Below, piece after piece: positions 1 through 63,493 of a DNA stretch of 63,493 nucleotides. The notes below the pieces were generated by a model. The model was not told the DNA's origin. It saw only the letters and a program-made list of their open reading frames with translations, and ran no database searches. This stretch comes from Promethearchaeota archaeon. Its GTDB lineage: Archaea > Asgardarchaeota > Lokiarchaeia > Sigyniarchaeales > SOKP01. The stretch spans positions 1-63,493 of the forward strand of contig DAOUVJ010000001.1 of NCBI GenBank assembly GCA_030667705.1. The letters are read 5' to 3'. The position numbers were made by a program, and so were the translations under genes. How positions within the stretch are numbered: the first letter of the stretch is position 1; every line of letters starts with the position of its first letter.

Positions 1-1
1 A

Positions 2-262
2 ACTTCAGGATTAGCGGCTATTGGTACCGCGGTCATCGGGGGAGCAGTTGTTGGCCCAATGGTTAGTGGAATTGTAGTAGTTGCTGCTGGAACTGCGGTA
101 GTGGGTATTGGTGGTGTTATGGTAGGAGAAGAAGTCGTAAGTTGGTACAATAGACGGGAAGATCGGAAAGATGTGGAAAGAGAAGACATGTTTAATATAA
201 AAAGAAAACAAATTAAGGATTGGTTTAACGAACAAAAACTTCAGGAAGCTTGTGTGAATTAA
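2..262 (+). CDS. 3' end of a gene for a glycine-zipper membrane protein (5' end lies outside the window)
   Basis: The frame is open from the window edge to TAA at 260-262. The translation ...GLAAIGTAVIGGAVVGPMVSGIVVVAAGTAVVGIGGVMVG... is a Gly/Val-rich hydrophobic segment followed by a charged tail. A hairpin plus T-run follows. Confidence 0.4.
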   Translation, partial: TSGLAAIGTAVIGGAVVGPMVSGIVVVAAGTAVVGIGGVMVGEEVVSWYNRREDRKDVEREDMFNIKRKQIKDWFNEQKLQEACVN

Positions 263-296
263 GAGAAGAAAGGAGAAAAAGAAAGATTAATATTTT

Positions 297-337
297 AAAA
301 AAAATTCATTTGGATAGTTTAAATGAATTTTTTTTTG
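297..337 (+). terminator. rho-independent terminator
   Basis: Perfect 11-bp stem aaaattcattt (301-311) / aaatgaatttt (321-331), flanked by an A-run and a T-run. Confidence 0.5.
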
Positions 338-413
338 TACTTTTTTTTGATTAAAATCATAAATTGGAGAACTAATAGCCTTTATTTTTTTGGAACAAAT
401 TATAAAACTATAT

Positions 414-500
414 ATGGAAAATTTAGATAAATATTTAGTACAAATTTTAAGAGCACAAAAAGATTATTCTAGAATTTGGGATTGTGGTAGTTTAAAATTT
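414..500 (+). pseudogene. footprint of the 3' end of a Hef-like homing endonuclease gene
   Basis: Translates as MENLDKYLVQILRAQKDYSRIWDCGSLKF. This matches the C-termini of the three intact paralogs (for example ...WILRAQEGYLKIWDCGSLKF). The 30-mer agaatttgggattgtggtagtttaaaattt is retained at 471-500. Confidence 0.65.
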
Positions 501-531
501 CAAATATCTAATCATCATAGGGAGATTATAA

Positions 532-3500
532 ATGGCAAAAAATATTAAACCACCCCAAGGAACTACCAGTGCAGATTCTGAGAGTCAGTTTAGAGCAAAG
601 AGAATAAACTCTCTTTCTGATCAACTATATCAAATTGAAAATCGTACAACTAAACAAACTCAGAATATTCAAAAACAAATAAAGGAAACCACGAAAGCAA
701 CCGATTCTCTTCAAAAGACAAGTGATTCAAAAGATGTCCAGGATTCGCTTCCTGAAATAAATAAAACTATTGGGAAATTAAATTATACTATTCAAGTTAT
801 GGCCGATGGTATGAAGAAAATAACCCTAAATACGGCAGAGGGAACTAAAAATGCCCTTTCACAATATGGGAAAGCAATAAGTTCAGATATTAATTTAGAT
901 AAACAAAATACAGTTGCTATGGCCCTCTCCAGAACTTCTCCCTTGTTTGGTTATTATGCTGGGAAATTCATGGAAACTGACGTCTTTAAAAATGCCACCA
1001 GTAAAATGTCGGAAAATATTAAAAAGGGAATGGGGAATGTTTGGTCAAGTGTTAAAGGAACAACCCGGGGAATTGCCGACTCTATATCAAATGCTCATAT
1101 AGGAAGAAAAGGAAAAGTAGATTATTCTGAAGAATCAGAAATTGCTTTTGGGAAAGTAAAACCCAGTGTTAAAAGTACTAAACATAGTATTTCTAAACTG
1201 GCAAGAGATTTAAATGTTCAAAAAAGATTAATGAAACCCGCATTAAAAAGTGAAGAAGTTAGTTATTCAGATTTGACTCTTACAAAGATCTCTAATGATA
1301 TTGCAGAATTAAAAGAAAGATCTGGTGATATCCCTAAATTAAGAGAAGGTGGATATGTTGAAAAAGGTGGTCTTGCTGAAATTCACCCGGCAGAAGTTGT
1401 AATGCCAATTGAAAAGATTTTAGACAGAATAGATAAAAATGCCGGACCTGAAAAAGAAAATCAATCAAAAATTGCGGCTGGAATATCTTTAATGTCTAAG
1501 AGTTTTGCTCAAGTTGAAACTTATGTAGGAGATCAAAAAAGAGAAAGAAAAGGATTAGTTTCAGATTTTGTGACTGCATTTAAAACAGCGCAAGATGATG
1601 AATCAAAAACTTGGCAAGATAGATTACTAAAAGCAATTCTTGAATTAAAAGTAGGATTAATTGGAATGACATCAAGATTAAGAATTGCTTGGCAATCCAT
1701 GCTCTTAGACCACCCGGTGATGAGGAATATTTTAATGTTTGGACAAACTCTTAAAACTGCTTTTACCGGGGGATTAAAATTTGTTTTTGGTGCTAGAGGG
1801 GGTGCAGCCAGTAGATTATCCAAAGCTCAAAGAACGTCTAATGTTTTTGATAAAATTGTCAATGTAATATCTTTGATATATATGGATTTTTTACCAAAAT
1901 TAAATGATCTTGTTAAATATTCAAAAGAATCATTAGAATTTCAAACAGGACAAGAAGCTCAGAGTTTTAAAGAACAAACATGGACAATGTTTGATAAAGT
2001 TAAAAATTATATGCAAGGAGAAAGATCAGGAACCTTATTAAAAGATAAAATTATTGATGGTTTAGTTTCTAATTTAGATTTAGACCGTGGATCTGTAGAC
2101 AGTGCTATGGGTGGAGCTAGAAATATTTTTTCAAGGGAGGCGAGAGCAGCAAGAAGAGCAGCAAGAGAGGGAACTCCGGGCCATGCAATTGGTGGAGTTA
2201 TGAGAGAAACTTCAGAAATTCTTGCTCACCGTGGAGAAATTATTCTTCCAGTTAAGAAAGTTTTTGAATTAATTAGTTCATTTTCAAAAGGAGTTTATGA
2301 AATAGTTAAAAGTATTGAGCCTATTAAATTATTAAAGAAAGCTTTAGAAGAAATGACAAAATCTATAAAAACAGTCGCTTCTAATATCTCTCGAATTTCA
2401 GTTGAGACTTTCCAAAAATCAAAAGAAAATGCTGAAGAAATATTTAAAAGAATTCAAGAATGGGATCCTATAGAAAAAACCAAAGAATTTGGAGATAAAT
2501 TTATTAAAAAACCCATTGAAGGAATGAAAGAAAGTATTACAACTACCTGGACAAAAGAATTAGAAAAAGCCAGAGAAACTAGAAGAGAAAAAATATCTAC
2601 TCGCACAAGAAGAGTCGGAGAACAAGTTAAAGATTTTACTCTTGATCCTACTAAAGGAAAAATGGGGAAAACTATAGACAAACTTTTTGAATTTAAAATG
2701 AATTATAGATTAAAAAAAGAAGATGCTTTTGATTTGAAAATGGATAAAAAGCGTTCAAAATTAACACGAAAATATGAAAGAAAAAGTGAAGGTATTACTA
2801 AAAAGTTTTTAGGTCTTTTTGATAAACATGTCGATAAATCTGAAAAATTACATAATCAAAAATTAAGAAAAGTTGAAAAATTATCTAATAGAAGAACTTC
2901 AAATTTTGAAAAGAGAATGGGTAGCATTTCTAATTTAAAAGAAAGATTGGAAGCAAGAAGAATTAAAAAACGGGAGAGAATGAGTGAAACACAAGATGCC
3001 AGAATAGTAAATGCCCAAAGAAAAATATTCTGGAAAGGACATAAAGACAGAACAGATATCCAACATAAAACACAAAAGAAAATATTTAAAGCACAAGAGA
3101 AAGCAGCCAAGGGTGTAATTGAATATCAAAAGGGGATAACAAGTAACTTTCAAAAAGGTTTTAATTTTATATTTAATAGACAAAAAGCAGCCGAAGAAAA
3201 AGAAGCAAAAAAAATTAAAAAACAAATGAAACAACAAAATAAAATTGCAAAGAAAACTGAAAAATCCATTCGAAAAGCAGATAAGATCAAAAGGAAATTA
3301 GATAAAAAACGTGATAAGTGGCAAATTAAAATATCAAAATTAAGAGCAAAAGTTGAAAGTAAACAAGCCAAACAGGGCGCCAAACTCCAAGCCAAAATTG
3401 ATTTTATTACTGCTAAGAAAAAAGCAAAAGTTGAGGCAAAATTAGCAAAAGCTAAATTTAAAGCAGAACTTCCAATGATGTTAAAGAAAGCTAAATTGGC

Positions 3501-5232
3501 TAAAATACAAGCTAAGAAAGATTTAGCAAGTATGAAAGAGAAGATTAAAGAAGAGAAATTAAAAGCAAAAGAAGAAAAAGCATCTCTTAAAGATCAAATG
3601 AAGAAAGCCAGACAAGAAGAATGGAAAGCAAGAAAAGAATCTCTTCAAGAAAGATGGAAACAATTAAGAGAATTACCAAAGAAAATGAGTGAATTTACAG
3701 ATGCTACTAAAAGAAATTGGAAATCCAGAATGGCTAATATGAAAGAGCAATTGGGGAAATTATCTAAAATTTCAAAAGCCCAATATCTTGTTGTGGATGC
3801 ATTTAAATCATTAGGAAAACGTTTAAAAAAGATGGGAAGCAAAATTTGGGGATATATAATGATGGGAGTTAGTGCTCTTGGCGCATTAATTAGCCCTTTA
3901 CTTACATCATTATCTGCAATATTAGCTCCAATTGGTGCTTTTGTAATGTGGTTAGCCAAAAGTGCAGTAGGAAAACTTATTGGAATGGGAGGGAAATTAG
4001 GAGCCGCAGGTGTTGCCGGTGTTGCAATGGCCGGGGTTGGAGCATATAAAGGAGTTAAAAAAGCTGAAGAATGGGGAACTTCTAAAACTGCTGCAGGAAT
4101 TGGTGGAGCACTGGGTGGAACTAAAAAAGGAAAAGCTGGTATTTTGGGAGGGGTTGCAAAGGGAGCCGCTTTGGGAGCAGCTGCAGGATCTATGATTCCT
4201 GTGGTTGGCACAGCAATTGGTGGAGTCGTTGGAGCAATAGCAGGCGGAATCATGGGATATGTCGGCGGAGAAAATATTGCAAAAGGAATGCAATATCTCG
4301 GAGGAAAAATTAAAAGTTTAGCAAAAGCAGTATTAAATTTTATTACATGGCCTTTCCGAATGATCAAAAAAGCTATAAGTACAGCTTTGGAGTTTTATCG
4401 AGGAAAATTAGAAAGTATTCCAATAATAGGAAGATTCTTTAGAAAGGGAAATTCTGAGGGAGCTGCTTCAGAAGAAGAAAAAAATGCTGCTCGAGCAAGA
4501 CGTAAAGAATCATTATTAGAAAGCAGGAAAGCGGCTGTAGAAAAGTTGGCGGCTGCAAAAAAGAGAGCGGCGGAACGGAAAAAAGCTATTAGAGGTTTCT
4601 TTTCCGGAGTAAAAAAGAAATTGGGATTTGCCGGAGATGCTCCAGTTTCAGCAAAAGTCCCAGAAAAAGTTAAAAAATCATTAGCTTCAAAAGTATCCGC
4701 TCCAATTACAGTTTTAGATAAAGCTCAATATGAAGGAAGAGAATGGATTTTACAAAGTGATGGGAGTTTATTAGTAGACGGAAGTCCTGCCTCAAAATCT
4801 CAAAGAAGTAAATATTTAAGTGAACAAACTAAAAGACTTAATGAAAGAATTGAATCTGGTAAATATGGAAGAAATGTTGTTCTCCGTGATAAAGAACGAA
4901 AATCAGCTTTTGAATCACAAATTAGAGATAGTGCAAATTCTCTTGTTATGGATAAAGGTAAACTTTCAAAAACTCAAGCGGCGGAAAAATTATTAGAAGG
5001 AAAATATGCAGCTGGAGAATTTGGGAAAGCAACTGGAAAAATGGCTGGTGAGATGGGGAAAAATAATGCAGCAATGGTTCACTCGACAAATGTTTTAAAT
5101 AATACCTCAACAATATTAGCAAATACTTCTTCAGCCAGTGGGGGAGGAGGTGGTGGTAATGGAGGAAATCAAGGAGGGTTTTCTAGTGGAGATAGAATGG
5201 CACAACAGGTTTTGGCTTGCGATATTTCTTAA
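532..5232 (+). CDS. putative tail tape measure protein
   Basis: 1566 aa with an AGGGAG SD 7 nt upstream. Contains a very long Lys-rich coiled-coil region and a Gly-zipper hydrophobic block (GAAGVAGVAMAGVG...GGVVGAIAGGIMGYVGG). Has two copies of a G..AE/GE(V/I)(V/I)(M/L)P motif (GGLAEIHPAEVVMPIEK; ILAHRGEIILPVKK) of the kind seen in tape measure proteins. Confidence 0.55.
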   Translation: MAKNIKPPQGTTSADSESQFRAKRINSLSDQLYQIENRTTKQTQNIQKQIKETTKATDSLQKTSDSKDVQDSLPEINKTIGKLNYTIQVMADGMKKITLNTAEGTKNALSQYGKAISSDINLDKQNTVAMALSRTSPLFGYYAGKFMETDVFKNATSKMSENIKKGMGNVWSSVKGTTRGIADSISNAHIGRKGKVDYSEESEIAFGKVKPSVKSTKHSISKLARDLNVQKRLMKPALKSEEVSYSDLTLTKISNDIAELKERSGDIPKLREGGYVEKGGLAEIHPAEVVMPIEKILDRIDKNAGPEKENQSKIAAGISLMSKSFAQVETYVGDQKRERKGLVSDFVTAFKTAQDDESKTWQDRLLKAILELKVGLIGMTSRLRIAWQSMLLDHPVMRNILMFGQTLKTAFTGGLKFVFGARGGAASRLSKAQRTSNVFDKIVNVISLIYMDFLPKLNDLVKYSKESLEFQTGQEAQSFKEQTWTMFDKVKNYMQGERSGTLLKDKIIDGLVSNLDLDRGSVDSAMGGARNIFSREARAARRAAREGTPGHAIGGVMRETSEILAHRGEIILPVKKVFELISSFSKGVYEIVKSIEPIKLLKKALEEMTKSIKTVASNISRISVETFQKSKENAEEIFKRIQEWDPIEKTKEFGDKFIKKPIEGMKESITTTWTKELEKARETRREKISTRTRRVGEQVKDFTLDPTKGKMGKTIDKLFEFKMNYRLKKEDAFDLKMDKKRSKLTRKYERKSEGITKKFLGLFDKHVDKSEKLHNQKLRKVEKLSNRRTSNFEKRMGSISNLKERLEARRIKKRERMSETQDARIVNAQRKIFWKGHKDRTDIQHKTQKKIFKAQEKAAKGVIEYQKGITSNFQKGFNFIFNRQKAAEEKEAKKIKKQMKQQNKIAKKTEKSIRKADKIKRKLDKKRDKWQIKISKLRAKVESKQAKQGAKLQAKIDFITAKKKAKVEAKLAKAKFKAELPMMLKKAKLAKIQAKKDLASMKEKIKEEKLKAKEEKASLKDQMKKARQEEWKARKESLQERWKQLRELPKKMSEFTDATKRNWKSRMANMKEQLGKLSKISKAQYLVVDAFKSLGKRLKKMGSKIWGYIMMGVSALGALISPLLTSLSAILAPIGAFVMWLAKSAVGKLIGMGGKLGAAGVAGVAMAGVGAYKGVKKAEEWGTSKTAAGIGGALGGTKKGKAGILGGVAKGAALGAAAGSMIPVVGTAIGGVVGAIAGGIMGYVGGENIAKGMQYLGGKIKSLAKAVLNFITWPFRMIKKAISTALEFYRGKLESIPIIGRFFRKGNSEGAASEEEKNAARARRKESLLESRKAAVEKLAAAKKRAAERKKAIRGFFSGVKKKLGFAGDAPVSAKVPEKVKKSLASKVSAPITVLDKAQYEGREWILQSDGSLLVDGSPASKSQRSKYLSEQTKRLNERIESGKYGRNVVLRDKERKSAFESQIRDSANSLVMDKGKLSKTQAAEKLLEGKYAAGEFGKATGKMAGEMGKNNAAMVHSTNVLNNTSTILANTSSASGGGGGGNGGNQGGFSSGDRMAQQVLACDIS

Positions 5233-5332
5233 CTTCAAAACTTTAATATTAAATAATTCTATCTAATATCTTCTATAATTCATGAAAAATATTTCTGAAT
5301 ACCAAAGGTCACTTAAAATTTAAAAACCCTTT

Positions 5333-5366
5333 AAAACCTATCATGCTTTGTTGTATGATAGGTTTT
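5333..5366. terminator. bidirectional terminator between convergent genes
   Basis: Perfect 12-bp stem aaaacctatcat (5333-5344) / atgataggtttt (5355-5366) with a 10-nt loop. T residues lie upstream and A residues downstream. It sits between the convergent stops at 5232 and 5378. Confidence 0.6.
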
Positions 5367-5377
5367 AAAATACAAGA

Positions 5378-6556
5378 CTAAAAATTTGGCATTGATGAAG
5401 ATAACTCATTAAATACTTCTGTCGATGTACTTGGAATTCTTGGCCCAGGTATATATGTTTCATCCCGGCTTAAAGATTCGTTTGAAGATCTATTATTTTT
5501 TTCTTTTTTTTTAGATTTCTCAAGTTCTAAAGATAATTGTTTAAAATCTGAACGAAGATAATGATACTCAACATTTGGTTTTTCTTCTTCTAAAACTTTT
5601 AAATAATTATTCAAAGTTGGACGATTTACAATCTCAACATCTCCTTCCTCGCAAACCATACTGCTATAAAGACTACCAAAATCTATTCTGACATCCACGA
5701 TTCCCAATCTTTGATTCCAGCCAATTTGCTGTTGATCTCCTCCTTTTATCACAGTAATGTTAGTTATTACTGCAGGATCTAAAGAAAAAACGCCCGGGCA
5801 TTTTATTTTATGAAAAAATGGCCATCTAAAAGTATTCCCATCTTTTGTAATGGGCGTGGCAAGAGTTAATAATACTGCAAGAGGTCCAATAATCGAATCT
5901 CTTGTTGCATCAAAATTTCCTGGGCAAGGATTAAATAATCTAACTGTCATTGAATAAGATGGAGAAAATCCACTATTTTTCCAAATGTTTGGAAAGTCGA
6001 CTCTGTGCCCAGCAAGCATTTTCCCAACGGTTCCTAATCCCGGTACATTTTCTAATGATTTTATTACAGTTCCCCCAGCATTTGTTAAACTTCCCATCAT
6101 ATCCAAAGCAGACCCAGTATGTCCCCCAACGTGCTTTCCAGCACCTTTTATCATTTCTGCTATTTTTGTAGTTGCACCACTTAAAGTATCACTTCCGGTC
6201 ATTTGAACCATTTCTTGAATTTTCTGTGCTCCAACGTCAGTCATTCCTTGTAAAAAAGTTTCACCATAATCATTTGAAAAACTATCGGTCGGAAAATTAT
6301 CCGCTAAAAATGCAACTTTTATTGGGTGTGTAACTTTATATCCTAAGTTTTGTAAAATACTATCATATTTTTCTGTATTTTCAGTTAGACTAAATAGAGA
6401 CATTCCAGAGGAGAAATTTGGTTCACAGGGAATAATCTCTGCTGTCGGCATAGACTCTATAACTACATGTTTTGAAACATATAAATTATTAAGCGGGGGT
6501 AAACCAAAAATTCCTTCATCTGGTTTTAATGTAATAAGACCTGCTGATTCTGGCAT
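5378..6556 (-). CDS. baseplate / tail-tube-associated protein (T4 gp48/gp54-like, tentative)
   Basis: 392 aa with a Gly/Thr-rich flexible middle. The motif RVDFPNIWKNSGFSPSYSMTVRLFNPCPG...GPLAVLLTLATP resembles my memory of tail-tube cap/initiator proteins. It lies in the baseplate module. Confidence 0.35.
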   Translation of the reverse strand: MPESAGLITLKPDEGIFGLPPLNNLYVSKHVVIESMPTAEIIPCEPNFSSGMSLFSLTENTEKYDSILQNLGYKVTHPIKVAFLADNFPTDSFSNDYGETFLQGMTDVGAQKIQEMVQMTGSDTLSGATTKIAEMIKGAGKHVGGHTGSALDMMGSLTNAGGTVIKSLENVPGLGTVGKMLAGHRVDFPNIWKNSGFSPSYSMTVRLFNPCPGNFDATRDSIIGPLAVLLTLATPITKDGNTFRWPFFHKIKCPGVFSLDPAVITNITVIKGGDQQQIGWNQRLGIVDVRIDFGSLYSSMVCEEGDVEIVNRPTLNNYLKVLEEEKPNVEYHYLRSDFKQLSLELEKSKKKEKNNRSSNESLSRDETYIPGPRIPSTSTEVFNELSSSMPNF

Positions 6557-6579
6557 AATTTTCTCTCTGGTATAATTTT

Positions 6580-8349
6580 TTAAGAATATATTTGATTAAA
6601 CTTTAGACTTCCACAATCCCAAATTCTTGTATAACCTTCTTTTTGTCTCAAAAGATATTCAGGAATATCTTTTGGTTCACTTGGTCTTTTTCTTAATCCA
6701 AATCTATGGATTCTATCTACGCCTTTTAAGTACCAATAATTTGGTTGAGTTATTTTATCTAATTCAAAACCTAATTGATAATACAAATTTCCTTGAGACC
6801 ATCTTCTATCAGCATAACTAAATATTTGATTCCATTCAAAATTCTTCTTGAAATGAGTTAATAGTTTTCTAGCAATTCCAGGTATGTGATAATTTGAATT
6901 TGAACAAAATCTATTTAGTTCCCAAACTCCTTCTTTTGCCTTTGATCCTTTTGAAATATTACCTTTTCCAAATGTCATAACTGAAACTAATTCTTCATTG
7001 TGAAATGCACCTAATTTAATTTGAGATGCATCTTTTCCTTGAATATGAAACTCTTCTAAAAACTCATTCTTAATTTTTGGATCTATTTCTTTAATTTCAC
7101 ATTTTCTTATATGGAGTCTTTTTAAATCATTATTAACATTTAAAATTTGTTTAATTCTTGATTTAACTATATCTTTTTTAAGCAACCACTCATCTTCAAA
7201 AATATGAATTAATTGAATTCCTTTTTCTTTGCATAAGTTAGTTTTTTGCAGGTGAGAATTAATTGGATCCGGTGATATTGCTTCTGAATGATAATACACG
7301 CCATTATATTCAAATGCTATTTTTCTATCCGGAATATGAATATCTAATTCTAAAAAATGATTAGTTTTTGGATTTTTAATAATATTTCTACAATTATGTT
7401 TAACTTTATCTTCTCCAATTAAATTACAAATAAATTTATAAATTTCTTTTTCAGCATTTGAAGAACCATCTTTTCTTGGATAGCATTTTGGGCAAGTATA
7501 TCCCTGTTGAATTTCGTTCCAAATTTGTCTGAATTTGTGATTGCATTTTAAACATTTCCAATTGTGTTTAAAACCAGCATCAATATATTTTTCATCTAAA
7601 AGTTCTAAATTTAAATGATTTAAATATTTAGTTAATTTCTTTGAAAATGCAATTCTTTGTTTATCCTTTTTCACTTTTTTAATCTCTTCACATTGAGAAT
7701 TATGCTCAACTCTCATAATTTTTAAATTAGTTTGTTTCATCTTTTCTTGGACTTTAGGATCTTGTCCTGCATATTTAACATTTCTAACTCTTAAATTAGT
7801 TTGTATTGATTTTTCTCTAACTTCTTTTGCTTCCATTGGATATCTAACATTTCTAACTCTTAAATTAGTTTGTATTGTCTTTTTTTGAATTTCATCGCAT
7901 TGTGATGGGTGTTTAGTATCCCAATTTTTCAATGAGGTTTGAATTTTCTTTTCTTTAATTATATCTGAATTACTTGGATTATCAACCCCAAGATTTTTTA
8001 AACAAGTTTGTTTATGAATTTCTTTAACTATATCAGCTTGCATTGCATGCTCAACATCGTAAATTTTTAAACAAGTTTCAATTTTTTTCTTTTGAATATC
8101 TGGATCACTTGTAGAGCATCTTGGAGAACAATATTTATGAAAACCTTTGGTAACAGATATAAATTTAGTATATTTTTCACATGAATCTAATTTTCCATAC
8201 ATTTCACAGATGTTATTCACTTTTCCTTTCATTAAAAATTTTGAATAATATTCTTCTTTTGTTATTCCTTTATGATTAAATTTAAGATGGCTTGCTAATC
8301 CTTTTATATTCTTTAATTCTTTTGCGCAGATTGCACATATCATTTTCAC
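6580..8349 (-). CDS. free-standing homing endonuclease, Hef-like (paralog 1)
   Basis: 589 aa. N-terminal C2H2-like finger (CAICAKELKNIKGLASHLKFNH), then tandem ~33-aa K.T.LK...V.NPS..DIIKEKK repeats. Followed by a WKCLKC...CPKC ribbon, a Vsr/PD-(D/E)xK-like LELDIHIPDRKIAFEYNGVYYHSE core, and a C-terminal YHIQG...RIWDCGSLKF domain. Confidence 0.65.
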   Translation of the reverse strand: MKMICAICAKELKNIKGLASHLKFNHKGITKEEYYSKFLMKGKVNNICEMYGKLDSCEKYTKFISVTKGFHKYCSPRCSTSDPDIQKKKIETCLKIYDVEHAMQADIVKEIHKQTCLKNLGVDNPSNSDIIKEKKIQTSLKNWDTKHPSQCDEIQKKTIQTNLRVRNVRYPMEAKEVREKSIQTNLRVRNVKYAGQDPKVQEKMKQTNLKIMRVEHNSQCEEIKKVKKDKQRIAFSKKLTKYLNHLNLELLDEKYIDAGFKHNWKCLKCNHKFRQIWNEIQQGYTCPKCYPRKDGSSNAEKEIYKFICNLIGEDKVKHNCRNIIKNPKTNHFLELDIHIPDRKIAFEYNGVYYHSEAISPDPINSHLQKTNLCKEKGIQLIHIFEDEWLLKKDIVKSRIKQILNVNNDLKRLHIRKCEIKEIDPKIKNEFLEEFHIQGKDASQIKLGAFHNEELVSVMTFGKGNISKGSKAKEGVWELNRFCSNSNYHIPGIARKLLTHFKKNFEWNQIFSYADRRWSQGNLYYQLGFELDKITQPNYWYLKGVDRIHRFGLRKRPSEPKDIPEYLLRQKEGYTRIWDCGSLKFNQIYS

Positions 8350-8358
8350 ATTCCTCTC

Positions 8359-9474
8359 TTATTTAAAACAAATTGTATTTCTGAAAACAGAAGTTAAATA
8401 ATAAGCCAAAAATAAACTAAGTAAAAATTGTGTTTGAGTTGTAAAATTACTATATCTTTCCGAATAACCAATATCTTCCATTATTTTGAGCATTAATATT
8501 TTTACTTGTTGTTTAAAATAGATTGGAGCTATTGATTTTTTAATAAACATTAAATCTCTTAAATATTTATTATAACCTTCTCCACATAAAGAATCTATAT
8601 CTGAGATTTTTTTAATAAATAAAGTAAAAATTATTCTAATATTATCTGAATATTTTATATTAGTAAGATTATTTGTAATTAAAGTAGACAAAGAACTTTT
8701 TACTTTTGTTATTTTTCTTATTTCTTCTTGAGCTTTTAAATCTATAAATTTATAAATAACGATTTTTTTTACTACTATATCTATTGCCTTTGTACTTTTT
8801 TCTGTAGAAATATGTCGTTGTTTTTCATCATCCTCAGCCGGCTCTTCAAGAGTTTTCAATCCCAATCCTTCTGCGGAAGATTTATAATAAGCTGAGGCAA
8901 AACTTTTCATACTTTGTGAAATTCGAGTTCTACTTTCTTGAATAAATTTAGAAATTTTATCTATATCATTTTCTTTTATTGGGGTTGAATAGCGACGAAT
9001 CATTTCATATGCTAAATGTACCAAAGCATTTCCAATTGTTTTTTCTCTGGAAAATAAATGAGTTTTTGTTAAAGTTTCAAGAGAATACTTAAAAACATCT
9101 TTATTACAATATTTAAATTTTTTTTTAAATAGAGATATATAATGTCTAATAATGTAAAAAATCATTAAATATCTAAATGTTAATTGATCGTTTTCTTTTA
9201 AAAGAGAGTGCATTAAAAAAATATAATAGTTAGCAATACTATCTTGAAAAAGATCAAACTTTTCTTCTTTTCTTCCTTTCCATTTCCTTTTATTAAATTC
9301 TCTAACATCTTTCGCTGAAACTTTAGTAATCTTTAAAATATCATAAAAATGTTTTTTAAAGTTCGGACAATAACACGGTTCAGATAAATCAGATATACTT
9401 TTAGCAACAACTTTAGCTAAAAGAGATCTTAATTGAGGCTTATTGATATTTGCTTTTTTTATTATTATTTCCAT
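8359..9474 (-). CDS. hypothetical protein (Lys-rich, helical)
   Basis: 371-aa ORF that abuts the upstream gene (stop 9475 / start 9474) on the same strand as the baseplate genes. No motif recognised. Confidence 0.5.
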   Translation of the reverse strand: MEIIIKKANINKPQLRSLLAKVVAKSISDLSEPCYCPNFKKHFYDILKITKVSAKDVREFNKRKWKGRKEEKFDLFQDSIANYYIFLMHSLLKENDQLTFRYLMIFYIIRHYISLFKKKFKYCNKDVFKYSLETLTKTHLFSREKTIGNALVHLAYEMIRRYSTPIKENDIDKISKFIQESRTRISQSMKSFASAYYKSSAEGLGLKTLEEPAEDDEKQRHISTEKSTKAIDIVVKKIVIYKFIDLKAQEEIRKITKVKSSLSTLITNNLTNIKYSDNIRIIFTLFIKKISDIDSLCGEGYNKYLRDLMFIKKSIAPIYFKQQVKILMLKIMEDIGYSERYSNFTTQTQFLLSLFLAYYLTSVFRNTICFK

Positions 9475-11937
9475 TTATAAATGTATCCTAATTGTGATAT
9501 TTTCTTCTTTGAAAAATATATACTCAGGGCCATATTCAAGTAATTCATTTTCTATTAAATCAGTTAATTCAAAATTAAAGAAAATATTTGTTTCTGGTTT
9601 TAATAATCTACAATGATTAACACCCTCAATAGTTTGAACTATATCAATTATTTCAGAACGATATATTGAAATATTAGACCCAAATCTACTTTCAAAAGCT
9701 TCTACTAAAGATGTTCTTATTAAATTACTTAATTCAATATTAGATCCTGAATATGTAGATTCTTTAAAAACTTCTATTTCAAATTCTAATGGGATAGAAT
9801 AATAAGATAATTGTACCCATCCTAAATTTGAATATATATATTTTTCAGATTGACTATCTACATATAATATATCATCAGTGGCTGGAATAGTTTGAGTCCA
9901 AATTGGTGTAGTCGAATCAATACATTCATATATATTATTTTTATAATCTCCTTCTTCAGTAACAATATACCGATCATTAATAGAAGGATTAGTAGGAACA
10001 CTTTCAACTATATCTAAAACAGATTCTCGATTTATAGGATTATATAACATATTTTTACAATATCCAGTAGTATTTGTAAATTTAACATTTGTAAAATCTG
10101 TTAACATTCTGGTATCTGCTAAACTCATTGAAGACATCATAACTTGAAGAACTTGAGATTCAAAAATATTTTGATCTATTTCATCATAATAATCTTTTTG
10201 AACTACAGGAATATCATATATAATAGTACTGGTTGAATCAGAAACAGTATTTGATAACATAAAATCATGAAGACTTTTTCTAAAAATAAATTCTACTGAA
10301 TATTTTCCAGTTTCTAAATCAGATGGATCTGAAATTGTAAAATAATATAATTCATTTTCTTGAGGTAGCAATGTATAAGGATCAAATTCTAATGTAAAAT
10401 CAGATGAGGTAGAATCATTCGTCATTTCATAAACTGAACCTGTGCTTGCTATTTGCATTTCACATGTACATTGATCTGAATCTGATTCTTCTGAGGCATA
10501 ATGTAATGTAAAAATTGCTTTATTATCTTCTTTACTGACTATAAAATTATTGGCAATAATATTATATAAAGAATTATAACTAGTAACTAAAGAAGGAATT
10601 TGTTCTATTTGATACATAATATATTCATAATTTGCAACTGAATTTAATAAATTTATTGTCATGTCAAAAATAGTATAATACACAATATCATCAATTGTAA
10701 TTTCAGTATTTCTGGGAATATAAGTTGTGGCTAAAGGAATAGTTAATTTTGCATTTCTTGTAGGAACTAATTCGTTTCCAAATTCAACTGGCGTATAAAT
10801 TTGAATATCATTTACTTTAACGTCAGATCTTTTAAGAACCGCTATTGAATTTGAAGAAAGTGGTGAATTTGGTATTACAACATTTATATTTTTATAATCA
10901 TCTTCTGTGACTAATCTTTTAAGAGTTGTAATTGAGGCAATCGCATTATTTCTAATTTCTTCAATAGATTCTTCATCTTTTCCATTTATAGCTGGAGAAG
11001 GATTAATTACAGAATAATCTACAATTTGAGTTGCCCCGGCAGAAGTTACAACGTAAATTCTTTCTCCAGAATTTATAGATCCTGCAATGACATTTCCCTC
11101 TACCCCCTTGGTTACATTTATAGTCGCTTTTAAAGTAGAACCCGGGGTTGGTTGAATTCCTATTAATCCATTTCCAAAATATAGTTTTTTTCCTGTATCT
11201 GTTCTCCGAGCAACATATCCTTTTATTGATTCATTTAAAAGATATAAACTCGAATATTCAGTCCAGGTAGTCCACGATGAATCATTTGGTTCTCTAAATT
11301 CAATAGTCATTGAGGATACTTTATCCGCTATAGGAATATCTTTTGTGACAAATTGATATTGTTCAAGATCTGCATCAATTTGAAATTCTTGAATAATTTC
11401 TTTATATTGTCTAAGGGGTAATATAAAATTTACATCAGAAGTACCGGGAGGATTAGTAGATGGCAAATAATATTTTTTATTTCCATCTTCTATAAGAATA
11501 GTTAATGAAGAATTATTTGTAACCGTAATTGTAGTTTTGTAATATGTAATAAATTCAATATTATCTTTTGTTTTAAATTTAAATCCTTCTGGAATTGTAA
11601 AAACTGCAGAAGAATCACTAAAACCAAGAGGCATAGTTATTAATACATTAACGGATGAATAAGATGCTTCGTAAGATTGATATCCTAAAAATGCTGATAG
11701 GTTAAACACGCTTTCCGGAAATTGAGATTTTGTGAGAAAGAATTCATTGTATACTGACGTTTGGTAAAACATTAAATTTCCAGTTAAAGTTGAAATAACA
11801 TTAATTAGGAATGTTAAAAACGATGATTTTGTAAGATCAACTCCTTCAAGTTCAAGATATGATTTAACATAATCGCTTATTTGTTCTCTAATTACATCTC
11901 TTGAAGTATTAATTTGACTGGACATTAAATTAGACAT
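9475..11937 (-). CDS. baseplate wedge protein (baseplate J / T4 gp6-like)
   Basis: 820 aa. The N-terminus (IREQISDYVKSYLELEGVDLTKSSFLTFLINVISTLTGNLMFYQTSVYNEFFLTKSQFPESVFNLSAFLGYQ) has the typical baseplate-J organisation. The gene lies downstream of the gp25-like gene. Confidence 0.6.
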   Translation of the reverse strand: MSNLMSSQINTSRDVIREQISDYVKSYLELEGVDLTKSSFLTFLINVISTLTGNLMFYQTSVYNEFFLTKSQFPESVFNLSAFLGYQSYEASYSSVNVLITMPLGFSDSSAVFTIPEGFKFKTKDNIEFITYYKTTITVTNNSSLTILIEDGNKKYYLPSTNPPGTSDVNFILPLRQYKEIIQEFQIDADLEQYQFVTKDIPIADKVSSMTIEFREPNDSSWTTWTEYSSLYLLNESIKGYVARRTDTGKKLYFGNGLIGIQPTPGSTLKATINVTKGVEGNVIAGSINSGERIYVVTSAGATQIVDYSVINPSPAINGKDEESIEEIRNNAIASITTLKRLVTEDDYKNINVVIPNSPLSSNSIAVLKRSDVKVNDIQIYTPVEFGNELVPTRNAKLTIPLATTYIPRNTEITIDDIVYYTIFDMTINLLNSVANYEYIMYQIEQIPSLVTSYNSLYNIIANNFIVSKEDNKAIFTLHYASEESDSDQCTCEMQIASTGSVYEMTNDSTSSDFTLEFDPYTLLPQENELYYFTISDPSDLETGKYSVEFIFRKSLHDFMLSNTVSDSTSTIIYDIPVVQKDYYDEIDQNIFESQVLQVMMSSMSLADTRMLTDFTNVKFTNTTGYCKNMLYNPINRESVLDIVESVPTNPSINDRYIVTEEGDYKNNIYECIDSTTPIWTQTIPATDDILYVDSQSEKYIYSNLGWVQLSYYSIPLEFEIEVFKESTYSGSNIELSNLIRTSLVEAFESRFGSNISIYRSEIIDIVQTIEGVNHCRLLKPETNIFFNFELTDLIENELLEYGPEYIFFKEENITIRIHL

Positions 11938-11968
11938 AATATTTAAATTTCTCCATATTTCTATTTAA

Positions 11969-12004
11969 AAATTTTAAACTACCACAATCCCAAATTCTAA
12001 AATA
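11969..12004 (-). pseudogene. 12-codon footprint of a Hef-like homing endonuclease 3' end
   Basis: The minus strand reads YFRIWDCGSLKF, with a stop just upstream. The 30-mer aaattttaaactaccacaatcccaaattct lies at 11969-11998. Confidence 0.6.
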
Positions 12005-12022
12005 TCATTTTTTAGTTTCTTT

Positions 12023-12670
12023 TTATTTTAAATAAAATCCAGAATTCTCATTAAATAACCCTTTTAAATTACTCCTGAGTTCTTCATTTTTACTAAGAAT
12101 TTTTGTCAGAAATTGGGAATCTTCAAGGGTATGAATAGTTTTATCATAATCGAAAAATACATATGTATTTTCTACTTGATCATCAAAACTTTCTTTATTC
12201 TCACTTTGAAAATTTTTGATATTAAGTTTCCAATATCTATGATCTGTATTGGCTGAAATTTCTATTCCTTCAACCATAAACATTGGATATACGTTATTAG
12301 TTGCTCTTAAATAAGATTGATCCAATTTGAGAGCATCTCCTGGGTATGGAGTAATTCCATAACTGCTGGGTATTACTATAGAAGTTTCATTTTCTTTATG
12401 ATATCCAGTTTCTTGCCCGTCAAAAGATGTTGAAATTATTTCAGGAAAATAAACCGGTAATAGAAGAATCTTATTTCTTTTTATTCCACTTAAATCTCCA
12501 ACTTTCTCATATGCTCCACCAAAAATATCTTCATTTTCCCATACGGTTTCTTCTACATTTAAATTATAATAGGTTACTAAATAAGCAACTCCACTTTTGG
12601 AATATACATCATATACTAATTTTTGATATTCCTGAATATAATCATAAGTTCTTGAAAATTTTTGCATCAT
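12023..12670 (-). CDS. baseplate-module structural protein (function unassigned)
   Basis: 215-aa ORF immediately upstream of the gp6-like gene. It overlaps the preceding gene by 4 nt (ATGA). Confidence 0.5.
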   Translation of the reverse strand: MMQKFSRTYDYIQEYQKLVYDVYSKSGVAYLVTYYNLNVEETVWENEDIFGGAYEKVGDLSGIKRNKILLLPVYFPEIISTSFDGQETGYHKENETSIVIPSSYGITPYPGDALKLDQSYLRATNNVYPMFMVEGIEISANTDHRYWKLNIKNFQSENKESFDDQVENTYVFFDYDKTIHTLEDSQFLTKILSKNEELRSNLKGLFNENSGFYLK

Positions 12671-13617
12671 ATTTTTCCTTGAGATCTTGCTTTTCTTTCC
12701 TTATAAGAATGCATAATTTCTTCTTTTGCTAATTTCTTTCTATAAACCATTAACATTTTGAATAACTTCTTTTTACATTTAATAGGCTTTTTAGTTCCAT
12801 TACATTTACTCAATTCTCTTTCAATAAAAGCAACTGACCATTTCGTAGCTTCATATTTACATTTTGAATAACATAGATTTTTATTTACAATATTCGTAGA
12901 TTTCTCACATCGACTTCTACATTTATAAATGTTTATATCAGAAATTTTCTTTATAGCCAAACTTAACCCAGGTATAGGAATTGTCAAACTTGATATAGCT
13001 AAACCCGTATTTACAATTTTTTGAAGTTTAGGATTTGTTTTTGTAGGAGTCTCATTTTCTTTTAACTTAAATTGTTTTGACAATTTGGCAGCATGTATCC
13101 GCTGTTTAAAATCAAGATCTAACTCAGATTTAACTAATTTCACTTTCCAAATTTTTAAAAGTTTAAAAATTTTAGTTCTACATTTTAATGGTTTTTTGCT
13201 ATATCTACATTTTTTAAGTTCACGTTCAAGAAAATCAACACAAAATTTTACAGAAGCATATTCACATTCTCTATAACATAATTGTTGATCCTTTTTGACA
13301 GTTTTAATATTTTTTAAACATTCATATCTACACTTATAATTCTGTGCATTTTTAATAGTTAAAACTATCTCTGTTAAACCGGGAATTGGTGTAACAAAAA
13401 TTGCACTCATTAATCCAACTCTAATCCACCAATCTGTCTTTTTTGAGGGATCCTTATAGGGCACTTTAATATTTGAAAAATCCTCATCGATTGACTTTTC
13501 AGATAAATTAGAAAAATAATTATACATTTTTAAATGTTCTCTAAATGACAGTCTTTTTCTAATCAAAGGAGAAGTTGATATAATTTCTAATATAAATTTA
13601 TGATTAGTTTTTATCAT
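12667..13617 (-). CDS. membrane-anchored twin-CX3C cysteine-motif protein (two modules)
   Basis: 316 aa with an internal duplication. Each half has a hydrophobic IPIPGL segment followed by C-x3-C-x11-13-C-x3-C and then KC-x8-C plus a Lys-rich helix. Confidence 0.55.
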   Translation of the reverse strand: MIKTNHKFILEIISTSPLIRKRLSFREHLKMYNYFSNLSEKSIDEDFSNIKVPYKDPSKKTDWWIRVGLMSAIFVTPIPGLTEIVLTIKNAQNYKCRYECLKNIKTVKKDQQLCYRECEYASVKFCVDFLERELKKCRYSKKPLKCRTKIFKLLKIWKVKLVKSELDLDFKQRIHAAKLSKQFKLKENETPTKTNPKLQKIVNTGLAISSLTIPIPGLSLAIKKISDINIYKCRSRCEKSTNIVNKNLCYSKCKYEATKWSVAFIERELSKCNGTKKPIKCKKKLFKMLMVYRKKLAKEEIMHSYKERKARSQGKI

Positions 13618-13628
13618 ATTTTTCCCCT

Positions 13629-14276
13629 TTAATTCTTTCTCTTTAGCTTTAACTCTTTCTTTCTGTCTTTTTCCTTTTGCTGTCTTTCTTTTTCATCATA
13701 TTTTGCTTTTACTTCTCTCATTTTAATTATTTCTTTTTGTAGTTTTTTAGCCCATTTAATATGTTGACCTCTTAAACTTTTTTCACATTTCAAAGGGTCA
13801 GGAACCATTCTACATTTTGAAATTTCTGCTCGAATATCACTAACTATATTTTTAGCAGCATTTACTTGACATTCTGCAACACAAAGTCTTTTGCGGCCGG
13901 GTGAGAATTTTTTAACACATGCTTGCCAACATGGGTCAGTAAATTTTCTAAAAAGATAATATAATACAGCAGAAAGAATTATAGTTGGGGTGGTTGGAAC
14001 CCCAAGAGATAAAACAGTTCCCCCTGCAATAGCTGAAAATGAATACTTAATAAACTTTTTAAACTTTCCTTCAAAATCTCGGATTCCTAATTCATTTAGA
14101 ATTTTACCCTCATTAAAAACATAAGAAATACTTTCTTCATATGTCATTTTGGTTATTCTTTTACATATATTCACATGTTGTTTAAATGAAACATTTTCTT
14201 TTAAAACATTACTATCAACAGCTAAATCTAATAAAGCATGTTTACACGATTGTTCTAATAATTTTTTATCAAGCAT
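13629..14276 (-). CDS. membrane-anchored twin-CX3C cysteine-motif protein (one module)
   Basis: 215 aa. A hydrophobic segment is followed by CWQAC-x11-CVAEC...KCRMVPDPLKC and a Lys-rich tail. It is a paralog of the adjacent 316-aa protein. Confidence 0.55.
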   Translation of the reverse strand: MLDKKLLEQSCKHALLDLAVDSNVLKENVSFKQHVNICKRITKMTYEESISYVFNEGKILNELGIRDFEGKFKKFIKYSFSAIAGGTVLSLGVPTTPTIILSAVLYYLFRKFTDPCWQACVKKFSPGRKRLCVAECQVNAAKNIVSDIRAEISKCRMVPDPLKCEKSLRGQHIKWAKKLQKEIIKMREVKAKYDEKERQQKEKDRKKELKLKRKN

Positions 14277-14297
14277 TTTTAAATACTCCTAAATATA

Positions 14298-14738
14298 TTA
14301 ACCTGTGAATTTAAAATATTTCGACTCATCAATTATAACCTGTAATTGATCTGTTTGTCCTTTATATTTAACTTGAATATCTATTGAAAAACCTTTTCTA
14401 TTATCCAAAAAACCAATTTGAATATTTGTTGGGGTTGCTCTATCATCATATTTTATAAGTTTTAACATAATTTCATTTTTTATTTTTTCTTTAGTTATTT
14501 CATCTGCTTGCTCAAATATCATTTTATATAAATCACAACCATATTCTGGATCATGATCATAACTTCTTGTTGGAGTCAATAAAATATTATTCCAAGAAAG
14601 AACAATAGTTTCAAAATCAATAACTTGTTTAAAATCACCGGAGGAAGAAATATTCGGAGTAAAATCAGAAATACTACCCCTTGATCCTATTACATTTTTT
14701 TTAAATCTATCAAATAAATTAGCCAAATTAACCCCCAT
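14298..14738 (-). CDS. baseplate wedge protein, GPW/gp25 family
   Basis: 146 aa. ILLTPTRSYDHDPEYGCDLYKMIFEQADEIT...IKNEIMLKLIKYDDR matches the gp25/TssE-type signature (T..G.R...P.yG..l..l.fe). Confidence 0.7.
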   Translation of the reverse strand: MGVNLANLFDRFKKNVIGSRGSISDFTPNISSSGDFKQVIDFETIVLSWNNILLTPTRSYDHDPEYGCDLYKMIFEQADEITKEKIKNEIMLKLIKYDDRATPTNIQIGFLDNRKGFSIDIQVKYKGQTDQLQVIIDESKYFKFTG

Positions 14739-14743
14739 AAAGA

Positions 14744-14784
14744 ATGCTAATCATTTTAAACCCAACATAAAAAATGATTAGCAT
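14744..14784 (-). terminator. intergenic stem-loop (terminator or processing site)
   Basis: Perfect 14-bp stem atgctaatcatttt (14744-14757) / aaaatgattagcat (14771-14784) with a 13-nt loop. It ends 5 nt before the gp25-like start codon. Confidence 0.4.
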
Positions 14785-14788
14785 AATA

Positions 14789-14920
14789 TTAAGATCCCGA
14801 CTCTTCTTTCATAATTTTTGCTCTTTCCTCTTCAAGAGAGGATTTCCATTTCAAATAATTATAAAACTTTAATACAGGCATATTAACCGCATCAATATAT
14901 GATTGTTTACTAAGTTCCAT
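14789..14920 (-). CDS. possible 43-aa micro-ORF
   Basis: MELSKQSYIDAVNMPVLKFYNYLKWKSSLEEERAKIMKEESGS. It fills an otherwise empty 230-nt gap. No clear SD. Confidence 0.2.
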   Translation of the reverse strand: MELSKQSYIDAVNMPVLKFYNYLKWKSSLEEERAKIMKEESGS

Positions 14921-14969
14921 ACAAGAAAAAATGTTTTCTGATAATATTTTTTTATACTCAGTTATTTTA

Positions 14970-15761
14970 TCATGACGAGTAGACGCTACGAAAAAAGTTT
15001 TCTACTAAATCAATAGTAGCCACCTCCTCATTCCCACAAGTTGGGCAAAAAGTTTTCATCTTTAATTCAACCCCATATTTTCCAAAATTTTCTGAATATT
15101 TATCATGAATAATTCTTTTATCTCTGGCAGGTAAAGATAAATAAGCATCCATTATATCAACTTTGTCTGAATATACAATTGGGGTTTTACTTTTTGTAAC
15201 ATCTTGCTCAAACTTTTCAATAATAAGAGTTTCTATAATTAAATCAATGGAAGAACCTGGTCTATTTGATAATTCTTTTAAAGCGGCAGTTTCATCAAAT
15301 AAAGAAGGTTGTTTAATTATTGCAACGACTCCCTTACTTATTGGAAGATTAACTTTAATTCTTTGTGATAAAACGTTGTCATGAGGATATTCACTATAAT
15401 TAAAAGTACTCGAAGCTTTAATTGTAACCGGATATTCTTTCTTACAACTGGAGCAAGTAATCTCATAATTACGAATCTCTTCATAAGTAATATGGAATAA
15501 GCCGAAAAGTAGGGAATCTCTATCTTTCAAAGTCAACAATCTCAGAAAATCATTAAAATCTTTAATCTCATCTGGTTTCTTAGCTATTGAATCATAAATA
15601 CATTTATTTAGATGATCAGTAATTTTAGCTGGAGTAATAAAACTCCCTTTCATTCTTTCCTCTTCTTGTACATTCAAAGATCTCATATTAAAATGAAATT
15701 TTGTATGAGGACAAATTACCTCATATTCTGGTAACTTCACATCAAATCCTGTAAACGGCAT
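14970..15761 (-). CDS. baseplate hub-associated protein (T4 gp26-like, tentative) with Zn-ribbon cysteines
   Basis: 263 aa with CSSC...CPTC pairs. An N-terminal F.F.MRSLNVQEEERM segment resembles gp26-type proteins from memory. The gene lies upstream of gp25. Confidence 0.35.
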   Translation of the reverse strand: MPFTGFDVKLPEYEVICPHTKFHFNMRSLNVQEEERMKGSFITPAKITDHLNKCIYDSIAKKPDEIKDFNDFLRLLTLKDRDSLLFGLFHITYEEIRNYEITCSSCKKEYPVTIKASSTFNYSEYPHDNVLSQRIKVNLPISKGVVAIIKQPSLFDETAALKELSNRPGSSIDLIIETLIIEKFEQDVTKSKTPIVYSDKVDIMDAYLSLPARDKRIIHDKYSENFGKYGVELKMKTFCPTCGNEEVATIDLVENFFRSVYSS

Positions 15762-15775
15762 AGTTCATTCTCCTT

Positions 15776-17587
15776 TCAATTATTAACCATTTTAAATTTT
15801 AAACTTCCACAATCCCAAATTCTTGCATAATCTTCTTTATATTTTAAATTCAATCTGTGAATTCTTTTGAAACTTTTTATATACCAATAGTCAGGTTTTA
15901 TAATTTGTTCTAATTCAAAACCTAATTGATAATACAAACTTCCTTGAGACCATCTTTTATCCGCATAGGAAAAGATTTTTTCCCATTTATAATTTTTCTT
16001 GAAATAATTTAATAGTTTTCCAGCAATTCCCGGAACATGGAAATTTGAATTTGAACAAAATCTATTCAATGACCAAACTTTTTCCTTATTTTTAAAAGTC
16101 ATAACTGAAATTAATTTATTGTTATAGAAAGCTCCAAGTTTAATATTAGAATTATCATATCCTTGAATGTGATAATTATCTAAGAATTTATTTTTTACTT
16201 TTGAATTTATTTCTTTAATTTTACATTCTTCTTTGTGAATTCTTGTGCCCTTATTAATATTCAAAATATGTCTAATAAGAGATTTAACAATATCTTGTTT
16301 AAATACCCACTCATCCTCAAAAATATGAATTAGTTGAATTCCTAATTTTTTGCATAAATTAGTTTTATGTAAATGATAATTTGAAACTTTAAAATTATCT
16401 AATTTACGAGATTCCTTTAAAACTTTTTCAGAATGCCAATACAATCCATTAAATTCAAAAGCTATTTTTTTATCCGGAATAAATATATCAAGTTCAAGAG
16501 GATATAATAAAGATCTATTATTCACAATTATTTTATTTTTAATTTCATCTTTTATAAAATCAGATAATTCTTTTTCTTTTGAAGAAGATCTATAATTTAT
16601 TGGCGGTCTGCATTTTGGGCAAGTAAAACCCTGTTGAATTAAATTCCAAATTTGAATAAAATGATTTCCACATTTTATGCATTTCCAATTATGTTTATGA
16701 TAACAATTCTTATATTGTTTATCAAGAAGTTCTACATTAAATGAACTTAAAATCTTTTCTAAATATTTAGTAAAAACTTTTAACTTTGTTTCTTTAATTT
16801 TGTTTTTAATTATATCACATTGAGAAGGAATTTTAGTCCCATATTTATTTAAATTAGTCTTAACAATTTTGTCTTTTATTTTTTTAGTTTTAGAAGGATT
16901 GTCAACACCATAAATTTTCACCCAAGCTTTCTTTTTATTTTCCTTAACTATATCTGAACTATTTGGACTTTCAAATCCATATTTTTTTAATGAAGTTATT
17001 TTGCCTTTTTCTCTTACTTCTTTAGATGATAATGAAGATTTCCCTCCATATTTTTCTAAATTAGTCTTTATAACATTGTTTCTAATAATTTGGGATTTCA
17101 TTGGATGAACTTCACCCCAATTTTTTAAAGATGTTTCTCTATATTTATTTTGAATAGTCTTAAGTTGTTCAGGTTTTCCATTAAAATTTTTTCTATATGT
17201 TTCACTTTTTTTCTTTTTAACAATATCAGATTTACTAGCATTGTCTACACCTAACTTTATTATACATGATTCTTTGCATTTCTCTTTCACACTGTCAGCT
17301 TGAAAAACAAATCTCGTTCCATATTTTTCTAAAGATTTTTCTTCCTTTTTCTTTTTAACAAGATTGGATTTACTAACACAACCCGGACCGCAGTATTTAG
17401 AATAACCAGTTTTTAAACCCCTATAACTGGTTATTCTAATGCAGTTTTCATTTTGACAAATTCCTTCATTTGAATCTTTTTTAAGGAACTTATCAAAATA
17501 TTCTTTGGTAGTAAAGTTATGAGTTTTAAGATGTAGAGCAAGTTTTAAAGTATTTGAAAATTCACATTTGCATATTTCACATATCAT
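15776..17587 (-). CDS. free-standing homing endonuclease, Hef-like (paralog 2)
   Basis: 603 aa with the same architecture as 6580-8349: MICEICKCEFSNTLKLALHLKTH, repeats, WKCIKC...CPKC, LELDIFIPDKKIAFEFNGLYWHSE, ...RIWDCGSLKF. Confidence 0.65.
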   Translation of the reverse strand: MICEICKCEFSNTLKLALHLKTHNFTTKEYFDKFLKKDSNEGICQNENCIRITSYRGLKTGYSKYCGPGCVSKSNLVKKKKEEKSLEKYGTRFVFQADSVKEKCKESCIIKLGVDNASKSDIVKKKKSETYRKNFNGKPEQLKTIQNKYRETSLKNWGEVHPMKSQIIRNNVIKTNLEKYGGKSSLSSKEVREKGKITSLKKYGFESPNSSDIVKENKKKAWVKIYGVDNPSKTKKIKDKIVKTNLNKYGTKIPSQCDIIKNKIKETKLKVFTKYLEKILSSFNVELLDKQYKNCYHKHNWKCIKCGNHFIQIWNLIQQGFTCPKCRPPINYRSSSKEKELSDFIKDEIKNKIIVNNRSLLYPLELDIFIPDKKIAFEFNGLYWHSEKVLKESRKLDNFKVSNYHLHKTNLCKKLGIQLIHIFEDEWVFKQDIVKSLIRHILNINKGTRIHKEECKIKEINSKVKNKFLDNYHIQGYDNSNIKLGAFYNNKLISVMTFKNKEKVWSLNRFCSNSNFHVPGIAGKLLNYFKKNYKWEKIFSYADKRWSQGSLYYQLGFELEQIIKPDYWYIKSFKRIHRLNLKYKEDYARIWDCGSLKFKMVNN

Positions 17588-17596
17588 TTTAAATCC

Positions 17597-18028
17597 TTAT
17601 TTTAGTTTCGATAATTTTTCTTCATACTTTTTTAATTTTTTAACTCCAGCAGCAATAAATATATCAAATCGTTTTATACAGTCTTGTTTTTTTGGATTTT
17701 TATCAGTACATTTGTCTGCTTTATTTTTCTTAAGGGTAGTAATATACTCTTTAAGATTACCAAGGCGCGCAGCATATCTTTTTTTCTTGTTGAGTGCAAA
17801 TGCGCCTTTTACGTCTCCTTCATCGATTTTAGTAGTAAATCGATCTTTAACAATTTCCTCTGCCTGTTCATCTAATTTGACAATACGCCCATCTAAAATA
17901 AGAGCCATCAATTGAGATTCAGACGCCTCATGTTGAATAAATTGAAGCATTTGAAGTTTTGCTGGTTTTGTCATTTTAGAATCAACAATTATTTGACCTG
18001 TTTGTAATTGTAAATCTTTTTTATCCAT
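17597..18028 (-). CDS. hypothetical protein with C-terminal KC-x9-C / Lys-rich helix
   Basis: 143-aa ORF sandwiched between two homing endonuclease genes. Its C-terminus (ADKCTDKNPKKQDCIKRF...KKLKKYEEKL) resembles the last motif of the twin-CX3C proteins. Confidence 0.45.
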   Translation of the reverse strand: MDKKDLQLQTGQIIVDSKMTKPAKLQMLQFIQHEASESQLMALILDGRIVKLDEQAEEIVKDRFTTKIDEGDVKGAFALNKKKRYAARLGNLKEYITTLKKNKADKCTDKNPKKQDCIKRFDIFIAAGVKKLKKYEEKLSKLK

Positions 18029-18053
18029 TTTTAATTTCTCCTATTTGTTTTTA

Positions 18054-19700
18054 TTAAAATATAACATTATTCTTTAAAGCATTAAATTTTAAACTTCCAC
18101 AATCCCAAATTTTAAGATATCCTTCTTGAGCCCTTAAAATCCATTCTGGAATATCTTTTGGTTCATCTTTAGTTTTTCTTAATCCGAATCTATGAATTCT
18201 ACTATAATCTTTTAAGTACCAATAATTAGGATTAGTAATATGTTCTAATTCAAATCCTAATATGGTATAAAGATTTCCTTGACTCCATCTTCTATCTGAA
18301 TATGAAAAGATTTCTTTCCATTCAAAATTCTTCTTGAAATAACTTAATAGTTTTCCAGCAATTCCTGGAATATGATAATCTGAATTTGAACAAAATCTAT
18401 TTAGTTCCCAAACTTTATCTTGGGATCTGGATCCTTTTGAAATATTTCCTTTTCCAAAAGTCATAACTGAAATTAATTTCTCATTATAAAAAGCTCCAAG
18501 TTTAATTTTAGAAGCATCTTTTCCTTGAATATGATATGTTTCTAAAAACTCATTTTTAACTTTTGGATCTATTTCTTTTATTATACATTTTCTTGCATGA
18601 ATTCTTTTATTATCATTAATATTCAAAATTTGTTTAATACGGGATTTAACTATATCTTGTTTAAACATCCATTCATCTTCAAAAATATGAATTAATTGGA
18701 TTCCTAATTTTTCACATTCAATTGTTTTATTTAAATGATAGTTTGGAGATTGTTCTGAATGCCAATAAAATCCATCATATTCAATTGCTATTTGTTTGGA
18801 TGGAATATAAATATCAATTTCCCAATTTCTATTTGTTTTTGGATTTTTAATTAAATTCCAACAATTATGTTCAACTTTATCAGACCCAATTAAATCACAA
18901 ATAAAATTATAAATCTCTTGTTCTGCAATTGAAGTTCCCATCAGTCTGGGGAAACATTTTGGACATTGATATCCTTGTTGAACACTATTATACAAATGCA
19001 CAAAAATTGTATTACAAATTTTACATTTGAATTTATAATCTATATGAGCATGCTCATATTTATTTAAAAGTATCAGATTTCTGTCTTCAAGAAATTTTTC
19101 TAATTTAAGAAAAAAGTTTTTCATATATGTATGTTTACTTTTAAGTTTAAACTTTTCAACTTTCATTGGGCTATCAACACCATATTTTTGAATGTATGTG
19201 TTTTTTAGCTTTTGTTTAATATCAGGATCATACATTGGGTGACCACCAAACTTCTCATCAAATGTCTTTTGTCTTTTTTCTTTAACCCAATCTAAACCAT
19301 AAAAGTTGTCTGTATTATATTTCTCTTTTAATGAAACTAATAATGTATCATAATGAGCAGCTTTTAAACTTCCATAATTTTTAATAGCAGTTTTCTTTTT
19401 CTTTTCTTTAACCCAATCTAATTTTGAAATATTATCAACATTATATTTTTTCTTCATAGATTCTTTTAAAACTTTATTTGTTTCTTGTGGGGTTGGACAA
19501 GGGTCATGACAATATTTTCTAAAACCTTCTTTCATATTCATATAAGTAGTTTTAGAACCACATTCTTTACATAACCCTTCTCCAGGTAATTTTATATATT
19601 TTGAATAATATTCTTGATGAGTAATTTTATGAATCTTAATATGTTTTGATAAACTATTCAAATTTTTTAATTCTTTTTCACAAATTTCACATTTAATCAT
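18054..19700 (-). CDS. free-standing homing endonuclease, Hef-like (paralog 3)
   Basis: 548 aa: MIKCEICEKELKNLNSLSKHIKIH, repeats, FKCKIC...CPKC, WEIDIYIPSKQIAIEYDGFYWHSE, ...KIWDCGSLKF. Confidence 0.65.
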   Translation of the reverse strand: MIKCEICEKELKNLNSLSKHIKIHKITHQEYYSKYIKLPGEGLCKECGSKTTYMNMKEGFRKYCHDPCPTPQETNKVLKESMKKKYNVDNISKLDWVKEKKKKTAIKNYGSLKAAHYDTLLVSLKEKYNTDNFYGLDWVKEKRQKTFDEKFGGHPMYDPDIKQKLKNTYIQKYGVDSPMKVEKFKLKSKHTYMKNFFLKLEKFLEDRNLILLNKYEHAHIDYKFKCKICNTIFVHLYNSVQQGYQCPKCFPRLMGTSIAEQEIYNFICDLIGSDKVEHNCWNLIKNPKTNRNWEIDIYIPSKQIAIEYDGFYWHSEQSPNYHLNKTIECEKLGIQLIHIFEDEWMFKQDIVKSRIKQILNINDNKRIHARKCIIKEIDPKVKNEFLETYHIQGKDASKIKLGAFYNEKLISVMTFGKGNISKGSRSQDKVWELNRFCSNSDYHIPGIAGKLLSYFKKNFEWKEIFSYSDRRWSQGNLYTILGFELEHITNPNYWYLKDYSRIHRFGLRKTKDEPKDIPEWILRAQEGYLKIWDCGSLKFNALKNNVIF

Positions 19701-19757
19701 TTAAATTCCTTTCATTTTATCTTGCTTATAAAATTCTAACTATGAGAAATTCACTTT

Positions 19758-20383
19758 CTATGCTTGTTTTGCACCATAAGCTTCAACCTTTCCCTTAGAT
19801 GCCATAAAAAGATCATTTGCAAAACTTTGACATTTATTAACAACCCAATCTTCATGCCAAACATAATCTACATTAAATTCAATCTCGACATCAAGTTTTC
19901 CAACAGTTTCCACATCTGACGTATAAAGATCTTGAGGATCTTTAGATGGGAACATGCCATCATAGCACGCGCTATACTCTATAGTCTTACAATCTGGTGC
20001 AGTTGTCCAATAATACATCATTCCGCCATAAGTTGGTTTTGAATAACCTTTTCCCGCTACTCCATCATCTAAATTTGAAACTCCAGTTCTGTAATCTCGG
20101 ATCATTTTAACCCATCCGTGCATAATGTCAAGAATAGGAGTTCTATTCATTTCTAAAAATTTAACAGATACAGTATTTCCGTAGTCTATATTACCGGGCA
20201 CAGCCCATTTCACACCACCCAAACCAGTAAATTCAACTTTATTTAACGTTCCTCCTGGGGGTGTTACACTCAAACATGTCGCAGCGAGAACTCTTTGAAT
20301 ATCCTCATTTGATGCTAATCCGCTCACTCCTTTTGTATATTTATAAAGATCTGGTGGTAATTTAGAAAACCAGATAAAATGAT
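19758..20383 (-). CDS. tail tube protein (T4 gp19-like), exon 2
   Basis: The pattern ...LAATCLSVTPPGGTLNKVEFTGLGGVKWAVPGNIDYGNTVSVKFLEMNRTPILD...YDGMFPS...DVEIEFNVDY resembles gp19-type tube proteins. The only in-frame start of the tracked ORF is a GTG at 20327 with AAGGAG directly abutting it and no spacer. The frame stays open upstream to 20410. The proposed 3' splice site follows G20384. Confidence 0.6.
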
Positions 20384-20671
20384 CAATATCTTCAATAAGA
20401 ATTGTTAATTCTTACCCGTTCAATTTCTTGAACTGCTGCATATTACTATGCAAGTTGAGACTATCTCTTTACCTTTTATTTAAATTTAATAAATAATTAG
20501 GCACTCCCCGTTTCGGCTCACTTGAGCCTACTTCCTTTCGGAATAGTCGTTGCACGTTCTCTTTTAAAAACTTTAAAAAGAGCTTCGCTCAGGATTGTCC
20601 TCAAAGAGGAGTTTCCCTGAATTAAAGGAGTTTTCATTGTAAAGTTTCCCTTACAAGGGGCATCAAATTTT
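20384..20671 (-). ncRNA. group I self-splicing intron (ORF-less, 288 nt) in the tail tube gene
   Basis: Minus-strand RNA carries four conserved-like elements: P-like AAUUCAGGGAAAC (20611-20623), Q-like ACAAUCCUGAGCG (20586-20598), R-like GUGCAACGACUAUUCC (20540-20555) and S-like AAGAGAUAGUCUC (20457-20469), with P7 formed by GACUA/UAGUC. Hairpins: GGCUC-AAGU-GAGCC; a GUAA-loop hairpin at 20436-20453; a GAAA-loop hairpin at 20418-20433. P1 pairs exon GGGU (20675-20672) with GCCC (20661-20658), including a U.G pair. P10 pairs exon 2 AUCA (20383-20380) with UGAU (20665-20662), contiguous with P1. The region is visibly G+C-richer than its surroundings. Confidence 0.7.
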
Positions 20672-20765
20672 ACCCTGAGACGTAGGGATCTGCGACCCCC
20701 AGAGTTGTTCCGCCGAACTTGCGGGTTAATATATTATCTTTTAATGCGGCAAATGAATATAGCAT
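20672..20765 (-). CDS. tail tube protein, exon 1 (31 codons plus 1 nt)
   Basis: GGAGGA SD lies 7 nt upstream of the ATG at 20765. Translation is MLYSFAALKDNILTRKFGGTTLGVADPYVSG, and the next codon would be UAA. Splicing after U20672 joins U+AU (Tyr) and continues HFIWFSKLPPDLYKYTKGVSGL..., giving a 239-aa product. Confidence 0.55.
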
Positions 20766-20766
20766 A

Positions 20767-21714
20767 TTATTTTCCTCCATTTTTATTATTAAAAATTTCT
20801 AATGATTTTTGATTATATCTCTTCTCACAAACTAATTTTGCCAACTCACCAAATGAACAAGAAGTTCCTTTTGGGTGGCATTTTTTTACATGACATTCAT
20901 GACAAACTATTAATCCATTATCTGGATCTAAAGCCATTTCTGGATGAGTTTTTTGCGGATAAATATGATGACTTCTCATATTTTCAATAGATCCACAAAT
21001 CTCACATTGATTAAATCCATATAATTTTTCATTTCTTTTATAAACTTCATCTCTCCAAATTTCAAGACCTAAAATTGGTGAACTTTTTTCTGGAATATGG
21101 CCAGCATTTATTAAATCTCGTCTAATGATTTGCTCAGCTGTTTTTCCATACAAATCACAAGTCATTTTACAATGTTCTGAACAATAAAAATAAGAACCAT
21201 CATTTCCGTCTTTATGTTCTAAACATCTTATTCTTTCTCCAATTTGAGTATGTGTTAATATAAACCATCCATTCTTTTCTTTTGAGTTTTCACAATTATG
21301 ATTTTTACAATGTCCTTGAATTTCTCCAGTTTTAATATCTTTTCTTAATTCTTCAATTTTACAAAAGAAGGGATGATTTTCTTTAAGAGATTCTATTGTT
21401 AATTTCTTAGCTTTACTCATTTTCGCTATAATTTTTTTTGCTTTGTCTTTCCCATATACTTCTAAATAATTCTTCCCTTTTTTATTTGAAATTTGACCTA
21501 TATGAGATTCGGATATTCTCTTTTTCATTTCTATAGTTCTTTTAGCTCCCATTCGTGATTGAGAGCTTTTCTTTATTAATTCAGGACAACTTTTCCAAGT
21601 TTTGGAGCAACATTTCTTTCCTCTAATTGTGACTATATAATTTGCTTGTTGTCCACACCCATATTCACATAATTGATCAGTTTCTATTCTTATCGGTTTA
21701 ATCCTCTCGTTCAT
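20767..21714 (-). CDS. free-standing HNH homing endonuclease
   Basis: 315 aa. HNH motif HHIYPQKTHPEMALDPDNGLIVCHECH; N-terminal Cys clusters; a NUMOD3-like GAKRTIEMKKRISESHIG segment. Its stop codon lies 1 nt upstream of the tube exon-1 ATG. Confidence 0.7.
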   Translation of the reverse strand: MNERIKPIRIETDQLCEYGCGQQANYIVTIRGKKCCSKTWKSCPELIKKSSQSRMGAKRTIEMKKRISESHIGQISNKKGKNYLEVYGKDKAKKIIAKMSKAKKLTIESLKENHPFFCKIEELRKDIKTGEIQGHCKNHNCENSKEKNGWFILTHTQIGERIRCLEHKDGNDGSYFYCSEHCKMTCDLYGKTAEQIIRRDLINAGHIPEKSSPILGLEIWRDEVYKRNEKLYGFNQCEICGSIENMRSHHIYPQKTHPEMALDPDNGLIVCHECHVKKCHPKGTSCSFGELAKLVCEKRYNQKSLEIFNNKNGGK

Positions 21715-21725
21715 CTTAATTTTCT

Positions 21726-21787
21726 CCTTTTGCTAAGAAAAATTTAAAACGGGTTAGGGAAACTCTAAAGCAAAAGGAAAGTTTCCC
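21726..21787 (-). promoter_or_regulatory. alternative RNA structures over the HNH ribosome-binding site
   Basis: Minus RNA forms a hairpin GGGAAACU...AGUUUCCC (21757-21764 / 21780-21787). The loop segment CCUUUUGCU (21769-21777) is complementary to AGCAAAAGG (21726-21734), which overlaps the AAGGAG SD of the HNH gene. Confidence 0.3.
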
Positions 21788-21828
21788 AAGGTCATGACTC
21801 CCTGTCCCCATTATTATTTATTCACTAA

Positions 21829-22320
21829 TTATTTATTTGTTCTCAGTTTAATTTCCTTCATTGTATCTTTCCAATTTCCTTTAAATTGTAATGCCCTATC
21901 ATCAACATATAAAACGGCTCCTAATTTTACTCCTGTAATTTGGTCAAAATATAATTTATTCTTAATAAGCCATTTTTTTAATTCTTCTGTTAATTGTTTA
22001 GTATTTGGGTTTTCCCCAGAAGCTCGAGTACTAAAAATAACTATTTCAAATCCATCTTTATGTAATTGAGTTAATGCTTCTTTTGCTCCTGATATAACAT
22101 TTTCAAGTTTTCCATTATTCCACCCATTTTTATATTGATGTAAAACTCCATCAACATCAATCATTATTCTTTTTTTCTCTTTTTTAGTAGGCATTTCTTG
22201 CTCCGGATATATAGTTTTCAAAACTGAATTCTTTTTCTTAGTATCCGGAAACGAATCCATAGGAAAAATAGATTCATCTTTCTGTATGTCTTTTAAATAA
22301 TTATCAAGAACAAATTTCAT
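21829..22320 (-). CDS. HAD-superfamily hydrolase/phosphatase
   Basis: 163 aa with motif I IMIDVDGVL, a Thr/Ser motif IVIFSTR, and a C-terminal YVDDRA acidic motif. Confidence 0.6.
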   Translation of the reverse strand: MKFVLDNYLKDIQKDESIFPMDSFPDTKKKNSVLKTIYPEQEMPTKKEKKRIMIDVDGVLHQYKNGWNNGKLENVISGAKEALTQLHKDGFEIVIFSTRASGENPNTKQLTEELKKWLIKNKLYFDQITGVKLGAVLYVDDRALQFKGNWKDTMKEIKLRTNK

Positions 22321-22382
22321 ATATAATCTCCTTTTTATTTTGTTCTAAAAATTCTGATAGATTGTTTATTATTTATAGAATG

Positions 22383-22401
22383 AATTACTATATATATTAA
22401 T
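22383..22401 (+). promoter_or_regulatory. conserved promoter-like 19-mer aattactatatatattaat
   Basis: The identical 19-mer recurs at 36722-36740, and a close variant (tactatatatatta) at 50557-50570. Each lies about 55-60 nt upstream of a plus-strand start codon. Confidence 0.4.
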
Positions 22402-22453
22402 ATCTGAGAAGGATTTATTTGTAAACCTATTTTAAATTATCAAGGGGGGTATA

Positions 22454-23332
22454 ATGAAACAATTAACAGAAAAGCAAAAAATCAAACAGGAAAATTTTTC
22501 ATACTTAAATAAAGAAGAGAAGAAATATGATAAAACGATAAAAATATATGACAGTAATGGTGAGGTAATAGATACTCTAAAATTCTCAGAAAACAAAGTA
22601 AGAGAATTTCAAAATCAAGTTAACTGGTATAAAATTTCTAAGAAGGGTCATTTAAGTGAAAATTTTATAAGGGAATTCAAAGGTGAACTTGACTGGTCCA
22701 CACTTTCTCGTTATCAAAAACTATCAATGGAGTTCATAAAGGAATTCAAAGATAAAGTTGATTGGCACGAAATCTCTTACAATCAAAAATTATCAATGTA
22801 TTTCATAAGGGAATTCCAGAATAAAGTTGATTGGGACGGAATTTCTTCTAATCAAAAACTATCAATGGAGTTCATAAAGGAATTCCAAGACAAAGTTAAT
22901 TGGAGCGCAATCTCTTACAATCAAAAGCTCCCGGAGAACTTCATAAGGGAATTCCAGAATAAAGTTGATTGGGACGGAATTTCTTCTAATCAAAAGCTCT
23001 TGGTTGAATTCATAAGGGAATTTCAGGATAAAGTTGATTGGTGTGGAATCTCTTACAATCAAATACTCTTAGAGGACTTCATAAGGGAATTCCAGAATAA
23101 AGTTGATTGGGACGGAATTTCTTCTAATCTGATAACAAAACTATCAATGCAGTTCATAAGGGAATTCGAAGATAAAGTTAATTGGATTAGAATTTCTTAT
23201 TGCCAAATGTTAACAGAAAATTTTATAAGAGAATTCAAAGATAGATTTAGTAAAAAAGGTTGGATTGGGATTTTTTCCTCTCAAATACTTTCACCTGAGT
23301 TCGTAAAAGAATTCAAAAATAGAGTTAAGTAG
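22454..23332 (+). CDS. 23-aa tandem-repeat protein (about 10 Trp-anchored repeats)
   Basis: 292 aa. The repeat unit is FIREFQ(N/D)KVDW.(G/A)IS.NQKLS.E, period 23 aa (69 nt). Two alternating subtypes produce near-identical 138-nt DNA repeats. Strong GGGGGG SD. Confidence 0.7.
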   Translation: MKQLTEKQKIKQENFSYLNKEEKKYDKTIKIYDSNGEVIDTLKFSENKVREFQNQVNWYKISKKGHLSENFIREFKGELDWSTLSRYQKLSMEFIKEFKDKVDWHEISYNQKLSMYFIREFQNKVDWDGISSNQKLSMEFIKEFQDKVNWSAISYNQKLPENFIREFQNKVDWDGISSNQKLLVEFIREFQDKVDWCGISYNQILLEDFIREFQNKVDWDGISSNLITKLSMQFIREFEDKVNWIRISYCQMLTENFIREFKDRFSKKGWIGIFSSQILSPEFVKEFKNRVK

Positions 23333-23374
23333 TGTAAAATTTCTTATGATTTATCCTTAAAGGAGAAAGTAATT

Positions 23375-23429
23375 CCAGTAAGTGGTTTCAAAATAATTCC
23401 TTTACAGAATAATTTTAACCACTTACTGG
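23375..23429 (+). terminator. long intergenic hairpin
   Basis: 13-bp perfect stem ccagtaagtggtt / aaccacttactgg with a 29-nt AT-rich loop. Confidence 0.35.
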
Positions 23430-23529
23430 GATTTAATTTAAATTAAAAAGGAGGGATAATAGAAAGAAAAATAAAGATGAAAGTATATTTTTTTAATTTA
23501 AAGTTTATAATCAAGCAAGGGGAATAATA

Positions 23530-24183
23530 ATGGAAGAGCAAAAAAATCAAACTGGAAAATTTCAAATTGAAGATGACTGGAACAAAATTTCTTATAATCA
23601 AATACTCTCAGAAAATTTCATAAGGGAATACCATGATAAAGTTGACTGGAGTGGCATTTTTTATAAACAAATACTTTCTGAGGAATTTATAAGGGAATTT
23701 CAAAATAAAGAAGACTGGCATAAAATTTTTTATTATCAAATACTCTCTGAAAATTTTATAAGGGAATTCCAGGATAAAGCTGACTGGAGAGGAATTTCTT
23801 ATTATCAAATACTCTCTGAAAATTTTATAAGGGAATTCCGGGATAAAGTTGAGTGGGTTAGAATTTCATGTACACAAATACTCTCAGAGGAATTCATAAG
23901 AGAATTCCAGGATAAAGTTAACTGGTGTGGAATTTCTTATTATCAAATACTTACAGAGAAATTTATAAGGGAATTTCAAGATAAAGTTGACTGGCACGGA
24001 ATTGTTTATAAGCAAACGATCTCAATGATCTCGAAAAAATTTATAAAAGAATTCCAAAATGAAATTAATAAAAAAGAAATTGCTTATCCCCAAATACTTA
24101 CAGAAGAATTTATAAATAAGTTCCAATATAATGGTACGGGAGATAAAATTTCATATCTTCACAACCTTCAGAGAAATTCATAA
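23530..24183 (+). CDS. 23-aa tandem-repeat protein (about 8 repeats), paralog of 22454-23332
   Basis: 217 aa with the same unit: W..ISY.QILSE(N/E)FIREF(Q/R)DKV(D/N)W. Confidence 0.7.
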   Translation: MEEQKNQTGKFQIEDDWNKISYNQILSENFIREYHDKVDWSGIFYKQILSEEFIREFQNKEDWHKIFYYQILSENFIREFQDKADWRGISYYQILSENFIREFRDKVEWVRISCTQILSEEFIREFQDKVNWCGISYYQILTEKFIREFQDKVDWHGIVYKQTISMISKKFIKEFQNEINKKEIAYPQILTEEFINKFQYNGTGDKISYLHNLQRNS

Positions 24184-24194
24184 AACAATTTTGA

Positions 24195-24240
24195 TTTTGA
24201 ACCCTGTTTTATTAATAAGGTGAAAAAATAGGGTTCAAAA
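24195..24240 (+). terminator. long intergenic hairpin
   Basis: 11-bp stem ttttgaaccct / agggttcaaaa with a 24-nt loop, downstream of the stop at 24183. Confidence 0.35.
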
Positions 24241-24337
24241 TATGAAATATGACGAATGTCCAAGGATATAAGAATCAATTTAAATCTTTTTATTTGTTTT
24301 TATAAAAGATAAATTATCTTAAAAATAAAGGAAAAAT

Positions 24338-25699
24338 ATGAAAACAACACCGGAATATATTATTGAAAAACTATGTTCAAATAATTTTGAAACTTATATT
24401 GTTGGAGGAGCTGTTCGTGATCTCTTATTGGGAATAGATCCAAAAGACGAAGACATAGTTACATCAGCAGCTCCAAGTGAAATTATTAATCTTTTTAAAA
24501 ATAAACATAGTATTAAAACAGTCGGGAAATTATTTAATGTTATTCTTATAGACAATATAGAAGTTGCAACTTTTAGAACTGATCAATATTCTGGATTATC
24601 AGATAAAAAAGTTAAAGTTGAAATAGCAAATACAATAGAAGAAGATTTAGCGAGAAGAGATTTAACCATTAATTCTCAAGCACTTTGTCATTATACAGGG
24701 GATATTATAGATCCGTATCATGGTCAAAAAGATTTAAAAAATCGTGTAATTCGGTTTGTAGGTTGTCCTGAGAAGCGAATTTTTGAAGATCCAAATCGAA
24801 TTGTTCGAGCATGCAGAATTTTAGCTTTAATAAATGGAAAATTTCATATAAACACAAAAAAGGCTCTTATAAATTTTGCTCATTTAATACCAGAATTTAT
24901 TTCTCCAGAAAGAATTAATATTGAAATAATTAAAGCTATGTCTAATCAAAAAGCATCTTTGTTTTTTGACGCTCTTCATCAAATTGGAGCTCTTGAATAT
25001 ATTTTTGAATCTTTAGATAATTGTTATGCTTATGAAAGTCATGGGCCGCATCATAGTGAATCTATAATTCAACATTGTTATATGTGTGGGGATAAACTTT
25101 CAACAAAAAAACCATTATTGAAATTAGCTGGTTATTTACATGATGTTGGAAAACCCTCAGCTTGTACTTGGAATCCTAAAACTAAAGATTTAAAATTTAA
25201 AGCACATTCTCATTTAGGTGCAGAATGTGTAAAAAAAGAATTAACAAATTTAAAATTTTCAACAAAAGAAATAGAATATATTACATCATTAGTTGATTTA
25301 CATATGAGAAGTTTTAAAACTCCAAAAGCTATTAGACGAACATTAAAATCTTTAAGCGATTATAATATCAAATGGAAAGATTTATATCAATTAAGAATAG
25401 CAGATCGACTTTCTAATTTAAAAAAGAATAAATCGGGTTTAAAGGAAAAAGTAAAAGAACAAATATTAAAAATAAGATTTGAAATTAATCGAAAAACCCC
25501 ATGTAAATTTGAAGATTTGAATATAGATGGGAATGATATTATGAGAATTACCGGTTTAAGACCATGCAGACAAATTGGAATTATTAAAGAATATTTGTTA
25601 AATTTAACAGTGGATGAGCCTGACTTAAATTCAAAAGATATGTTAGAAAAAATAACATATCAATATTTTTTAAAAAGGGAGGTAGAAAATTGGCAATAG
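24338..25699 (+). CDS. cca: tRNA nucleotidyltransferase (CCA-adding enzyme / poly(A) polymerase family) with HD domain
   Basis: 453 aa. N-terminal GGAVRDLLLGIDPKDEDIVT signature and RRDLTINS motif. A later H...HD-type segment (LAGYLHDVGK) is present. Confidence 0.8.
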   Translation: MKTTPEYIIEKLCSNNFETYIVGGAVRDLLLGIDPKDEDIVTSAAPSEIINLFKNKHSIKTVGKLFNVILIDNIEVATFRTDQYSGLSDKKVKVEIANTIEEDLARRDLTINSQALCHYTGDIIDPYHGQKDLKNRVIRFVGCPEKRIFEDPNRIVRACRILALINGKFHINTKKALINFAHLIPEFISPERINIEIIKAMSNQKASLFFDALHQIGALEYIFESLDNCYAYESHGPHHSESIIQHCYMCGDKLSTKKPLLKLAGYLHDVGKPSACTWNPKTKDLKFKAHSHLGAECVKKELTNLKFSTKEIEYITSLVDLHMRSFKTPKAIRRTLKSLSDYNIKWKDLYQLRIADRLSNLKKNKSGLKEKVKEQILKIRFEINRKTPCKFEDLNIDGNDIMRITGLRPCRQIGIIKEYLLNLTVDEPDLNSKDMLEKITYQYFLKREVENWQ

Positions 25700-25908
25700 A
25701 TGTTAATATCGAAATTGAGAGTGGATTTTTAAAAAAATGGATGAGTGTGGAAAAAATGAAAGAATGTTTAACTGAACTTGAAGATTCTGATATTCTTTAT
25801 CCTAACAGAGCTGGAGATTTAACAGTTTTTAATAATAAAGAAAATTATTTAGGATTTATTGATTTTAACAATGAGAAATTTGAAGATATTAGCCAGTTAT
25901 CAGAGTGA
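25690..25908 (+). CDS. hypothetical protein (TTG start)
   Basis: 72-aa ORF. A GGGAGG SD lies about 8 nt upstream of the TTG at 25690. It overlaps the cca stop by 10 nt. Confidence 0.4.
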   Translation: MAIDVNIEIESGFLKKWMSVEKMKECLTELEDSDILYPNRAGDLTVFNNKENYLGFIDFNNEKFEDISQLSE

Positions 25909-25939
25909 ATACATTTAAAAAAGGAGAATTAAAACTATT

Positions 25940-26140
25940 ATGATACGTGTACCTTATTTCTTTAAACAAACAAACATTAATGTTTTTCTTAAAAATGGTG
26001 AAAATTTTATGAATAAGGATGTTACTAATAATACACCACAAGGTGGGAAAAATCAAGTAACAATATCTTTTTGGCATAATGGTAAATTAAGATATTATCC
26101 AATTTCAGAAGTTTCCTATTGGGAATATAATAACATATGA
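25940..26140 (+). CDS. hypothetical protein
   Basis: 66-aa ORF. AAGGAG is present upstream but with a long spacer (about 13 nt). Confidence 0.35.
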   Translation: MIRVPYFFKQTNINVFLKNGENFMNKDVTNNTPQGGKNQVTISFWHNGKLRYYPISEVSYWEYNNI

Positions 26141-26158
26141 AAGGAGACGAAAGCAAAA

Positions 26159-26275
26159 ATGGGTATAAAATTAGAATTAGATATTTTTGAAATTATACTT
26201 GCGGCAACAATCTTTTTAGTAGGAGTGTTTAGCATTGGTATGTTAATAGGTTCTTGGATAAAGGAAATTCTATGA
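26159..26275 (+). pseudogene. truncated duplicate of the 5' part of gene 26801-27163
   Basis: The RBS/start context is shared (gaaagcaaaaatgggtat(a/g)aaattagaa). It encodes MGIKLELDIFEIIL... compared with MGMKLEVKIFGIVL... After its stop, 26281-26313 matches 26951-26983 (taagaagagaagtttttgaacaaac.caa) in another frame. Confidence 0.5.
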
Positions 26276-26358
26276 ATCAAAAATATAAGAAGAGAAGTTT
26301 TTGAACAAACCCAAATTTCCCAGAGTGAATATATTTAATTCATAAAGAGGATAAAATT

Positions 26359-26766
26359 ATGAAAAAAATTTTAAGGGAATTAGTCAGAAAAATAGAGAGT
26401 GAGAATAAGAATGGAAATATGTCAACAATATGGAATAAAGCAATGGGTGTAATTGAAACAGGTTTAAAAGAATTGCACAAAAATGTTCCTGGCCGTAGTT
26501 ATTCTCCCCATATTAATTGGAATACTGAAATAATTGAAACAAGAATTAATAATATGAGAAAAAGATCAGTTTTAAGAATAGATAATATTCAAAAAATCTT
26601 ATTATCTGAACCTAAGGAATATATAATTAACAATGATGATTTACATAATTTTATTGTTTTTGCTATAATAGAAATTAATAAAAATATTGGCAGCAATATT
26701 AACTATTTACTTTTATTAGAAGAATTGATAAAAGAGAGAATTATTGAGGGAGAAAAAGAATCATGA
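26359..26766 (+). CDS. hypothetical protein
   Basis: 135-aa ORF with an AGAGGA SD. Confidence 0.5.
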   Translation: MKKILRELVRKIESENKNGNMSTIWNKAMGVIETGLKELHKNVPGRSYSPHINWNTEIIETRINNMRKRSVLRIDNIQKILLSEPKEYIINNDDLHNFIVFAIIEINKNIGSNINYLLLLEELIKERIIEGEKES

Positions 26767-26800
26767 TTATAACAACATATGGAAGGAGGTGAAAGCAAAA

Positions 26801-27163
26801 ATGGGTATGAAATTAGAAGTGAAGATTTTTGGAATTGTACTTAGAGGGTTTATTAGAGGAGTTGCAATCTTTATAGCAATAATAGCAATAGTATTTTGTG
26901 GTGCTCTTTTAAGTTTAGGTTGGAATAAATTCTTTGAACCAAAAAAAGAAAATGTAAGAAGAGAAGTTTTTGAACAAACTCAATCTTATGTTCATGGGAA
27001 AGTTCAAGATTTAGCCAAATATCATGATGAATATAATAAATGTGATATTGAAGATAGAGAAGCTATTCGTCAACTTATAATCTTAAGATTTGCTGAGTTT
27101 GATGAATCAAAAATTACATCTGCTAACTTAAGAAATTTTTTAACAAAAACGAGGGGATATTAA
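26801..27163 (+). CDS. single-pass membrane protein
   Basis: GGAAGGAGG SD upstream of the ATG at 26801, which I prefer to the tracked 26744 start. TM segment GVAIFIAIIAIVFCGALLSLGW. Confidence 0.55.
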   Translation: MGMKLEVKIFGIVLRGFIRGVAIFIAIIAIVFCGALLSLGWNKFFEPKKENVRREVFEQTQSYVHGKVQDLAKYHDEYNKCDIEDREAIRQLIILRFAEFDESKITSANLRNFLTKTRGY

Positions 27164-27700
27164 ATGAAAAATTCTATTTTTAAGACGTCATTATTGGTTG
27201 TTTTATTTATGATAACTTTTATTATATCTGGTTGTAATGAGGAATCAACTGATTCTAAACAATCTAAACAAACCGAAAAAGCTATGGAAGAACTTAATAG
27301 ACAGGTTGGGATGCCTAATATTATTAATTTTCAACAAAAAAAGTTAATGAAATTAGTTCTCGAACTTTGTGATAAAGAAAGTATGATTTGTTATGCTTAT
27401 ATTAAAAGTGACTACAGGGGAGAACTTGTTTTTATAGGAAAATGTATTGGATTTGGTATACCGTTCTCGGCTCAATTTACGAATCCAGAAAGAATAATTC
27501 GCTGGGGCAAAAATAGCAATTCTTATGCTGGAAGTTCTCCATCAACAATGCCTCAACCAGATCCCAATGGACTTTTTATGCCAACATCATCATCAGCAAC
27601 TTGGTTAATGATGATTAATCCAGAAACAAATAAACCATCACCTGTATACTTAGAACCGGAGATTGTGGTTTCCCCATTTCCATTACATAGAACTGAATAA
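27164..27700 (+). CDS. lipoprotein
   Basis: Signal peptide with lipobox: LLVVLFMITFIISGC. Confidence 0.6.
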   Translation: MKNSIFKTSLLVVLFMITFIISGCNEESTDSKQSKQTEKAMEELNRQVGMPNIINFQQKKLMKLVLELCDKESMICYAYIKSDYRGELVFIGKCIGFGIPFSAQFTNPERIIRWGKNSNSYAGSSPSTMPQPDPNGLFMPTSSSATWLMMINPETNKPSPVYLEPEIVVSPFPLHRTE

Positions 27701-27705
27701 AATCC

Positions 27706-27751
27706 AAAACTTATCTGCTCATAAAAATTTTTATATGGGTAGATAAGTTTT
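27706..27751 (+). terminator. long imperfect hairpin
   Basis: Stem aaaacttatct / agataagtttt; the loop itself pairs further (cataaaaa/tttttat.tg). Confidence 0.35.
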
Positions 27752-27772
27752 AGAATGAAAGGAAGTGAACTT

Positions 27773-28666
27773 ATGAGTTATGTTATAAAGTTAACTAAAA
27801 AAGAATTAGTGAATCCACCTCCCCAAGTTGTCAAACAATTACAATATGAAGTTATTATGGGATCTTTTGCTTATGGGGTTTCAAGTGATATGAGCGATAT
27901 TGATTTGTATGGATTTTGTATTCCACAAAAAGATGTAATATTTCCCCACTTAAGAAAAGAAATAATTGGATTTGATAAACCTCAAAAAAGATTTGATCAA
28001 TTTCAACAACACCATATTATAGATAAATCCTGTAATCCGGTTAGAGAATATGATTTAGATATTTATAACATTGTTAAATATTTTCGTCTATGTGCAGATA
28101 ATAATCCAAATATGATAGATTCATTATTTGTTCCCATAAGATGTGTGACATATATTACTCCTATTGGAGAACTTGTTAGAGAAAATCGAAAACTTTTTCT
28201 TCATTGTGGGGCTTGGCATAAATTTAAAGGTTATGCATATTCACAGTTACATAAATTAAAAATTAAAAAACCAGATCCTAAAGGTAAAAGATTCTGGATG
28301 TATGAGAAATATGGATATGATGTGAAATTTGCATATCATGTAATTCGTTTGCTTGATGAAGTTCATCAAATTTTAACTGAGGGGGATATTGATCTTGAAA
28401 GAAATCGTGAACAATTAAAATCTGTTAGAAGAGGAGAATGGAAATTAGAAGATATTGAAGAACATTTTCAAAGAAATGAAAAAAAATTACAAAAATCATA
28501 TGATGAATGCAAACTTCCATATCGACCTGAAGAAGAGAAAATTAAAAATCTTCTTTTAAATTGTTTAGAACAACATTTTGGGAGTTTATCAAATGTCGTT
28601 CCTAAAGAAAATAAAACTAATGATTTCATACATGAATTAGAAAACTTGATTTTTGAATATAAATAA
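27773..28666 (+). CDS. Pol-beta-superfamily nucleotidyltransferase (RlaP/PF10127-like, tentative)
   Basis: MGSFAYGVSSDMSDIDLYGF matches the GS...G...SD.D NTase signature. The ATG at 27773 has a GGAAGTG SD; the tracked alternative start at 27755 has none. Confidence 0.55.
   Translation: MSYVIKLTKKELVNPPPQVVKQLQYEVIMGSFAYGVSSDMSDIDLYGFCIPQKDVIFPHLRKEIIGFDKPQKRFDQFQQHHIIDKSCNPVREYDLDIYNIVKYFRLCADNNPNMIDSLFVPIRCVTYITPIGELVRENRKLFLHCGAWHKFKGYAYSQLHKLKIKKPDPKGKRFWMYEKYGYDVKFAYHVIRLLDEVHQILTEGDIDLERNREQLKSVRRGEWKLEDIEEHFQRNEKKLQKSYDECKLPYRPEEEKIKNLLLNCLEQHFGSLSNVVPKENKTNDFIHELENLIFEYK
28628..28666 (+). repeat. direct repeat, copy 1 (3' end of the NTase gene)
   Basis: atacatgaattagaaaacttgatttttgaatataaata recurs at 29492-29530 with 1 mismatch. 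Confidence 0.8.
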
Positions 28667-28678
28667 AGGAAATTAAAA

Positions 28679-28975
28679 ATGAAAGCTTATGGAATTCCAA
28701 GAAATCAAGATGTTGCGGATCCTGATCTTGGAGATATGGCATTTTATGGTCTTGCTGCTGGAAGACTACACCCTAAATGGACTGCCAATGGGGATAGCAA
28801 AAGACGTGTTAGAAGATACTGGAAGAAAAGAGAAAGAAGAAAAGTTAGGAGAAAGACAGCTAATACTGTTCGTAAAAATATGGACATGGGCTTGGAGATC
28901 GTAAACGGAGGTGTTTATGAGAAAATATATTTTAGTAGTATTATGTGTTATACAATTGTGCGTCGGGTGTGCTAA
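28679..28975 (+). CDS. hypothetical highly basic protein
   Basis: 98-aa ORF, visibly G+C-richer than the surroundings, with an Arg/Lys-rich centre (KRRVRRYWKKRERRKVRRK). Its 3' end overlaps the next gene. Confidence 0.4.
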   Translation: MKAYGIPRNQDVADPDLGDMAFYGLAAGRLHPKWTANGDSKRRVRRYWKKRERRKVRRKTANTVRKNMDMGLEIVNGGVYEKIYFSSIMCYTIVRRVC

Positions 28976-29369
28976 TTACCCCGATAAGATACCGGCTGCG
29001 TATATATCACCATTAGTATACAAAAATTACACATGTGAAGAGCTCAGTAGAGAGTACAATAGATTAATATTGCAATGTTCAGCATTAACTATAATACAAA
29101 AGAAAGCTGCTGATCACGATTCTGCAGCGGTATGTATTGGGATAATATTTTTTCCGGTAATCCCAATGTCTGCTGATCGCGGGCATGAACTGGCACAAAT
29201 TAAAGGACAACGTAAAACTATTGAATACATAGCAATTGAAAGAAATTGTATGAAGTTAACAGAAACAATTGAAAGGATAAAGAAAGAAGAAGAAGAAGCT
29301 CTAAGAAAGATAGAAAAGGAAAGGAAAGAATGGAGGAGGATCCAGATGAGCCACGGAGAAGGGCTATAG
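28917..29369 (+). CDS. lipoprotein (lipobox-like LCVGC)
   Basis: GGAGGTG SD 6 nt upstream of the ATG at 28917 (the tracked start at 28911 is GTG). N-terminus MRKYILVVLCVIQLCVGC; coiled-coil C-terminus. Confidence 0.55.
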   Translation: MRKYILVVLCVIQLCVGCANYPDKIPAAYISPLVYKNYTCEELSREYNRLILQCSALTIIQKKAADHDSAAVCIGIIFFPVIPMSADRGHELAQIKGQRKTIEYIAIERNCMKLTETIERIKKEEEEALRKIEKERKEWRRIQMSHGEGL

Positions 29370-29491
29370 GTGTATAAGGAAGAAATGGTTATAACCAAGT
29401 GATATAACAATACAATGTCTATTATTACTTATTATAAAAAATGTTTTTGTTTGGAAAATCAATCACAATTTCTTATAACTACTGATAATTT

Positions 29492-29530
29492 TATACATGA
29501 ATTAGAAAACTTGATTTTTAAATATAAATA
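29492..29530 (+). repeat. direct repeat, copy 2 (non-coding duplicate of the NTase gene 3' end)
   Basis: See 28628-28666. Together the two copies bracket an ~825-bp G+C-richer segment. Confidence 0.8.
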
Positions 29531-29548
29531 GAAAAGGAATAAATTATT

Positions 29549-29764
29549 ATGAAAATTGAAAAAATTCTATCCCAACACCGACGCGATTTTGAAGCCATTT
29601 ATATTTGTGAACATTGTAAATCTACAGAAAAAGATTCTGGTTATGATGATCAATTTTTCCATCAAGATGTGATTCCTAAAATGAAATGCAAGAAATGTGG
29701 CAAAATATCACCTGAAAATTATAGAGCATTAACAACTAAATATCCAGAAGGAATGACTGTTTAA
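29549..29764 (+). CDS. small Zn-ribbon protein
   Basis: 71 aa with CEHC...CKKC pairs. Confidence 0.45.
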   Translation: MKIEKILSQHRRDFEAIYICEHCKSTEKDSGYDDQFFHQDVIPKMKCKKCGKISPENYRALTTKYPEGMTV

Positions 29765-29797
29765 CTAATTTTTATTTATAAAAAAGAGGATTTAAAA

Positions 29798-30166
29798 ATG
29801 AAGATTAAAAAAGACTTTGTAACCAATTCAAGTTCTACTAGTTTTTTAATTTCAAATAAAACAAAAAACAAGAAAAAACTTAAAATTAAAATAGAGATGG
29901 AATATGATTTAAATAATTTAGTTGAGAAGGAAATAACTTCTTTGGCTGAATTTTATAATTCTGATCTCTATAAAGATAAATGTTGGTTATTAACAGATAA
30001 GCAAAAAAATAAATGTATCAAAATTTTAAAAAATGAAGGAACAATATTTCATATAGAAGCAGCAGACCATTATAATGAAGATCCAATTGAAAATATGATT
30101 TATGATGATGGTCTGGAGAAATTTATAGAAAATAATCCAGATCTTGAAATCATTGTTGGAGATTAA
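29798..30166 (+). CDS. MKIKxDFVTNSSS-family protein, tandem copy 1
   Basis: 122 aa with N-terminus MKIKKDFVTNSSSTSF. Confidence 0.65.
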   Translation: MKIKKDFVTNSSSTSFLISNKTKNKKKLKIKIEMEYDLNNLVEKEITSLAEFYNSDLYKDKCWLLTDKQKNKCIKILKNEGTIFHIEAADHYNEDPIENMIYDDGLEKFIENNPDLEIIVGD

Positions 30167-30201
30167 ATAGGCTACTAATAACTAAAAAAGAGGATTTAAA
30201 A

Positions 30202-30570
30202 ATGAAGATTAAAAAAGATTTCATAACAAACTCAAGTTCTACAAATTTTATACTTGCAAATAAAACAAAAAACAAGGAAAATCCTAGAATTAAAATAGAG
30301 TTGGAATATGATTTAACTAATTTATCTGAGGATAAAATAGCTTCTTTGGATGAATTCTATAATTCTGATCTTTATAAAGATGAACATTGGTTAATGTTAA
30401 CAGATGTACAAAAAAATAAATGCATCGAAATTTTAAAAAATGAAGGAACAATATTTAATATAGAGGTATCAAATGAAAATGATGATTTAATTGAAAATGA
30501 ATTGCATGTGAATGGGCTGGCGAAATTCATAAAAAATAATCCAGATCTTGAAATCATTGCTGAAGATTAA
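30202..30570 (+). CDS. MKIKxDFVTNSSS-family protein, tandem copy 2
   Basis: 122 aa with N-terminus MKIKKDFITNSSSTNF. Confidence 0.65.
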   Translation: MKIKKDFITNSSSTNFILANKTKNKENPRIKIELEYDLTNLSEDKIASLDEFYNSDLYKDEHWLMLTDVQKNKCIEILKNEGTIFNIEVSNENDDLIENELHVNGLAKFIKNNPDLEIIAED

Positions 30571-30605
30571 ATAGGCTGCTAATAAATAAAAATGAGGATT
30601 TAAAA

Positions 30606-30971
30606 ATGAAGATTAAAAAAGATTTTGTGACCAATTCAAGTTCTACAAGTTTTATACTTGCAAATAAAACAAAACGCGAGAAAAATCTTAAAATTAAAAT
30701 AGAAATGGAATATGATTTAAATAATTTAGTCGAGATGGAAATAACTTCTTTAGCTGAATTTTATAATTCTGATCTTTATAGAGATAATTATACATCAAGT
30801 GCACAAAGAAATAAATGTATAGAAATTTTAAAAAATGGAGGGATAATATATTATATACGGGCAACAACCTATAGTGACGATAATGATCCAATTGAAAATA
30901 TGATTTATGGGAATGGTCTGGAGAAATTTATAGAAAATAATCCAGTTCTTGAAATCATTGGTGAATGTTAA
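30606..30971 (+). CDS. MKIKxDFVTNSSS-family protein, tandem copy 3
   Basis: 121 aa with N-terminus MKIKKDFVTNSSSTSF. Confidence 0.65.
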   Translation: MKIKKDFVTNSSSTSFILANKTKREKNLKIKIEMEYDLNNLVEMEITSLAEFYNSDLYRDNYTSSAQRNKCIEILKNGGIIYYIRATTYSDDNDPIENMIYGNGLEKFIENNPVLEIIGEC

Positions 30972-31016
30972 AAATAGACTATTAATGAAGAAAACGAAAA
31001 AAGGAATTATTTAAAA

Positions 31017-31085
31017 ATGGAATCTAGAATGATAAAAGATGAAAAAGAACCAAAGATAAATATCTTCTGTTCCCATGGTTTATAA
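31017..31085 (+). pseudogene. duplicated 5' stub of the radical SAM gene
   Basis: MESRMIKDEKEPKINIF... compared with the radical SAM N-terminus MEARIIKDEKTNNIIF... At the DNA level, atggaa.ctagaat.ataaaagatgaaaaa is shared with 32026-32055. Confidence 0.55.
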
Positions 31086-31163
31086 AAGAATAAAAGAGGA
31101 TTTTTAAAGAGATAGATCTGAATTAAGAAAATATAACTTTTAACTAATTTAGAAAGGGGAATT

Positions 31164-31262
31164 ATGAAAACATGTGAAAGATGTGGAAAAGAATTTGAAG
31201 GGGTAACTAATGGAAGGTATTGTAAAGAATGCAAGATGGAGTTTATGAATTTGGATTTTTAA
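31164..31262 (+). CDS. possible 32-aa Zn-ribbon micro-protein
   Basis: MKTCERCGKEFEGVTNGRYCKECKMEFMNLDF, with AAGGGGA upstream. Confidence 0.3.
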   Translation: MKTCERCGKEFEGVTNGRYCKECKMEFMNLDF

Positions 31263-31388
31263 AAGAATAAAGGAAATAACGATTATGAATAAAAGGAACC
31301 AAATATGAAATTGGAGATAGTATTAACATAGAAGCAGTCAGATGTAACAAATCATTTACTATAACTGTAGAATTATAAAAGGAGAAAA

Positions 31389-31940
31389 ATGAAAACATTT
31401 ATAACAACATTAGTAATAACATTTTTTGGAGCATTAACCATGGTCAATGCCGCTGATTTCAGAAAAAGTGATTGGGGTATGACACAAGAACAAGTTAAAA
31501 ATACAGAAACATTAGAGATAAGTTCATCGACTAACAAAGGTTTGTGGTACGAATCCAAATTACTCGATAAAAAAGTAATGGTTTGCTATAAATTTATAGA
31601 TAATAAATTGGTCAGTGGAGCCTACCTCCTGGAGGAAGAAAATACAAATAATAACCTGTTCATAGATGACTATAATAATTTCAAAGAGGCATTAACCAAG
31701 AAATATGGAGAGCCTGAAAAAGATATAACACATTGGGACAGGAATTTATTTAAAGACATGCCTTCACATTGGGGAACGGCTATAGCTCTTGGCCAGCTGA
31801 GATATATAGCATATTGGAAGACACAAGATACAGAAATAATGGTAATGTTACACGGAGACGCTTTTGAAATAGATTGTAGCATTCTTTATTCCAGTATACA
31901 CCCGCAAAAGATGACAGAAGCAGAACTTGATGCTCTGTGA
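31389..31940 (+). CDS. secreted protein (signal peptide)
   Basis: MKTFITTLVITFFGALTMVNA-AD; AAGGAG SD. Visibly G+C-richer than the neighbouring genes. Confidence 0.55.
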   Translation: MKTFITTLVITFFGALTMVNAADFRKSDWGMTQEQVKNTETLEISSSTNKGLWYESKLLDKKVMVCYKFIDNKLVSGAYLLEEENTNNNLFIDDYNNFKEALTKKYGEPEKDITHWDRNLFKDMPSHWGTAIALGQLRYIAYWKTQDTEIMVMLHGDAFEIDCSILYSSIHPQKMTEAELDAL

Positions 31941-32025
31941 ACCTAAATAATTTAGTGATTTACTGGGAAAGTCGCAACTTTATAAACAATATGTAAGGCT
32001 GAAAAACATCAAAGAAAGGAATCAA

Positions 32026-33063
32026 ATGGAAGCTAGAATAATAAAAGATGAAAAAACAAATAATATAATTTTTGGGTATTTTGATAAAATATTTAAAAAT
32101 GATAATTACGAATTATTATTTAATACAAAAACTGGAGTGGAAGTTCTGCAGGAAATTATTGGAAACGATGATCCATTTATGACAGAACTTCCAACTATGT
32201 TAGATTGTGGAATTATGGGACACTGTAAAAACAATTGTGAATTTTGTTATCAGGGAGATAAATATCAAGAAAATATGAAATTAGAAGATTTTAAACAAAT
32301 TATTGATGAGTTAAAATATCATACAAATCAAGTAGCATTGGGAGGAAGGGGGAATCCAGAAGACCATGAAAATTTTGAAGAAATATTGAAATATTCAAGA
32401 GAGAGTGGGGTGGTTCCTAATTATACTTCAGCTGGAAATAATATCACTCCAGAAATAGTAAAAATTTCAAAAAAATATTGTGGAGCCGTTGCAATTTCAT
32501 TTTATGATAAACCCTTCACATATAAAGCTTTAGATATGTTTATTAATGGAGGAGTTAAAACTAATATTCATTTAATATATTCTTCAATGAGTCATGATTT
32601 AGCAATGAGAATTTTGAATGGTGAAGATGTTTGGAATAATAAAATTAATTTAGAAAAATTAAATGCTATAGTATTTCTTCTTTTTAAACCAAAAGGGAAA
32701 GGTGCTAATCTTCCAGAATGGTTTCCTTCAAAAAATCAAATAAAAGAATTTGGTGAATTAATAGGAAATGCAAAGACTAAATTTAAAATTGGAGCAGATT
32801 CATGTCTTATAAATCATGTTTTAAAATTTGCAAATTTTAGTGAGCAACAAAGAATGTCAGTCGACACTTGTGAATCTGGAAGAATGTCAGTATATATAAC
32901 TCCAGATATGAAACTTGTTCCATGTTCATTTGCTGATCATGATAAATATGGCCGGGATATTAAAAATCATAAAATCAAAGAAGTTTGGCATAATTCAGAA
33001 CCTTTTCAAAAATTTAGAGAAATATTAAAAAAGAATGCAGATTGCTGCCCTGCATTATATTAA
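32026..33063 (+). CDS. radical SAM enzyme with C-terminal SPASM/twitch-like Cys cluster
   Basis: 345 aa. CX3CX2C at GHCKNNCEFCYQG. C-terminal CESGRMSVYITPDMKLVPC...DCCP cysteines. Confidence 0.7.
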   Translation: MEARIIKDEKTNNIIFGYFDKIFKNDNYELLFNTKTGVEVLQEIIGNDDPFMTELPTMLDCGIMGHCKNNCEFCYQGDKYQENMKLEDFKQIIDELKYHTNQVALGGRGNPEDHENFEEILKYSRESGVVPNYTSAGNNITPEIVKISKKYCGAVAISFYDKPFTYKALDMFINGGVKTNIHLIYSSMSHDLAMRILNGEDVWNNKINLEKLNAIVFLLFKPKGKGANLPEWFPSKNQIKEFGELIGNAKTKFKIGADSCLINHVLKFANFSEQQRMSVDTCESGRMSVYITPDMKLVPCSFADHDKYGRDIKNHKIKEVWHNSEPFQKFREILKKNADCCPALY

Positions 33064-33095
33064 AAGATTAATCCTATAAAAAAGGATATTAGAAA

Positions 33096-33677
33096 ATGAA
33101 AATTAAAACAGATTTTGTGACAAATAGCTCAAGCACAAATTATATAATAAGTGAAGAATATTCATCCGGAGATCCATACAGTCCAGTAGATCAAAACTTT
33201 ACATATTTAAATTTCAAAAATATAACCAACAATTTCATAAATACAGTAGAATCTATTTTACCTACTAGGAACTTTTCAGAATTGAATATACATTCAATAA
33301 AAGAAGATGACGTTATAATTTGTTTATTTGGTAGTGTGGAAAAATTAGAATTTGAATCTGCAGTATTTTCTAATTATAATTTCATATTTAAATTAGACAG
33401 GTTTTTAAGTTTTTATTCTACATATACTACATTCCAAAATATAATCGATGTAGAATTTGCCATGAATAGATTAGTTTCTAAATTTTTTAAAAAAGTGTTT
33501 TCGGTTGAAAATATTTCTTTATTGATGCATTCAAGAAAAGTTACTGATTTTTCTGGAGATGGGTGGAATAGTGGAGATCCATGTTTTGGTCATTATGGGG
33601 AAACATCAATATGTCAAGAAGCCGTAAATATACTAGAAAAATCATCATTACATAAAGGAGAATTTATTAGAAAATGA
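33096..33677 (+). CDS. MKIKxDFVTNSSS-family protein, divergent member 4
   Basis: 193 aa with N-terminus MKIKTDFVTNSSSTNY. The rest is unrelated by eye to members 1-3. Confidence 0.6.
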   Translation: MKIKTDFVTNSSSTNYIISEEYSSGDPYSPVDQNFTYLNFKNITNNFINTVESILPTRNFSELNIHSIKEDDVIICLFGSVEKLEFESAVFSNYNFIFKLDRFLSFYSTYTTFQNIIDVEFAMNRLVSKFFKKVFSVENISLLMHSRKVTDFSGDGWNSGDPCFGHYGETSICQEAVNILEKSSLHKGEFIRK

Positions 33678-34195
33678 AAATTAAAACAGATTTTGTAACA
33701 AATAGTTCAAGCACAAATTATATGTTTATTTTTAAAGGAAATACAAAAGAAGAATTGTATACAATATTAAAAAAATATTCTGACTCTTTTAATCTTGAAC
33801 ATGAAGATTATGATAAAACAAAATCTAATATTACAGTGAAGGATATCATAGATTCAATTGAAGAATGTATTGACCAGATCCTACCAGATTATGTAGTAAG
33901 TGTAAAAATTAAGCCAATTGATATTCTAATTGAAAAAATTAGAAAAATTAAAAAATCATATGAGAACCATGATGATAATGATTGGTATGACGAAATTATT
34001 ATGCGATATTTAAAATTATATGATTCAACTAAAACTGCAAAGAAAATTGGTTTAAATTCTTATTTGGAAATTGAATTTGGAGATAATGATGGACATATAT
34101 GTGGCGGAAGAATTGGAGATACAATGGACTATGAGGGGAGGCATATTCGCTTAAGTAATGATGAAATTATGCTATTAACAGATGGGATGAGATAA
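33674..34195 (+). CDS. MKIKxDFVTNSSS-family protein, divergent member 5
   Basis: 173 aa with N-terminus MKIKTDFVTNSSSTNY. It overlaps the previous gene by ATGA. Confidence 0.6.
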   Translation: MKIKTDFVTNSSSTNYMFIFKGNTKEELYTILKKYSDSFNLEHEDYDKTKSNITVKDIIDSIEECIDQILPDYVVSVKIKPIDILIEKIRKIKKSYENHDDNDWYDEIIMRYLKLYDSTKTAKKIGLNSYLEIEFGDNDGHICGGRIGDTMDYEGRHIRLSNDEIMLLTDGMR

Positions 34196-34225
34196 CAATT
34201 TTTGAAAAGGAGAATTTATAATATA

Positions 34226-34624
34226 ATGAAAATTAAAATGGATTTTGTGACAAATAGTTCTTCATGTTCTTTTGTATTCTTAGGTTTTGAAATGAAAAAG
34301 AGTGATATGTCATTTCGTGATCTAATTAAAAAAATATTTCCATTAAAAAATTTCAAAGAATATAAAGAAAATGAATATGAAGAACTATTTTATGAGTTAG
34401 TTTATGATCAAAAGGATTTTGATATTTTATATGATCAAGAAGATGGAAGCATATCAGATGATATTTGTTTAATTGGATATGAGCTTCTGACTATCTCTGA
34501 TGAGGATTGGAGTTATAATGAAGTTCCAATTTTAGATTATATTGAAAAAGTTAAAATACTTCGAACAAAATTTGAAGGAAATCAGAGTCTTATTAAAATT
34601 TATGGATCAATGAGAATGTGTTAA
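34226..34624 (+). CDS. MKIKxDFVTNSSS-family protein, divergent member 6
   Basis: The ATG at 34226 is preceded by AAAGGAG (the tracked 34202 start is TTG). N-terminus MKIKMDFVTNSSSCSF. Confidence 0.6.
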   Translation: MKIKMDFVTNSSSCSFVFLGFEMKKSDMSFRDLIKKIFPLKNFKEYKENEYEELFYELVYDQKDFDILYDQEDGSISDDICLIGYELLTISDEDWSYNEVPILDYIEKVKILRTKFEGNQSLIKIYGSMRMC

Positions 34625-34648
34625 CAATTTTTAAAAGGGAAAAAGAAT

Positions 34649-34879
34649 ATGAAAAAGCTGGACGAATTAATTGTAGTAATAATAGGAATTCTTGTTGGAG
34701 TTTTAATCTTAACAATTGGAGCATATTACGTTCATAAAGATTTTCAAATATCACAATCTATAAAAAATGGGAAGAATCCTGTCTCGATAGGCATAGCATT
34801 TGATAATTCTTATGCTAACCATGAAAAAATGATTTATCTCTTAAAAGAAAAATTCGAAGAGTCAAATAATTCTAAATAG
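34649..34879 (+). CDS. small single-pass membrane protein
   Basis: 76 aa with TM segment LIVVIIGILVGVLILTIGAYYV. Confidence 0.5.
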   Translation: MKKLDELIVVIIGILVGVLILTIGAYYVHKDFQISQSIKNGKNPVSIGIAFDNSYANHEKMIYLLKEKFEESNNSK

Positions 34880-34893
34880 AGATGAGATTATAT

Positions 34894-34945
34894 ATTTAGA
34901 CATCCTTTATAAAATACGAACTATTAAAATGAAGGATGTCTAAAT
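34894..34945 (+). terminator. long hairpin ending the radical-SAM cluster
   Basis: 14-bp perfect stem atttagacatcctt / aaggatgtctaaat with a 24-nt loop. Confidence 0.45.
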
Positions 34946-34998
34946 ATTATGAAAAGGAGATAAAAATATAATTCATGTGTTAGATTTTGGAGGATTTT

Positions 34999-35199
34999 AT
35001 GGGAGCAGAATCGGCAAGATTATATAACTATAACCAGGCAAAACAGGTTGTTGACAGTTTAGGAAGGATTATTAGCAGAATTAATAAAAAACATACTCCA
35101 ACCTGGATGAGAAAAGAACTGGAGTATGCTTATCATAAAACACAATGTATACAACAAGAACATGAAAGGATAATGCTTAGTTTTGGTGAAAAAATATAA
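34999..35199 (+). CDS. hypothetical protein
   Basis: A GGAGG SD precedes the ATG at 34999 (the tracked start at 34987 is TTG). Confidence 0.45.
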   Translation: MGAESARLYNYNQAKQVVDSLGRIISRINKKHTPTWMRKELEYAYHKTQCIQQEHERIMLSFGEKI

Positions 35200-35221
35200 C
35201 CAGTATATTTCAGGAGATAAA

Positions 35222-35434
35222 ATGCAAATCGAAATCTCAGATCAACATATTAAAAATTTGGCAAAGGTTAATAATCTGAAAATAAATGATATGAATAAGT
35301 TGCAAAAATATTTCAAATTTAAAGCAGGTGATGAAGCACAAGAAAATGGAGCAACTTATTTATGTATTTTTATAGAGCAATTGTTACGCTTGGCTTATGA
35401 AGATGATGCAGGAGTTGAACTAATAGAAATATAA
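35222..35434 (+). CDS. hypothetical protein
   Basis: CAGGAG SD before the ATG at 35222. N-terminus MQIEISDQHIKNL... Confidence 0.45.
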   Translation: MQIEISDQHIKNLAKVNNLKINDMNKLQKYFKFKAGDEAQENGATYLCIFIEQLLRLAYEDDAGVELIEI

Positions 35435-35506
35435 AAGCCGTGATAGATGAACTAAATAAGCATAGTCATTATTCGTTATAATGTTTGAGATTTGAAGGAG
35501 AAAAAG

Positions 35507-35968
35507 ATGGCAATAGAAAAGATATATATTGATAAAACACTTTCTGTTAAACAAATCGAACAAAAATATAGTATCCATCTCCGTACATCTTATAGAGTCA
35601 AAAAAAGAGGTTACATAATAAAAAAAACAAAAACGATTAACATTTCAAGAAAAGATTTTGACTATAATAAAGCAAAAAAAGCATCTGCATATACTTATTT
35701 TTATAAAATTAAACAGATTGTCCCGTGCCATTTTTTGTCATTAAACAATTTTTACGATGATTTACAACAAGAGGGGATTATTAGATGTTTTGAATTATCT
35801 GGAGAAACCAGAAAGGATAAAAACAATAATAAGTTTGGTTACTATTGCAAGATTGCTGAATATGCCATGTATAGTTTTTTAAAAAAAGTTCATATGCTCG
35901 GAAGTTATAATAACAAAACCGTAAGTTTTGAAGAAAATATCTCAGGACATGGAATTTACGAAATCTAA
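35507..35968 (+). CDS. putative DNA-binding / sigma-like transcription factor (tentative)
   Basis: GAAGGAG SD before the ATG at 35507. Has an N-terminal HTH-like segment (LSVKQIEQKYSIHLRTSYRVKKRG). The segment DDLQQEGIIRCFEL...FGYYCKIAEYAMYSFLKK is reminiscent of sigma-70 region 2. Confidence 0.3.
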   Translation: MAIEKIYIDKTLSVKQIEQKYSIHLRTSYRVKKRGYIIKKTKTINISRKDFDYNKAKKASAYTYFYKIKQIVPCHFLSLNNFYDDLQQEGIIRCFELSGETRKDKNNNKFGYYCKIAEYAMYSFLKKVHMLGSYNNKTVSFEENISGHGIYEI

Positions 35969-36036
35969 CCGTTTAGGCCAATTAATAATTATATAAAAGA
36001 GAAAAATAATTAATAAAAACTAGTGGGGAAATCTAA

Positions 36037-36237
36037 ATGAACAAATGTCCAGTATGTGGTAAAATGTGGGAACCATGTTATTTGTGCAGGCAAGGTGAAA
36101 GACATCAGAAATGTGTTTATGATTCAATGTGCCATGATTGTATAATGGAAGAAAAATATGGTTCCCAAGAATCAGATAATACAACAATAGTACCGAATAG
36201 TGTTTTAAAAGTGATTTTGAAAAATAATTCAGATTGA
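36037..36237 (+). CDS. Cys-rich small protein
   Basis: 66 aa with CPVC...CYLC...C...CHDC. Confidence 0.45.
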   Translation: MNKCPVCGKMWEPCYLCRQGERHQKCVYDSMCHDCIMEEKYGSQESDNTTIVPNSVLKVILKNNSD

Positions 36238-36268
36238 GATATATTTTTTATATTGAAAGGAGATAAAA

Positions 36269-36463
36269 ATGTACGACAAAATTCAAAGAACAGAAGTGTG
36301 TGATGGCAAATATACTCATGTTTTTGATGAACAAACTGGAAGACAATATGTAGAACGATATGGTGAAAAGTGGCGCGATTTAGCCGGGGATGGTTTTATT
36401 TTGGCTTTATGTCAGCGCATTTGGGAACTTGAAAAACGCCCAGGATATGCGGATGATACATAA
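36269..36463 (+). CDS. hypothetical protein
   Basis: 64 aa with a strong AAGGAG SD. Confidence 0.5.
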   Translation: MYDKIQRTEVCDGKYTHVFDEQTGRQYVERYGEKWRDLAGDGFILALCQRIWELEKRPGYADDT

Positions 36464-36501
36464 TTATAACACATTATGATCATTAAATTGGGAGACAAAA
36501 A

Positions 36502-36693
36502 ATGAAAAATTATGAAGTAAGTATAGAAACGGAAACAGTCGGGGAAAAAGAATTGACATATTTATATGTTTTTCATCAAGGTAATCATTATAAAACTGGG
36601 GTAAAAATTGACGATCCAATAATTGAAATCCCATTGATAATAGAAACACTGGTTCGTCATTTGGTTAAATGTGCCCAATCGAAAAAGACATAA
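36502..36693 (+). CDS. hypothetical protein
   Basis: 63 aa with a GGGAG SD. Confidence 0.45.
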   Translation: MKNYEVSIETETVGEKELTYLYVFHQGNHYKTGVKIDDPIIEIPLIIETLVRHLVKCAQSKKT

Positions 36694-36721
36694 ATTTCAT
36701 AATATTTTCATGTTAAAAATC

Positions 36722-36740
36722 AATTACTATATATATTAAT
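36722..36740 (+). promoter_or_regulatory. conserved promoter-like 19-mer aattactatatatattaat
   Basis: Identical to 22383-22401. It ends 54 nt upstream of the ATG at 36795. Confidence 0.4.
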
Positions 36741-36794
36741 TTATAGAAAGAAATATTTATTAACTTATTAATTTTAAGGATTAAGGAGAGAAAA

Positions 36795-36977
36795 ATGCAA
36801 AATTTTATTTGTGTAGATAGAAACGGTAAGGAAACAATATTAACAAAAGAAATAGCAGATTTTTGGTTTGAACATGGATTGGAAACAATTCGTAATCTGA
36901 AACCAGATGCTTTTGAAATTATATCAAAAGTAAATGGTGGGGCACATAATGGCGGATTTGATATAGTCTCCAACTAA
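36795..36977 (+). CDS. hypothetical protein
   Basis: 60 aa with a TAAGGAG SD. I prefer it to the overlapping antisense ORF 36713-36973. Confidence 0.45.
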   Translation: MQNFICVDRNGKETILTKEIADFWFEHGLETIRNLKPDAFEIISKVNGGAHNGGFDIVSN

Positions 36978-37003
36978 CAAAAAGGGGAATATTGAACAAA
37001 GAG

Positions 37004-37032
37004 AAAGAGATTTAATTTAGATCTCTTTTTTT
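37004..37032 (+). terminator. rho-independent terminator ending the plus-strand block
   Basis: Stem aaagagat / atctcttt with a 9-nt loop, followed by TTTT. Confidence 0.55.
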
Positions 37033-37050
37033 GTTAATTTTTTGTTTAAA

Positions 37051-37224
37051 AAATTTTAAACTTCCACAATCCCAAATTCTTAAGTATCCTTCTCCAGGTT
37101 TTCGAAGAAATTTATCGTAATAGAATTTGATATTTGTTTTGCAAGAAGATTTTGGATAATTTAGGTGGGAAACTAAACCTTGGGAAGTTTTGAATTGTCT
37201 ATTACATATAAGGCAGGTGAGTAT
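37051..37224 (-). pseudogene. miniaturised Hef-like homing endonuclease relic (N-terminal finger fused to the last 10 codons; ATG mutated to ATA)
   Basis: The minus strand has AAGGAG, 6 nt, then ATA, then LTCLICNRQFKTSQGLVSHLNYPKSSCKTNIKFYYDKFLRKPGEGY joined directly to LRIWDCGSLKF. This is 58 in-frame codons, so about 500 internal codons are missing relative to the intact paralogs. Confidence 0.65.
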
Positions 37225-37250
37225 ATTTTTCTCCTTAACTGAAAAATTAA

Positions 37251-37324
37251 AATAAAATATGGAGTTAGAAAGATTGCTAAGGAATCTCTCAAAGGGAGCT
37301 ACCCTCTGTCCTCCATATTTTATT
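37251..37324 (-). terminator. 74-nt structured element downstream of the sheath gene
   Basis: 14-bp closing stem aataaaatatggag / ctccatattttatt around a 46-nt G+C-richer interior with two short hairpins (agatt..aatct; aggg-agcta-ccct). Confidence 0.35.
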
Positions 37325-37337
37325 CGGGGGTTAAAAG

Positions 37338-39272
37338 TTATTTAATAAAGAAGTTCAATTCGATTTTTTCTAAAATTCTCACTGGCGTAAGGGTAATGTC
37401 CACTGCACATGTCTTTCGTTTTTTCATATAATCTGTGCTATACACACTCACTTCATAAGAATCTAATCCTCTTCTCTGTTTAATATTCTCCAAAAATTCA
37501 ACTATTTCTCCATTTATCAGATCCCAAGTAATAGAATCATTTTGTTCAAATGGAAAAAATTTACAGAAATTACTTATTGCTTTTTGACAATATAAAACTA
37601 ATCTTACAATGTTTAAATCCTGAAGAGCACTCGGTTTAGCTTGAGCAGTCAATTGCCCCCAAAGTGTATTGCCCTCAAGGAATTTTACTATTGGATTTAA
37701 TTGTTTCAGATACATACTATCTCTTTCACCTATTTTTGGACTATATCTCAATTCTTTAATAGAATCAATCGCTCCCCGAGTAAAACCAGCCGCAGCATAC
37801 CAAATCTCACCCACTGCATCATTTCTCGGTAACAAATAAGCCATATGGTAACATGGAGAAAACCATACATCTTGTCCAGTAAATGTATCATAAACTTTAT
37901 TATAAGATTCATAAAGAGCAACAAAATAATTATTAAAATTATGAGTATTTAATCTTGCGTCATATGCAAGAGTAAAAGATGCATTATCTCCATTATCCAA
38001 AATTCCTACACAATCTCTTCTGGTTGTAACTAAAGTATTAATTGAAGTTTTTACGTCGGTTGGATATCCACAATCAAATACTAAATTAAAATTAAGAAAT
38101 TCAGTATCTAAAATACTATCATCAATATTTCCTGCATATCCGCTACTAAGAAGCTGAGTGGCTATCGTAGTATTAAGACTTCCATCTGCATTTTTTAATT
38201 CTCCATCTGAACCTTTTTTCAATGGAGCCGGTTCTGAAATAACAAAAGGTTGAGAAATATTTGCAAAGTTCTTTTTAATAGTATAAACTATATCTGTAGA
38301 ATCTTCATCAAATAAAGAAACGCTATCATTCCAACCCCTTGATGTCAATGATCTATCTTGATAAACTGCACAAGATTCATTATCATCTCCGGAAGAAATT
38401 CCCAGCCATCCCCAAATTTTATTTCCTGTTCCGTCAACGGCAGTAATTACATATCTGGCAGATCCTAAAGATTGTTCCCAATCAGTAAAAACTTGTTTAT
38501 TATCTGTAATTAAAGCGGTCGCTCCATCTTTATCAAGTGAAATTGTTCCAATATTTTTATCAAAAACTTTAACAGCAATATCATATCCGTCAGACCAATC
38601 TTCATTTGTTTTTGACATATCTGCTCTGAGAACAGAAGAATATGAATTTAAAATATATTCAATAAAAAGTGAATCTCCGGCAGTGTCAACCGCATTTGGA
38701 TCAAAAGAAACATCAAAAGATTCTATAATAACATCATCTCCATCACTTTGTTTTTCATAGATATCTATCACATATACAGAGCTTATCATTGGGTTAGAGT
38801 ATTCTGATAATCTAACACCAATATTATTATAATATTCTCCCCTTCCAATTGGATATAAGAAACACAGAGCTTCAGAATTTGATGTAATATCTGAATCAAT
38901 TTCTACTTTTGTATTTATATCATCAACATAAGTAATAGAGATTGTTGCAGTCGAGTCAACAGTTTCGGCAGCATCTATTCTTATATTAGAAAAAGATGCA
39001 TTATCTGGAAGACAACGCATAAAGAAAGCAGAGCCGCTTTCTCCGAGGAAATTGTACATAGAATATAATCCCTGGCCATAGTTTTTGCCGTAATGGGAAA
39101 TATTAGGTTCTCCCCATTTTGAAATTAAATCTGATCTTCCCCCAACAAACATTAATTCATTATCGGGACCTTTCTCAGTCAATGCACATACAAGTCCGGT
39201 ACTTGCAGGAACAGCTTGTAAATAAGTACTGAGGTCTATAATTTTAACGTAAACACCTGGTGAAATAGCCAT
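37338..39272 (-). CDS. tail sheath protein (T4 gp18-like)
   Basis: 644 aa. N-terminus MAISPGVYVKIIDLS...GLVCALTEKGPDNELMFVGGRSDLISKWGEP, and C-terminus ...LNPIVKFLEGNTLWGQLT...LNIVRLVLY; both are typical of contractile sheath proteins. AAGGAG SD. Confidence 0.8.
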   Translation of the reverse strand: MAISPGVYVKIIDLSTYLQAVPASTGLVCALTEKGPDNELMFVGGRSDLISKWGEPNISHYGKNYGQGLYSMYNFLGESGSAFFMRCLPDNASFSNIRIDAAETVDSTATISITYVDDINTKVEIDSDITSNSEALCFLYPIGRGEYYNNIGVRLSEYSNPMISSVYVIDIYEKQSDGDDVIIESFDVSFDPNAVDTAGDSLFIEYILNSYSSVLRADMSKTNEDWSDGYDIAVKVFDKNIGTISLDKDGATALITDNKQVFTDWEQSLGSARYVITAVDGTGNKIWGWLGISSGDDNESCAVYQDRSLTSRGWNDSVSLFDEDSTDIVYTIKKNFANISQPFVISEPAPLKKGSDGELKNADGSLNTTIATQLLSSGYAGNIDDSILDTEFLNFNLVFDCGYPTDVKTSINTLVTTRRDCVGILDNGDNASFTLAYDARLNTHNFNNYFVALYESYNKVYDTFTGQDVWFSPCYHMAYLLPRNDAVGEIWYAAAGFTRGAIDSIKELRYSPKIGERDSMYLKQLNPIVKFLEGNTLWGQLTAQAKPSALQDLNIVRLVLYCQKAISNFCKFFPFEQNDSITWDLINGEIVEFLENIKQRRGLDSYEVSVYSTDYMKKRKTCAVDITLTPVRILEKIELNFFIK

Positions 39273-39382
39273 AGTTTCTCCTTTTTAAATTTTTTAATTC
39301 TCTAATTTGATTATTTCTCTATGAATAAAATCACCTTTCTTTTCAATCTCTATATTATCCATTTTAAAGAACCGCGCCTAGT

Positions 39383-39462
39383 ATATCTTTTGGTTCATTT
39401 GATCTTTTCTTAAATCTATGGAAACCTTTTAAGTACCAATAATTTGTTCTAATTCAAATCCT
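39383..39462 (-). pseudogene. heavily deleted footprint of a Hef-like homing endonuclease C-terminal region
   Basis: Aligns by eye, with several deletions, to 18141-18260 of paralog 3 (atatcttttggttcat...cttttcttaa...atctatg...ccttttaagtaccaataatt...tgttctaattcaaatcct). Confidence 0.5.
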
Positions 39463-39465
39463 GCA

Positions 39466-40146
39466 CTAAAAATATAAATACCATATGAAAACAATCCCTC
39501 TCGCAGAAGTTTTAACAATTGAAGTAAATGTCACTCGGGAAAATAGATGAAAATTTTCTGCTCCCGGACTATAAGCTGGCTCATCACTTTCTGCTGTATA
39601 TAATCCTGCTTCAGATATTTGAAATCCATTTGCATCCCCGGCACCAATAGTTGTGGTAACTTTCAAAACAATCCAAGAATTATCATTGGCAATATCCGTT
39701 TCATATGTAATTGAATCAAGTGGGTGTTTATAATAAGCATCTATTCTCCAATCTCCACATGTCGAATCTGTGGCACTTATTGCAATATCATTTCCCAACT
39801 CAGTATCTAGATTGGTTGGGGGTAATGGATTAAAGGGATCTCCTTCCGCAACTCCTCCATTACCTAATCCCAACCAATAAAGATGATCATTTATACCTGA
39901 GGCTACATTTGGATTATTTATATTTGTTAATAATTGTGCAAGAGTTTCTCTTCCTAAATAAACAACGAGATTTGATTTTTCAATTATCTTCTTTTTATTA
40001 TTTTCTAAAACTTCATATATTTCAACAAATCCTTCAGGTTTTCTTGTATTACTATCAATTTTACAATTAGAATCCCCAAGGCATTTATTTCCATATTGAT
40101 CTTCTATTCGTATTAATAAATCCTTCAAATCTTTTTGTTTATCCAT
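39466..40146 (-). CDS. virion structural protein (function unassigned)
   Basis: 226 aa immediately upstream of the sheath gene. The C-terminal ISEAGLY...FSRVTF..IVKT motif is of a kind I associate with tail or fibre proteins. Confidence 0.4.
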   Translation of the reverse strand: MDKQKDLKDLLIRIEDQYGNKCLGDSNCKIDSNTRKPEGFVEIYEVLENNKKKIIEKSNLVVYLGRETLAQLLTNINNPNVASGINDHLYWLGLGNGGVAEGDPFNPLPPTNLDTELGNDIAISATDSTCGDWRIDAYYKHPLDSITYETDIANDNSWIVLKVTTTIGAGDANGFQISEAGLYTAESDEPAYSPGAENFHLFSRVTFTSIVKTSARGIVFIWYLYF

Positions 40147-40206
40147 TTTTTCCTCTTTATATGAATTTTATATTTTGTTCTTAAGATTAAAACATATTAG
40201 TTTATT

Positions 40207-40467
40207 CTAAATGTGATTCTCTTTATTAGCTTTTGATTTTTCTTTATTTAAATTATGAGCATGATAAATAACATCTAAATGTTTAATATAAGATTGAACA
40301 TTTTCTGCTCGCATTCTATAACAAATTTCTCCAGTTATATATGGAAAGTTTCTATAGGAAGAAAATGGATTAGGTGGCCATTTTTCATAATATTCTTTTA
40401 TGACATGTTTATGTTCACAAACTGGTTTTTCTTTTTCAAATTCAGTTTTTATACCCATTGATTTCAT
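40207..40467 (-). CDS. hypothetical protein
   Basis: 86-aa ORF on the same strand as the structural genes. Confidence 0.4.
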   Translation of the reverse strand: MKSMGIKTEFEKEKPVCEHKHVIKEYYEKWPPNPFSSYRNFPYITGEICYRMRAENVQSYIKHLDVIYHAHNLNKEKSKANKENHI

Positions 40468-40491
40468 CTCCTATGATAATCTTGAATTTTA

Positions 40492-42135
40492 TTATAAATT
40501 AAATCCTGTTGGGACTGGATAAATGAAAGAACTGTCTCCAAAATTTCCAGTTATTGAATTCCAATTATCATAATCCACTATAATTTCACATTCGTCAGTT
40601 ATTGCCCCAATATCATAATAAGATCCACAATCATAAGTATCTCTTCTTGATCCCATACATGAAGAAATCGAATCTGGGCATGGCCAACTACAATTTTCTG
40701 CAGAAGTTGAATCTAACAAATCTCCATCAGACTCTACAAAATCAACAATTGTATGATGAATTCTCTCATCAACTATTTCTCCTACTCTTACAGATTCTGA
40801 TAAAGGGTTATCAAATTCAAATAATTCAACACTTTTCATTCTTGCGCGATATGGTTTAAAGAAATTAACGACTTCTTTAATTTCTTCAATAAAAGTAAAT
40901 AGACCAAAAATAACATATGAAATATTTATATAGGATAAATTAATTTGAAGTTTTATCCAATCTCCTAAATCAATTAATAGAGATATAACTAAATCTAAAT
41001 CATTTGAATCAAAAGAATAAGTCAGATGATCATATAATTCTAAATTTATTTCTTTTAAAATAACTCCCGCAGTATTTTCATTTTTCAAAAAATTAGTAGA
41101 TTCTGATCTTGTAAATAAATTATAAAATTCAGCTAATTTTAATTCTCTTTCATCTCTTGTTTTTGGTGACAAAGAAGTTAAATTATTATAATCTTCAATT
41201 ATGTCACTATAATCAGTTTTTGTTCCATTATAACATGAGAAAATATTTATTGGACTTATTCCAGTCGTATATATTTTATTAAAAATATAAACACATGATA
41301 AATATAATTCTAATAAAGAACATGTTTTTCCAAAAGTTGAAATAGGAGCATTTTGATTTGTAATAGTTCCTGTATTAATAAATTCTAAATATTGATCTTG
41401 GATTACTCTTGAAATAATAGTTAAAGAACCATTAATTTCTCTAAAATTATAAACTGGCCGAATAGCAAAATATGGAGTTCTTGAAGGTAAATTAATTTTA
41501 TTATTTAAATTTAATTGGAGAACTTGGCTTTCAGTTAACATCCAATGAGGATCATTAAGAATCATTTCATCAAAATCAAGTATATAATCATCTTTATATT
41601 TAGTTGAGGATATTGTTTGTTTTCCCCTAAATATTACTTTATTTAAAGATTCTCTTTCAAGCCAAAATTCATATAAATCTACTTTTGTTAATCCATAATA
41701 ACTTAAAATTTCAATTATTGATCTTGGAGTTCCTTTTATTTTATATAAATTAACTAAATCTAAAAATAAATTTACTTTGTTTTGATTAACTGAATATTTA
41801 GATGATACCAGAGAAATCTTATTTGAAGAATAAAGATATCCAAAACTTCTAAAAAGTTCATCTAAATGTGAATCGGGCATAGAATGGGGATCAGATATTT
41901 GAGATTGTAAAGAAGTTATTGTTTTATGAGAGGCATACCAATCAATTAAAAAATCTTTGAATCTTAAATAATCATCTGTATTAAATGAATTTTGATTAAT
42001 AGTATTATTAAAGAATTCAATTGTTTTTCCTTTTTCTGATTTTGCTAATGATTCAATAACTTCGGTGATATCCGGAACAGGTTCTTCCCCTTTTAAAGTA
42101 TCAAATATTTTCCAAAGATCATCTATTGTGAACAT
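40492..42135 (-). CDS. hypothetical structural protein
   Basis: 547-aa ORF in the structural gene string. No motif recognised. Confidence 0.45.
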   Translation of the reverse strand: MFTIDDLWKIFDTLKGEEPVPDITEVIESLAKSEKGKTIEFFNNTINQNSFNTDDYLRFKDFLIDWYASHKTITSLQSQISDPHSMPDSHLDELFRSFGYLYSSNKISLVSSKYSVNQNKVNLFLDLVNLYKIKGTPRSIIEILSYYGLTKVDLYEFWLERESLNKVIFRGKQTISSTKYKDDYILDFDEMILNDPHWMLTESQVLQLNLNNKINLPSRTPYFAIRPVYNFREINGSLTIISRVIQDQYLEFINTGTITNQNAPISTFGKTCSLLELYLSCVYIFNKIYTTGISPINIFSCYNGTKTDYSDIIEDYNNLTSLSPKTRDERELKLAEFYNLFTRSESTNFLKNENTAGVILKEINLELYDHLTYSFDSNDLDLVISLLIDLGDWIKLQINLSYINISYVIFGLFTFIEEIKEVVNFFKPYRARMKSVELFEFDNPLSESVRVGEIVDERIHHTIVDFVESDGDLLDSTSAENCSWPCPDSISSCMGSRRDTYDCGSYYDIGAITDECEIIVDYDNWNSITGNFGDSSFIYPVPTGFNL

Positions 42136-42171
42136 ATTTTAAATTTTCCCCTGAAGTTATTTTATAAAACT

Positions 42172-43545
42172 TTAAATAAATCTAATTGAGAAAGCTTCTC
42201 CAGTTCCTGCTTCTGGATCCCCACCATTTTGCCAAACTCCATTTTTAGAAAACCAAACTTTTTTATTAACTAAATCTAAAGCAATTCCTATATAATCTCC
42301 GGTTGTAAATGAATCTCCATAAGATTGAGAAATCCCGTTATTCATTTTATTCCCAGTGTTCCCAATGTAAACATAAGAATTAATGTCAGACCCCGCTTGT
42401 ACTCCTTCTAATAGTGAAAATTCATCTGATATTCCTATTATTGGATTTCCACATACATTTTGATTTATTTTTACTTCCCAATACCATTTTTGCCCTGACA
42501 TTTCTATTGTATTTCTGACTGCATCATTACTATCAAAAATTGTTTGATGAGCGGTTAAATTACCAACCATCAATTCTATATTAGGACTTTTATCATAAGG
42601 ATTCCAAGTATTTATATCCCAAGAACTTGAAAATGAACTTGAGCTAAAACTTGATGATGAACTTGAAAAAGATGAAGAACTCGAGCTAAAACTTGATGAT
42701 GAACTTGAGAAAGATGAGGAAGAACTTGCCCATATTTCATTTACTTCGGAGGTGCCAATAAGATCACATCCACCAAAAGCCAAAGCCGCAGCAGACGACC
42801 CACATCCAGCTAATCCATATCTTGGAATAATTAAAGAATTTGTAGTTGACCAAGAAGTTCCATTCCAAATCTCAGTTTTTGCAAATCCTACAGGATCACC
42901 ACCAAAAGACAGGGCGCTAGAAGTTGATCCGCAACCAGCGAATGTATGTTTTCCATTAATTAAAGAATTTGTGGTTGCCCAAGAAGATCCATTCCAAATC
43001 TCAGTTTCTGAAAAATATAATCCTCCATCATATCCACCAAAAGATAATGCAGCAGAAATTATCCCACAACCAGCTAATCCAAATCTTGCTATTGGTAAAG
43101 AATTTGTGGTTGCCCAAGAAGTTCCATTCCAAATCTCGGTTGATGAAAGATACAATACTCCATCAAATCCACCAAAAGATAATGCAGCAGAAATTGACCC
43201 ACACCCGGCTGGATTTGAATTTATAATATTTAAAGAACTAGTTGTCGACCAAGAAGTTCCATTCCAAATCTCAGTAATGTTTACTGGTATTATATTATCA
43301 GTGGATCCGCCGAAAGATAATGCTGCAGAAATTGACCCACACCCAGCTAATCCAAATCTTGCTATTGTTAAAGAATTTGTGGTTGCCCAAGAAGATCCAT
43401 TCCAAATCTCTGTGATAACACTAGGAATAAAATCTCCAATGGAAGGTAGACCCCCAAAAGCCAGAGCATCAGAAATTGTTCCACAACCACCGAGTTCCCA
43501 TTTTGGAGTATTTAAAGGACTTGTAGTTACCCATACCCAGCTCAT
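42172..43545 (-). CDS. six-bladed Kelch-like beta-propeller / poly-Ser linker / SPRY-domain protein
   Basis: Six ~45-aa repeats of TEIWNGSSWATTNSL....GLAGCGS.SAALSFGG. Next comes SSSSSFSSSSSSF... (about 35 aa). The C-terminus GQKWYWEVKIN...GISD...GDYIGIALDLVNKKVWFSKNG is an SPRY/B30.2 signature. Confidence 0.7.
   Translation of the reverse strand: MSWVWVTTSPLNTPKWELGGCGTISDALAFGGLPSIGDFIPSVITEIWNGSSWATTNSLTIARFGLAGCGSISAALSFGGSTDNIIPVNITEIWNGTSWSTTSSLNIINSNPAGCGSISAALSFGGFDGVLYLSSTEIWNGTSWATTNSLPIARFGLAGCGIISAALSFGGYDGGLYFSETEIWNGSSWATTNSLINGKHTFAGCGSTSSALSFGGDPVGFAKTEIWNGTSWSTTNSLIIPRYGLAGCGSSAAALAFGGCDLIGTSEVNEIWASSSSSFSSSSSSFSSSSSSFSSSSSSFSSSSFSSSWDINTWNPYDKSPNIELMVGNLTAHQTIFDSNDAVRNTIEMSGQKWYWEVKINQNVCGNPIIGISDEFSLLEGVQAGSDINSYVYIGNTGNKMNNGISQSYGDSFTTGDYIGIALDLVNKKVWFSKNGVWQNGGDPEAGTGEAFSIRFI
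42620..42727 (-). repeat. coding tandem repeat (poly-Ser/Phe linker)
   Basis: Imperfect repeats of gaacttgagctaaaacttgatgatgaacttga, the antisense of AGT/TCA Ser codons. Confidence 0.7.
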
Positions 43546-43605
43546 TATTAATTATTTCTCCAAAATATTTCTATCATAATAAAACTCCTATAAATATTAA
43601 TTTTT

Positions 43606-45108
43606 TTAAATTGCATAATCATCTCGATATTTCTCTAAAATTTTATTATCTTGAACAATATCTGAATGTCCATAAAATATTCCTTTATCTTTATCAACAT
43701 GAATACATTGAATTCCTGTATCTAAAATTGTCTCAACCGGGGTTTCAACATTTCTTATTTGTTGGCTTATATATGTATCTTCTGTTACTTGGATTTTTCC
43801 TTTTACAAAAATTTCTTTATACCAAGGAGGATTAATTTTTCTAAAAATTTCTGTTTTGAATAATGTACAACCTGAGCACATTACCAATACATCATCAAAA
43901 GTTTCCCCAATTTCAAAATTTACTCTATCTGGTCTGTTTTTATCATCTTCTATCATGGAACAAGATTCTAAAGGAAAATATTTCCTATAATAAAATCCTG
44001 ATGCTACATCATATCCATTTTTAAGATGATTCATTAATGTGACCAAAGTATTTTTAGGAATAATTAAATCATCGTCAATAAAAAATAAATATTCAAATTG
44101 ATCTTTAATAGCTTTTTCAACTATAAAATTTCTTGCATCAGCAACAGGAAATCCAAAAGGTTCTTCTGCCATTGCTGACATTCCTGCTGGGATTTGTAAT
44201 AAATGTAAATTACTTGCATTTCTATCTTCTTTTAATCTATGTGGAGTTCCGACTAAAACTTTATTAGTTGCTCTTTTAAAAAATTCTGAAACTACTTTTT
44301 CACTTTTTAACATTTCATCTTCATCTTTATATTCTTTACTACATGTATCATTTGGCCCTGGTCTTTCTAAAACTTTATGCCCAGGTTCCGGTAAAATTCT
44401 TTTTGTATTATCAGGATCATTTTCTAAAACTTTATTGTCCATAGAAAGTCTTGACATTAATTCTTTATTATCTGGATGCTCAGAAAAGTTCTTATAATGA
44501 GAAACTACATTTTCTCTGGCTTCACTATCTACTATATTTAAATTTTCCATTCTTAATTTATATCTTTTTAAATATCTTTCTGGATGATGAAGACCAAAAT
44601 CTTCTGACCCATGTTTTAATTGGGGTTCTAATTTTTGAATTATTTCTTCCCATTCCATAACTTCTCTCATTCTTTCTTTGGCAGTTTTCTTTTGAAGAAT
44701 ATCTCCAAATTTATTTTGTTCAATTTCTATTTTTTTCTTTTTAATTTTAGCTAAGATTTTTTTCTCTTGATATTTTTTATTATCGTTAGTATCTAATAAG
44801 TTTTCTTCTAATTCTTCAATCTCTGCTTCCATTAGTTCACGATCAGCTTCATGTTTTCCATTTTCAAAACTTAAAGTAATTAATTCTTGTAATTGTACAA
44901 TTTGTTCTCCAATTGCTTGCCAATATTTTGAATCTGGAGTTGGGTGGATATCCTTATTTAAAACTGAAGCTTCCATTTCAAATTTTGATCTAAAGATTGA
45001 TCTTGTCTTAAGTCTTTTTTCAAAATTTTCTTTATGTTCTTTTAAAAATTCATAATCAGATTTATTTATTAATCCTGTAGTTTTTAATACATTTAATTCT
45101 TTATTCAT
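43606..45108 (-). CDS. coiled-coil protein with C-terminal GT2-like glycosyltransferase domain
   Basis: 500 aa. The C-terminal half carries FFIDDDLIIPKNTLVTLMNHL (DxD), GFYYRKY, CSGCTLFK and TEDTYISQQ, a typical GT-A/GT2 pattern. Confidence 0.6.
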   Translation of the reverse strand: MNKELNVLKTTGLINKSDYEFLKEHKENFEKRLKTRSIFRSKFEMEASVLNKDIHPTPDSKYWQAIGEQIVQLQELITLSFENGKHEADRELMEAEIEELEENLLDTNDNKKYQEKKILAKIKKKKIEIEQNKFGDILQKKTAKERMREVMEWEEIIQKLEPQLKHGSEDFGLHHPERYLKRYKLRMENLNIVDSEARENVVSHYKNFSEHPDNKELMSRLSMDNKVLENDPDNTKRILPEPGHKVLERPGPNDTCSKEYKDEDEMLKSEKVVSEFFKRATNKVLVGTPHRLKEDRNASNLHLLQIPAGMSAMAEEPFGFPVADARNFIVEKAIKDQFEYLFFIDDDLIIPKNTLVTLMNHLKNGYDVASGFYYRKYFPLESCSMIEDDKNRPDRVNFEIGETFDDVLVMCSGCTLFKTEIFRKINPPWYKEIFVKGKIQVTEDTYISQQIRNVETPVETILDTGIQCIHVDKDKGIFYGHSDIVQDNKILEKYRDDYAI

Positions 45109-45155
45109 GTTTTTGGTTTTCCTTTCTTAAAAGTTTGATTTTAAAGTTTTTAAAT

Positions 45156-46283
45156 TTAAGATTCACTTTGATAAATAGATGCAATAGCATAATATTTTGT
45201 AGGAATTTTAGCAGATGAACTTGAGCTAAAACTCGACGATGAACTTGATGATGAACTTGAGCTAAAACTCGACGATGAACTTGAGAAAGATGATGATGAA
45301 CTTGATGAAGAACTTGAGCTAAAACTAGATGAAGAACTCGATGAAGAACTTGAGCTAAAACTAGATGAAGAACTTGAGAATGATGAAGAACTTGAGCTAA
45401 AACTAGATGAAGATGATGAACTTGAGAATGAGGAAGAACTTGAACTTGAGCTAAAACTCGACGATGAACTTGAGAATGAGGAAGAACTTGAGCTAAAACT
45501 TGACCAAAACTCAGTTTCCGATATCAAATCTCCTGACCCAAAAGAATCTTCTCCACCAAAACATAATGCTGCGGTAGAAGTTCCACAACCAGCTGCGGTT
45601 GTTCTTGCTTGAGATAAAGAATTTGTGGTCGCCCAAACAGATCCATCCCAAATCTCAGTTGGGAGAAGTCCCCCACTAAAACATAATGCAGCAGAAACTG
45701 TCCCACAACCAGAACAATGAGGTCTATTAGAAATTACTGCAAGTGTAGTCGCCCAAACAGATCCATTCCAAATTTCACTATTTAAAGTTACATTATATCC
45801 ACCAAAAATAAAAGAATTTGAACTATTTCCTGCTATTCCAAAATAATATCTTACTGGGTCGATTGAATTACTCGTGGTCGCCCAAGAAGATCCATTCCAA
45901 ATCTCAGTTGAATTGTTTGTTCCTGCCACACATAATGCAGCAGAAATTGTCCCACATAATCCTGCAGCCCATCTGCCAGTTATATTTAGAGAACTTGTAG
46001 TTGCCCAAGAAGATCCATTCCAAATCTCAGTTGAATAAAGAGATTCACCGCCTGCACATAATGCATCTGAAATCGTTCCACAACCACTTGGTCCATATTT
46101 TGTTTCATTTAAAGAATTTGTAATCGCCCAAACATCTCCGCCCCAAATCTCAGTTATATCAGAATGAATAGCTGCAGTGGAATCTTCACCCCCAAAAGAT
46201 AATGCGTCAGAAATCGTTCCGCAACCGGCTAATGCTAATCTTGGTACATTTAAAGGACTTGTAGTTCTCCATACCCAGCTCAT
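45156..46283 (-). CDS. six-bladed Kelch-like beta-propeller with ~100-aa poly-Ser (SSSSSSF)n tail
   Basis: The N-terminus MSWVWRTTSPLN and the TEIWNGSSWATT...GCGT.SAAL.FGG repeats are paralogous to 42172-43545. A long S/F low-complexity region follows, ending AKIPTKYYAIASIYQSES. Confidence 0.7.
   Translation of the reverse strand: MSWVWRTTSPLNVPRLALAGCGTISDALSFGGEDSTAAIHSDITEIWGGDVWAITNSLNETKYGPSGCGTISDALCAGGESLYSTEIWNGSSWATTSSLNITGRWAAGLCGTISAALCVAGTNNSTEIWNGSSWATTSNSIDPVRYYFGIAGNSSNSFIFGGYNVTLNSEIWNGSVWATTLAVISNRPHCSGCGTVSAALCFSGGLLPTEIWDGSVWATTNSLSQARTTAAGCGTSTAALCFGGEDSFGSGDLISETEFWSSFSSSSSSFSSSSSSFSSSSSSSSFSSSSSSSSFSSSSSSFSSSSSSFSSSSSSSSSSSFSSSSSSSSSSSFSSSSSSFSSSSSSSSSSSFSSSSSAKIPTKYYAIASIYQSES
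45213..45503 (-). repeat. coding tandem repeat (poly-Ser/Phe)
   Basis: About 290 nt of degenerate gaacttgagctaaaact(c/a)ga(c/t)ga(t/a)ga units. Confidence 0.75.
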
Positions 46284-46390
46284 TATTAATTACTTCCCCA
46301 ACAAATTATAGAATATATTTTTAAATTCTTCATTATTAAATCTCCTTTTTATATTTGTTCCATATATAATCTAAGTCAAGTGACAAAAAA

Positions 46391-46990
46391 TTAAACTCCT
46401 CTTATTGAAATTGTTGTAAATATTTCATCAGAAACCAAAGACTCATACATATTTTCTAATATATTATCAAATGAAGATATTAATATTTGATTATCATAAT
46501 TAGAAGTTCTCCCATATATCTTTAATTCTAAATATAGAAATATTAATTTTGCTAAATTAGAAGATATGTTTGAATATGAAGCATATAAAACATTATCTAC
46601 AAAACTGATTTCAATTGAATCAATAATTGTGACAGAAGTTGAGTCTTGTCTATATTGTAATAATGCATTTAATAATACTAAATCTTCATCATTTAAATTA
46701 AAAGAATTATCTCCAGTTTCTGCACATTTATAATATTTCCCTGCACTTGGATATATTAACATTCTAGTTTTAACAATATTAGGCCAAGAATATCTATTTG
46801 TATCTTCATTATATTTATAATAATATTCAGAGTAAGAATAACTTTCATTAAATAAAAGTTCTATGAAAGATTTAGGAGGAAGATATATATCATTAATTTC
46901 AGTCGGAATTGTAATTTGGTTTTTATTAACACTTGAATTTTTTACAAATCTATTAAACCAAGAATTTAATTCCGGTATTAAATTTGTCAT
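46391..46990 (-). CDS. hypothetical protein
   Basis: 199-aa ORF between the propeller gene and the large glycosyltransferase gene. Confidence 0.45.
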   Translation of the reverse strand: MTNLIPELNSWFNRFVKNSSVNKNQITIPTEINDIYLPPKSFIELLFNESYSYSEYYYKYNEDTNRYSWPNIVKTRMLIYPSAGKYYKCAETGDNSFNLNDEDLVLLNALLQYRQDSTSVTIIDSIEISFVDNVLYASYSNISSNLAKLIFLYLELKIYGRTSNYDNQILISSFDNILENMYESLVSDEIFTTISIRGV

Positions 46991-47162
46991 TTGATTATAT
47001 CCTCTCTAAATTTTAATTTTATTCTGTTTTTATATATTTGTTCTTGGTTTTTATCTCAAAAGGATAAAATATCTAAATCTAATTTGTTATATAGGGATAT
47101 TTTTCAATTCCCAATTCTTTTTAAAATACAAAAGATCCCAAGGGAAAACTTGTATTGAATTT

Positions 47163-49865
47163 TTAGATAATTCCTCCTTCCACCCAGTTCTCTTTTCTAA
47201 ATTCAGAAAATGCTCGTTCTTTTGCATTCTCTCCTTTTTCTTTTAATATTTTTGGATTTATTATCATTCTTATAATTTCATAATAATCTTCAATTTCATT
47301 GCATCTCCAACCAGTTGAATTTGTTACTCGTTCTTTTGCACCAAAAGCATTATCACATATACAAGGTAATCCGCAAGCCATTGCTTCAAGTATTACTCTT
47401 GGGCCAGCATCAGAATATCCCTCTGGAAGATTATACCAAAAACAATTTCCTTTACTTAAAAATTTAGGAACTGATATTTCATTTCTTTTATAGATGTTAA
47501 ATCTATATATATCATTATATGATTTATCATTAAAAAAAGATGAGTCAATAAAACTGGGTGCTGGCATAAATGAAAATTCTACATCATCTTTAATTTTTAT
47601 AATATGTTTAACTATTTCATTAAAATCTTTTTTATATTTTGCATCACCTTGAGAAGAATGTCTGACTAATTTTAATGATCCTGAATAATCTATTTTGACT
47701 TTAAAAAATGGATCTAAATCAACTGGAGGAGCAAGAACTTGAGTATTAGCTTTTGGTATTCTATTTAAAAATTCATGCTCTTTTTCCCTATTCAAAAATA
47801 TATATTTATCCCAATTTTTTGTCCATTCAGTTTTTCCTGCCCAACCCAATTGATAATTTAATATCATTACTTTCTTTTTAGTATTTAAATTATACATATT
47901 TGAATATTGTTCTTGGTTATAATTCCAAATTGTATCCGAACAATAAAGTACTGTTAGTTCTGAATTATTTTTAAGATCCATCCAATCAATAACTGAAAGA
48001 TTATCTCTAAGACCTTCTAAATTTTTTAAATATTCTCCACAAATATTTCCAGTTGGTAATAATTCAATATGATAATTTTTATCAATTAACATTTTCATTA
48101 TTTCAATAGAAGATCTTTCACTACCACCAAATCCCCTACAAGTTGTAATCATTCTAACTATTGGTTTGATATTATTAATTTTATATGATATATTTTTCTT
48201 TCGCCATAAATGACATCTATGACCACCTTTTGAAATTAATTCGTATTCTCCATTTTTCAAATATTTATCCTGCCATTTTTGTTCCCATTCTCTTCCTGCA
48301 TCATGCATTATTATGAACTTAGATTTTTCTGATGCTATTTTTGTTGAGAATTCTCTGTTAATTCCATTGGCAGGACCATCTATAAAACTAAAATCAAAAT
48401 CTTCTAATTCTTGATTAATAACTTTTCCACCCCATTTGAATATTTCAACTTTTTTATTAACTAATTTTTTTACTTTATTAATATATTCATCTTTAGTTTC
48501 AAACGATTTTATTTTATCAACTTTATTCATCATTAATAAAGTACTTAATCCGCAACCAAATTCAAGAACATTTCTAATATTATATTTAGTAATTATACCT
48601 TCAATAAAAATCCAATCCTCATTTGTAATAGATGATCCTCCAAATGTATAACCAAACATTTCAATTTGAGGTTTATCTATTTTCTTATTATCAAATGATT
48701 TATTAATATGTATTTTTGAATCAGGAATTATGTTCTTAAAAAACTTATTTTCAACTTTTATTCCATATTCCAATCTTCCCCCTTTATAATATTTTCTAAT
48801 TGCCTCAATGACTTCTTCTGGTTCAATTATATCTACACATTTTGGAATTTTATTTTTTTGATTTAAACACCCATCAATTTTACATTTCCAGCAAGAATTT
48901 AGTTCTGCACATTTTAAAGTTCCATTTGTAGATAAATATTGATGTCCTGCATATTGTGTAAACCATTGTGGTTCACGAGCCCCAGCTACTACACAACAAG
49001 GATTATTAAATGCAGCCGATAAATGCATATGAGCAGAAACTAATCCGACTGATCCCTGAGCATGAAGAAATATTTTAAATAAATCTCGAATTCCAGTTTT
49101 AGGATCTTCAGTTTTTCCAATAAAATCTATTACGTTTTTTAAATGAGGATATGGATGATTTTTTAATCCCAATTGGACAAATTGAATTTCTGGTAATGAA
49201 TCTATTACTTTTTGCCATTTTTCAATTGGATACATTTTTGATGTCCACCCAGGTTCACCCCCAACTATAATTACCCAGTAAGGACCACTTATTAAAGGTT
49301 TACTATTATATTCCTTCTCTGATAACCATATGTCCGGATAAATATTTCCTTGAGGAATATGGAGGTCTAATTTGTTCTCAGTATCTATTCTAAAAGCATT
49401 ACACATGTGGAGATTCCATCTATTAGATTTATTAGTTAAAAATCCAGGACCAACTTTTAGAATTAATTCTTCTTCGGTTAAACTAAAATCTATATAAGGA
49501 TTATTATCCCATATATGAGAAGCCGTAGTTTTTACTCCAATTTGAGTATTAGGAAATTCCTTTTTAAAATCTCTTATTAAACAAGTCATAGTTAAAATAT
49601 CCCCAATACATTGCCTATTATGAAAAATTATTTTTTTAGGAACTTCTTTATTATTACTATGATTATAATTTCTACTATTATGATTTCTATGATTATCTAA
49701 ATCTTCAGTTAATATTTCAAATATCTCTTTTTCTGGGATAACATGATGAATATGATTATCCTCAAATAAAATAGACATTAAAATATCTTTAGGTTTTTTC
49801 TCAATAATTTCAGATTGATTTTCCAGATCTTTTATTTCTTTACTTATAAATTCTTTTATATTCAT
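47163..49865 (-). CDS. tri-domain enzyme: GT9 (heptosyltransferase-like), class I SAM methyltransferase, GT4-like glycosyltransferase
   Basis: 900 aa. The N-terminal part (CIGDILTMTCLIRDFKKEFPNTQIG...GGEPGWTSKMYPIEKWQKVI...GSVGLVSAHMHLSAAFNNPCCVVAG) is GT9-like. The middle (VLEFGCGLSTLLMM...FSFIDGP) is MTase motif I / post-I. The C-terminus (GPRVILEAMACGLPCICDN..GAKERV.NSTGW) is a GT-B/GT4 signature. Confidence 0.65.
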   Translation of the reverse strand: MNIKEFISKEIKDLENQSEIIEKKPKDILMSILFEDNHIHHVIPEKEIFEILTEDLDNHRNHNSRNYNHSNNKEVPKKIIFHNRQCIGDILTMTCLIRDFKKEFPNTQIGVKTTASHIWDNNPYIDFSLTEEELILKVGPGFLTNKSNRWNLHMCNAFRIDTENKLDLHIPQGNIYPDIWLSEKEYNSKPLISGPYWVIIVGGEPGWTSKMYPIEKWQKVIDSLPEIQFVQLGLKNHPYPHLKNVIDFIGKTEDPKTGIRDLFKIFLHAQGSVGLVSAHMHLSAAFNNPCCVVAGAREPQWFTQYAGHQYLSTNGTLKCAELNSCWKCKIDGCLNQKNKIPKCVDIIEPEEVIEAIRKYYKGGRLEYGIKVENKFFKNIIPDSKIHINKSFDNKKIDKPQIEMFGYTFGGSSITNEDWIFIEGIITKYNIRNVLEFGCGLSTLLMMNKVDKIKSFETKDEYINKVKKLVNKKVEIFKWGGKVINQELEDFDFSFIDGPANGINREFSTKIASEKSKFIIMHDAGREWEQKWQDKYLKNGEYELISKGGHRCHLWRKKNISYKINNIKPIVRMITTCRGFGGSERSSIEIMKMLIDKNYHIELLPTGNICGEYLKNLEGLRDNLSVIDWMDLKNNSELTVLYCSDTIWNYNQEQYSNMYNLNTKKKVMILNYQLGWAGKTEWTKNWDKYIFLNREKEHEFLNRIPKANTQVLAPPVDLDPFFKVKIDYSGSLKLVRHSSQGDAKYKKDFNEIVKHIIKIKDDVEFSFMPAPSFIDSSFFNDKSYNDIYRFNIYKRNEISVPKFLSKGNCFWYNLPEGYSDAGPRVILEAMACGLPCICDNAFGAKERVTNSTGWRCNEIEDYYEIIRMIINPKILKEKGENAKERAFSEFRKENWVEGGII

Positions 49866-49901
49866 TTACTAATTATCCTTTCTTTTCTTTTAAAAAATTT
49901 T

Positions 49902-50486
49902 CTATTTTTGATCAATAATTTTGATTAAATTATTTGTAGATTGCATATCAAGAATGTGTATAAATAAAACTTCTGGTGGAAAATCTTTAAAATTAAATTT
50001 ATTTCTATCTCCAATTTCTGTGGCCCAGCGCCCGGCATGGTAGCGGGCCATTTTTTCCATAATACAAAATTCTTCCTCACTTAATAACTTTAAAAAAGTA
50101 GATTTATTTTCAATTATAACATCTGCAATTTGTTTATCATGAGTTGAGTCTGTATGTTTTCTAGAAGAAAATTCTCCATATTTAAAAGTGTCATGTAAAC
50201 TAATAGCAAATAAAATCATATCAGCTTTCGATGTATTTTTTTGAATATTAAATATGGGCAATAATTTTATAGATGAATATAATAATTCAAAAGTATGATG
50301 AGCATTTGTAGGAACACTTCCATCTTCTTTTAAATGATATTTCCCAGTTGAAGAAGTAGGATTATTCCAAGCATCTGGTAAAATTGTTTTAATACCAATC
50401 CATAATTTATATCCGCGTTCAGACATATTTTCTTTTAAAATTTTATCTATTTCTATTTCATAATTCATTATTAAAAATCCTTTCAT
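49902..50486 (-). CDS. HD-domain phosphohydrolase-like protein
   Basis: 194 aa with NAHHTFELL...ISLHDTFKYG...HD..., an H..HD..D pattern. Confidence 0.45.
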   Translation of the reverse strand: MKGFLIMNYEIEIDKILKENMSERGYKLWIGIKTILPDAWNNPTSSTGKYHLKEDGSVPTNAHHTFELLYSSIKLLPIFNIQKNTSKADMILFAISLHDTFKYGEFSSRKHTDSTHDKQIADVIIENKSTFLKLLSEEEFCIMEKMARYHAGRWATEIGDRNKFNFKDFPPEVLFIHILDMQSTNNLIKIIDQK

Positions 50487-50556
50487 ATTTGTTTAAAAAT
50501 TTATGTTTCATTAATTCTTCCTTTTATGTTTGTTTAAAAATCAGGGATAAAGTAAA

Positions 50557-50570
50557 CTACTATATATATT
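50557..50570 (+). promoter_or_regulatory. promoter-like motif tactatatatatta (variant of the 19-mer)
   Basis: Lies in a divergent intergenic region and ends 59 nt upstream of the ATG at 50630. Confidence 0.35.
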
Positions 50571-50629
50571 ATTAAATGAGAATAGAGAAATCCATTTTAA
50601 GACTTTAATTAAGAAGGGAGAACTTAAAA

Positions 50630-50803
50630 ATGTTAAATATAAATCTTGCGAAAGAAAAGGTTATTTTCATAGGTATGCAGTATCATTGGGATGGTCATTT
50701 AATGTTCCCTTTGGTTAACGTAATATCAACAATGAGTTCAGTGGCTTACAATGATCAAAAACATATAATCGTAAATACTAAAGATTATGAAAAATGTCTT
50801 TGA
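50630..50803 (+). CDS. hypothetical 57-aa protein (below the ORF-track cutoff)
   Basis: AAGGGAG SD. Translation MLNINLAKEKVIFIGMQYHWDGHLMFPLVNVISTMSSVAYNDQKHIIVNTKDYEKCL. Confidence 0.4.
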   Translation: MLNINLAKEKVIFIGMQYHWDGHLMFPLVNVISTMSSVAYNDQKHIIVNTKDYEKCL

Positions 50804-50816
50804 AGGGGTATTAAAA

Positions 50817-51014
50817 ATGACTAAATATTGTGAATGTGGAAGAGTATTGGGCACTGGAGAAAAAATGTGTCCACCGTGCAATTTGACAAAACATCATAAC
50901 CAATTGAAAAATTATGGTATAGTATTAGCGTTAATATTAGCACCATTAACTACGTATTTTATATTTGAAAATTGGGAAACTCTATTTAATATATGTTCTA
51001 TATGTTCTATGTGA
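50817..51014 (+). CDS. Zn-ribbon plus C-terminal TM small protein
   Basis: The ATG at 50817 (MTKYCECG...CPPC) has a GAAGGGG SD. TM segment GIVLALILAPLTTYFIF. Confidence 0.45.
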   Translation: MTKYCECGRVLGTGEKMCPPCNLTKHHNQLKNYGIVLALILAPLTTYFIFENWETLFNICSICSM

Positions 51015-51081
51015 ATATCAAAAATATAGGGATTTGGAATTCCCCTATATTTTTAGTTAAATTGTTATATGAAAGGAAAAC

Positions 51082-51252
51082 ATGAATAGTTTTATAGAAC
51101 AAACAGCACAAGATTATGATTTAGATATATCCGCAGTATCTCATTTATATAGATTATATTGGCCCGATATTTTTTATGATAAATTGGAAGAATTAAAGGA
51201 AATTGTAAAGATATCACATAACCAATCTCCACCCAAGAAAAGTGAAACATAA
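51082..51252 (+). CDS. hypothetical 56-aa protein (below the ORF-track cutoff)
   Basis: GAAAGGA SD. N-terminus MNSFIEQTAQDYDLDISAVSHLYRLYWPDIFYDKLEELKEIV... Confidence 0.35.
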   Translation: MNSFIEQTAQDYDLDISAVSHLYRLYWPDIFYDKLEELKEIVKISHNQSPPKKSET

Positions 51253-51313
51253 CTATTCAAATTTCTAAAGAACTTTTAAATTAACTAAATAGTTTATATA
51301 CTTAGGAGGTAAT

Positions 51314-51583
51314 ATGATTGATAATATAAGTACAAAAGATTTGCAGGCAGAATTGAATCGTCGACAAAAAGCCAAACAAGAATCATTAAAACCAAAGAAA
51401 CTTTCAGAACCAAATATTGCCCCACTTCAAAAAATGTGCCAAGAGTATATAGATGCAATAGATACAAAAGATCCAAGAGATGGTTTGGACTATGATGATT
51501 TTAAACAATATATTTTTGAATGTGCGGTGGAAACAGTTTTTGGTAAAGATGTGTGGGAATTTATTAACTCAAAAAATCAATAG
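51314..51583 (+). CDS. hypothetical protein, tandem paralog A1
   Basis: 89 aa with an AGGAGG SD. Shares M.DNISTKDLQAELNRRQ...IDTKDPRD...YIFECA.ETVFGKDVWEFIN with the next gene. Confidence 0.55.
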   Translation: MIDNISTKDLQAELNRRQKAKQESLKPKKLSEPNIAPLQKMCQEYIDAIDTKDPRDGLDYDDFKQYIFECAVETVFGKDVWEFINSKNQ

Positions 51584-51591
51584 GAGTCAAT

Positions 51592-51846
51592 ATGTTTGAT
51601 AATATAAGTACAAAAGATTTGCAGGCAGAATTGAATCGTCGACAAGAAACCAAACCAAAGAAACTTTCATGTCCGAATATTATCCCACTTCAAAAAATGT
51701 GCCAAGATTATATAAATTTAATAGATACAAAAGATCCAAGAGATAATTTGAACTATGATGATTTTACAGAATATATTTTTGAATGTGCAATGGAAACAGT
51801 TTTTGGTAAAGATGTATGGGAATTTATTAACTTAAAAGAGCAATAG
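51592..51846 (+). CDS. hypothetical protein, tandem paralog A2
   Basis: 84 aa, highly similar to 51314-51583. Confidence 0.55.
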   Translation: MFDNISTKDLQAELNRRQETKPKKLSCPNIIPLQKMCQDYINLIDTKDPRDNLNYDDFTEYIFECAMETVFGKDVWEFINLKEQ

Positions 51847-51867
51847 ATTGTAGGAGAATAATTTATA

Positions 51868-52209
51868 ATGCATAAATCTATTTATGAGCAACTTAGAGAT
51901 GCAGATTTGGATATTCAAAAACAAAATCCTGTTACTTGGAAAGATATTAGTCATAATCAAACGAAAGGAATAATTAAGAATAAACGAAAAATTTATATTG
52001 TTACATGTATTGATAAAATCACAAAAGTATCTCATCAATCTTTTTTTGATTTTGATGAAGCCCTTAAAAGTGCAAAGTCTTTAGTAGAAAAGAATTGCCA
52101 TAATAAAGAAGAAATTAAAAAAATTAAAATTAAAGGATATCTTTATTATGTAATTTATTCAAGTGAAGGAGATTGTGTTTTTTTAGCAGAATACTCATTT
52201 GGAGATTAA
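51868..52209 (+). CDS. hypothetical protein, tandem paralog B1
   Basis: 113 aa. Its C-terminal ~75 aa (KIYIVTCIDK...FDFDEALKSAKSLVEKNCHNKEEI...) are similar to the next gene. Confidence 0.5.
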   Translation: MHKSIYEQLRDADLDIQKQNPVTWKDISHNQTKGIIKNKRKIYIVTCIDKITKVSHQSFFDFDEALKSAKSLVEKNCHNKEEIKKIKIKGYLYYVIYSSEGDCVFLAEYSFGD

Positions 52210-52239
52210 AAATATCTATCAAAAAAGGAAGGAGAAATA

Positions 52240-52647
52240 ATGGGACAGAAACCCTATTTGACTGATAATTATGGAAAACGTTTGAAAAGCTATGCTGCAA
52301 TGAGTAAGGCTGCTGCCTCAAGCTCTGCTGCAATAAGTAAGGCTGCTGCAAATCTTAAATCAGCTGCCGGTAAACTCGCATCTGCCTCCAGTATCATTGA
52401 TCGTTATTTTTCAAATGACCCGGTAAAAATTTATATTGTTTTATGTTATGATAAGAATACATTCATAATGAAACCTTTTTTTGTTTTTGATGCGGCTCTT
52501 AGATATGCAAGATTTTTAGTTAGGGAGAATTGTCGTAATGAAAAAGAAATATTTGAAAACAATAAAAATGAAGAATATCTTTATTTTTCATCTTATTCTT
52601 CTAAAGGAGATTCTGTTTGGATAACTAAGCACATTGTTGAAAATTAA
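52240..52647 (+). CDS. hypothetical protein, tandem paralog B2 with Ala/Ser-rich insert
   Basis: 135 aa. An AAMSKAAASSSAAISKAAANLKSAAGKLASASS low-complexity stretch precedes KIYIVLCYDK...FDAALRYARFLVRENCRNEKEI... Confidence 0.5.
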   Translation: MGQKPYLTDNYGKRLKSYAAMSKAAASSSAAISKAAANLKSAAGKLASASSIIDRYFSNDPVKIYIVLCYDKNTFIMKPFFVFDAALRYARFLVRENCRNEKEIFENNKNEEYLYFSSYSSKGDSVWITKHIVEN

Positions 52648-52674
52648 AAATATCTCCCAAAAAGGAAAAGAAAA

Positions 52675-52947
52675 ATGTGTAATTGTTGGTTAGGAATATT
52701 GAATAGTTATAATCAAGTACCTGAAAATCATCTTGAACTTAATTCTTATATTAATAAATTAAAAGTTATGTCAATGGAGTCGATAAATTTATCAAAAACA
52801 AGCAAACAATTCAAACCAATATTAGCTAAAGATTTTATAGATAGAAGAAAAGGATTTTCCATTTTGTTTAACTTTTGTCCATTATGTGGGGAAAAAATTA
52901 ATTGGAAAAAATTGAGAAAAGAACTTAATGTTTTAAATGTGTTGTAG
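52675..52947 (+). CDS. hypothetical protein with terminal Cys pairs
   Basis: 90 aa with CNC... and CPLCGEKINW. Confidence 0.4.
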   Translation: MCNCWLGILNSYNQVPENHLELNSYINKLKVMSMESINLSKTSKQFKPILAKDFIDRRKGFSILFNFCPLCGEKINWKKLRKELNVLNVL

Positions 52948-53485
52948 AAGCATGAGTTATATTAATAAATGAATTTTCTAAACCTCCATATTGGTTAGTT
53001 GAGGGTAAATTTAATGCCCGGAATCAATAGTCACATCTATATCATAATCCCTTGAGAACAGCTAAGTATTTATATGGTGTACGAAGGGGAAGTTTCTTTT
53101 GATTCTGTATATTTTTACATAAATTTCATAAAATTAGTTGTACTTTTTTTCAATCTTTGGTTGGAGAATCCGGCTTTTTCGGTGCATTTTATAAAAAATA
53201 TACACAGAAGGAACTTTTCTTTTTGTTGTTTGTAATATTTTACGATGAACTATTTGTAGACGGAGTCTTTAGTGGCAGCAAGGGGCGAGGAAGAGTCTAG
53301 TTGTCTTGAGAACTAATATTCGACGCGAATTTTTATATTATATAAAATACACAGGAAGATTTATAATATGCTAATAAAACTTTCAAAGTTCATTAATATA
53401 AATAGTGAAGAAGTTACAATAATATTGAATATACCACCAACATTTTTAAAACACATGTCAACCAAATTTTAATTTCAAATTATGT

Positions 53486-53518
53486 AAAGTATGCGAGGGG
53501 TTTAACCCTTCATATTTT
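53486..53518 (+). terminator. plus-strand terminator
   Basis: Stem gagggg-tttaa-cccttc (one G.U pair in the plus-sense RNA) followed by atattttt. Confidence 0.4.
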
Positions 53519-53531
53519 TGTACAAAATTTT

Positions 53532-54050
53532 TTAAAAAGCTATTATTAATGCAGCAATAAAAGAACCAATTGTGATAAATGAAAACATTCCTTTATTAAT
53601 TGTATTGTCAACTTTATGTGAATGTTTTTCATATCTATAAGCATTTTCTGAATCTACCCATAATTGTTTATATGAGTCAACTTTTATTCTTTCTAAAATT
53701 ATAAATTCTTTAAATGAATTTATGATATTAATATTAGAATTAATTAATGTTTCTTGATATTCTAATAATTCTTTATATGTGGTTTTGATTTTAAGCTGAG
53801 CTACATATTTTGCATATTCTTTTTTTGTAAGTAAAAGATATTGTGCTTCGTCCGGAGAAACTTTATTAAAATCTTTATCTACCCATATATGTATTGGTTT
53901 CTCCGGTTGAATAATAGAAGATAAATCTAATACATATACTGGAGTTTTTTCAAATTTAATTGGAGGAACTTCTTTTGGAGTAAATTGAGACGGAGCACAA
54001 CCAATATTAAATAAGAATAAGATACATATAATAATTAGCAAGTTTTTCAT
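53532..54050 (-). CDS. lipoprotein with C-terminal TM anchor (unimolecular-spanin-like architecture)
   Basis: 172 aa. N-terminus MKNLLIIICILFLFNIGC (lipobox-like). C-terminus GMFSFITIGSFIAALIIAF. Confidence 0.35.
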   Translation of the reverse strand: MKNLLIIICILFLFNIGCAPSQFTPKEVPPIKFEKTPVYVLDLSSIIQPEKPIHIWVDKDFNKVSPDEAQYLLLTKKEYAKYVAQLKIKTTYKELLEYQETLINSNINIINSFKEFIILERIKVDSYKQLWVDSENAYRYEKHSHKVDNTINKGMFSFITIGSFIAALIIAF

Positions 54051-54180
54051 TTAGATTCCTTTCGGATTAAAGTTTAAATGGATACTCAGGACAAAGCATA
54101 TACGGTTTAAATCAATGTTATGTTATTGAATAACCCCATATATAGGGAACTAATTTAAACCCCTTAAAGTTGTTGGTTAT

Positions 54181-55926
54181 TTAAAAATTTTTATTATCTA
54201 TATAAGAATTTAAATCTTTCATTTCTTCTTCCAAACTGTTTATTTTTGATTTAATTGTAATAACACATGATTGTTTTTCTGTTTTCTCTAATTTATCACA
54301 AAAAGAAAGAACTTTCTTTAAATCAATTATCCTCTCTTTAACTCCTTTTAGTTCAAATTTCTTCATACATATTATAGTATTTTTTCCCATTTTTTCTTTT
54401 CTACAAAAACTTGCAGCTTTTCCCATTAATCTTTGATAAGCTTTATAACTTGCAAAAATGAAAGTAGCAGATACGACAACTGAGGTTAATGCAATTAAGG
54501 CCCCTGAGAGAGCTGGGCTTATATTAGCAGCTTTTGCAAGATTGGATGCCCCATATATTTTACTTAAAATATTCTTAACAGCAACACTTGGATCAAATGT
54601 AAAAATCTTCTGTATAAATTGAGCCCATTGAGGTTCTTTAATACCACCTGAATTACTAAATGCTTGATTTCCAGGATCTAACCCTGTGTCTTTATATTGT
54701 CTATATCTTTCTTTTGCATTATTAAATGCGGTTCCTGCATCAGTATATGCATTTTTAGTTTTTTCATTCTCTTTTTCCAAATGAGCTTTCATAGCATTAG
54801 CCATATTTTTCTTGGCTTGTTTCATAAGTTTTTCAAGTTCACTTAATGTATTCGGGTTAATCTTACTCTCAGATAAAAATAATTGATTTGTAAATAAGGA
54901 ACTATTTAAAATAGTTTCTAAAAGAATTCCTGTAGTTATTCCTTTTGTAGAAATAAAAGATTCATCTATTCCTATAAAATCAGTATTCAAACTTATATTT
55001 AAAATCTCAATAAGATCTTCATAATTCTCATTATCATGCTCTGGAAATTTCCCCTCAACAACAAAATGTAATATCTCATAATCTGAAGCTTGATTTAAAA
55101 TAAAATCTTTAGATTCAATTGTGGTTACTAATGAAACTAAATTTTCCCTAAGAGAAGATATAAATATAAGAGTATCAATATATTTAATATTTGTATCATT
55201 TGATTCTATTATAGATTTTTGTTTAATTTGTTTATCATAATATTTCCAATTATTTAATTTAACTCCCAAGTAAATACCAAAAATAAATTTTCCTAAAGTA
55301 ACTAAAACTGAAAGAATTATAGCGGATAAAATAATTAAAACTCCACTACCCCCTAAAACACTTGAGAAAAGAGAACCGAACAAAAGTATAATAGGTAATA
55401 TAAGTTCAATCGAATTTAACGTTTTATTTGTTGCACTATCATAACTCATTATTTCTGTTTGAATATCAACGAGTTTTCTTTCTGTTTTTGTAATAAGTTT
55501 AACTATAATAGGGCCTGGAAGAGCTAATATACTACTTATTAATATTGCAATTATGTCCACAGGAATCAGTTTTGTTTGTTTCATTTGTATGTAACGAAAA
55601 CCCAAAAAAACTGATAATAATATAGTTAAAAAATTAGCTTGTGTATAATCACATAAATCAAGTATTTCTTTTTTAAATCTTGACTCATCAAATCCTCCGC
55701 CTTTAGTAGAATTTTTTAGGGCCAATTGAACCTTTTTATAATTTTCAGATTTTTGAATTTCTTTAATTTTTTTCTTGGCTTCTGGTTTATTTTTTCCAGA
55801 TGGTTTGAATTTAGAAAGAATTTGTTTAAAATCCCGAACAATATTTCCAGAATCTTTATTTTCTAATATAGTAAAATTTTCTGTGTTTAAATTATTTAGA
55901 TATGTGTTTAATGTATCATATTCCAT
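54181..55926 (-). CDS. large polytopic membrane protein
   Basis: 581 aa with several hydrophobic segments (aa ~95-230 and ~480-500). The C-terminal Cys pairs (C-x12-C ... C-x10-C) plus a Lys-rich helix loosely recall the twin-CX3C family. Confidence 0.45.
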   Translation of the reverse strand: MEYDTLNTYLNNLNTENFTILENKDSGNIVRDFKQILSKFKPSGKNKPEAKKKIKEIQKSENYKKVQLALKNSTKGGGFDESRFKKEILDLCDYTQANFLTILLSVFLGFRYIQMKQTKLIPVDIIAILISSILALPGPIIVKLITKTERKLVDIQTEIMSYDSATNKTLNSIELILPIILLFGSLFSSVLGGSGVLIILSAIILSVLVTLGKFIFGIYLGVKLNNWKYYDKQIKQKSIIESNDTNIKYIDTLIFISSLRENLVSLVTTIESKDFILNQASDYEILHFVVEGKFPEHDNENYEDLIEILNISLNTDFIGIDESFISTKGITTGILLETILNSSLFTNQLFLSESKINPNTLSELEKLMKQAKKNMANAMKAHLEKENEKTKNAYTDAGTAFNNAKERYRQYKDTGLDPGNQAFSNSGGIKEPQWAQFIQKIFTFDPSVAVKNILSKIYGASNLAKAANISPALSGALIALTSVVVSATFIFASYKAYQRLMGKAASFCRKEKMGKNTIICMKKFELKGVKERIIDLKKVLSFCDKLEKTEKQSCVITIKSKINSLEEEMKDLNSYIDNKNF

Positions 55927-55947
55927 TTTAATTATCCTCCAATAATA

Positions 55948-56271
55948 TTACCATAATAAGTTTCCCTCTTTTAATAATTCAGAAAACTTATTATCAGAAC
56001 TTAAAATTTCAACTATTTTTTTGTTTGTTTCTTTTTTAATTTCTTTAATTTTAACTTTCATTTCTTCTGAAAGTTTTTCATTTTCCTCTATGCTTTTTAA
56101 TATAGAAATCTGTTCTTTCTCAATATCATTAATTTTTTCTTTTTTAAATTTCTGAGTTATAGAATGAGCAATATCTTTCACATTACTTTTATTTCCTAAA
56201 AATTGAGAAACAAAATAAGATATAGCAGCTACTGAACCGCATCCTAAAAATCCTAAAAGTACAGTATTCAT
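55948..56271 (-). CDS. N-terminally anchored coiled-coil membrane protein
   Basis: 107 aa. TM segment MNTVLLGFLGCGSVAAISYFV, followed by a Lys/Glu-rich helix. Confidence 0.45.
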   Translation of the reverse strand: MNTVLLGFLGCGSVAAISYFVSQFLGNKSNVKDIAHSITQKFKKEKINDIEKEQISILKSIEENEKLSEEMKVKIKEIKKETNKKIVEILSSDNKFSELLKEGNLLW

Positions 56272-56328
56272 ATTAATTTTCCTTTGTTTTAGTTTAATAA
56301 ATTCTAATGTTCATAATTTTCCTTTCAC

Positions 56329-56571
56329 TTAGGCTTTTAAATCTTTTGAATCATCATCTGATTTTACTTTAGCAATTTTAAATCCTTCCCTTAATGCATA
56401 AACGGTTGAAATAACCCCTCCATTGACAGCAGCCCATTCTCCGCCAGTCATTAAATTTAACATAACTAATTTTGTTGAAGTTATTAATAATGCTGCAATA
56501 GTTAAAACTTTAACTGAGATAAAAATTTCAATTATTTTTTTTCCTGTATCTGCCCAAAATTTTTTGTCCAT
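56329..56571 (-). CDS. two-TM small membrane protein (holin-like)
   Basis: 80 aa with two hydrophobic segments and a charged C-terminus (KVKSDDDSKDLKA). Confidence 0.35.
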   Translation of the reverse strand: MDKKFWADTGKKIIEIFISVKVLTIAALLITSTKLVMLNLMTGGEWAAVNGGVISTVYALREGFKIAKVKSDDDSKDLKA

Positions 56572-56591
56572 TTTTTTTATTATCCTTTCTT

Positions 56592-56751
56592 TTATATTTT
56601 ATGGTTTTCATATAAGGAAATATGTATGATCTCTATTTTTGAAATTCAAAACTTATAACTTATTGAAATTATTCATAGTGAGATTTTACAAAAATACAAA
56701 ATCAATACATATTTCTATATATGAGGTTCTCAAAATAACATTTTTAAAAAA
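56592..56751 (-). repeat. ~150-bp intergenic element, copy 1
   Basis: Near-identical to 58610-58769 and 60444-60591. Contains tttgaaattcaaa (a near-palindrome) and, in minus sense, TTGAGAAC-N4-ATATATAG. Confidence 0.8.
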
Positions 56752-58561
56752 TTAATTGAGGATCTGCAATATTTCCAGCAGAACCGATTTTATTCGTAAA
56801 GTGCCCAGCCACCCATGTTTTATTCATTCCGCATAAATACATCTCAATATCACTAGAGGCCGCAGTACTCGATAATGCGGGTACATCTCCAACACCGGCC
56901 CCATAAATAAATGAACTAAATTTAGTTTTGAATTTACTATTTGCTACAACCGTGAATTCAACTGCAGGCTGCCCACTGGCACCCATTAATCTACTATATT
57001 CTATTATTGTCTCAGGCTCGTCAGAGTTAACTTGTAGAGCGCTCAGGCCAGCAGGGGCCATATAATTTGAATTATTAATACTTATTAAAGCTCCCGCACC
57101 TGAGGTCAGTAAAATGCTAAATTCGGAATCATCATTACACCCATGCAAATGAAATTCTGAACCATCCCCATTTATCTCTATAATTCCACCTATTATGTTT
57201 TTTACCCTTGACAATGCTACTATTTGATTTAATCCTAATTCTGCAATATCACCAGTAAAATATAATGACCAAGCTCTTTGGCCATCAATTGTAATATTCT
57301 TTTCACCGATTATTATTATTTCTGCAAGACCAGTTAGATCTTCGCTTAATTCTATGACTCCTTCACCCGAAGCGGGAATACTATCTATTGCATCCTGAAG
57401 TGACAAATATGAATCCGGAGCTCGTGGGGTAACATATTTCTTTACCCCGGGTGTATGTATTTTACCCGACAGGCCATTTTGTTGTGTATTTTCAATATAC
57501 GTCTGAGCAGTTACTTCCACGTCAGCTATTATATCTGCTTCCCCTACAGGGATAAGTGACGAGTCTCCTAATTTGAAGGTTGAACCTATCATACTGAACA
57601 ATGCTGGATTCTTTTTGAAATGTATACCATTTTGAATTACACATGAAATTATGCTTATTTCCCCAGTCGTATCAAAAACATTTCTGTGGGCATAACCATA
57701 CATATTACTATCTGACGGTCTGAACGACCAATCACCCCCAATGTTTACATTACCATTAATTCTTGAGTTACTATGTTGAAAATTACCCCAACCCGTATGC
57801 GTACTGGTCAAAACGGGCGTATTAGACATTGCACAGGAATTCCTCAATGTCAGATTTCGGTTTCCTACAAGATCGTTTCCCTCAAGTCTGAATCCTCCAT
57901 AAAGATTATTTGCAAATCTGCAATTACTAAACCCTGCATAGCATGAACTATTCCTCTCAGTGAAACTACCATATTTGAAATAACATTTCTGAAAATTAGC
58001 ATTTGGTATTTTACCATAAGTCCCAGTGGGATCTGTTATTATATTAATTCCAAAAATTTCGTAACTTTCATCTTCATTGGATCTTAGAGGATAACTGGAT
58101 TCACCAGTCCCTGGATTGTAAAGTGTAACAGATGATCTTCCTGCTGTCGCATCCATCCCACTGACCTGTCCGACAATCCACATGCCGGGATAACTATGTA
58201 TTTGTTCGTTATAAAGTCCAGGAGCAACTTTAATCACAACAGCATCTGATGAACTTATTGGTGAATATTCAGCATAAGCCCAATCAATCGCACTCTGAAT
58301 TGTAGAGAATCTATGATTTGCCGTACTTTCAACAAAAGTAGGACTGACAAATGCTAAACGATCATAATCTACAATTGATTCAGCCATAAGACTCCAAGTG
58401 GCAGCTCCGGCAGAAACTTCGGTTAATATAAATGAATCATTAGTTGTTGAATTAACCCAAATTGTTGGTATAGGAAAATTATCATCCAAAACAGTCGGGT
58501 CAATAGTTTTTACAGTATAATAAACTCCAGGGGTTGATTGTGGTTTAGTACGAAGAGCCAT
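56744..58561 (-). CDS. right-handed beta-helix (pectate-lyase-fold-like) tail spike/fibre protein
   Basis: 605 aa. RFSTIQSAIDWAY...VVIKVAPGLYNEQI and YLSLQDAIDSIP.SGEGVIEL resemble N-caps of beta-helix enzymes. Gly/Asn/Ser-rich repeats follow. Confidence 0.45.
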   Translation of the reverse strand: MALRTKPQSTPGVYYTVKTIDPTVLDDNFPIPTIWVNSTTNDSFILTEVSAGAATWSLMAESIVDYDRLAFVSPTFVESTANHRFSTIQSAIDWAYAEYSPISSSDAVVIKVAPGLYNEQIHSYPGMWIVGQVSGMDATAGRSSVTLYNPGTGESSYPLRSNEDESYEIFGINIITDPTGTYGKIPNANFQKCYFKYGSFTERNSSCYAGFSNCRFANNLYGGFRLEGNDLVGNRNLTLRNSCAMSNTPVLTSTHTGWGNFQHSNSRINGNVNIGGDWSFRPSDSNMYGYAHRNVFDTTGEISIISCVIQNGIHFKKNPALFSMIGSTFKLGDSSLIPVGEADIIADVEVTAQTYIENTQQNGLSGKIHTPGVKKYVTPRAPDSYLSLQDAIDSIPASGEGVIELSEDLTGLAEIIIIGEKNITIDGQRAWSLYFTGDIAELGLNQIVALSRVKNIIGGIIEINGDGSEFHLHGCNDDSEFSILLTSGAGALISINNSNYMAPAGLSALQVNSDEPETIIEYSRLMGASGQPAVEFTVVANSKFKTKFSSFIYGAGVGDVPALSSTAASSDIEMYLCGMNKTWVAGHFTNKIGSAGNIADPQLIF

Positions 58562-58609
58562 TTTTAATTCTCCTTATAATGTGATAGAACTATTTAAAAT
58601 TTAAAGTTA

Positions 58610-58769
58610 ATATTTTTATGGATTTCATAGGGGAAATATGTATGATTGTTATTTTTGAAATTCAAAACTTATAACCTATTGAAATTATTCATAGTGGGAT
58701 TTTACAAAAATACAAAATCAATACATATTTCTATATATGGGGTTTACAAAATAACATTTTTAAAAAAAT
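58610..58769 (-). repeat. ~150-bp intergenic element, copy 2
   Basis: See copy 1. It lies upstream of the start at 58561. Confidence 0.8.
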
Positions 58770-58806
58770 AAAATTAAAAATGTTTCATTGTATTAAAATT
58801 ATCTAT

Positions 58807-58935
58807 TTAGACATATCTATTTAAAGCAATGTATATTCCATTTTCATCAAATAAATCATAATCGTAAACATAATAATAATATTTAATATTATTTGAATAT
58901 TTTTTTAAAAATTTAATTTCAACTTTTTTTGGCAT
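58807..58935 (-). CDS. possible 42-aa micro-protein
   Basis: AAGGGA SD. Translation MPKKVEIKFLKKYSNNIKYYYYVYDYDLFDENGIYIALNRYV. Confidence 0.3.
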   Translation of the reverse strand: MPKKVEIKFLKKYSNNIKYYYYVYDYDLFDENGIYIALNRYV

Positions 58936-58962
58936 TTTTAATCCCTTTCATTTCCTCTATTA

Positions 58963-59295
58963 TTAATGACCTTGTTTGCGATAAGGTATATTAAAATTAA
59001 ATTTTTTAGACCAAGAACTACAAGTTCCTACATGATTTATTGATCTCGATTGTACTTTATAATTTCCTTTAATTAAACTATCTATATTATACCATAATCT
59101 AACATTTCCATTATTAAGAGTTTGTAATGGAGCATTATATATTTCTCCATTAAGAATTACTTCATATTTTACTATACTTTTATCAGATTGGGGAACACAG
59201 GTTAAATGTAAGGCTAAACTTGATCCTGTAAATACAAAAGATATTATAAATATTAACAGGCATAATTTATAGTATTTCATTTTTATATATCCCAT
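58963..59295 (-). CDS. secreted Ig/FN3-like small protein
   Basis: 110 aa with a signal-like N-terminus (LCLLIFIISFVFTGSSLA) and a beta-rich remainder. Confidence 0.45.
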   Translation of the reverse strand: MGYIKMKYYKLCLLIFIISFVFTGSSLALHLTCVPQSDKSIVKYEVILNGEIYNAPLQTLNNGNVRLWYNIDSLIKGNYKVQSRSINHVGTCSSWSKKFNFNIPYRKQGH

Positions 59296-59367
59296 TTTAA
59301 TTTAATGGAAGGGAATTTGTCCAAAATAAAATTAGTTATTTCTTATATGGCAAATTCCCTAATTGTG

Positions 59368-59733
59368 CTAATTTGTAATAGACAAACCTATAGGTTCAGA
59401 TGGTGACGTTGTATCAATAATTGAAGTGACTTCATTAGATGGACCTGACTCATTCCCGTGATTATCAAAACAAGTGACAACCCAAAAATATTCTCCGTCG
59501 CTAATATTTGTTAACGTAATAGTCTCAGCACCTGCTAATGTTGAGCTAACAGAATTACCTTCTCCAAAAAGATAAGATCCTGATATTTTAGATTGGTATA
59601 ATCTATAACCAGCAACATCAGATTCAATATTTGGTTCCCATTCAAATGTTTTTGTATCTCCAGCATATCCCATCATTGAAAATAATACAAAACAAACTAC
59701 CATAAAAAATATTTCCCATTTACGTTTTAGCAT
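59368..59733 (-). CDS. secreted fibronectin type III domain protein
   Basis: 121 aa with a signal-like N-terminus. WEPNIESDVAGYRLYQS......GEYFWVVTCFDNHGNESGPSNEV is a classic FN3 pattern. Confidence 0.55.
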   Translation of the reverse strand: MLKRKWEIFFMVVCFVLFSMMGYAGDTKTFEWEPNIESDVAGYRLYQSKISGSYLFGEGNSVSSTLAGAETITLTNISDGEYFWVVTCFDNHGNESGPSNEVTSIIDTTSPSEPIGLSITN

Positions 59734-59766
59734 AATTTATTTCTCCTTTCTAATAATTAGATAAAA

Positions 59767-59834
59767 TTTATTTAAATTATAAAACTTTTCATATTTCTAT
59801 ATATGAGAGGTTCTCAAAATAACATTTTTAAAAA
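59767..59834 (-). repeat. ~150-bp intergenic element, copy 3 (internally deleted)
   Basis: Retains both ends (tatttaaattataaaactttt ... catatttctatatatgagaggttctcaaaataacatttttaaaaaa) but lacks the central ~95 bp. Confidence 0.7.
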
Positions 59835-59837
59835 AGT

Positions 59838-60407
59838 TTATGTCATTCTTGTTTTTCTAATAGTTATACTTGGGCATAATGCTGAATATTCAGTAATAGG
59901 TTTCTCTTTCATTGCTCTTTTTTTATCTTTAGAATTAACCCAAGTATAATCTCTCCCCATAGGATTAATTGAATATTCTTTATTTCCAAAGTATATACTA
60001 ATTATAGTTCCAATTCCTACACTAATAAAGAAAGAAGGAATAAATTTAGGAAGTCTTAATACAAAACTATGTAATGCATACCAAGGATTATATATTCTAT
60101 ATTTATGCCAATCAGGATTTAAATGATTTATTTTTAATGCTAATTCTTTTCCAAAAACAGTTTTCCATTTATCTTTTGGAATATCCTTAATACATTTTTT
60201 ATTAAACCAAAAATCTTTCTTCCAAAAATATCCCATTGGCCTAATAATATTACCGAAACATATATCAAATTTAAAACCAAATCCTTTTCTTTCTAATTTA
60301 GGTAATTTATTAATATCACAATTATCAAACCAAATGCCAGGAATATATTTTCCAAAATGAGAAACATTAGTTCCTATAATAAAACTAAAACCTATTATAT
60401 CTTTCAT
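59838..60407 (-). CDS. hypothetical protein (Trp/Lys/Phe-rich)
   Basis: 189-aa ORF flanked by copies of the intergenic element. Confidence 0.45.
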   Translation of the reverse strand: MKDIIGFSFIIGTNVSHFGKYIPGIWFDNCDINKLPKLERKGFGFKFDICFGNIIRPMGYFWKKDFWFNKKCIKDIPKDKWKTVFGKELALKINHLNPDWHKYRIYNPWYALHSFVLRLPKFIPSFFISVGIGTIISIYFGNKEYSINPMGRDYTWVNSKDKKRAMKEKPITEYSALCPSITIRKTRMT

Positions 60408-60443
60408 AGTATAATCCTTTCATTTTTTATTTAAATTATAAAA

Positions 60444-60591
60444 CTTTTATAGGGGCAAATATGTATGATCTCTATTTTTGAAATTCAAAACTTATAACCT
60501 ATTGAAATTATTCATACCCGGATTTAACAAAAGTTCAAAATCAATACATATTCGTATATTGGAGGTTTACAAAATAGTATTTTTAAAAAAT
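60444..60591 (-). repeat. ~150-bp intergenic element, copy 4
   Basis: See copy 1. It lies upstream of the start at 60407. Confidence 0.8.
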
Positions 60592-60597
60592 ATTTCA

Positions 60598-61251
60598 TCA
60601 GTTTTTATATTCCATAAATCCCTGATATAAACTTATGGTATTTGTTGCTTTGGCTGTGCCCCATTGAGCGGTTACAGTCACATCCATATTAATCGTAGTA
60701 TCTATATTTGCCACCCCTACAACCACAACTGAGATATCATCTATTGATAAATCAATATGTATTGCTCTTGAGCCAGAACCACCAATTGTTCTCTGGCAAG
60801 CATTAGCTTTTAAATGCCAATGATCTCCAGATAATGCTTTCGTAGCCGGAGTTAGGATAACTTTTTCCACTCCACCCACTTTAATTCGGAGTGTAATTTG
60901 ATCATCTGGGGAAGCAGAACCGTCATTAGAAACAATCCCATCAGCATGAAATTTGAACATATTTCCGGCAACTAAACTATTAGCCGGCATTAAACCCGTC
61001 CACATAGTGGTTTCAACCGCAGTATTTGCCACGGTTACAGTTTCCAATACTATGTCAGATGTTCGGTCGATGGCTTTTCTTACACTTTTATTTGTAATAT
61101 GAAGTTTATTATTATGAAATTCTAATGCTCCTGTTTCTGGTGTAGTTAATGCTATACCAGTTTCAAATTTTAAAGGCGGTTTTATTGCCGTACCTGCTTT
61201 TAAATGTGCAAAACTATTTATGTTATCTGATACAATATTACCAGTTTTCAT
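60598..61251 (-). CDS. tail fibre / receptor-binding-like protein
   Basis: 217 aa. LTTPETGALEFHNNKLHIT resembles the P..G.lEfd...ly.T motif seen in fibre proteins. The remainder is beta-rich. Visibly higher G+C. Confidence 0.4.
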   Translation of the reverse strand: MKTGNIVSDNINSFAHLKAGTAIKPPLKFETGIALTTPETGALEFHNNKLHITNKSVRKAIDRTSDIVLETVTVANTAVETTMWTGLMPANSLVAGNMFKFHADGIVSNDGSASPDDQITLRIKVGGVEKVILTPATKALSGDHWHLKANACQRTIGGSGSRAIHIDLSIDDISVVVVGVANIDTTINMDVTVTAQWGTAKATNTISLYQGFMEYKN

Positions 61252-61338
61252 AACTACACCTCCAAAATATCTTCGATCACAGGATTTAATATAAGCTCTT
61301 CTTTTTTAGCCGGTTCTTCATTTGGCATTTTAATCTCC

Positions 61339-62625
61339 TTATAAATTATATAATCCACGACATATCAATTCGTGCTTCCAAACGTCTTCTGCTGACCATT
61401 CCACGGCATCAAGACCGATATGTGCCATGTCATACTTGATAAACTGTTCAGGCGTTCCAGAACTGCTCGTTCTTGCTCCGATAAATACCGATGCGGTTAA
61501 GTTTTCCATTGCTACATATGAGCCACTATTAATTACTGTAACTGCTACTTCAACACCATCAATATAAAATGAAACTCCATTTCCAGCCGTCGCACCTCCT
61601 ACACCTGAGTAAGTTGCTACAAATGTATGCCATCCATTGCTTAATGCATTTGTTATGTTGACTGCACTCGTTACAACCACACTATTGTCATGTAATCTCA
61701 AATATATTATTTTATTGAATATATATATGTCATATTCGCGTTGTTCTGAACCGGTAGTGTTGACCGTTTTAGACATAAGCTGATACGCTCCAATATCTAC
61801 AATCTCGATTAATCCAAACACCGTGAATGGCGAATCATTACTACCATCCCCAAAACTGAAATCATTAGAATCACCTAAGTCAATATACGCATCTGTACCA
61901 TTTGGGTCAAGCGCCCAACCTGAGCCTTTATTAATTCTATCAGCACTTGCCCATGTGCCCATATATTGGCCGTCATGAGCTTTCATTGAGATGTCCGCAA
62001 GGGTAGGAGTTATTACAACAGTATCGAAGAGCATCGTCCCTACTGTTGTAGTGTTTTTATACATTAAAAACACAAAAGTTCCGGTCGTAGGAGCTGTAAC
62101 AGTTCCACTAAATTTTACCCATGCAGCAGAAGAAGTACCGGAAACCGCACTAGAGATTACTGCTGCACCAGGCGATGCCCCAGTTCCAGTATAAAAAGCA
62201 ACTCTCCATGCTTCATTACCAGAACTACCACTTTTCACATATCCTGTAATAGTATATGACTTGCCTGCAATCATTGAATATCCAGCACTTTGTCCAAAGA
62301 ATGATGTGTCTACTTCTGTTCTTGTAACTTCAAGACAATTGCCAGTAACCCCACCAGCAATACTTGCAAATGTGCATCTATTCGCTGTCCATCCAGCAGT
62401 ATCACTATCAAAACCGCCATTCACGGCCATATCACTCAAAGGTGATTCACAAAGCATATTCAAAAATCTTGCATCTGTCATTAATCCGAGTATTTGAGAG
62501 CTGGCCAGGTTGACCATTTGGTTTGAGAAACTTGCGCCTGTTAGGTCTCCTGTTAGGTCTGCATCTGTAAAATTGCCGTCGTCAAATGTGCCTGTATCAC
62601 CTACATAACTTGTTTTACTTGCCAT
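61339..62625 (-). CDS. fibre protein with CBM4/9-like and LamG/ConA-like lectin domains
   Basis: 428 aa. NGGFDSDTAGWTANRCTFASIAGGVTGNCLEV is CBM-like. The C-terminus (SPFTVFGLIEI...YDIYI...IYLRLHD...WHTFVATYSG...VSFYIDGVEV) is LamG-like. Confidence 0.5.
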   Translation of the reverse strand: MASKTSYVGDTGTFDDGNFTDADLTGDLTGASFSNQMVNLASSQILGLMTDARFLNMLCESPLSDMAVNGGFDSDTAGWTANRCTFASIAGGVTGNCLEVTRTEVDTSFFGQSAGYSMIAGKSYTITGYVKSGSSGNEAWRVAFYTGTGASPGAAVISSAVSGTSSAAWVKFSGTVTAPTTGTFVFLMYKNTTTVGTMLFDTVVITPTLADISMKAHDGQYMGTWASADRINKGSGWALDPNGTDAYIDLGDSNDFSFGDGSNDSPFTVFGLIEIVDIGAYQLMSKTVNTTGSEQREYDIYIFNKIIYLRLHDNSVVVTSAVNITNALSNGWHTFVATYSGVGGATAGNGVSFYIDGVEVAVTVINSGSYVAMENLTASVFIGARTSSSGTPEQFIKYDMAHIGLDAVEWSAEDVWKHELICRGLYNL

Positions 62626-62626
62626 G

Positions 62627-62911
62627 TTAAATCTCCTCCTCTATGGGTACCTCTTCGATTATAGGATTTAATATTAATTCCTCTTCATTTGAGAGTTCTT
62701 CAAATGGTTGCTCTTCTGCATTTTTAAAACAATATCTATTTAAGGCTATGAGATTATTATCATTATCATAAAGATCAAATATATAAAAGCTTCCACCTAT
62801 ATCTGTTTTGTTTCCTTTAACTTCTGCTTTGGTTGCTATTTTACCAAGAATAGTATAATTAGCTTTGCACGTTTTATTTATATTGTTCTTTTTTTCTATT
62901 CCATTTGTCAT
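62627..62911 (-). CDS. hypothetical protein
   Basis: 94-aa ORF tightly packed between fibre genes. Confidence 0.4.
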   Translation of the reverse strand: MTNGIEKKNNINKTCKANYTILGKIATKAEVKGNKTDIGGSFYIFDLYDNDNNLIALNRYCFKNAEEQPFEELSNEEELILNPIIEEVPIEEEI

Positions 62912-62917
62912 TTTAAA

Positions 62918-63493
62918 TTATCCCCTTTCCATAAATAAAGTTGCAATAATTGAAGTACCCACTCCCCATAAACTTGACCCGTCATCATCATTTAAATAAA
63001 GACTTTGTACAGCACTCATTGAAAATGTTTTTTGAATGATTACGGTTGTGATTGAACTTGCTTCAATTACTTGATTTGCAAATACATCTGACGTTCCTGA
63101 AGTTGTGCCGAGATCTATAGTACTTGCCGTTCCACCAGATTCTACAAAAATGATTTTGGTTAACTCATAACCTATTGGTATAATTGAAGTCCAAGTTGTA
63201 TCTCCAGTAATAGCCGTACTATGCTTAAATTTTTCAATATGATTTTGAGGTAAGTTTGTTGGGATTGCTCCAGAAACGGTCCCATTCAAATTGTTCCCAC
63301 TATTGTCAAGCCATTGATTATTTCCTATTCCTGGTTGCTCAAGTTGGAGAACACATCCGATCTGAGTTAATTCCAACGTAGTAATATCCACGGTTGAACT
63401 TGAAACTGTACACCTAAGCCTTAATTCGCCAAGATATTCACATGTAAATTCAATAGTTTCATCAAAAGTACCACTAAGTCCATCATATATTAT
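62918..63493 (-). CDS. fibre-module protein, 5' end outside the window
   Basis: The tracked start at 63391 is GTG, but the frame stays open to the window edge (IIYDGLSGTFDETIEFTCEYLGELRLRCTVSSSTVDITTLE...). Confidence 0.45.
   Translation of the reverse strand: MIYDGLSGTFDETIEFTCEYLGELRLRCTVSSSTVDITTLELTQIGCVLQLEQPGIGNNQWLDNSGNNLNGTVSGAIPTNLPQNHIEKFKHSTAITGDTTWTSIIPIGYELTKIIFVESGGTASTIDLGTTSGTSDVFANQVIEASSITTVIIQKTFSMSAVQSLYLNDDDGSSLWGVGTSIIATLFMERG

What the first reader, a model, noticed from the sequence alone, without database searches (positions are those of the whole stretch)
414..39462. One homing-endonuclease family present as three intact genes and four decayed footprints that all keep the same 3'-terminal 30-mer
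Seen in the sequence: intact paralogs at 6580-8349, 15776-17587 and 18054-19700 occupy more than 5 kb of the baseplate/tail module, each wedged between conserved structural genes. Fragments of the same gene occur at 414-500 (plus strand, upstream of the tape measure gene), 11969-12004, 37051-37224 and 39383-39462. Six of these seven loci keep AGAATTTGGGATTGTGG(A/T)AGTTTAAAATTT (RIWDCGSLKF) nearly unchanged; the 39383-39462 footprint has lost it. Inference: there have been repeated cycles of invasion and decay. Preferential survival of the extreme 3' end suggests it now serves another role, such as part of a terminator/promoter or RBS context for the downstream structural gene, or a recombination or homing-site sequence.
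Basis: partly seen in the sequence, partly recalled or inferred. Interest (0 to 1): 0.6.

Follow-up and report, generated by a model that had tools for sequence, protein, structure and literature searches.

The report
Decaying Hef-like homing endonuclease genes
An uncultured large tailed phage carries three working copies and several deletion stumps of a known selfish nuclease gene. The shared 30-base piece is the gene's best-conserved protein motif sitting near its end, so this is an ordinary, if tidy, case of selfish-gene invasion and decay.

Summary
The 30-mer occurs six times with 0-2 mismatches, against 0 expected by chance. Three intact paralogs (41-52% aa identity) and four remnants lie in the window, and a fifth remnant lies on contig C93.

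The genes are Hef-like free-standing homing endonucleases. Each has a Zn finger, DUF7487 repeats, a Vsr/I-Bth0305I-like nuclease and a Mom-like GNAT-fold domain.

Invasion and decay are supported. Seven related viral contigs have short junctions with no endonuclease gene. One relative (L019) has a full-length, frameshifted ortholog exactly where remnant F3 sits.

A second role for the 30-mer is not supported.
- It encodes the family-wide terminal beta-hairpin (RIWDCGSLKF) in the phage's mostly preferred codons.
- Its synonymous conservation (6/8 codons) does not differ from the rest of the gene (111/190).
- Nothing beyond it is conserved, and it matches no promoter-like motif.
- F4 has lost it.

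Remnants are mostly internal deletions that keep both gene ends. The variable 5' heads are simply unrecognisable: an HMM detects 0-37% of them, against 94-100% of tails. Any deletion confined to the gene keeps the last 50 nt.

Tail stumps are nevertheless common family-wide (8 of 92 motif hits in IMG/VR). A downstream-expression role or truncated-on-arrival copies remain minor possibilities.

The parts
6580..8349 (-). Intact Hef-like homing endonuclease gene A (likely start ATG 8343), between baseplate gene 8359-9474 and structural gene 5378-6556
   Evidence: phrog_3339 E 1e-107; DUF7487, treble-clef Zn and Mom-like hits. Relatives have no endonuclease gene at this junction.
15776..17587 (-). 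Intact Hef-like homing endonuclease gene B, between 17597-18028 and baseplate hub-like gene 14970-15761
   Evidence: phrog_3339 E 8e-108. L010 has g17597 followed directly by g14970, about 115 nt apart; L008 has tube followed by g14970, 37 nt apart.
18054..19700 (-). Intact Hef-like homing endonuclease gene C, directly downstream of the tail tube gene
   Evidence: phrog_3339 E 5e-114. The nuclease domain matches I-Bth0305I (3r3p, E 0.009). AlphaFold model of aa 270-548 has pLDDT 92.6, and its C-terminal domain matches phage Mu Mom (8bv8, E 3e-9).
390..515 (+). Remnant F1: C-terminal ~45 codons with an in-frame internal loss, exact 30-mer at 471-500, 31 nt before the tape-measure ATG (532). No recognisable head.
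   Evidence: tblastn E 2e-6; HMM positions 514-539, 25.6 bits. Closest to the C93 remnant, sharing the ...KFQIS tail.
11969..12012 (-). Remnant F2: 44 nt, an exact 30-mer plus 14 decayed nt (TGA stop created). It sits in an 85-nt spacer between 12023-12670 and the baseplate wedge gene 9475-11937.
   Evidence: (I4: 91% identical to F1 over 44 nt). The same junction is about 20-45 nt in relatives and has no 30-mer.
37012..37227 (-). Remnant F3: N-terminal 49 codons fused in frame to the C-terminal tail at a GAAGGA (E-G) microhomology. The start codon reads ATA. It is followed by a terminator-like hairpin and lies directly downstream of the tail sheath gene 37338-39272.
   Evidence: The head is 60% identical to the N-terminus of the full-length gene at the same position in L019. 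Sheath identity.
39382..39465 (-). Remnant F4: a piece of the C-terminal region (LGFELEQI..YWYLKG..RIHRF..LRK..EPKDI) with at least 3 internal deletions and stops. The 30-mer is lost, though a possible GGTTCTTTAAAATGG (GSLKW) relic lies 13 nt further on. It sits between 39466-40146 and the sheath gene.
   Evidence: tblastn E 5e-4; alignment. Relatives have 52-175 nt here with no endonuclease gene.

Best explanation
**What the window is.** The window is part of an uncultured large myovirus, probably jumbo-sized, whose tail and baseplate module has been colonised repeatedly by free-standing Hef-like homing endonuclease genes.

**Inferred life cycle.** By analogy with phage U5 Hef, each gene encodes a nuclease that cuts genomes lacking it near its own locus and is copied in by break repair. 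This step is inferred. Once fixed, a copy is useless and is lost by deletion.

**How the remnants arose.** Deletions that stay inside the gene are the only harmless ones, because the flanking genes are structural and the spacers are 10-50 nt. Remnants therefore consist of the gene's two ends.

**Why the 30-mer recurs.** The 30-mer lies 18-30 nt before the stop codon. It encodes the invariant terminal beta-hairpin (R/K-I-W-D-C-G-S-L-K-F) of the Mom-like GNAT-fold domain, in the phage's mostly preferred AT-rich codons. It is therefore both almost always retained and the only end piece conserved enough to be recognised. Its identity among remnants reflects recent derivation from selected genes, possibly helped by gene conversion. 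It does not reflect a new DNA-level function.
For: **Family and domains:**

**The motif is family-wide:** PA5oct RIWDSGSTKW, RaK2 KIFDCGNFKF, LIMEstone1 RIWGCGLIRY, Campylobacter phage IIYDCGNMKF. In the model it forms strands 260-263 and 267-273 with a DCG turn.

**Codon usage:** AGA 69%, GAT 87%, TGT 82%, AAA 88%, TTT 88%, GGA 53%, ATT 54%, TTA 58%. Ser AGT (25%) is the only codon used that is not the preferred one. Identical codons at invariant residues: 6/8 in the motif against 111/190 elsewhere.

**Other conserved blocks:** 27/30 and 26/30 invariant nucleotides.

**Sites without the gene in relatives:**

**Full-length frameshifted ortholog at the F3 site in L019:**. An independent, convergently oriented copy lies after the sheath gene in L026. 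Known phages also have Hef-like genes next to the sheath gene.

**Head plus tail remnants:** F3, F5, L023, L077, L071, L080, L089 and L108.

**Detection bias, measured:** N-terminal pieces of 20-80 aa are found by the family HMM in 0-37% of trials. C-terminal or nuclease pieces of 20-30 aa are found in 83-100%.

**No conservation beyond the 30-mer:** the sequence after it and the distance to the next ATG vary (31, 41, 31, 32, 55 nt, or a terminator).

**F4** lacks the 30-mer.
Against: - In F2 the 14 nt upstream of the 30-mer differ from F1 at 4 positions in the ungapped comparison (my own reading of the two strings is one substitution plus two offsetting indels), creating a stop. The 30-mer has none (Fisher p about 0.007 by hand, small numbers).
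- F1 and F2 both place the 30-mer exactly 31 nt before the downstream ATG.
- Six to nine remnants show no recognisable head.
- Remnants are much shorter than single random deletions would leave, so either several rounds of deletion or selection for compactness must be assumed.
- Four of about five head-tail fusions whose frame I checked are in frame. This could hint at selection.
Confidence: 0.75

Rival explanations
1. The gene's 3' tail has been co-opted for expression of the downstream structural gene. It could provide a ribosome standby or translational-coupling context, or a promoter, so deletions that remove it are selected against.
For: - The tail ends 31-55 nt before a co-oriented ATG with a Shine-Dalgarno site at five of six window loci.
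- The F1 and F2 tail reading frames run into the downstream start codon.
- Several IMG/VR remnants have their stop overlapping or abutting the next ATG, with the Shine-Dalgarno site inside the tail (L077, L118).
- Tail stumps make up 8 of 92 C-motif hits, against 0-2 of 110 tail-less pieces for a nuclease-core motif.
Against: - In relatives lacking the gene, the same downstream genes follow their neighbours after 20-45 nt with no such element.
- F3 and L071 keep the tail although only a terminator or a convergent gene follows.
- The sigma-70-type scan is no better than shuffles: 134 sites against 113.5 expected.
- The only recurring intergenic motif, TTACTATATATATTAAT, is unrelated to the 30-mer.
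- F4 lost the 30-mer directly upstream of the highly expressed sheath gene.
Confidence: 0.12
2. Tail-only remnants were truncated on arrival. Break repair started from a cut downstream of the donor gene, copied its 3' end first, and aborted by microhomology joining, analogous to 5'-truncated LINE insertions.
For: - Tail-only remnants without a detectable head exist (F1, F2, L123, L131, L138, L148).
- Their length distribution is skewed to short tails: 12 of 14 have 60 or fewer codons upstream of the motif.
- The core motif essentially never survives without the tail.
Against: - At least half of the remnants carry a head, so they derive from full-length insertions.
- Short heads are undetectable, so 'tail-only' is not secure.
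- The cleavage sites of these enzymes are unknown.
- F1 and F4 show additional internal deletions typical of gradual decay.
Confidence: 0.08
3. The in-frame head-tail mini-ORFs (F5, L077, L023 and possibly F3) are expressed as small proteins with a function of their own, for example interfering with related endonucleases.
For: F5 and L077 have a Shine-Dalgarno site, an ATG and an uninterrupted frame. Four of about five head-tail fusions whose frame I checked are in frame (my count).
Against: - F3 has ATA in place of ATG, and F2 and F4 contain stops.
- Junction points differ in every case, so there is no common product.
- A terminal beta-hairpin alone cannot fold as the GNAT-like domain.
- In-frame joining follows from microhomology between two in-frame E-G codon pairs.
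Confidence: 0.03

Closest known systems
Hef (homing endonuclease-like function) of T4-related phage U5 and the Hef-like free-standing genes of LIMEstone1 (F-LimIII, VII, VIII, X), PA5oct, RaK2 and Campylobacter phages (Sandegren et al. 2005, cited in PMC3296691; PHROG 3339/559)
   Same: - Full-length profile matches (E 1e-107 to 5e-114).
- The same nuclease plus C-terminal domain and the same terminal motif.
- Several paralogs per genome.
- Intergenic, free-standing position in structural modules, repeatedly next to the sheath, tube and baseplate wedge genes.
   Different: - At most 40% aa identity to any deposited phage.
- Activity and target sites are untested here.
- The window adds a set of deletion remnants, plus sites without the gene and an occupied site in relatives, that documents the decay phase.
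I-Bth0305I / EDxHD family (PDB 3r3p), a Vsr-like PD-(D/E)xK homing endonuclease
   Same: The nuclease core (aa 291-357 of gene C) aligns with the 3r3p catalytic domain (E 0.009). Klebsiella phage Muenster's homolog is annotated 'homing endonuclease EDxHD'.
   Different: I-Bth0305I is intron-encoded and lacks the Mom-like C-terminal domain. The genes here are free-standing.
Phage Mu Mom (PDB 8bv8), a GNAT-fold DNA-modification enzyme
   Same: The C-terminal ~180 aa fold like Mom (Foldseek E 3e-9, TM 0.59-0.62; Pfam Mom E 6e-6, just under the cut-off).
   Different: Sequence identity is only 15-18%. The catalytic residues were not examined. Here the domain is fused to a nuclease and probably serves DNA binding or recognition, which is an inference.
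The homing endonuclease life cycle (invasion, fixation, degeneration, loss; Goddard and Burt 1999, from my own knowledge)
   Same: Intact, frameshifted (L019), internally deleted (F3, F5), heavily decayed (F1, F4) and absent states all occur at homologous junctions.
   Different: The cycle was described for intron-borne genes in yeast mitochondria. Here it is seen for free-standing genes in a phage, with several paralogs decaying in parallel.

Membership tests
Hef-like free-standing homing endonucleases (PHROG 3339 / 559) | Full-length sequence similarity to family profiles and to annotated Hef-like genes | tested here: met
   phrog_3339 E 1e-107, 8e-108 and 5e-114; phrog_559 E 1e-83 to 6e-72. 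tblastn covers 98% of PA5oct 'Hef-like homing endonuclease' at 33% identity.
Hef-like free-standing homing endonucleases (PHROG 3339 / 559) | Free-standing intergenic gene that is present or absent at a given junction among related genomes | tested here: met
   All three intact genes and F2-F4 sit at junctions that are 20-250 nt and lack the gene in L007-L013, L024 and L025. The junction is occupied in L019 and L026.
Hef-like free-standing homing endonucleases (PHROG 3339 / 559) | Site-specific cleavage near its own locus and homing in mixed infection | not testable with these tools
   No cultured phage or host.
Vsr-like / EDxHD PD-(D/E)xK nuclease fold | Sequence similarity of the core to I-Bth0305I/Vsr-type nucleases, with conserved acidic and His residues | tested here: met
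   3r3p E 0.009 over aa 291-357. Pfam MTES_1575 E 3e-4, below its cut-off. E38, E47, H53, K56 and E74 are invariant in the 63-sequence alignment. phrog_559 members carry a VSR superfamily signature (PMC11878797). Catalytic residue assignment was not checked against the structure.
Mom-like GNAT fold (Pfam PF25680) | Pfam gathering score | tested here: not met
   26.5 and 22.2 bits against a cut-off of 27.1.
Mom-like GNAT fold (Pfam PF25680) | Structural similarity to Mom / GNAT acyltransferases | tested here: met
   Model pLDDT 92.6. The top PDB match is Mom 8bv8 (E 3e-9), followed by many GNATs. This shows a shared fold, not Mom activity.
Functional DNA element (promoter, terminator or recombination site) in the 30-mer | Conservation beyond what coding explains, fixed spacing to a target, or a match to a recurring regulatory motif | tested here: not met

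The most novel reading that the evidence does not exclude
Short 3' tails of Hef-like genes are kept, or created, non-randomly across many phages. Either the last ~60 nt has become part of the downstream gene's expression signal, or copies are truncated on arrival by abortive break repair. In both cases this would give free-standing homing endonuclease genes a LINE-like 'dead-on-arrival' or exapted footprint class.
Probability: 0.15. Interest if true: 0.5.

Novelty: new member of a known kind. Interest (0 to 1): 0.25.

Why it matters
The locus is a clean natural series of one selfish-gene family caught in every stage of its life cycle inside a phage structural module. The stages are absent, intact, frameshifted, internally deleted and nearly erased.

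It is useful as an annotation lesson. A short, perfectly conserved repeat scattered through a phage genome can simply be the recognisable end of decayed mobile genes.

Two side results may interest specialists:
- Hef-like endonucleases combine a Vsr-like nuclease with a Mom-like GNAT-fold domain.
- About 9% of occurrences of the terminal motif in IMG/VR are stumps.

None of this changes current understanding of homing endonucleases.

Tried and rejected
- **Deposited phages.** Megablast of 15 kb of the window found nothing.
- **Exact 30-mer in IMG/VR.** No hits.
- **Sequencing runs and read mapping** for polymorphism in presence or absence of the gene.
- **Relatives covering the F1 junction.** None were found with the tape-measure N-terminus. 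The records behind the related loci end before that junction.
- **Sigma-70 promoter and terminator scan.** Not above shuffles, so uninformative in 29% GC DNA.
- **k-mer search of upstream regions.** It found a different motif, not the 30-mer.
- **F2 as a head-tail fusion** based on ATGATAT. I dropped this after seeing that the 14 nt align better with F1's ...AAAAAGATTATTCT.
- **F4 extending into the end of gene 39466-40146.** Rejected because that C-terminus is conserved in relatives.
- **L070 as a 6-codon stump.** It is a near full-length pseudogene with a premature stop.
- **Earlier scan notes searched by sequence.** Nothing found.


Full report
**1. The observation**

The 30-mer AGAATTTGGGATTGTGGWAGTTTAAAATTT occurs six times in the 63.5-kb window with 0-2 mismatches. 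None of 100 shuffles gave any match. The three long ORFs are present as described. They are paralogs with 41-52% aa identity.

tblastn and a family HMM recover the four remnants:
- F1 at 390-515(+)
- F2 at 11969-12012(-)
- F3 at 37012-37227(-)
- F4 at 39382-39465(-)

The window is a whole contig (C134) of a 3.1-Mb bin. A fifth remnant (F5) lies on contig C93, just after a terminase large-subunit gene.

The 30-mer is not the extreme 3' end. Five to nine codons and the stop follow it.

**2. What the genes are**

All three match PHROG 3339 ('homing endonuclease', E 1e-107 to 5e-114) and PHROG 559 over nearly their full length. Pfam finds DUF7487 repeats, a treble-clef zinc ribbon, a weak REase_MTES_1575 hit and a near-threshold Mom hit.

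tblastn finds 420 phage records. The annotated ones include 'Hef-like homing endonuclease' (PA5oct), 'hef' (RaK2), F-LimVIII (LIMEstone1) and 'homing endonuclease EDxHD' (Muenster), all at 40% identity or less.

- The nuclease core aligns with the I-Bth0305I catalytic domain (3r3p, E 0.009).
- An AlphaFold model of residues 270-548 of gene C, built on a 63-sequence alignment, has pLDDT 92.6.
- Its C-terminal domain is most similar to phage Mu Mom (8bv8, E 3e-9), and after that to GNAT acetyltransferases.

Published Hef-like genes also come in several copies per genome and sit next to baseplate wedge, tube and sheath genes (PMC3296691).

**3. Invasion and decay**

Seven IMG/VR contigs encode a baseplate wedge protein 51-66% identical to 9475-11937 and keep the gene order. 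They contain no Hef-like gene and no 30-mer-like sequence. The junctions that hold A, B, C and F2 in the window are 20-250 nt in these contigs.

Around the sheath gene:
- L008 and L025 lack the endonuclease gene.
- L026 has an independent Hef-like gene convergent with the sheath gene.
- L019 has a full-length gene with one frameshift directly after the sheath gene.

The N-terminus of the L019 gene is 60% identical to the head of F3, including the odd 'SHL..K.SC' insertion.

Absent, intact, frameshifted, internally deleted and nearly erased states thus all exist at homologous junctions.

**4. Is the 30-mer special?**

Among the intact genes it is the best 30-nt window, with 28/30 invariant positions. 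Three other blocks reach 27, 27 and 26.

The residues RIWDCGSLKF are conserved across the whole family. They form the final beta-hairpin of the GNAT-like domain: strands 260-263 and 267-273 with a D-C-G turn.

The codons used are the phage's preferred ones for every residue except Ser (AGT, 25%). At residues invariant in A, B and C, identical codons occur at 6/8 sites in the motif and 111/190 sites elsewhere, which is no excess.

Downstream of the 30-mer nothing is conserved, and the distance to the next start codon varies.

A sigma-70-type scan is uninformative: 134 sites against 113.5 in shuffles. The only recurring intergenic motif in the window, TTACTATATATATTAAT, is unrelated to the 30-mer.

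F4 has lost the first two-thirds of the 30-mer.

**5. Why the tail survives**

- F3 is a single in-frame deletion joining codon 49 to the tail at a shared GAAGGA. Its start codon now reads ATA.
- F5 joins 10 N-terminal codons to 46 C-terminal ones.
- F1 and F4 carry extra internal deletions.
- F2 is 44 nt long. I found no recognisable head in F1, F2 or F4.

To see whether tail survival is general, I scanned IMG/VR for the terminal motif (IWDCGxLK[FY]) and, as a control, for a nuclease-core motif (IHIFEDEW). Both scans were capped at 120 loci. I then classified every copy with an HMM built from 146 full-length genes.
- Terminal motif: 8 of 92 non-edge, de-duplicated hits lie in short remnants.
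- Core motif: 0-2 of 110 lie in copies lacking the tail. Both flagged cases look intact or edge-limited.
- With 8/92 against 2/110, Fisher p = 0.046. With 0 in place of 2 it would be lower still.

Tail stumps are therefore a general feature of the family.

Two checks remove the need for a special function.
- Pieces of the variable N-terminal region are almost never detectable: 0-37% for 20-80 aa, against 83-100% for 20-30 aa pieces of the nuclease or C-terminus. Heads would be missed.
- When remnant upstream sequence is compared with the diverse N-termini of intact family members, heads do appear in F3, L023, L077, L089 and L108. L071 and L080 show heads in the HMM scan, and F5 shows one by eye.

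At least 8 of about 15 remnants are therefore plain internal deletions that keep both ends.

A deletion confined to a 1.7-kb gene keeps the last 50 nt unless a breakpoint falls inside those 50 nt. Overshooting into the next gene's ribosome-binding site is harmful. Retention of the 30-mer in 4 of 5 remnants is what random deletion predicts.

**6. Residual doubts**

- F2's 14 nt upstream of the 30-mer have decayed relative to F1, while the 30-mer is untouched.
- F1 and F2 share the GGT variant and the same 31-nt spacing to the next ATG.
- Six to nine remnants have no visible head.
- Remnants are shorter than a single random deletion would leave.

These points keep two minority readings alive. 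One is a role of the tail in downstream translation or transcription. The other is copies truncated on arrival by abortive repair synthesis.

**7. Verdict**

This is a real and neatly documented case of a known family following a known life cycle. The proposed second function of the 30-mer is not supported. I class it as a new member of a known kind, of low to moderate interest.

Noticed in passing
window 5378-6556 (-), compared with L007-L011: The structural gene 5378-6556 is inverted relative to all related contigs. In those it follows the tape-measure gene on the same strand and converges on the baseplate genes. In the window it lies downstream of endonuclease gene A on the baseplate strand. 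Inversion of an [endonuclease gene + structural gene] unit would explain this.
   Followed up: partly
window 20400-37300: In relatives the order is sheath, HAD-like gene, tube, contiguously (L008), or sheath then tube (L025). In the window about 15 kb of mostly plus-strand accessory genes separates the sheath (37338-39272) from the homolog of 21829-22320. F3 sits at the sheath-side boundary. L010 has a 3-kb insert at the same place.
   Followed up: partly
window 20436-20681 (-) and 20767-21714 (-): Rfam finds a complete group I intron (RF00028, 111.9 bits) just upstream of the tail tube ORF. The adjacent 315-aa ORF has weak HNH endonuclease matches and is absent from relatives. A second, unrelated kind of mobile element therefore sits in the same module.
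   Followed up: partly
L004 (G000 contig C93) 1313-1537 (-): Downstream of remnant F5 lies a chimeric ORF. It combines a copy of the next gene's start (MTKQIKEIF) with a duplicated piece of the terminase Walker-B region (PEKCLRGQ..LIIDDA). This looks like a repair scar near a cleavage site in the terminase gene.
   Followed up: no
window 22385-22401, 36724-36740, 50557-50573 (+), 53392-53408 (-): The near-palindromic motif TTACTATATATATTAAT recurs at the heads of gene blocks: 9 matches at 3 or fewer mismatches against 3.5 expected, including two exact copies. It is a candidate phage promoter or operator.
   Followed up: partly
whole window / genome G000: Earlier notes describe the bin as an Asgard archaeon. 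This contig, however, has a group I intron, Hef-like genes otherwise known from bacteriophages, and Shine-Dalgarno sites. Its relatives are fragments estimated at 5-9% of a genome for 20-26 kb, which implies jumbo phages. It is probably a bacteriophage contig binned by composition (28.9% GC).
   Followed up: partly
window 18054-18893 (gene C aa 270-548) and family: The conserved C-terminal domain of Hef-like endonucleases has a Mom-like GNAT fold (Foldseek E 3e-9 to 8bv8). I found no paper in the library stating this.
   Followed up: partly
L024 3773-10345: A related contig has sheath-gene segments duplicated and interleaved with Kelch-like repeats homologous to window gene 42172-43545.
   Followed up: no

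What the first reader, a model, noticed from the sequence alone, without database searches (positions are those of the whole stretch)
12667..14276. Twin-CX3C, membrane-anchored cysteine-motif family tandemly duplicated inside the baseplate module
Seen in the sequence: three copies of one module occur, two in the 316-aa protein and one in the 215-aa protein. Each has a hydrophobic segment (..IPIPGL.. / ..GVPTTPTIILSAVLYYLF), then C-x3-C-x11-13-C-x3-C, then about 20 residues, then KC-x8-C followed by a Lys-rich helix (for example YKCRYEC...LCYREC...KKCRYSKKPLKC). Looser versions of the last motif appear in 17597-18028 (KC-x9-C) and at the C-terminus of the 581-aa membrane protein (54181-55926). 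Established knowledge: twin CX3C motifs staple helix-loop-helix hairpins by two disulfides in the small Tim chaperones. Inference: these may be disulfide-stapled helical hairpins anchored in a membrane or buried in the baseplate. I do not recognise this family among T4-type baseplate components, and its position between the gp25-like and gp6-like genes is unusual.
Basis: partly seen in the sequence, partly recalled or inferred. Interest (0 to 1): 0.6.

Follow-up and report, generated by a model that had tools for sequence, protein, structure and literature searches.

The report
Disulfide-stapled helical proteins in phage baseplate
Two neighbouring genes in the tail-baseplate block of an uncultured large T4-like phage belong to a big, undescribed protein family. 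Its very basic helical domain is almost certainly held together by three disulfide bridges, but what it does is untested and the proposed membrane anchor is doubtful.

Summary
The 215-aa gene (type A) and the 316-aa gene (type B, two modules) carry three copies of one module. Each copy is a hydrophobic Pro/Gly-kinked segment followed by C-x3-C-x11-13-C-x3-C-x18-C-x8-C in a very basic helical domain.

The two "looser" copies are also true paralogs: 17597-18028, and the C-terminus of the 581-aa protein.

The family is large: 663 representative clusters. It has no match above threshold in Pfam, PHROGs or PDB sequences, no significant Foldseek match, and no hit in cultured phages.

In 47 of 47 related viral contigs that show both flanking genes, only family genes lie between the gp25-like gene and a conserved 215-aa gene upstream of gp6. 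In 30 of these, A and B are fused.

Across 222 modules the cysteines are lost almost only in pairs: C1+C4, C2+C3 or C5+C6. That is the signature of three disulfides and argues against a Cys4 zinc site. AlphaFold2 gives a confident three-helix zig-zag.

The "membrane anchor" is not established. Hydrophobicity is marginal and poorly conserved, and the flanking domain carries a net charge of +18 to +19.

Most likely these are lineage-specific baseplate-associated proteins that are oxidised outside the cytoplasm. Their function is inferred from position only.

The parts
13629..14276 (-). Type A family gene, 215 aa: N-terminal helical domain, hydrophobic segment, six-Cys basic helical domain
   Evidence: ORF. 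Homologs P0006-P0017 at 38-100% identity. AlphaFold2 mean pLDDT 82.
13953..14042 (-). Type A uncharged Gly/Ala/Ser/Thr/Pro-rich hydrophobic segment (residues 79-108)
   Evidence: Kyte-Doolittle 19-residue maximum 1.61 and crude insertion energy +4.7 kcal/mol. Residues 83-95 have pLDDT below 50. Length and composition vary strongly among homologs.
13632..13952 (-). Type A Cys domain (residues 109-215): helices 97-123, 126-157 and 161-214. Cysteines C116, C120, C132, C136, C155, C164. Net charge +19.
   Evidence: Helices. Cys columns invariant in 36 A-type and fused sequences. Charge.
12667..13617 (-). Type B family gene, 316 aa: one N-terminal domain plus two modules (B1, B2)
   Evidence: ORF. 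Internal repeat E 1e-22. AlphaFold2 mean pLDDT 82.
13060..13431 (-). B module 1 (residues 63-186): hydrophobic segment with PIPGL, then C96, C100, C114, C118, C137, C146. Net charge of the Cys domain +19.
   Evidence: 70% identical to the stand-alone P0002 of the closest relative.
12670..13059 (-). B module 2 (residues 187-316): hydrophobic segment with PIPGL, then C233, C237, C249, C253, C272, C281. Net charge +18.
   Evidence: 72% identical to the stand-alone B gene of L005.
17597..18028 (-). Truncated type C paralog, 143 aa. It keeps the N-domain and one Cys pair (C-x9-C, aligned to C2...C3). It has no hydrophobic segment and no C5/C6.
   Evidence: Type C HMM E 8e-15. phmmer E 1e-15 to the genes that lie upstream of the gp26-like gene in related contigs.
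54181..55926 (-). 581-aa multi-pass membrane protein whose residues about 254-573 are a type C unit: N-domain, spacer, strong transmembrane segment, Cys module
   Evidence: Translation. Type C HMM E 2e-16. Matches to type C paralogs of other phage records at E 6e-8 and 7e-8. Transmembrane segments with insertion energy -1.5 to +0.2 kcal/mol.
54208..54495 (-). Cys module of the 581-aa protein (residues 478-573). C1 and C4 are replaced (A, F), C2 and C3 are kept, then C-x10-C.
   Evidence: Alignments (domain i-E 6.5e-13).
14298..14738 (-). gp25-like baseplate wedge gene, immediately upstream (21-nt gap to type A)
   Evidence: Pfam GPW_gp25 E 4.5e-7, above cut-off. phrog_261 E 2e-18.
14970..15761 (-). 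gp26-like baseplate hub gene
   Evidence: Pfam T4_baseplate E 4e-10. phrog_150.
12023..12670 (-). Conserved 215-aa gene of unknown family (p215). Its start overlaps the stop of type B by 4 nt. It always lies between the family genes and gp6.
   Evidence: Present in 47 of 47 loci. No Pfam or PHROG match.
9475..11937 (-). gp6-like baseplate wedge gene
   Evidence: phrog_219 E 2.5e-23. tblastn to 'baseplate wedge subunit' genes of Kyanoviridae.

Best explanation
These genes encode members of an undescribed protein family that is a fixed part of the baseplate gene block in a lineage of uncultured large T4-like phages.

Each module has two parts:
- a hydrophobic, Pro/Gly-kinked segment;
- a strongly cationic three-helix zig-zag.

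Three intramolecular disulfides lock the zig-zag. C1-C4 and C2-C3 staple helices 1 and 2, as in alpha-hairpinins and small Tim proteins. C5-C6 closes the Pro-containing turn between helices 2 and 3.

Types A and B act together. They are a single fused polypeptide in most relatives. In this phage, type B has picked up a second module.

The most likely role is baseplate-associated, structural or accessory, in the hub or inner wedge. The proteins would become oxidised outside the reducing cytoplasm, which makes the cationic helices rigid. The cationic face and the hydrophobic segment would then contact either other baseplate proteins or the host envelope during infection.

Status of each step:
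- Shown: paralogy, family size, synteny, paired loss of cysteines, helical model.
- Inferred: that the disulfides actually form, that the proteins are in the virion, and any envelope contact.
For: Paralogy and family:
- Searches show the window's genes are paralogs.
- A profile search finds 663 representative clusters at E<=1e-3, 177 at E<=1e-10.

Disulfides:
- Of 222 modules, 174 have all six Cys.
- About 30 lack C2 and C3 together, 4 lack C1 and C4 together, 6 lack C5 and C6 together. Only about 3 show a single loss.
- On a tree of 210 modules this is about 5 + 1 + 2 events. Every event hits the partner expected from hairpin geometry, and there is no cross-partner loss.
- The C1-C4 / C2-C3 connectivity of CX3C...CX3C helical hairpins is established for alpha-hairpinins (PMC7191063).

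Fold:
- AlphaFold2 places the cysteines on three consecutive antiparallel helices. Per-10-residue pLDDT is about 80-97 over the Cys domains, 88-96 in the best-modelled module.

Baseplate link:
- The order gp26-like, gp25-like, A(-B), p215, gp6-like holds in all loci examined, down to 27% identity.
- 47 of 47 IMG/VR loci have only family genes between gp25-like and p215.
- Gaps are 21 nt and 11 nt, then a 4-nt overlap, and there is no minus-strand terminator-like site in the block.
- A-B fusions occur in 30 of 47 loci.
- A third paralog lies upstream of the gp26-like gene in 21 of 50 loci.

Precedent: the cytoplasm-assembled baseplate wedge of cyanophage Pam3 carries functional intra- and inter-subunit disulfides (PMC9942802).
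Against: - No virion proteomics or structure exists for any relative. The family is absent from 50,697 deposited phage genomes.
- Virions assemble in a reducing cytoplasm, so oxidation would have to occur after release.
- One paralog is a five-segment membrane protein, which is unlike a virion component.
- The phylogenetically corrected number of co-loss events is small, about 8 on a poorly supported tree. The formal sign test is underpowered.
- Model coordinates could not be read here, so S-S distances were not measured.
- No structural neighbour was found that would anchor a function.
Confidence: 0.5

Rival explanations
1. The proteins are inner-membrane proteins made late in infection. The hydrophobic segment is a signal-anchor and the Cys domain is oxidised in the periplasm. 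They would serve as a membrane platform for baseplate assembly, or in lysis or superinfection control, comparable in layout to T4 holin T or an i-spanin.
For: - A 25-38-residue uncharged segment always precedes the Cys domain.
- 55% of family members reach Kyte-Doolittle 1.6.
- The 581-aa paralog is a bona fide multi-pass membrane protein, and its last strong transmembrane segment directly precedes the module.
- Paired cysteines imply an oxidising compartment.
Against: - Crude insertion energy is positive in 99% of members, median +4.2 kcal/mol. Several homologs carry K/R/H inside the segment, or have only about 12 hydrophobic residues.
- The domain that would have to cross the membrane has net charge +18 to +19, against the positive-inside rule.
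- In the common A-B fusion, two plain transmembrane helices would place the two homologous Cys domains on opposite sides.
- There is no holin or spanin family match and no adjacent lipoprotein partner.
- Invariant placement inside the baseplate block is unlike accessory lysis or exclusion genes.
Confidence: 0.25
2. The cysteines bind metal (Zn or similar) rather than forming disulfides. The proteins are cytoplasmic, very basic nucleic-acid- or protein-binding factors.
For: - Weak sub-threshold match to the 'Tim10/DDP family zinc finger' model: E 0.016, 15.1 bits against a cut-off of 22.3.
- Extreme basicity.
- The cytoplasm is reducing.
Against: - Cysteines are lost two at a time in three different combinations while the other four stay. 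A Cys4 site would not tolerate that.
- The CX3C pairs lie within helices rather than in zinc knuckles.
- No zinc-finger family matches any of 41 members.
Confidence: 0.1
3. The proteins are non-virion assembly chaperones of the baseplate hub or wedge, analogous in role to T4 gp51 or gp26. They would be present only in the infected cell.
For: - They sit next to the gp26-like gene. In T4, gp26 and gp51 are listed as hub assembly chaperones (PMC3004832).
- The gene order is conserved.
Against: - There is no similarity to T4 gp26, gp51 or gp28.
- A purely cytoplasmic chaperone gives no reason for pairwise-conserved cysteines.
Confidence: 0.12

Closest known systems
Plant alpha-hairpinins / vicilin-buried peptides (for example EcAMP1; PDB 7uv2)
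   Same: Both have a C-x3-C...C-x3-C motif on two antiparallel helices with C1-C4 and C2-C3 disulfides, and a cationic surface (PMC7191063). 7uv2 is the best, though non-significant, PDB sequence match: E 0.058 over the twin CX3C.
   Different: Alpha-hairpinins are 30-50-residue plant peptides cut from precursors. Here the hairpin is part of a roughly 100-residue three-helix domain with a third disulfide, preceded by a hydrophobic segment and an N-terminal domain, in phage proteins of 150-400 aa. There is no significant sequence homology.
Small Tim chaperones (Tim9/Tim10; Pfam zf-Tim10_DDP, PF02953)
   Same: Both have a twin CX3C with a similar spacer and helix-loop-helix stapling by two disulfides (own knowledge). 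There is a weak HMM match over C1-C2.
   Different: The score is below the family cut-off (15.1 against 22.3 bits). Small Tims are about 10-kDa hexameric mitochondrial chaperones without the third Cys pair, hydrophobic segment or basic tail.
Disulfide-bonded baseplate wedge of cyanophage Pam3 (gp22/gp23/gp24)
   Same: It shows that baseplate proteins of an aquatic myophage carry structurally important disulfides although they are assembled in the cytoplasm (PMC9942802).
   Different: Those cysteines lie in the conserved wedge and fibre proteins themselves and mainly make inter-subunit links. There is no twin CX3C helical module and no sequence relation.
T4 hub assembly and accessory proteins gp26, gp51, gp28
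   Same: They are small proteins encoded beside gene 25/26, with an uncertain place in the particle (PMC3004832).
   Different: There is no detectable similarity. T4 gp26 and its homolog here carry zinc-ribbon-like CxxC pairs, not CX3C helices.

Membership tests
Small Tim / zf-Tim10_DDP (PF02953) | Match to the family HMM above the gathering score | tested here: not met
   15.1 bits against a cut-off of 22.3, E 0.016, residues 108-128 only. None of 41 members scored at E<=0.01.
Small Tim / zf-Tim10_DDP (PF02953) | Twin CX3C separated by 11-16 residues on a helix-loop-helix | tested here: met
   Spacers of 11, 13 and 11 residues. AlphaFold2 helices flank the loop.
Small Tim / zf-Tim10_DDP (PF02953) | About 10-kDa soluble protein forming hexameric chaperones of the mitochondrial intermembrane space | tested here: not met
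   These are phage proteins of 143-581 aa with extra domains. The oligomeric state was not testable.
Alpha-hairpinins | Cys motif XnC1X3C2XnC3X3C4Xn with C1-C4 and C2-C3 connectivity | tested here: met
   The motif is present. Connectivity is inferred from paired loss of C1+C4 and C2+C3. It was not measured chemically.
Alpha-hairpinins | Short (30-50 aa) plant defence peptide, often released from vicilin-type precursors | tested here: not met
   Phage origin, large multidomain proteins, PDB profile match E 0.058 only.
Cys4 zinc finger / zinc ribbon | Four Cys ligands conserved as one unit | tested here: not met
   Three different pairs are lost independently while the remaining four stay.
Known T4-type hub and tube-base proteins (gp25, 26, 27, 28, 29, 48, 51, 54) | Detectable sequence similarity to a T4 component | tested here: not met
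   Family HMMs against T4 gp25-gp54: best E 0.1, about 1 bit. The window's A and B have no PHROG match. Six of seven other family members also have none, and the seventh has only two weak hits of unknown function.
Holins / i-spanins | Bona fide transmembrane domain, and a match to a holin or spanin family | tested here: inconclusive
   Hydrophobicity is marginal. No Pfam or PHROG family match. Topology is not testable here.

The most novel reading that the evidence does not exclude
The modules are virion-borne, envelope-active devices. Disulfide-stapled cationic helical hairpins would be held in the baseplate until tail contraction. They share the physico-chemical recipe of alpha-hairpinin antimicrobial peptides and carry a Pro-kinked hydrophobic hairpin. 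On contraction they would bind the anionic host envelope and insert from the outside, helping the tube tip open the membrane for DNA entry. This would be a new class of phage penetration protein. It would also explain why copy number and fusions vary while the position in the baseplate block does not.
Probability: 0.15. Interest if true: 0.8.

Novelty: new variant of a known kind. Interest (0 to 1): 0.5.

Why it matters
T4-type baseplates are thought to be well catalogued. Here a whole lineage of uncultured large phages has two to five extra genes of one unknown family fixed between gp26/gp25 and gp6. CheckV estimates imply genomes of roughly 300 kb or more for this lineage.

The paired-cysteine pattern gives a concrete, testable structural prediction: three specific disulfides. 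It adds a second case, after cyanophage Pam3, where redox chemistry may matter for a contractile-tail baseplate.

The family has 663 representative clusters and no Pfam or PHROG entry, so it deserves a family definition. If the modules prove to act on the host envelope, they would bear on how contractile tails cross the inner membrane, which is still open.

Tried and rejected
Searches that found nothing significant:
- Pfam and PHROGs on the window's proteins and on 41 + 7 family members. Only chance-level hits appeared: MpPF26, Ole_e_6, sub-threshold zf-Tim10_DDP.
- PDB sequence profile search. The best hits were a vicilin peptide at E 0.058 and a proteasome subunit at E 0.09.
- Foldseek of both models against PDB and BFVD. 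No match at E<=0.001, only generic helical proteins. The top BFVD hit is an uncharacterised uncultured-phage protein at probability 0.80.
- tblastn of A, B and a fused homolog against 50,697 phage records.
- Scan of GTDB representative genomes.
- Family HMMs against T4 gp25-gp54.
- p215 against the gp53-like gene of phage C48C1.

Other checks:
- An Erv1/ALR sulfhydryl oxidase search of the assembly found nothing, but the control genomes also gave nothing, so it is uninformative.
- T4 late-promoter (TATAAATA) and sigma-70 scans are not above shuffles and are uninformative in this AT-rich DNA.
- The search for related loci with the 581-aa protein found no close relatives.

Rejected reading: a Cys4 zinc site formed by the four invariant cysteines of alignment A1 (C1, C4, C5, C6). 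The wider set shows C1/C4 and C5/C6 can each be lost as pairs.
Full report
**What is there**

The window is a 63.5-kb, about 29% G+C contig of a divergent T4-like myovirus. On the minus strand the gene order is:
- a gp26-like hub gene (14970-15761; Pfam T4_baseplate, E 4e-10);
- a gp25-like wedge gene (14298-14738; GPW_gp25, above cut-off);
- the 215-aa gene (13629-14276);
- the 316-aa gene (12667-13617);
- a conserved 215-aa gene of unknown family, "p215" (12023-12670);
- a gp6-like wedge gene (9475-11937; phrog_219, E 2.5e-23).

The gaps are 21 nt and 11 nt, followed by a 4-nt overlap. No minus-strand terminator-like site lies in the block.

The cysteine spacing is:
- 215-aa protein: C116-x3-C120-x11-C132-x3-C136-x18-C155-x8-C164.
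- 316-aa protein, copy 1: C96, C100, C114, C118, C137, C146.
- 316-aa protein, copy 2: C233, C237, C249, C253, C272, C281.

The two copies in the 316-aa protein are 41% identical (E 1e-22). The two proteins align at E 1e-9 over the module and at E 1e-7 over a shared N-terminal helical domain. A regular expression for the whole pattern matches only these three places in all six-frame ORFs of the window.

**A larger family inside the window**

Related contigs often carry a third paralog ("type C", about 160 aa) upstream of the gp26-like gene.

An HMM built from those genes hits all four family genes of the window at about 1e-15:
- The 143-aa protein (17597-18028) is a truncated type C copy. It is separated from the gp26-like gene by a large inserted ORF of the DUF7487 type, a type annotated as homing endonuclease in another copy in the window. 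Its C-x9-C aligns with the inner hairpin pair, not with the terminal KC-x8-C.
- Residues about 254-573 of the 581-aa protein (54181-55926) are a complete type C unit behind a multi-pass membrane N-terminus.

**Spread and context**

Word-seeded searches found only unnamed metagenomic proteins. An exhaustive profile search of 1.84 billion representatives found 663 at E<=1e-3 and 177 at E<=1e-10.

There is no match above threshold in Pfam, PHROGs, PDB sequences, 50,697 deposited phage genomes or GTDB representative genomes.

Fifty-seven IMG/VR loci were fetched:
- In all 47 that show both the gp25-like gene and p215, only family genes lie between them.
- 30 of those have A and B fused into one protein of about 380-400 aa, 14 have separate genes, and 3 have one short ORF.
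- 21 of 50 have a family member upstream of the gp26-like gene.

Synteny holds down to 27% identity (L062).

The nearest cultured relatives by gp6 (Kyanoviridae: Melnitz, C48C1) have gp25 directly abutting gp6. In T4, genes 26 and 25 are followed by uvsY. The insertion is therefore lineage-specific but fixed.

Close relatives differ in the B gene. L076 has only the B1 type. L005 has only the B2 type, 72% identical to module 2. The window has both joined in one ORF.

**Disulfides, not zinc**

I aligned 222 modules to the Cys-domain HMM. The cysteine patterns were:

| Pattern | Modules |
|---|---|
| All six Cys present | 174 |
| C2 and C3 both missing | about 30 |
| C1 and C4 both missing (type C) | 4 |
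| C5 and C6 both missing | 6 |
| One Cys missing | about 3 |

The remaining few modules are gapped or partial rows.

On a tree built without the Cys columns, these losses correspond to about 5, 1 and 2 events. Each cysteine has the same count as its partner. There is no co-variation between non-partners.

The formal paired test is underpowered because few events lie on supported branches. Even so, every event falls on one of the three pairs predicted from geometry, out of 15 possible pairs. C1-C4 and C2-C3 is the established connectivity of CX3C...CX3C helical hairpins (PMC7191063).

A Cys4 metal site could not lose any of three different pairs.

AlphaFold2 places the cysteines on three consecutive antiparallel helices: 97-123, 126-157 and 161-214 in the 215-aa protein, with an equivalent arrangement twice in the 316-aa protein. 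Mean pLDDT is 82. Per-10-residue values are about 80-97 over the Cys domains. C5 and C6 bracket the short turn, which contains a nearly invariant Pro.

I could not read the model coordinates, so S-S distances were not measured.

**The membrane anchor is doubtful**

- The Kyte-Doolittle 19-residue maximum is 1.6 for the window's proteins.
- Across 187 family proteins, 55% reach 1.6, but a crude Hessa insertion energy is positive in 99% (median +4.2 kcal/mol).
- The clear transmembrane segments of the 581-aa protein score -1.5 to +0.2. The soluble gp6-like protein scores +3.1.
- In type A the segment is a Gly/Ala-rich stretch of variable length. In several homologs it contains Lys, Arg or His, leaving only about 12 hydrophobic residues that AlphaFold2 models as the start of helix 1.
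- In type B it has an invariant P-x-P centre, which is unusual for a simple anchor.
- The adjoining Cys domains carry net charges of +19, +19 and +18.
- The common A-B fusion has two such segments and no third. Two plain transmembrane helices would put homologous disulfide domains on opposite sides.
- Against this, one paralog (the 581-aa protein) is a true membrane protein with a strong transmembrane segment directly before the module.

The question stays open.

**Function**

No structural neighbour was found, and there is no similarity to T4 hub proteins.

The only functional evidence is position. The genes are invariant, co-oriented and tightly spaced inside the hub/inner-wedge block. They show Rosetta-stone fusions between A and B, and also between A and a further unknown domain of about 175 aa. 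That domain is a separate gene between the gp25-like gene and A in L006.

Pairwise-conserved disulfides point to a life outside the reducing cytoplasm. The Pam3 baseplate shows that cytoplasm-assembled baseplates can depend on disulfides (PMC9942802).

I therefore favour baseplate-associated virion or accessory proteins (confidence 0.5) over three rivals:
- a periplasm-facing membrane protein (0.25);
- a non-virion chaperone (0.12);
- a metal-binding cytoplasmic factor (0.1).

**Verdict**

The disulfide-hairpin interpretation is supported by covariation and modelling. The membrane anchoring is not established.

This is an undescribed family that uses a known stapling principle in a new context. 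Interest is moderate: the structural prediction is sharp and testable, but the function remains inferred.

Noticed in passing
whole contig (G000:C134 = window 1-63493): The phage contig is binned in a 3.1-Mb, 31.5% G+C assembly that looks archaeal. It has ribosomal protein S4e, but no bacterial L19, LpxC or DsbA. This is either a composition-driven binning artefact or a hint about the host.
   Followed up: partly
window 15776-17587, 18054-19700, 6580-8349 (all minus strand): Three large paralogous ORFs (548-603 aa) interrupt the baseplate block. They have a C2H2-like N-terminus and repeated KYG...NP units. Equivalent ORFs in related locus L005 are annotated DUF7487, and ORF 6580-8349 matches phrog_3339 'homing endonuclease'. 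One of them separates the truncated type C gene from the gp26-like gene.
   Followed up: partly
L006:9468-9998; proteins P0087, P0122, P0125, P0129, P0136, P0151, P0177: An unknown domain of about 175 aa (M..YY.I.K.Y.G...GNTHLF...) is a separate gene between the gp25-like gene and type A in one relative. In several distant family members it is fused to the N-terminus of type A. It has no Pfam or PHROG match.
   Followed up: partly
window 12023-12670 and 8359-9474: Two further genes of unknown family (215 aa and 371 aa) flank the gp6-like gene. The 215-aa gene is in every fetched locus that extends past the family genes, and the 371-aa gene is in nearly all that extend past gp6. They are probably unrecognised baseplate components. 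The 215-aa protein shows no similarity to a Kyanoviridae gp53-like protein.
   Followed up: partly
records behind L046 and L062: Related viral contigs of 223 kb and 269 kb are estimated at only 71-74% complete. The lineage therefore probably has genomes of about 300 kb or more (jumbo phages).
   Followed up: no
L006:1494-3203: A related phage contig encodes a hybrid sensor kinase (PAS, HisKA, HATPase_c, response-regulator receiver) a few genes from the tail sheath gene.
   Followed up: no
window 54181-55926: The 581-aa protein joins a basic N-terminus and four or five hydrophobic segments to a complete type C unit. This architecture was not found in the eight related phage records searched.
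   Followed up: partly
window 532-5232 (+): A 1566-aa ORF has only weak matches to tape-measure PHROGs (E 1e-6 to 8e-4). It lies on the opposite strand to the baseplate block.
   Followed up: no

Follow-up and report, generated by a model that had tools for sequence, protein, structure and literature searches.

[quoted passage not shown]

Staphylococcus phage Twort, in whose gene orf142 Landthaler and Shub reportedly described introns in 1999 (GenBank AF132670), is among the described systems closest to the locus analyzed here. PMC11878797 identifies orf142 as the Twort tail-tube gene and, together with PMC2504315, provides the precedents for tail-tube introns, namely the three ORF-less introns of orf142 and cases in Bacillus prophages. 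Our locus lies in the window, by which we mean the whole 63,493-nt stretch of DNA analyzed; its source is an uncultivated, low-G+C, jumbo-type myophage. The two systems share ORF-less group I introns of about 250–300 nt in a myophage tail-tube gene, an IA-type core with P7.1 and P7.2, and, through the related metagenomic locus L192, the presence of several introns in one gene. In a blastn search with the window intron, the Twort record gave the best E-value (2e-16, 74.5% over 131 nt), and all three Twort introns score 64–101 bits with the Rfam model RF00028. Twort differs in belonging to another phage family, in having a tube protein of 142 aa, whereas the one here has 239 aa and is predicted to be of the phiKZ gp30 type, and in carrying its introns in the 3' quarter of the gene, as against codon 32 here. 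Twort orf142 sits directly after the sheath gene, and in the 2.4-kb Twort record it is the sheath gene, and no nuclease gene, that lies directly upstream of exon 1. The Bacillus phage and prophage cases, which we liken to ours by description, likewise have an in-frame group I intron in a tail-tube gene, with a stop at or near the intron start. They differ in having a temperate phage or prophage as host, and the cited portions of their account do not describe an adjacent free-standing nuclease.

Introns paired with free-standing nucleases are known from other genes. T4 mobE is involved in trans homing of the nrdB intron (Wilson and Edgell 2009, PMC2790892). There, as in the window, a free-standing HNH gene has inserted immediately before the gene that the intron splits. 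Neither group I intron encodes a functional nuclease; that of T4 is mobilized by co-conversion, a step that for the window intron is conjectural. MobE targets the 5' part of the gene behind it, to which we liken the putative cleavage by the HNH protein of the window. The nrdB intron, however, keeps a defunct I-TevIII ORF, whereas the window intron has none, and nrdB, unlike the tube gene, is not a structural gene.

F-CphI with the S-PM2 psbA intron, and an HNH nuclease with the intron of a T7-like DNA polymerase gene, are the pairs on which Zeng et al. (2009) and Bonocora and Shub (2009) reportedly based their studies of collaborative homing. Both pairs are reviewed in PMC3984707. They share with the window an intron in a highly conserved coding stretch. 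Their cut site has been mapped to the insertion site, whereas a cut there by the window HNH protein is conjectural, and F-CphI is Endo VII-like (PMC6083498), whereas the window nuclease is HNH. Unlike in these pairs, the nuclease lineage of the window is also found beside uninterrupted alleles, which argues against a strict partnership. We regard the likeness to collaborative homing as one of layout. The arrangement itself is real and of an already known kind; it leaves the current understanding of group I introns and homing unchanged, and adds a structural-gene case, from uncultivated jumbo-type phages, to the few pairs of ORF-less intron and free-standing nuclease.

The intron and its splice sites

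Computation shows that the tail-tube gene contains a group I intron of 288 nt, and defines both its boundaries and a 239-aa spliced product. The intron occupies 20384..20671 on the minus strand, which carries all features described here, and was delimited with an Rfam model and an alignment of homologs. RF00028 (Intron_gpI) matches 20436-20681(-) over model positions 1-253 of 253 at 111.9 bits (E 2.8e-28; cut-off 50 bits), and the intron folds with a z-score of -5.15, which none of 100 shuffles equals. The original prediction of a group I intron had proposed both an Rfam search and a fold; these agree with it, as does the covariation in five homologous copies. The sequence features named in that prediction were all recovered at the positions given for them, and their combination far exceeds what chance would produce. 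No second Rfam match is present in the window even at E <= 0.1, and hence no second intron there. The ORF list holds no ORF longer than 39 aa inside the intron, which is ORF-less as predicted. The description of the intron as G+C-richer was right in part: its 35% G+C is above that of the HNH gene (28.6%) and of the window as a whole (28.9%), yet below that of either flanking exon (45.7% and 36.7%). Taken alone, the intron, its splice sites, its product and the free-standing HNH gene are, in our judgment, practically certain. The intron is also predicted to be self-splicing.

All four of the predicted P, Q, R and S elements could be read from the sequence, at 20623-20611, 20598-20586, 20555-20540 and 20469-20457, respectively. 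The internal guide UGAU-GCCC (UGAUGCCC, 20665-20658), read in the same way and contributing the P1 pairs of the consensus structure, contacts both exons as claimed. Its GCCC (20661-20658) forms P1 with GGGU of exon 1 (20675-20672), placing a U20672.G20661 pair at the splice site, while its UGAU (20665-20662) forms P10 with AUCA of exon 2 (20383-20380). GGG-U stands at the 5' splice site in all five intron-bearing alleles. P3 (20629-20625 with 20509-20505), which encloses the P4–P7.2 region, shows compensatory changes, as do P5 (20610-20598) and the P2 hairpin (20636..20656; 5 of 9 pairs). P4 (20620-20615/20594-20589) is invariant, as is P6 within P6/P6a (20588-20552). The guanosine-binding pseudoknot helix P7, predicted as GACUA/UAGUC, pairs 20548-20544 with 20463-20459 and is invariant in all copies. 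P7.1 (20543-20532) and P7.2 (20528-20515) covary, P8 (20503-20470) has four covarying pairs, and P9 (20453-20436), P9.1 (20435-20416) and P9.2 (20415-20395) have two to four each. The GAAA and GUAA loops reported earlier belong to P2 and P9, respectively. P7.1 and P7.2 are the two extra hairpins that mark an IA-type core; they separate the 5' strand of P7 from the 3' strand of P3, and the assignment stops at IA, above finer subgroups such as IA2. Across the five distinct copies, 97.7% of cells pair, compared with 37–49% in slid controls, and 30 of 83 pairs have changed on both sides, compared with 3–7. The covariation and pairing values were reached by 0 of 500 shuffles.

The intron interrupts the tube gene after the first base of codon 32. 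The 31-codon frame of exon 1 ends, as noted earlier, at UAA 20672-20670; this stop spans the 5' splice site, with its U as the final exon base and its two A's as the start of the intron. At the other end, the terminal intron G (omega G, 20384) sets the 3' splice site between G20384 and A20383. G20384 is the sole acceptor that yields a product colinear with homologs, and the same acceptor position recurs in the related alleles L183, L190, L191 and L192. G20390, the only other in-frame G that creates no new stop, was rejected because it would insert 'ID', two residues that occur in no homolog.

The tube gene and its spliced product

Exon 1 (20672..20765) extends from ATG 20765 to U20672, comprises 31 codons and one base, and encodes MLYSFAALKDNILTRKFGGTTLGVADPYVSG; exon 2 (19758..20383) supplies two bases, 207 codons and the stop. 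The ribosome-binding site of exon 1, GGAGGA at 20773..20778, lies inside the last HNH codons, 7 nt before the ATG, in the GGAGGA-N7-ATG configuration noted earlier. Within exon 2, the longest ORF has GTG 20327 as its start, where, again as first described, AAGGAG abuts the start; it overlaps the GTG and leaves no spacer. The public annotation is confined to 19758-20327 and takes this GTG as the start of a 189-aa product (P0002). The public record is wrong, P0002 being an N-terminally truncated version of the real 239-aa product, and gene callers will repeat the error in related metagenomic contigs, with 33-aa 'proteins' such as P0246.

Joining U20672 to A20383, after G20384, gives the 239-aa tube protein; intron-less homologs are about 240 aa long. 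Out of 720 matches, 19 intron-less homologs (70–83% identity) align gap-free with the spliced product through the junction DPYVSG/YHFIWF, at which G31, H33, F34, W36 and F37 are invariant. By tblastn, exon 1 corresponds to residues 1–31 and aligns to the N-termini of intron-less homologs. This comparison had been proposed together with the splice sites, the restored frame and the 239-aa length, and the colinear alignment, in which invariant residues flank the junction, bears all three out. The 50 residues absent from the GTG product include 15 positions that are invariant in homologs.

An AF2 model of an 83%-identical homolog, based on a diverse alignment of 99 sequences, reached a pLDDT of 93.7; an earlier structure model from 27 close homologs (pLDDT 47) was unusable. 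Foldseek matched the phiKZ tube (9xps and 9xpf, E 2e-12), the phi-kp24 inner tube (8bfk, 4e-11) and the T4 tube (5w5f, 1e-9), with the KP1 tail tube also among the top matches, between phi-kp24 and T4 gp19. The 99-sequence profile matched PHIKZ030 (E 1.2e-5), a T4-like tube (5e-4) and gp54 (0.01). Searches with the tube protein returned no Pfam family and only 'virion structural protein' in PHROGs, and a narrow tube profile had no match in the PDB. The phiKZ matches in both structure and diverse profile are consistent with the tail-tube identity originally proposed, and place it among tail tubes of the phiKZ gp30 and T4 gp19 kind. It may be a tube-like baseplate protein instead of the major tube protein. 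The gene heads the baseplate module, and the sheath gene (37338-39272) lies about 17 kb away, with nothing tube-like following it; a distant homolog in Staphylococcus phage Machias comes directly after the tail sheath gene. The window carries three more large nuclease genes in the same baseplate module.

The HNH gene and related loci

The free-standing HNH endonuclease gene (20767..21714, stop codon included; 315 aa) is located between a HAD-like phosphatase gene (21829..22320) and the tube gene. Its stop codon (20769-20767) lies one base before ATG 20765, which leaves the gene outside the intron, in keeping with the original reading. The N-terminal half of the protein contains Cys-rich CxYGCG-type modules, and the C-terminal domain (aa ~235–280) follows the pattern CxxC...HH...N...CxxCH (CEIC...SHH...N...CHECH). 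PHROG HNH families match aa 220–283 (E 1e-5 to 3e-4), and a profile of six HNH homologs matches the HNH endonuclease of PDB 5h0m (E 1.8e-4), which together sustain the predicted nuclease identity; Pfam HNH_2 matches at E 0.09 only. The HAD-like gene is a conserved upstream neighbor that directly adjoins the tube gene in most relatives, with a median gap of about 40 nt. A gene between them is sporadic: of 74 related loci, 67 have nothing inserted there. Related genomes contain the HNH family in several copies at many sites, and one 223-kb contig has at least eight. Directly downstream of the tube gene lies a large homing-endonuclease-like gene (18054..19700; 548 aa; phrog_3339), which is missing at this position in most relatives, including the closest one, L194. 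A promoter and terminator scan of 19500-22500 revealed nothing above shuffle expectation.

Four further distinct alleles from metagenomes, L183, L190, L191 and L192, have homologous introns at the identical site and keep the same split, with both exons open. A metagenome scan with a combined pattern gave four loci. L192 has two different introns at sites 25 nt apart. The insertion site falls where the DNA of the gene is most conserved. IMG/VR scans with the guide-sequence pattern and with the combined pattern gave no match, and an IMG/VR scan with the P4–P6 motif found 37 unrelated phage introns, none of them in a tube gene. Two short N-terminal ORFs, P0234 and P0242, were considered as split alleles and rejected as frameshifts or assembly errors.

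L183 and L190 share 98–100% identity in the intron and some 25 nt of its flanks, compared with 78–90% in the rest of the gene, and their upstream nuclease genes are only 45–70% identical. L190 and L192 are 97.9% identical from the exact 3' splice site of a second intron onward and about 79% identical upstream of it. The window and L194 show no clear co-conversion tract around the intron site. The sister alleles differ in insertion site (two), in nuclease type (several) and in the presence or absence of intron and nuclease, and lend themselves to direct comparative tests of trans homing, co-conversion and target immunity.

Possible relation between intron and nuclease

In all five intron-bearing alleles (the window, L183, L190, L191 and L192), which represent about three independent lineages, a nuclease-like ORF ends 1–22 nt before exon 1. 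Among the 74 intron-less loci, retrieved through the tube protein, a nuclease-like gene lies between the HAD and tube genes in seven. This association, combined with mosaics in related loci that break at intron sites, favors mobilization in trans. The strict collaborative model, in which genomes with the nuclease have their target interrupted, does not hold for L194 and others. In L194, whose tube protein is 83% identical to that of the window, an HNH ortholog, of which the contig shows the 33 C-terminal residues (82% identity), abuts an intron-less tube gene, and HNH homologs with 38–48% identity lie beside intron-less tube genes in about eight further loci. Loci with this combination include L194, L002, L008, L016, L056, L084 and L116. 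The intron is therefore not needed to protect the genome of the nuclease itself, and the intron–HNH pair is not an obligate unit. The 'collaborative homing' arrangement of the original prediction thus survives in its layout and in the association of intron and upstream nuclease, and fails as a strict partnership. The nucleases beside the introns of L183, L190, L191 and L192 share only the N-terminal Cys-rich modules with the window HNH protein and differ from it in their C-terminal domain. This domain has no Pfam or PDB profile match; it may be HNH-like, with a DH...N...N pattern.

The account that we favor, a split tube gene with trans or 'collaborative' homing by the HNH protein, appears probable to us, though by no means assured. 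The pre-mRNA would fold into a standard group I core. An external guanosine would attack after U20672, in the P1 U.G pair, and exon 1 would then attack after the terminal G20384, the exons being aligned by P10. The ligated exons would be translated from ATG 20765, with its strong ribosome-binding site, into the 239-aa tube protein, while the UAA across the 5' splice site would halt ribosomes on unspliced RNA. The HNH homing endonuclease gene would have inserted between the HAD-like and tube genes. During co-infection, the nuclease could cut tube alleles that lack the intron or the nuclease gene, within or close to their conserved 5' end; with repair from the nuclease-carrying genome, gene conversion would take the nearby intron along. 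The trans-homing relation, including the nuclease target, is suggested by analogy with the described systems.

More tentatively, the conserved 5' end of the tube gene may, in this group of uncultivated large phages, be a natural arena for introns that home in trans. It would combine ORF-less introns at two sites 25 nt apart, changing free-standing nucleases with common Cys-rich DNA-binding modules and swapped catalytic domains (classical HNH in the window, an unassigned DH...N...N domain elsewhere), and recombination boundaries exactly at intron sites. If true, this would offer a population-level snapshot of the proposed route by which mobile introns arise, possibly with a new nuclease domain included.

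L194, which has the same HNH gene without the intron, and the eight or so loci where an HNH homolog adjoins an intron-less tube gene also suit a reading in which intron and HNH gene are independent selfish elements in one invasion hot spot, their adjacency being without functional meaning. The HNH gene would spread by intron-less homing into the HAD–tube intergenic site, and the intron would spread or persist by reverse splicing, via nucleases that act elsewhere, or through general recombination during co-infection. The scattered HNH family (at least eight copies in one 223-kb contig), the three further large nuclease genes in the baseplate module of the window, and the L183–L190 pair, with introns about 99% identical and upstream nuclease genes 45–70% identical, point in the same direction. 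However, independent elements sit poorly with an abutting nuclease-like gene in 5/5 intron alleles (about three lineages), against 9% of intron-less loci, and with similarity breakpoints at intron sites, as expected for break-initiated conversion there. We consider such independence doubtful, if a real possibility.

A role mainly in immunity, with mobility secondary, seems unlikely to us. The intron would split a nuclease recognition site in the GVADPYxxGYHFIWF-coding stretch and protect the tube gene during co-infection, the nuclease being that of the genome itself or of competing phages. Insertion where the DNA of the gene is most strongly conserved and the two different introns of L192, 25 nt apart, are in line with this, the S-PM2 psbA case operates in this way (PMC3984707), and nuclease-mediated competition has been reported for the jumbo phages PhiPA3 and PhiKZ (as cited in PMC11878797). 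Genomes with HNH homologs nevertheless tolerate an uninterrupted site, and immunity and trans homing cannot be told apart from sequence data alone. It is very improbable that the intron is a decayed, non-splicing relic and that the phage makes a 189-aa tube protein from GTG 20327, as the database ORF call P0002 would imply. The model match is full-length and high-scoring, the core helices are all intact and the copies covary. An intact exon 1 follows a strong ribosome-binding site, whereas no spacer separates AAGGAG from the GTG, and the 50 residues lost would include 15 invariant positions. The same split, with both exons open, recurs in four other alleles.

The intron and the restored tube protein

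The tube gene is encoded on the minus strand and its reading frame is interrupted close to the 5′ end. An ATG at 20765, placed 7 nt downstream of a GGAGGA ribosome-binding site (20778–20773), opens a 31-codon frame that, read from the sequence, ends at a UAA stop (20672–20670). The long downstream ORF, which extends to 19758, has as its sole start a GTG at 20327 that is overlapped by AAGGAG, and its frame remains open upstream of this GTG as far as a stop at 20414–20412. The guide sequence UGAUGCCC was located where the original prediction had placed it, as were the P7 strands, the GNRA-type hairpins and four conserved sequence blocks, and the predicted layout of ORFs, ribosome-binding site, stops and blocks is borne out. 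The original description of the intron as G+C-richer is correct in part: the intron, at 35%, is richer than the HNH gene (28.6%) and the window as a whole (28.9%), roughly equals exon 2 (36.7%) and is poorer than exon 1 (45.7%).

The assignment to the group I class was confirmed by a full-length match to Rfam Intron_gpI (RF00028) at 20681–20436 (−), scoring 111.9 bits (E = 2.8e-28; gathering score 50), and by a minimum-free-energy fold that gives P1–P9.2 with a z-score of −5.15. With the threshold relaxed to E ≤ 0.1, Rfam still gave no other match across the 63.5 kb of the window. The match stops at the P9 hairpin, which is followed by P9.1 and P9.2 before the 3′ splice site. Since both P7.1 and P7.2 are present, the intron is placed with the IA-type phage introns, and it would be expected to self-splice. 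A stop codon also lies at its start, as is common for bacterial and phage group I introns (PMC3984707, PMC2504315).

A 5′ splice site after U20672 leaves one base of codon 32 on exon 1, and only two downstream acceptors, G20384 and G20390, are in frame and free of stops. Splicing at G20384 removes a 288-nt intron and restores the sequence ...DPYVSG-Y-HFIWFSKLPP... within a 239-aa product. Among 5.8 billion proteins searched, 720 homologs of this product were recovered, the best being about 240 aa long with 70–83% identity at 100% query coverage. Alignment with 19 of the 720 is gap-free at the junction, where G31, H33, F34, W36 and F37 are invariant. G20390 was rejected, as its use would insert two residues found in no homolog. 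P1, formed by GGGU and GCCC with a U.G pair at the splice site, and P10, formed by UGAU and AUCA, are both consistent with G20384. The alignment to intron-less homologs and the guide pairing thus uphold the splice sites and the product length originally proposed.

The homolog search also returned the database call for the same contig (P0002; NCBI and Logan), a 189-aa protein at 19758–20327. Because this call begins at the GTG, the public annotation of the tube gene is truncated, missing both exon 1 and the intron. From related contigs, 33-aa exon-1 “proteins” have been called (the P0246 cluster, five members). The added value of the analysis lies in this annotation correction and in a natural set of alleles suited to testing trans homing, in which a free-standing nuclease mobilizes a nearby ORF-less intron.

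Tube identity and genomic setting

The tube protein has no Pfam match, and PHROGs yields only “virion structural protein”. Profile and structure comparisons support its identification as a tail tube. A diverse 99-member profile matches the phiKZ gp30 tube (E = 1.2e-5), a T4-like tube (5e-4) and T4 gp54 (0.01), while an AlphaFold model of an 83%-identical homolog (pLDDT 93.7) finds its best Foldseek matches in the tubes of phiKZ (E = 2e-12), phi-kp24 (inner tube), KP1 and T4 (gp19). As a fold and family, “tail tube” is well supported, and the window protein is likely the major tube protein. A distant homolog in the Staphylococcus jumbo phage Machias directly follows the tail sheath gene. The window tube gene does not adjoin the sheath gene (37338–39272 (−)), lying about 17 kb away, and in the interval 35400–37340 the 1.4 kb downstream of the sheath gene contains only short ORFs on both strands and no tube gene. 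The tube gene instead heads a baseplate module, where it is accompanied by a 143-aa ORF, a gp26-like hub gene and genes for two wedge proteins, one gp25-like and one gp6-like. Elsewhere in the window, three closely similar tandem paralogous ORFs of 121–122 aa (MKIKKDFVTNSSSTSF...) occupy 29798–30166, 30202–30570 and 30606–30971 (+).

As originally predicted, the HNH gene lies outside the intron as a separate ORF of 315 aa (21714–20767 (−)), with its TAA stop (20769–20767) one base before the ATG of exon 1. Its product matches PHROG HNH families over aa 220–283, and a six-sequence profile matches the solved HNH endonuclease 5h0m (E = 1.8e-4). With the tube protein as query, 80 related loci were retrieved from IMG/VR; all 80 have an intron-less tube gene, and the conserved order is HAD-like phosphatase gene, tube, (143-aa ORF), hub and gp25-like gene, the gap between the HAD and tube genes having a median of about 40 nt. 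The HAD gene can be seen in 74 of these loci, and 7 of the 74 have a nuclease gene in this gap, five encoding HNH homologs (38–48% identity) and two encoding nucleases of the large phrog_3339 type. Members of the HNH family occur in multiple copies dispersed over related genomes. These sequence matches, the rarity of nucleases at the HAD–tube site and the copies elsewhere argue that the HNH gene is a typical free-standing homing-endonuclease gene.

Three large homing-endonuclease-like genes of phrog_3339/phrog_559, also on the minus strand (6580–8349, 15776–17587 and 18054–19700; 589, 603 and 548 aa), are paralogous with 41–52% mutual identity and are inserted between baseplate and tail genes within the baseplate module. 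In most relatives, the 143-aa ORF or the hub gene comes straight after the tube gene. A remnant at 390–515 (+) corresponds to the C-terminal 45 aa of one of the three large nucleases. The 114-nt spacer between the HAD-like gene (21829–22320 (−)) and the HNH start contains an inverted repeat, GGGAAACTTTCC...AGAGTTTCCC (~21757–21787 (−)), which a simple terminator scan did not list. This repeat could form a terminator or regulatory hairpin limiting nuclease expression, similar to what has been reported for T4 mobE. Just upstream of the HAD-like gene, and divergently transcribed from it, are genes for two paralogous proteins of ~23-aa internal repeats (22454–23332 and 23530–24183 (+); ...NFIREFQNKVDWDGISSNQKL...; phrog_3532).

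Intron copies in related loci

A 33-aa exon-1 “protein” from the representative library (P0246) terminates exactly at the junction, and on its contig (L183) RF00028 scores 105 bits at the tube-gene position that the window intron occupies. A pattern search of metagenome DNA, built from blocks common to these two introns, found four more loci (L189, L190, L191 and L192), in each of which the tube gene is split after residue 31. L189 and L191 are identical over the compared stretch from the nuclease gene to exon 2. The alignment comprises six introns, five of them distinct. In this alignment, 97.7% of cells hold standard pairs, compared with 37–49% when partners are slid, and 30 of 83 pairs show changes on both sides, compared with 3–7 in slid controls; none of 500 shuffles matched the observed values. 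Covariation extends over P2, P3, P5, P7.1, P7.2, P8, P9, P9.1 and P9.2, while P4, P6 and P7 are invariant among the copies.

L192 (ENA UPXM01010777, activated sludge) contains an extra, related intron upstream of the shared site. The extra intron (5196–5493 (−), plus-strand coordinates) follows codon 23, and the other (4875–5170 (−)) interrupts codon 32 after its first base, with the 25-nt mini-exon GTAGCAGATCCATACTTAACTGGGT between them. The guide sequence of each fits its own site, that of the extra intron being GCUAU-GCCC. This two-intron tube gene recalls Twort orf142, which is likewise multi-intron and undergoes exon skipping in Twort. At two other loci (L186:4001–4686 and L187:195–916), the tube frame is interrupted a few codons past the intron site, giving ORFs that overlap or adjoin; these breaks hold no inserted sequence and most likely reflect sequencing or assembly frameshifts rather than introns.

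Association with adjacent nucleases

In all intron-bearing alleles (five distinct), a nuclease-like ORF ends 1–22 nt before exon 1, compared with 7 of 74 intron-less alleles, which were retrieved without regard to nucleases. The exact probability of this association is ~4e-5 if the five alleles are taken as independent and ~2e-3 if they are taken as three lineages. Sequence comparison further indicates that the intron moves within the population: L183 and L190 are 98–100% identical over the intron and ~25 nt of exon flanks, 78–90% over the rest of the tube gene and 45–70% over the upstream nuclease region. L190 and L192 share 97.9% identity downstream of the extra intron, beginning exactly at its 3′ splice site, against ~79% upstream, a switch that marks a recombination boundary at an intron site. 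Such similarity switches at intron sites resemble traces left by break-initiated gene conversion. No clear co-conversion tract was seen between the window and L194, its closest relative.

A strict partnership between intron and nuclease is argued against by L194 (83% tube aa identity), in which an orthologous HNH gene abuts an uninterrupted tube gene, and by about eight other loci with the same arrangement. Next to the other intron-bearing alleles, the nucleases (L183:3771–4988, L185:58–1269, L190:1090–1989 (−), L191:5618–6472 and L192:5579–6763 (−); 284–405 aa in L183, L190, L191 and L192) have only N-terminal Cys-rich modules in common with the window HNH protein (28–39% identity). They share a different C-terminal domain of ~100 aa (phrog_5104), with an invariant D-H ... 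N ... N ... K pattern and the ending SSITLEELLxEIK, for which no Pfam or PDB profile match was found. This domain is joined to varied N-terminal zinc modules, either CxYGCG repeats, as in the window HNH protein, or C2H2 fingers, as in the 548-aa nuclease, and may represent an unrecognized His-Me-finger variant with domain shuffling.

We infer that the adjacent nucleases would break the conserved 5′ end of the tube gene and thereby mobilize the intron in trans. The closest parallels to this proposal are T4 mobE and the nrdB intron (PMC2790892), together with the collaborative-homing cases reviewed in PMC3984707. Tail-tube genes are already known to carry group I introns: one lies in such a gene of a Bacillus prophage (PMC2504315), and Twort orf142, which has three, is stated to be a tail-tube gene (PMC11878797). 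The orf142 record gave the best blastn E-value for the window intron and contains three RF00028 matches. Like the window intron, those of orf142 are ORF-less; their insertion sites differ, lying in the 3′ quarter of the gene in Twort and at the N-terminal codon 32 in the window.
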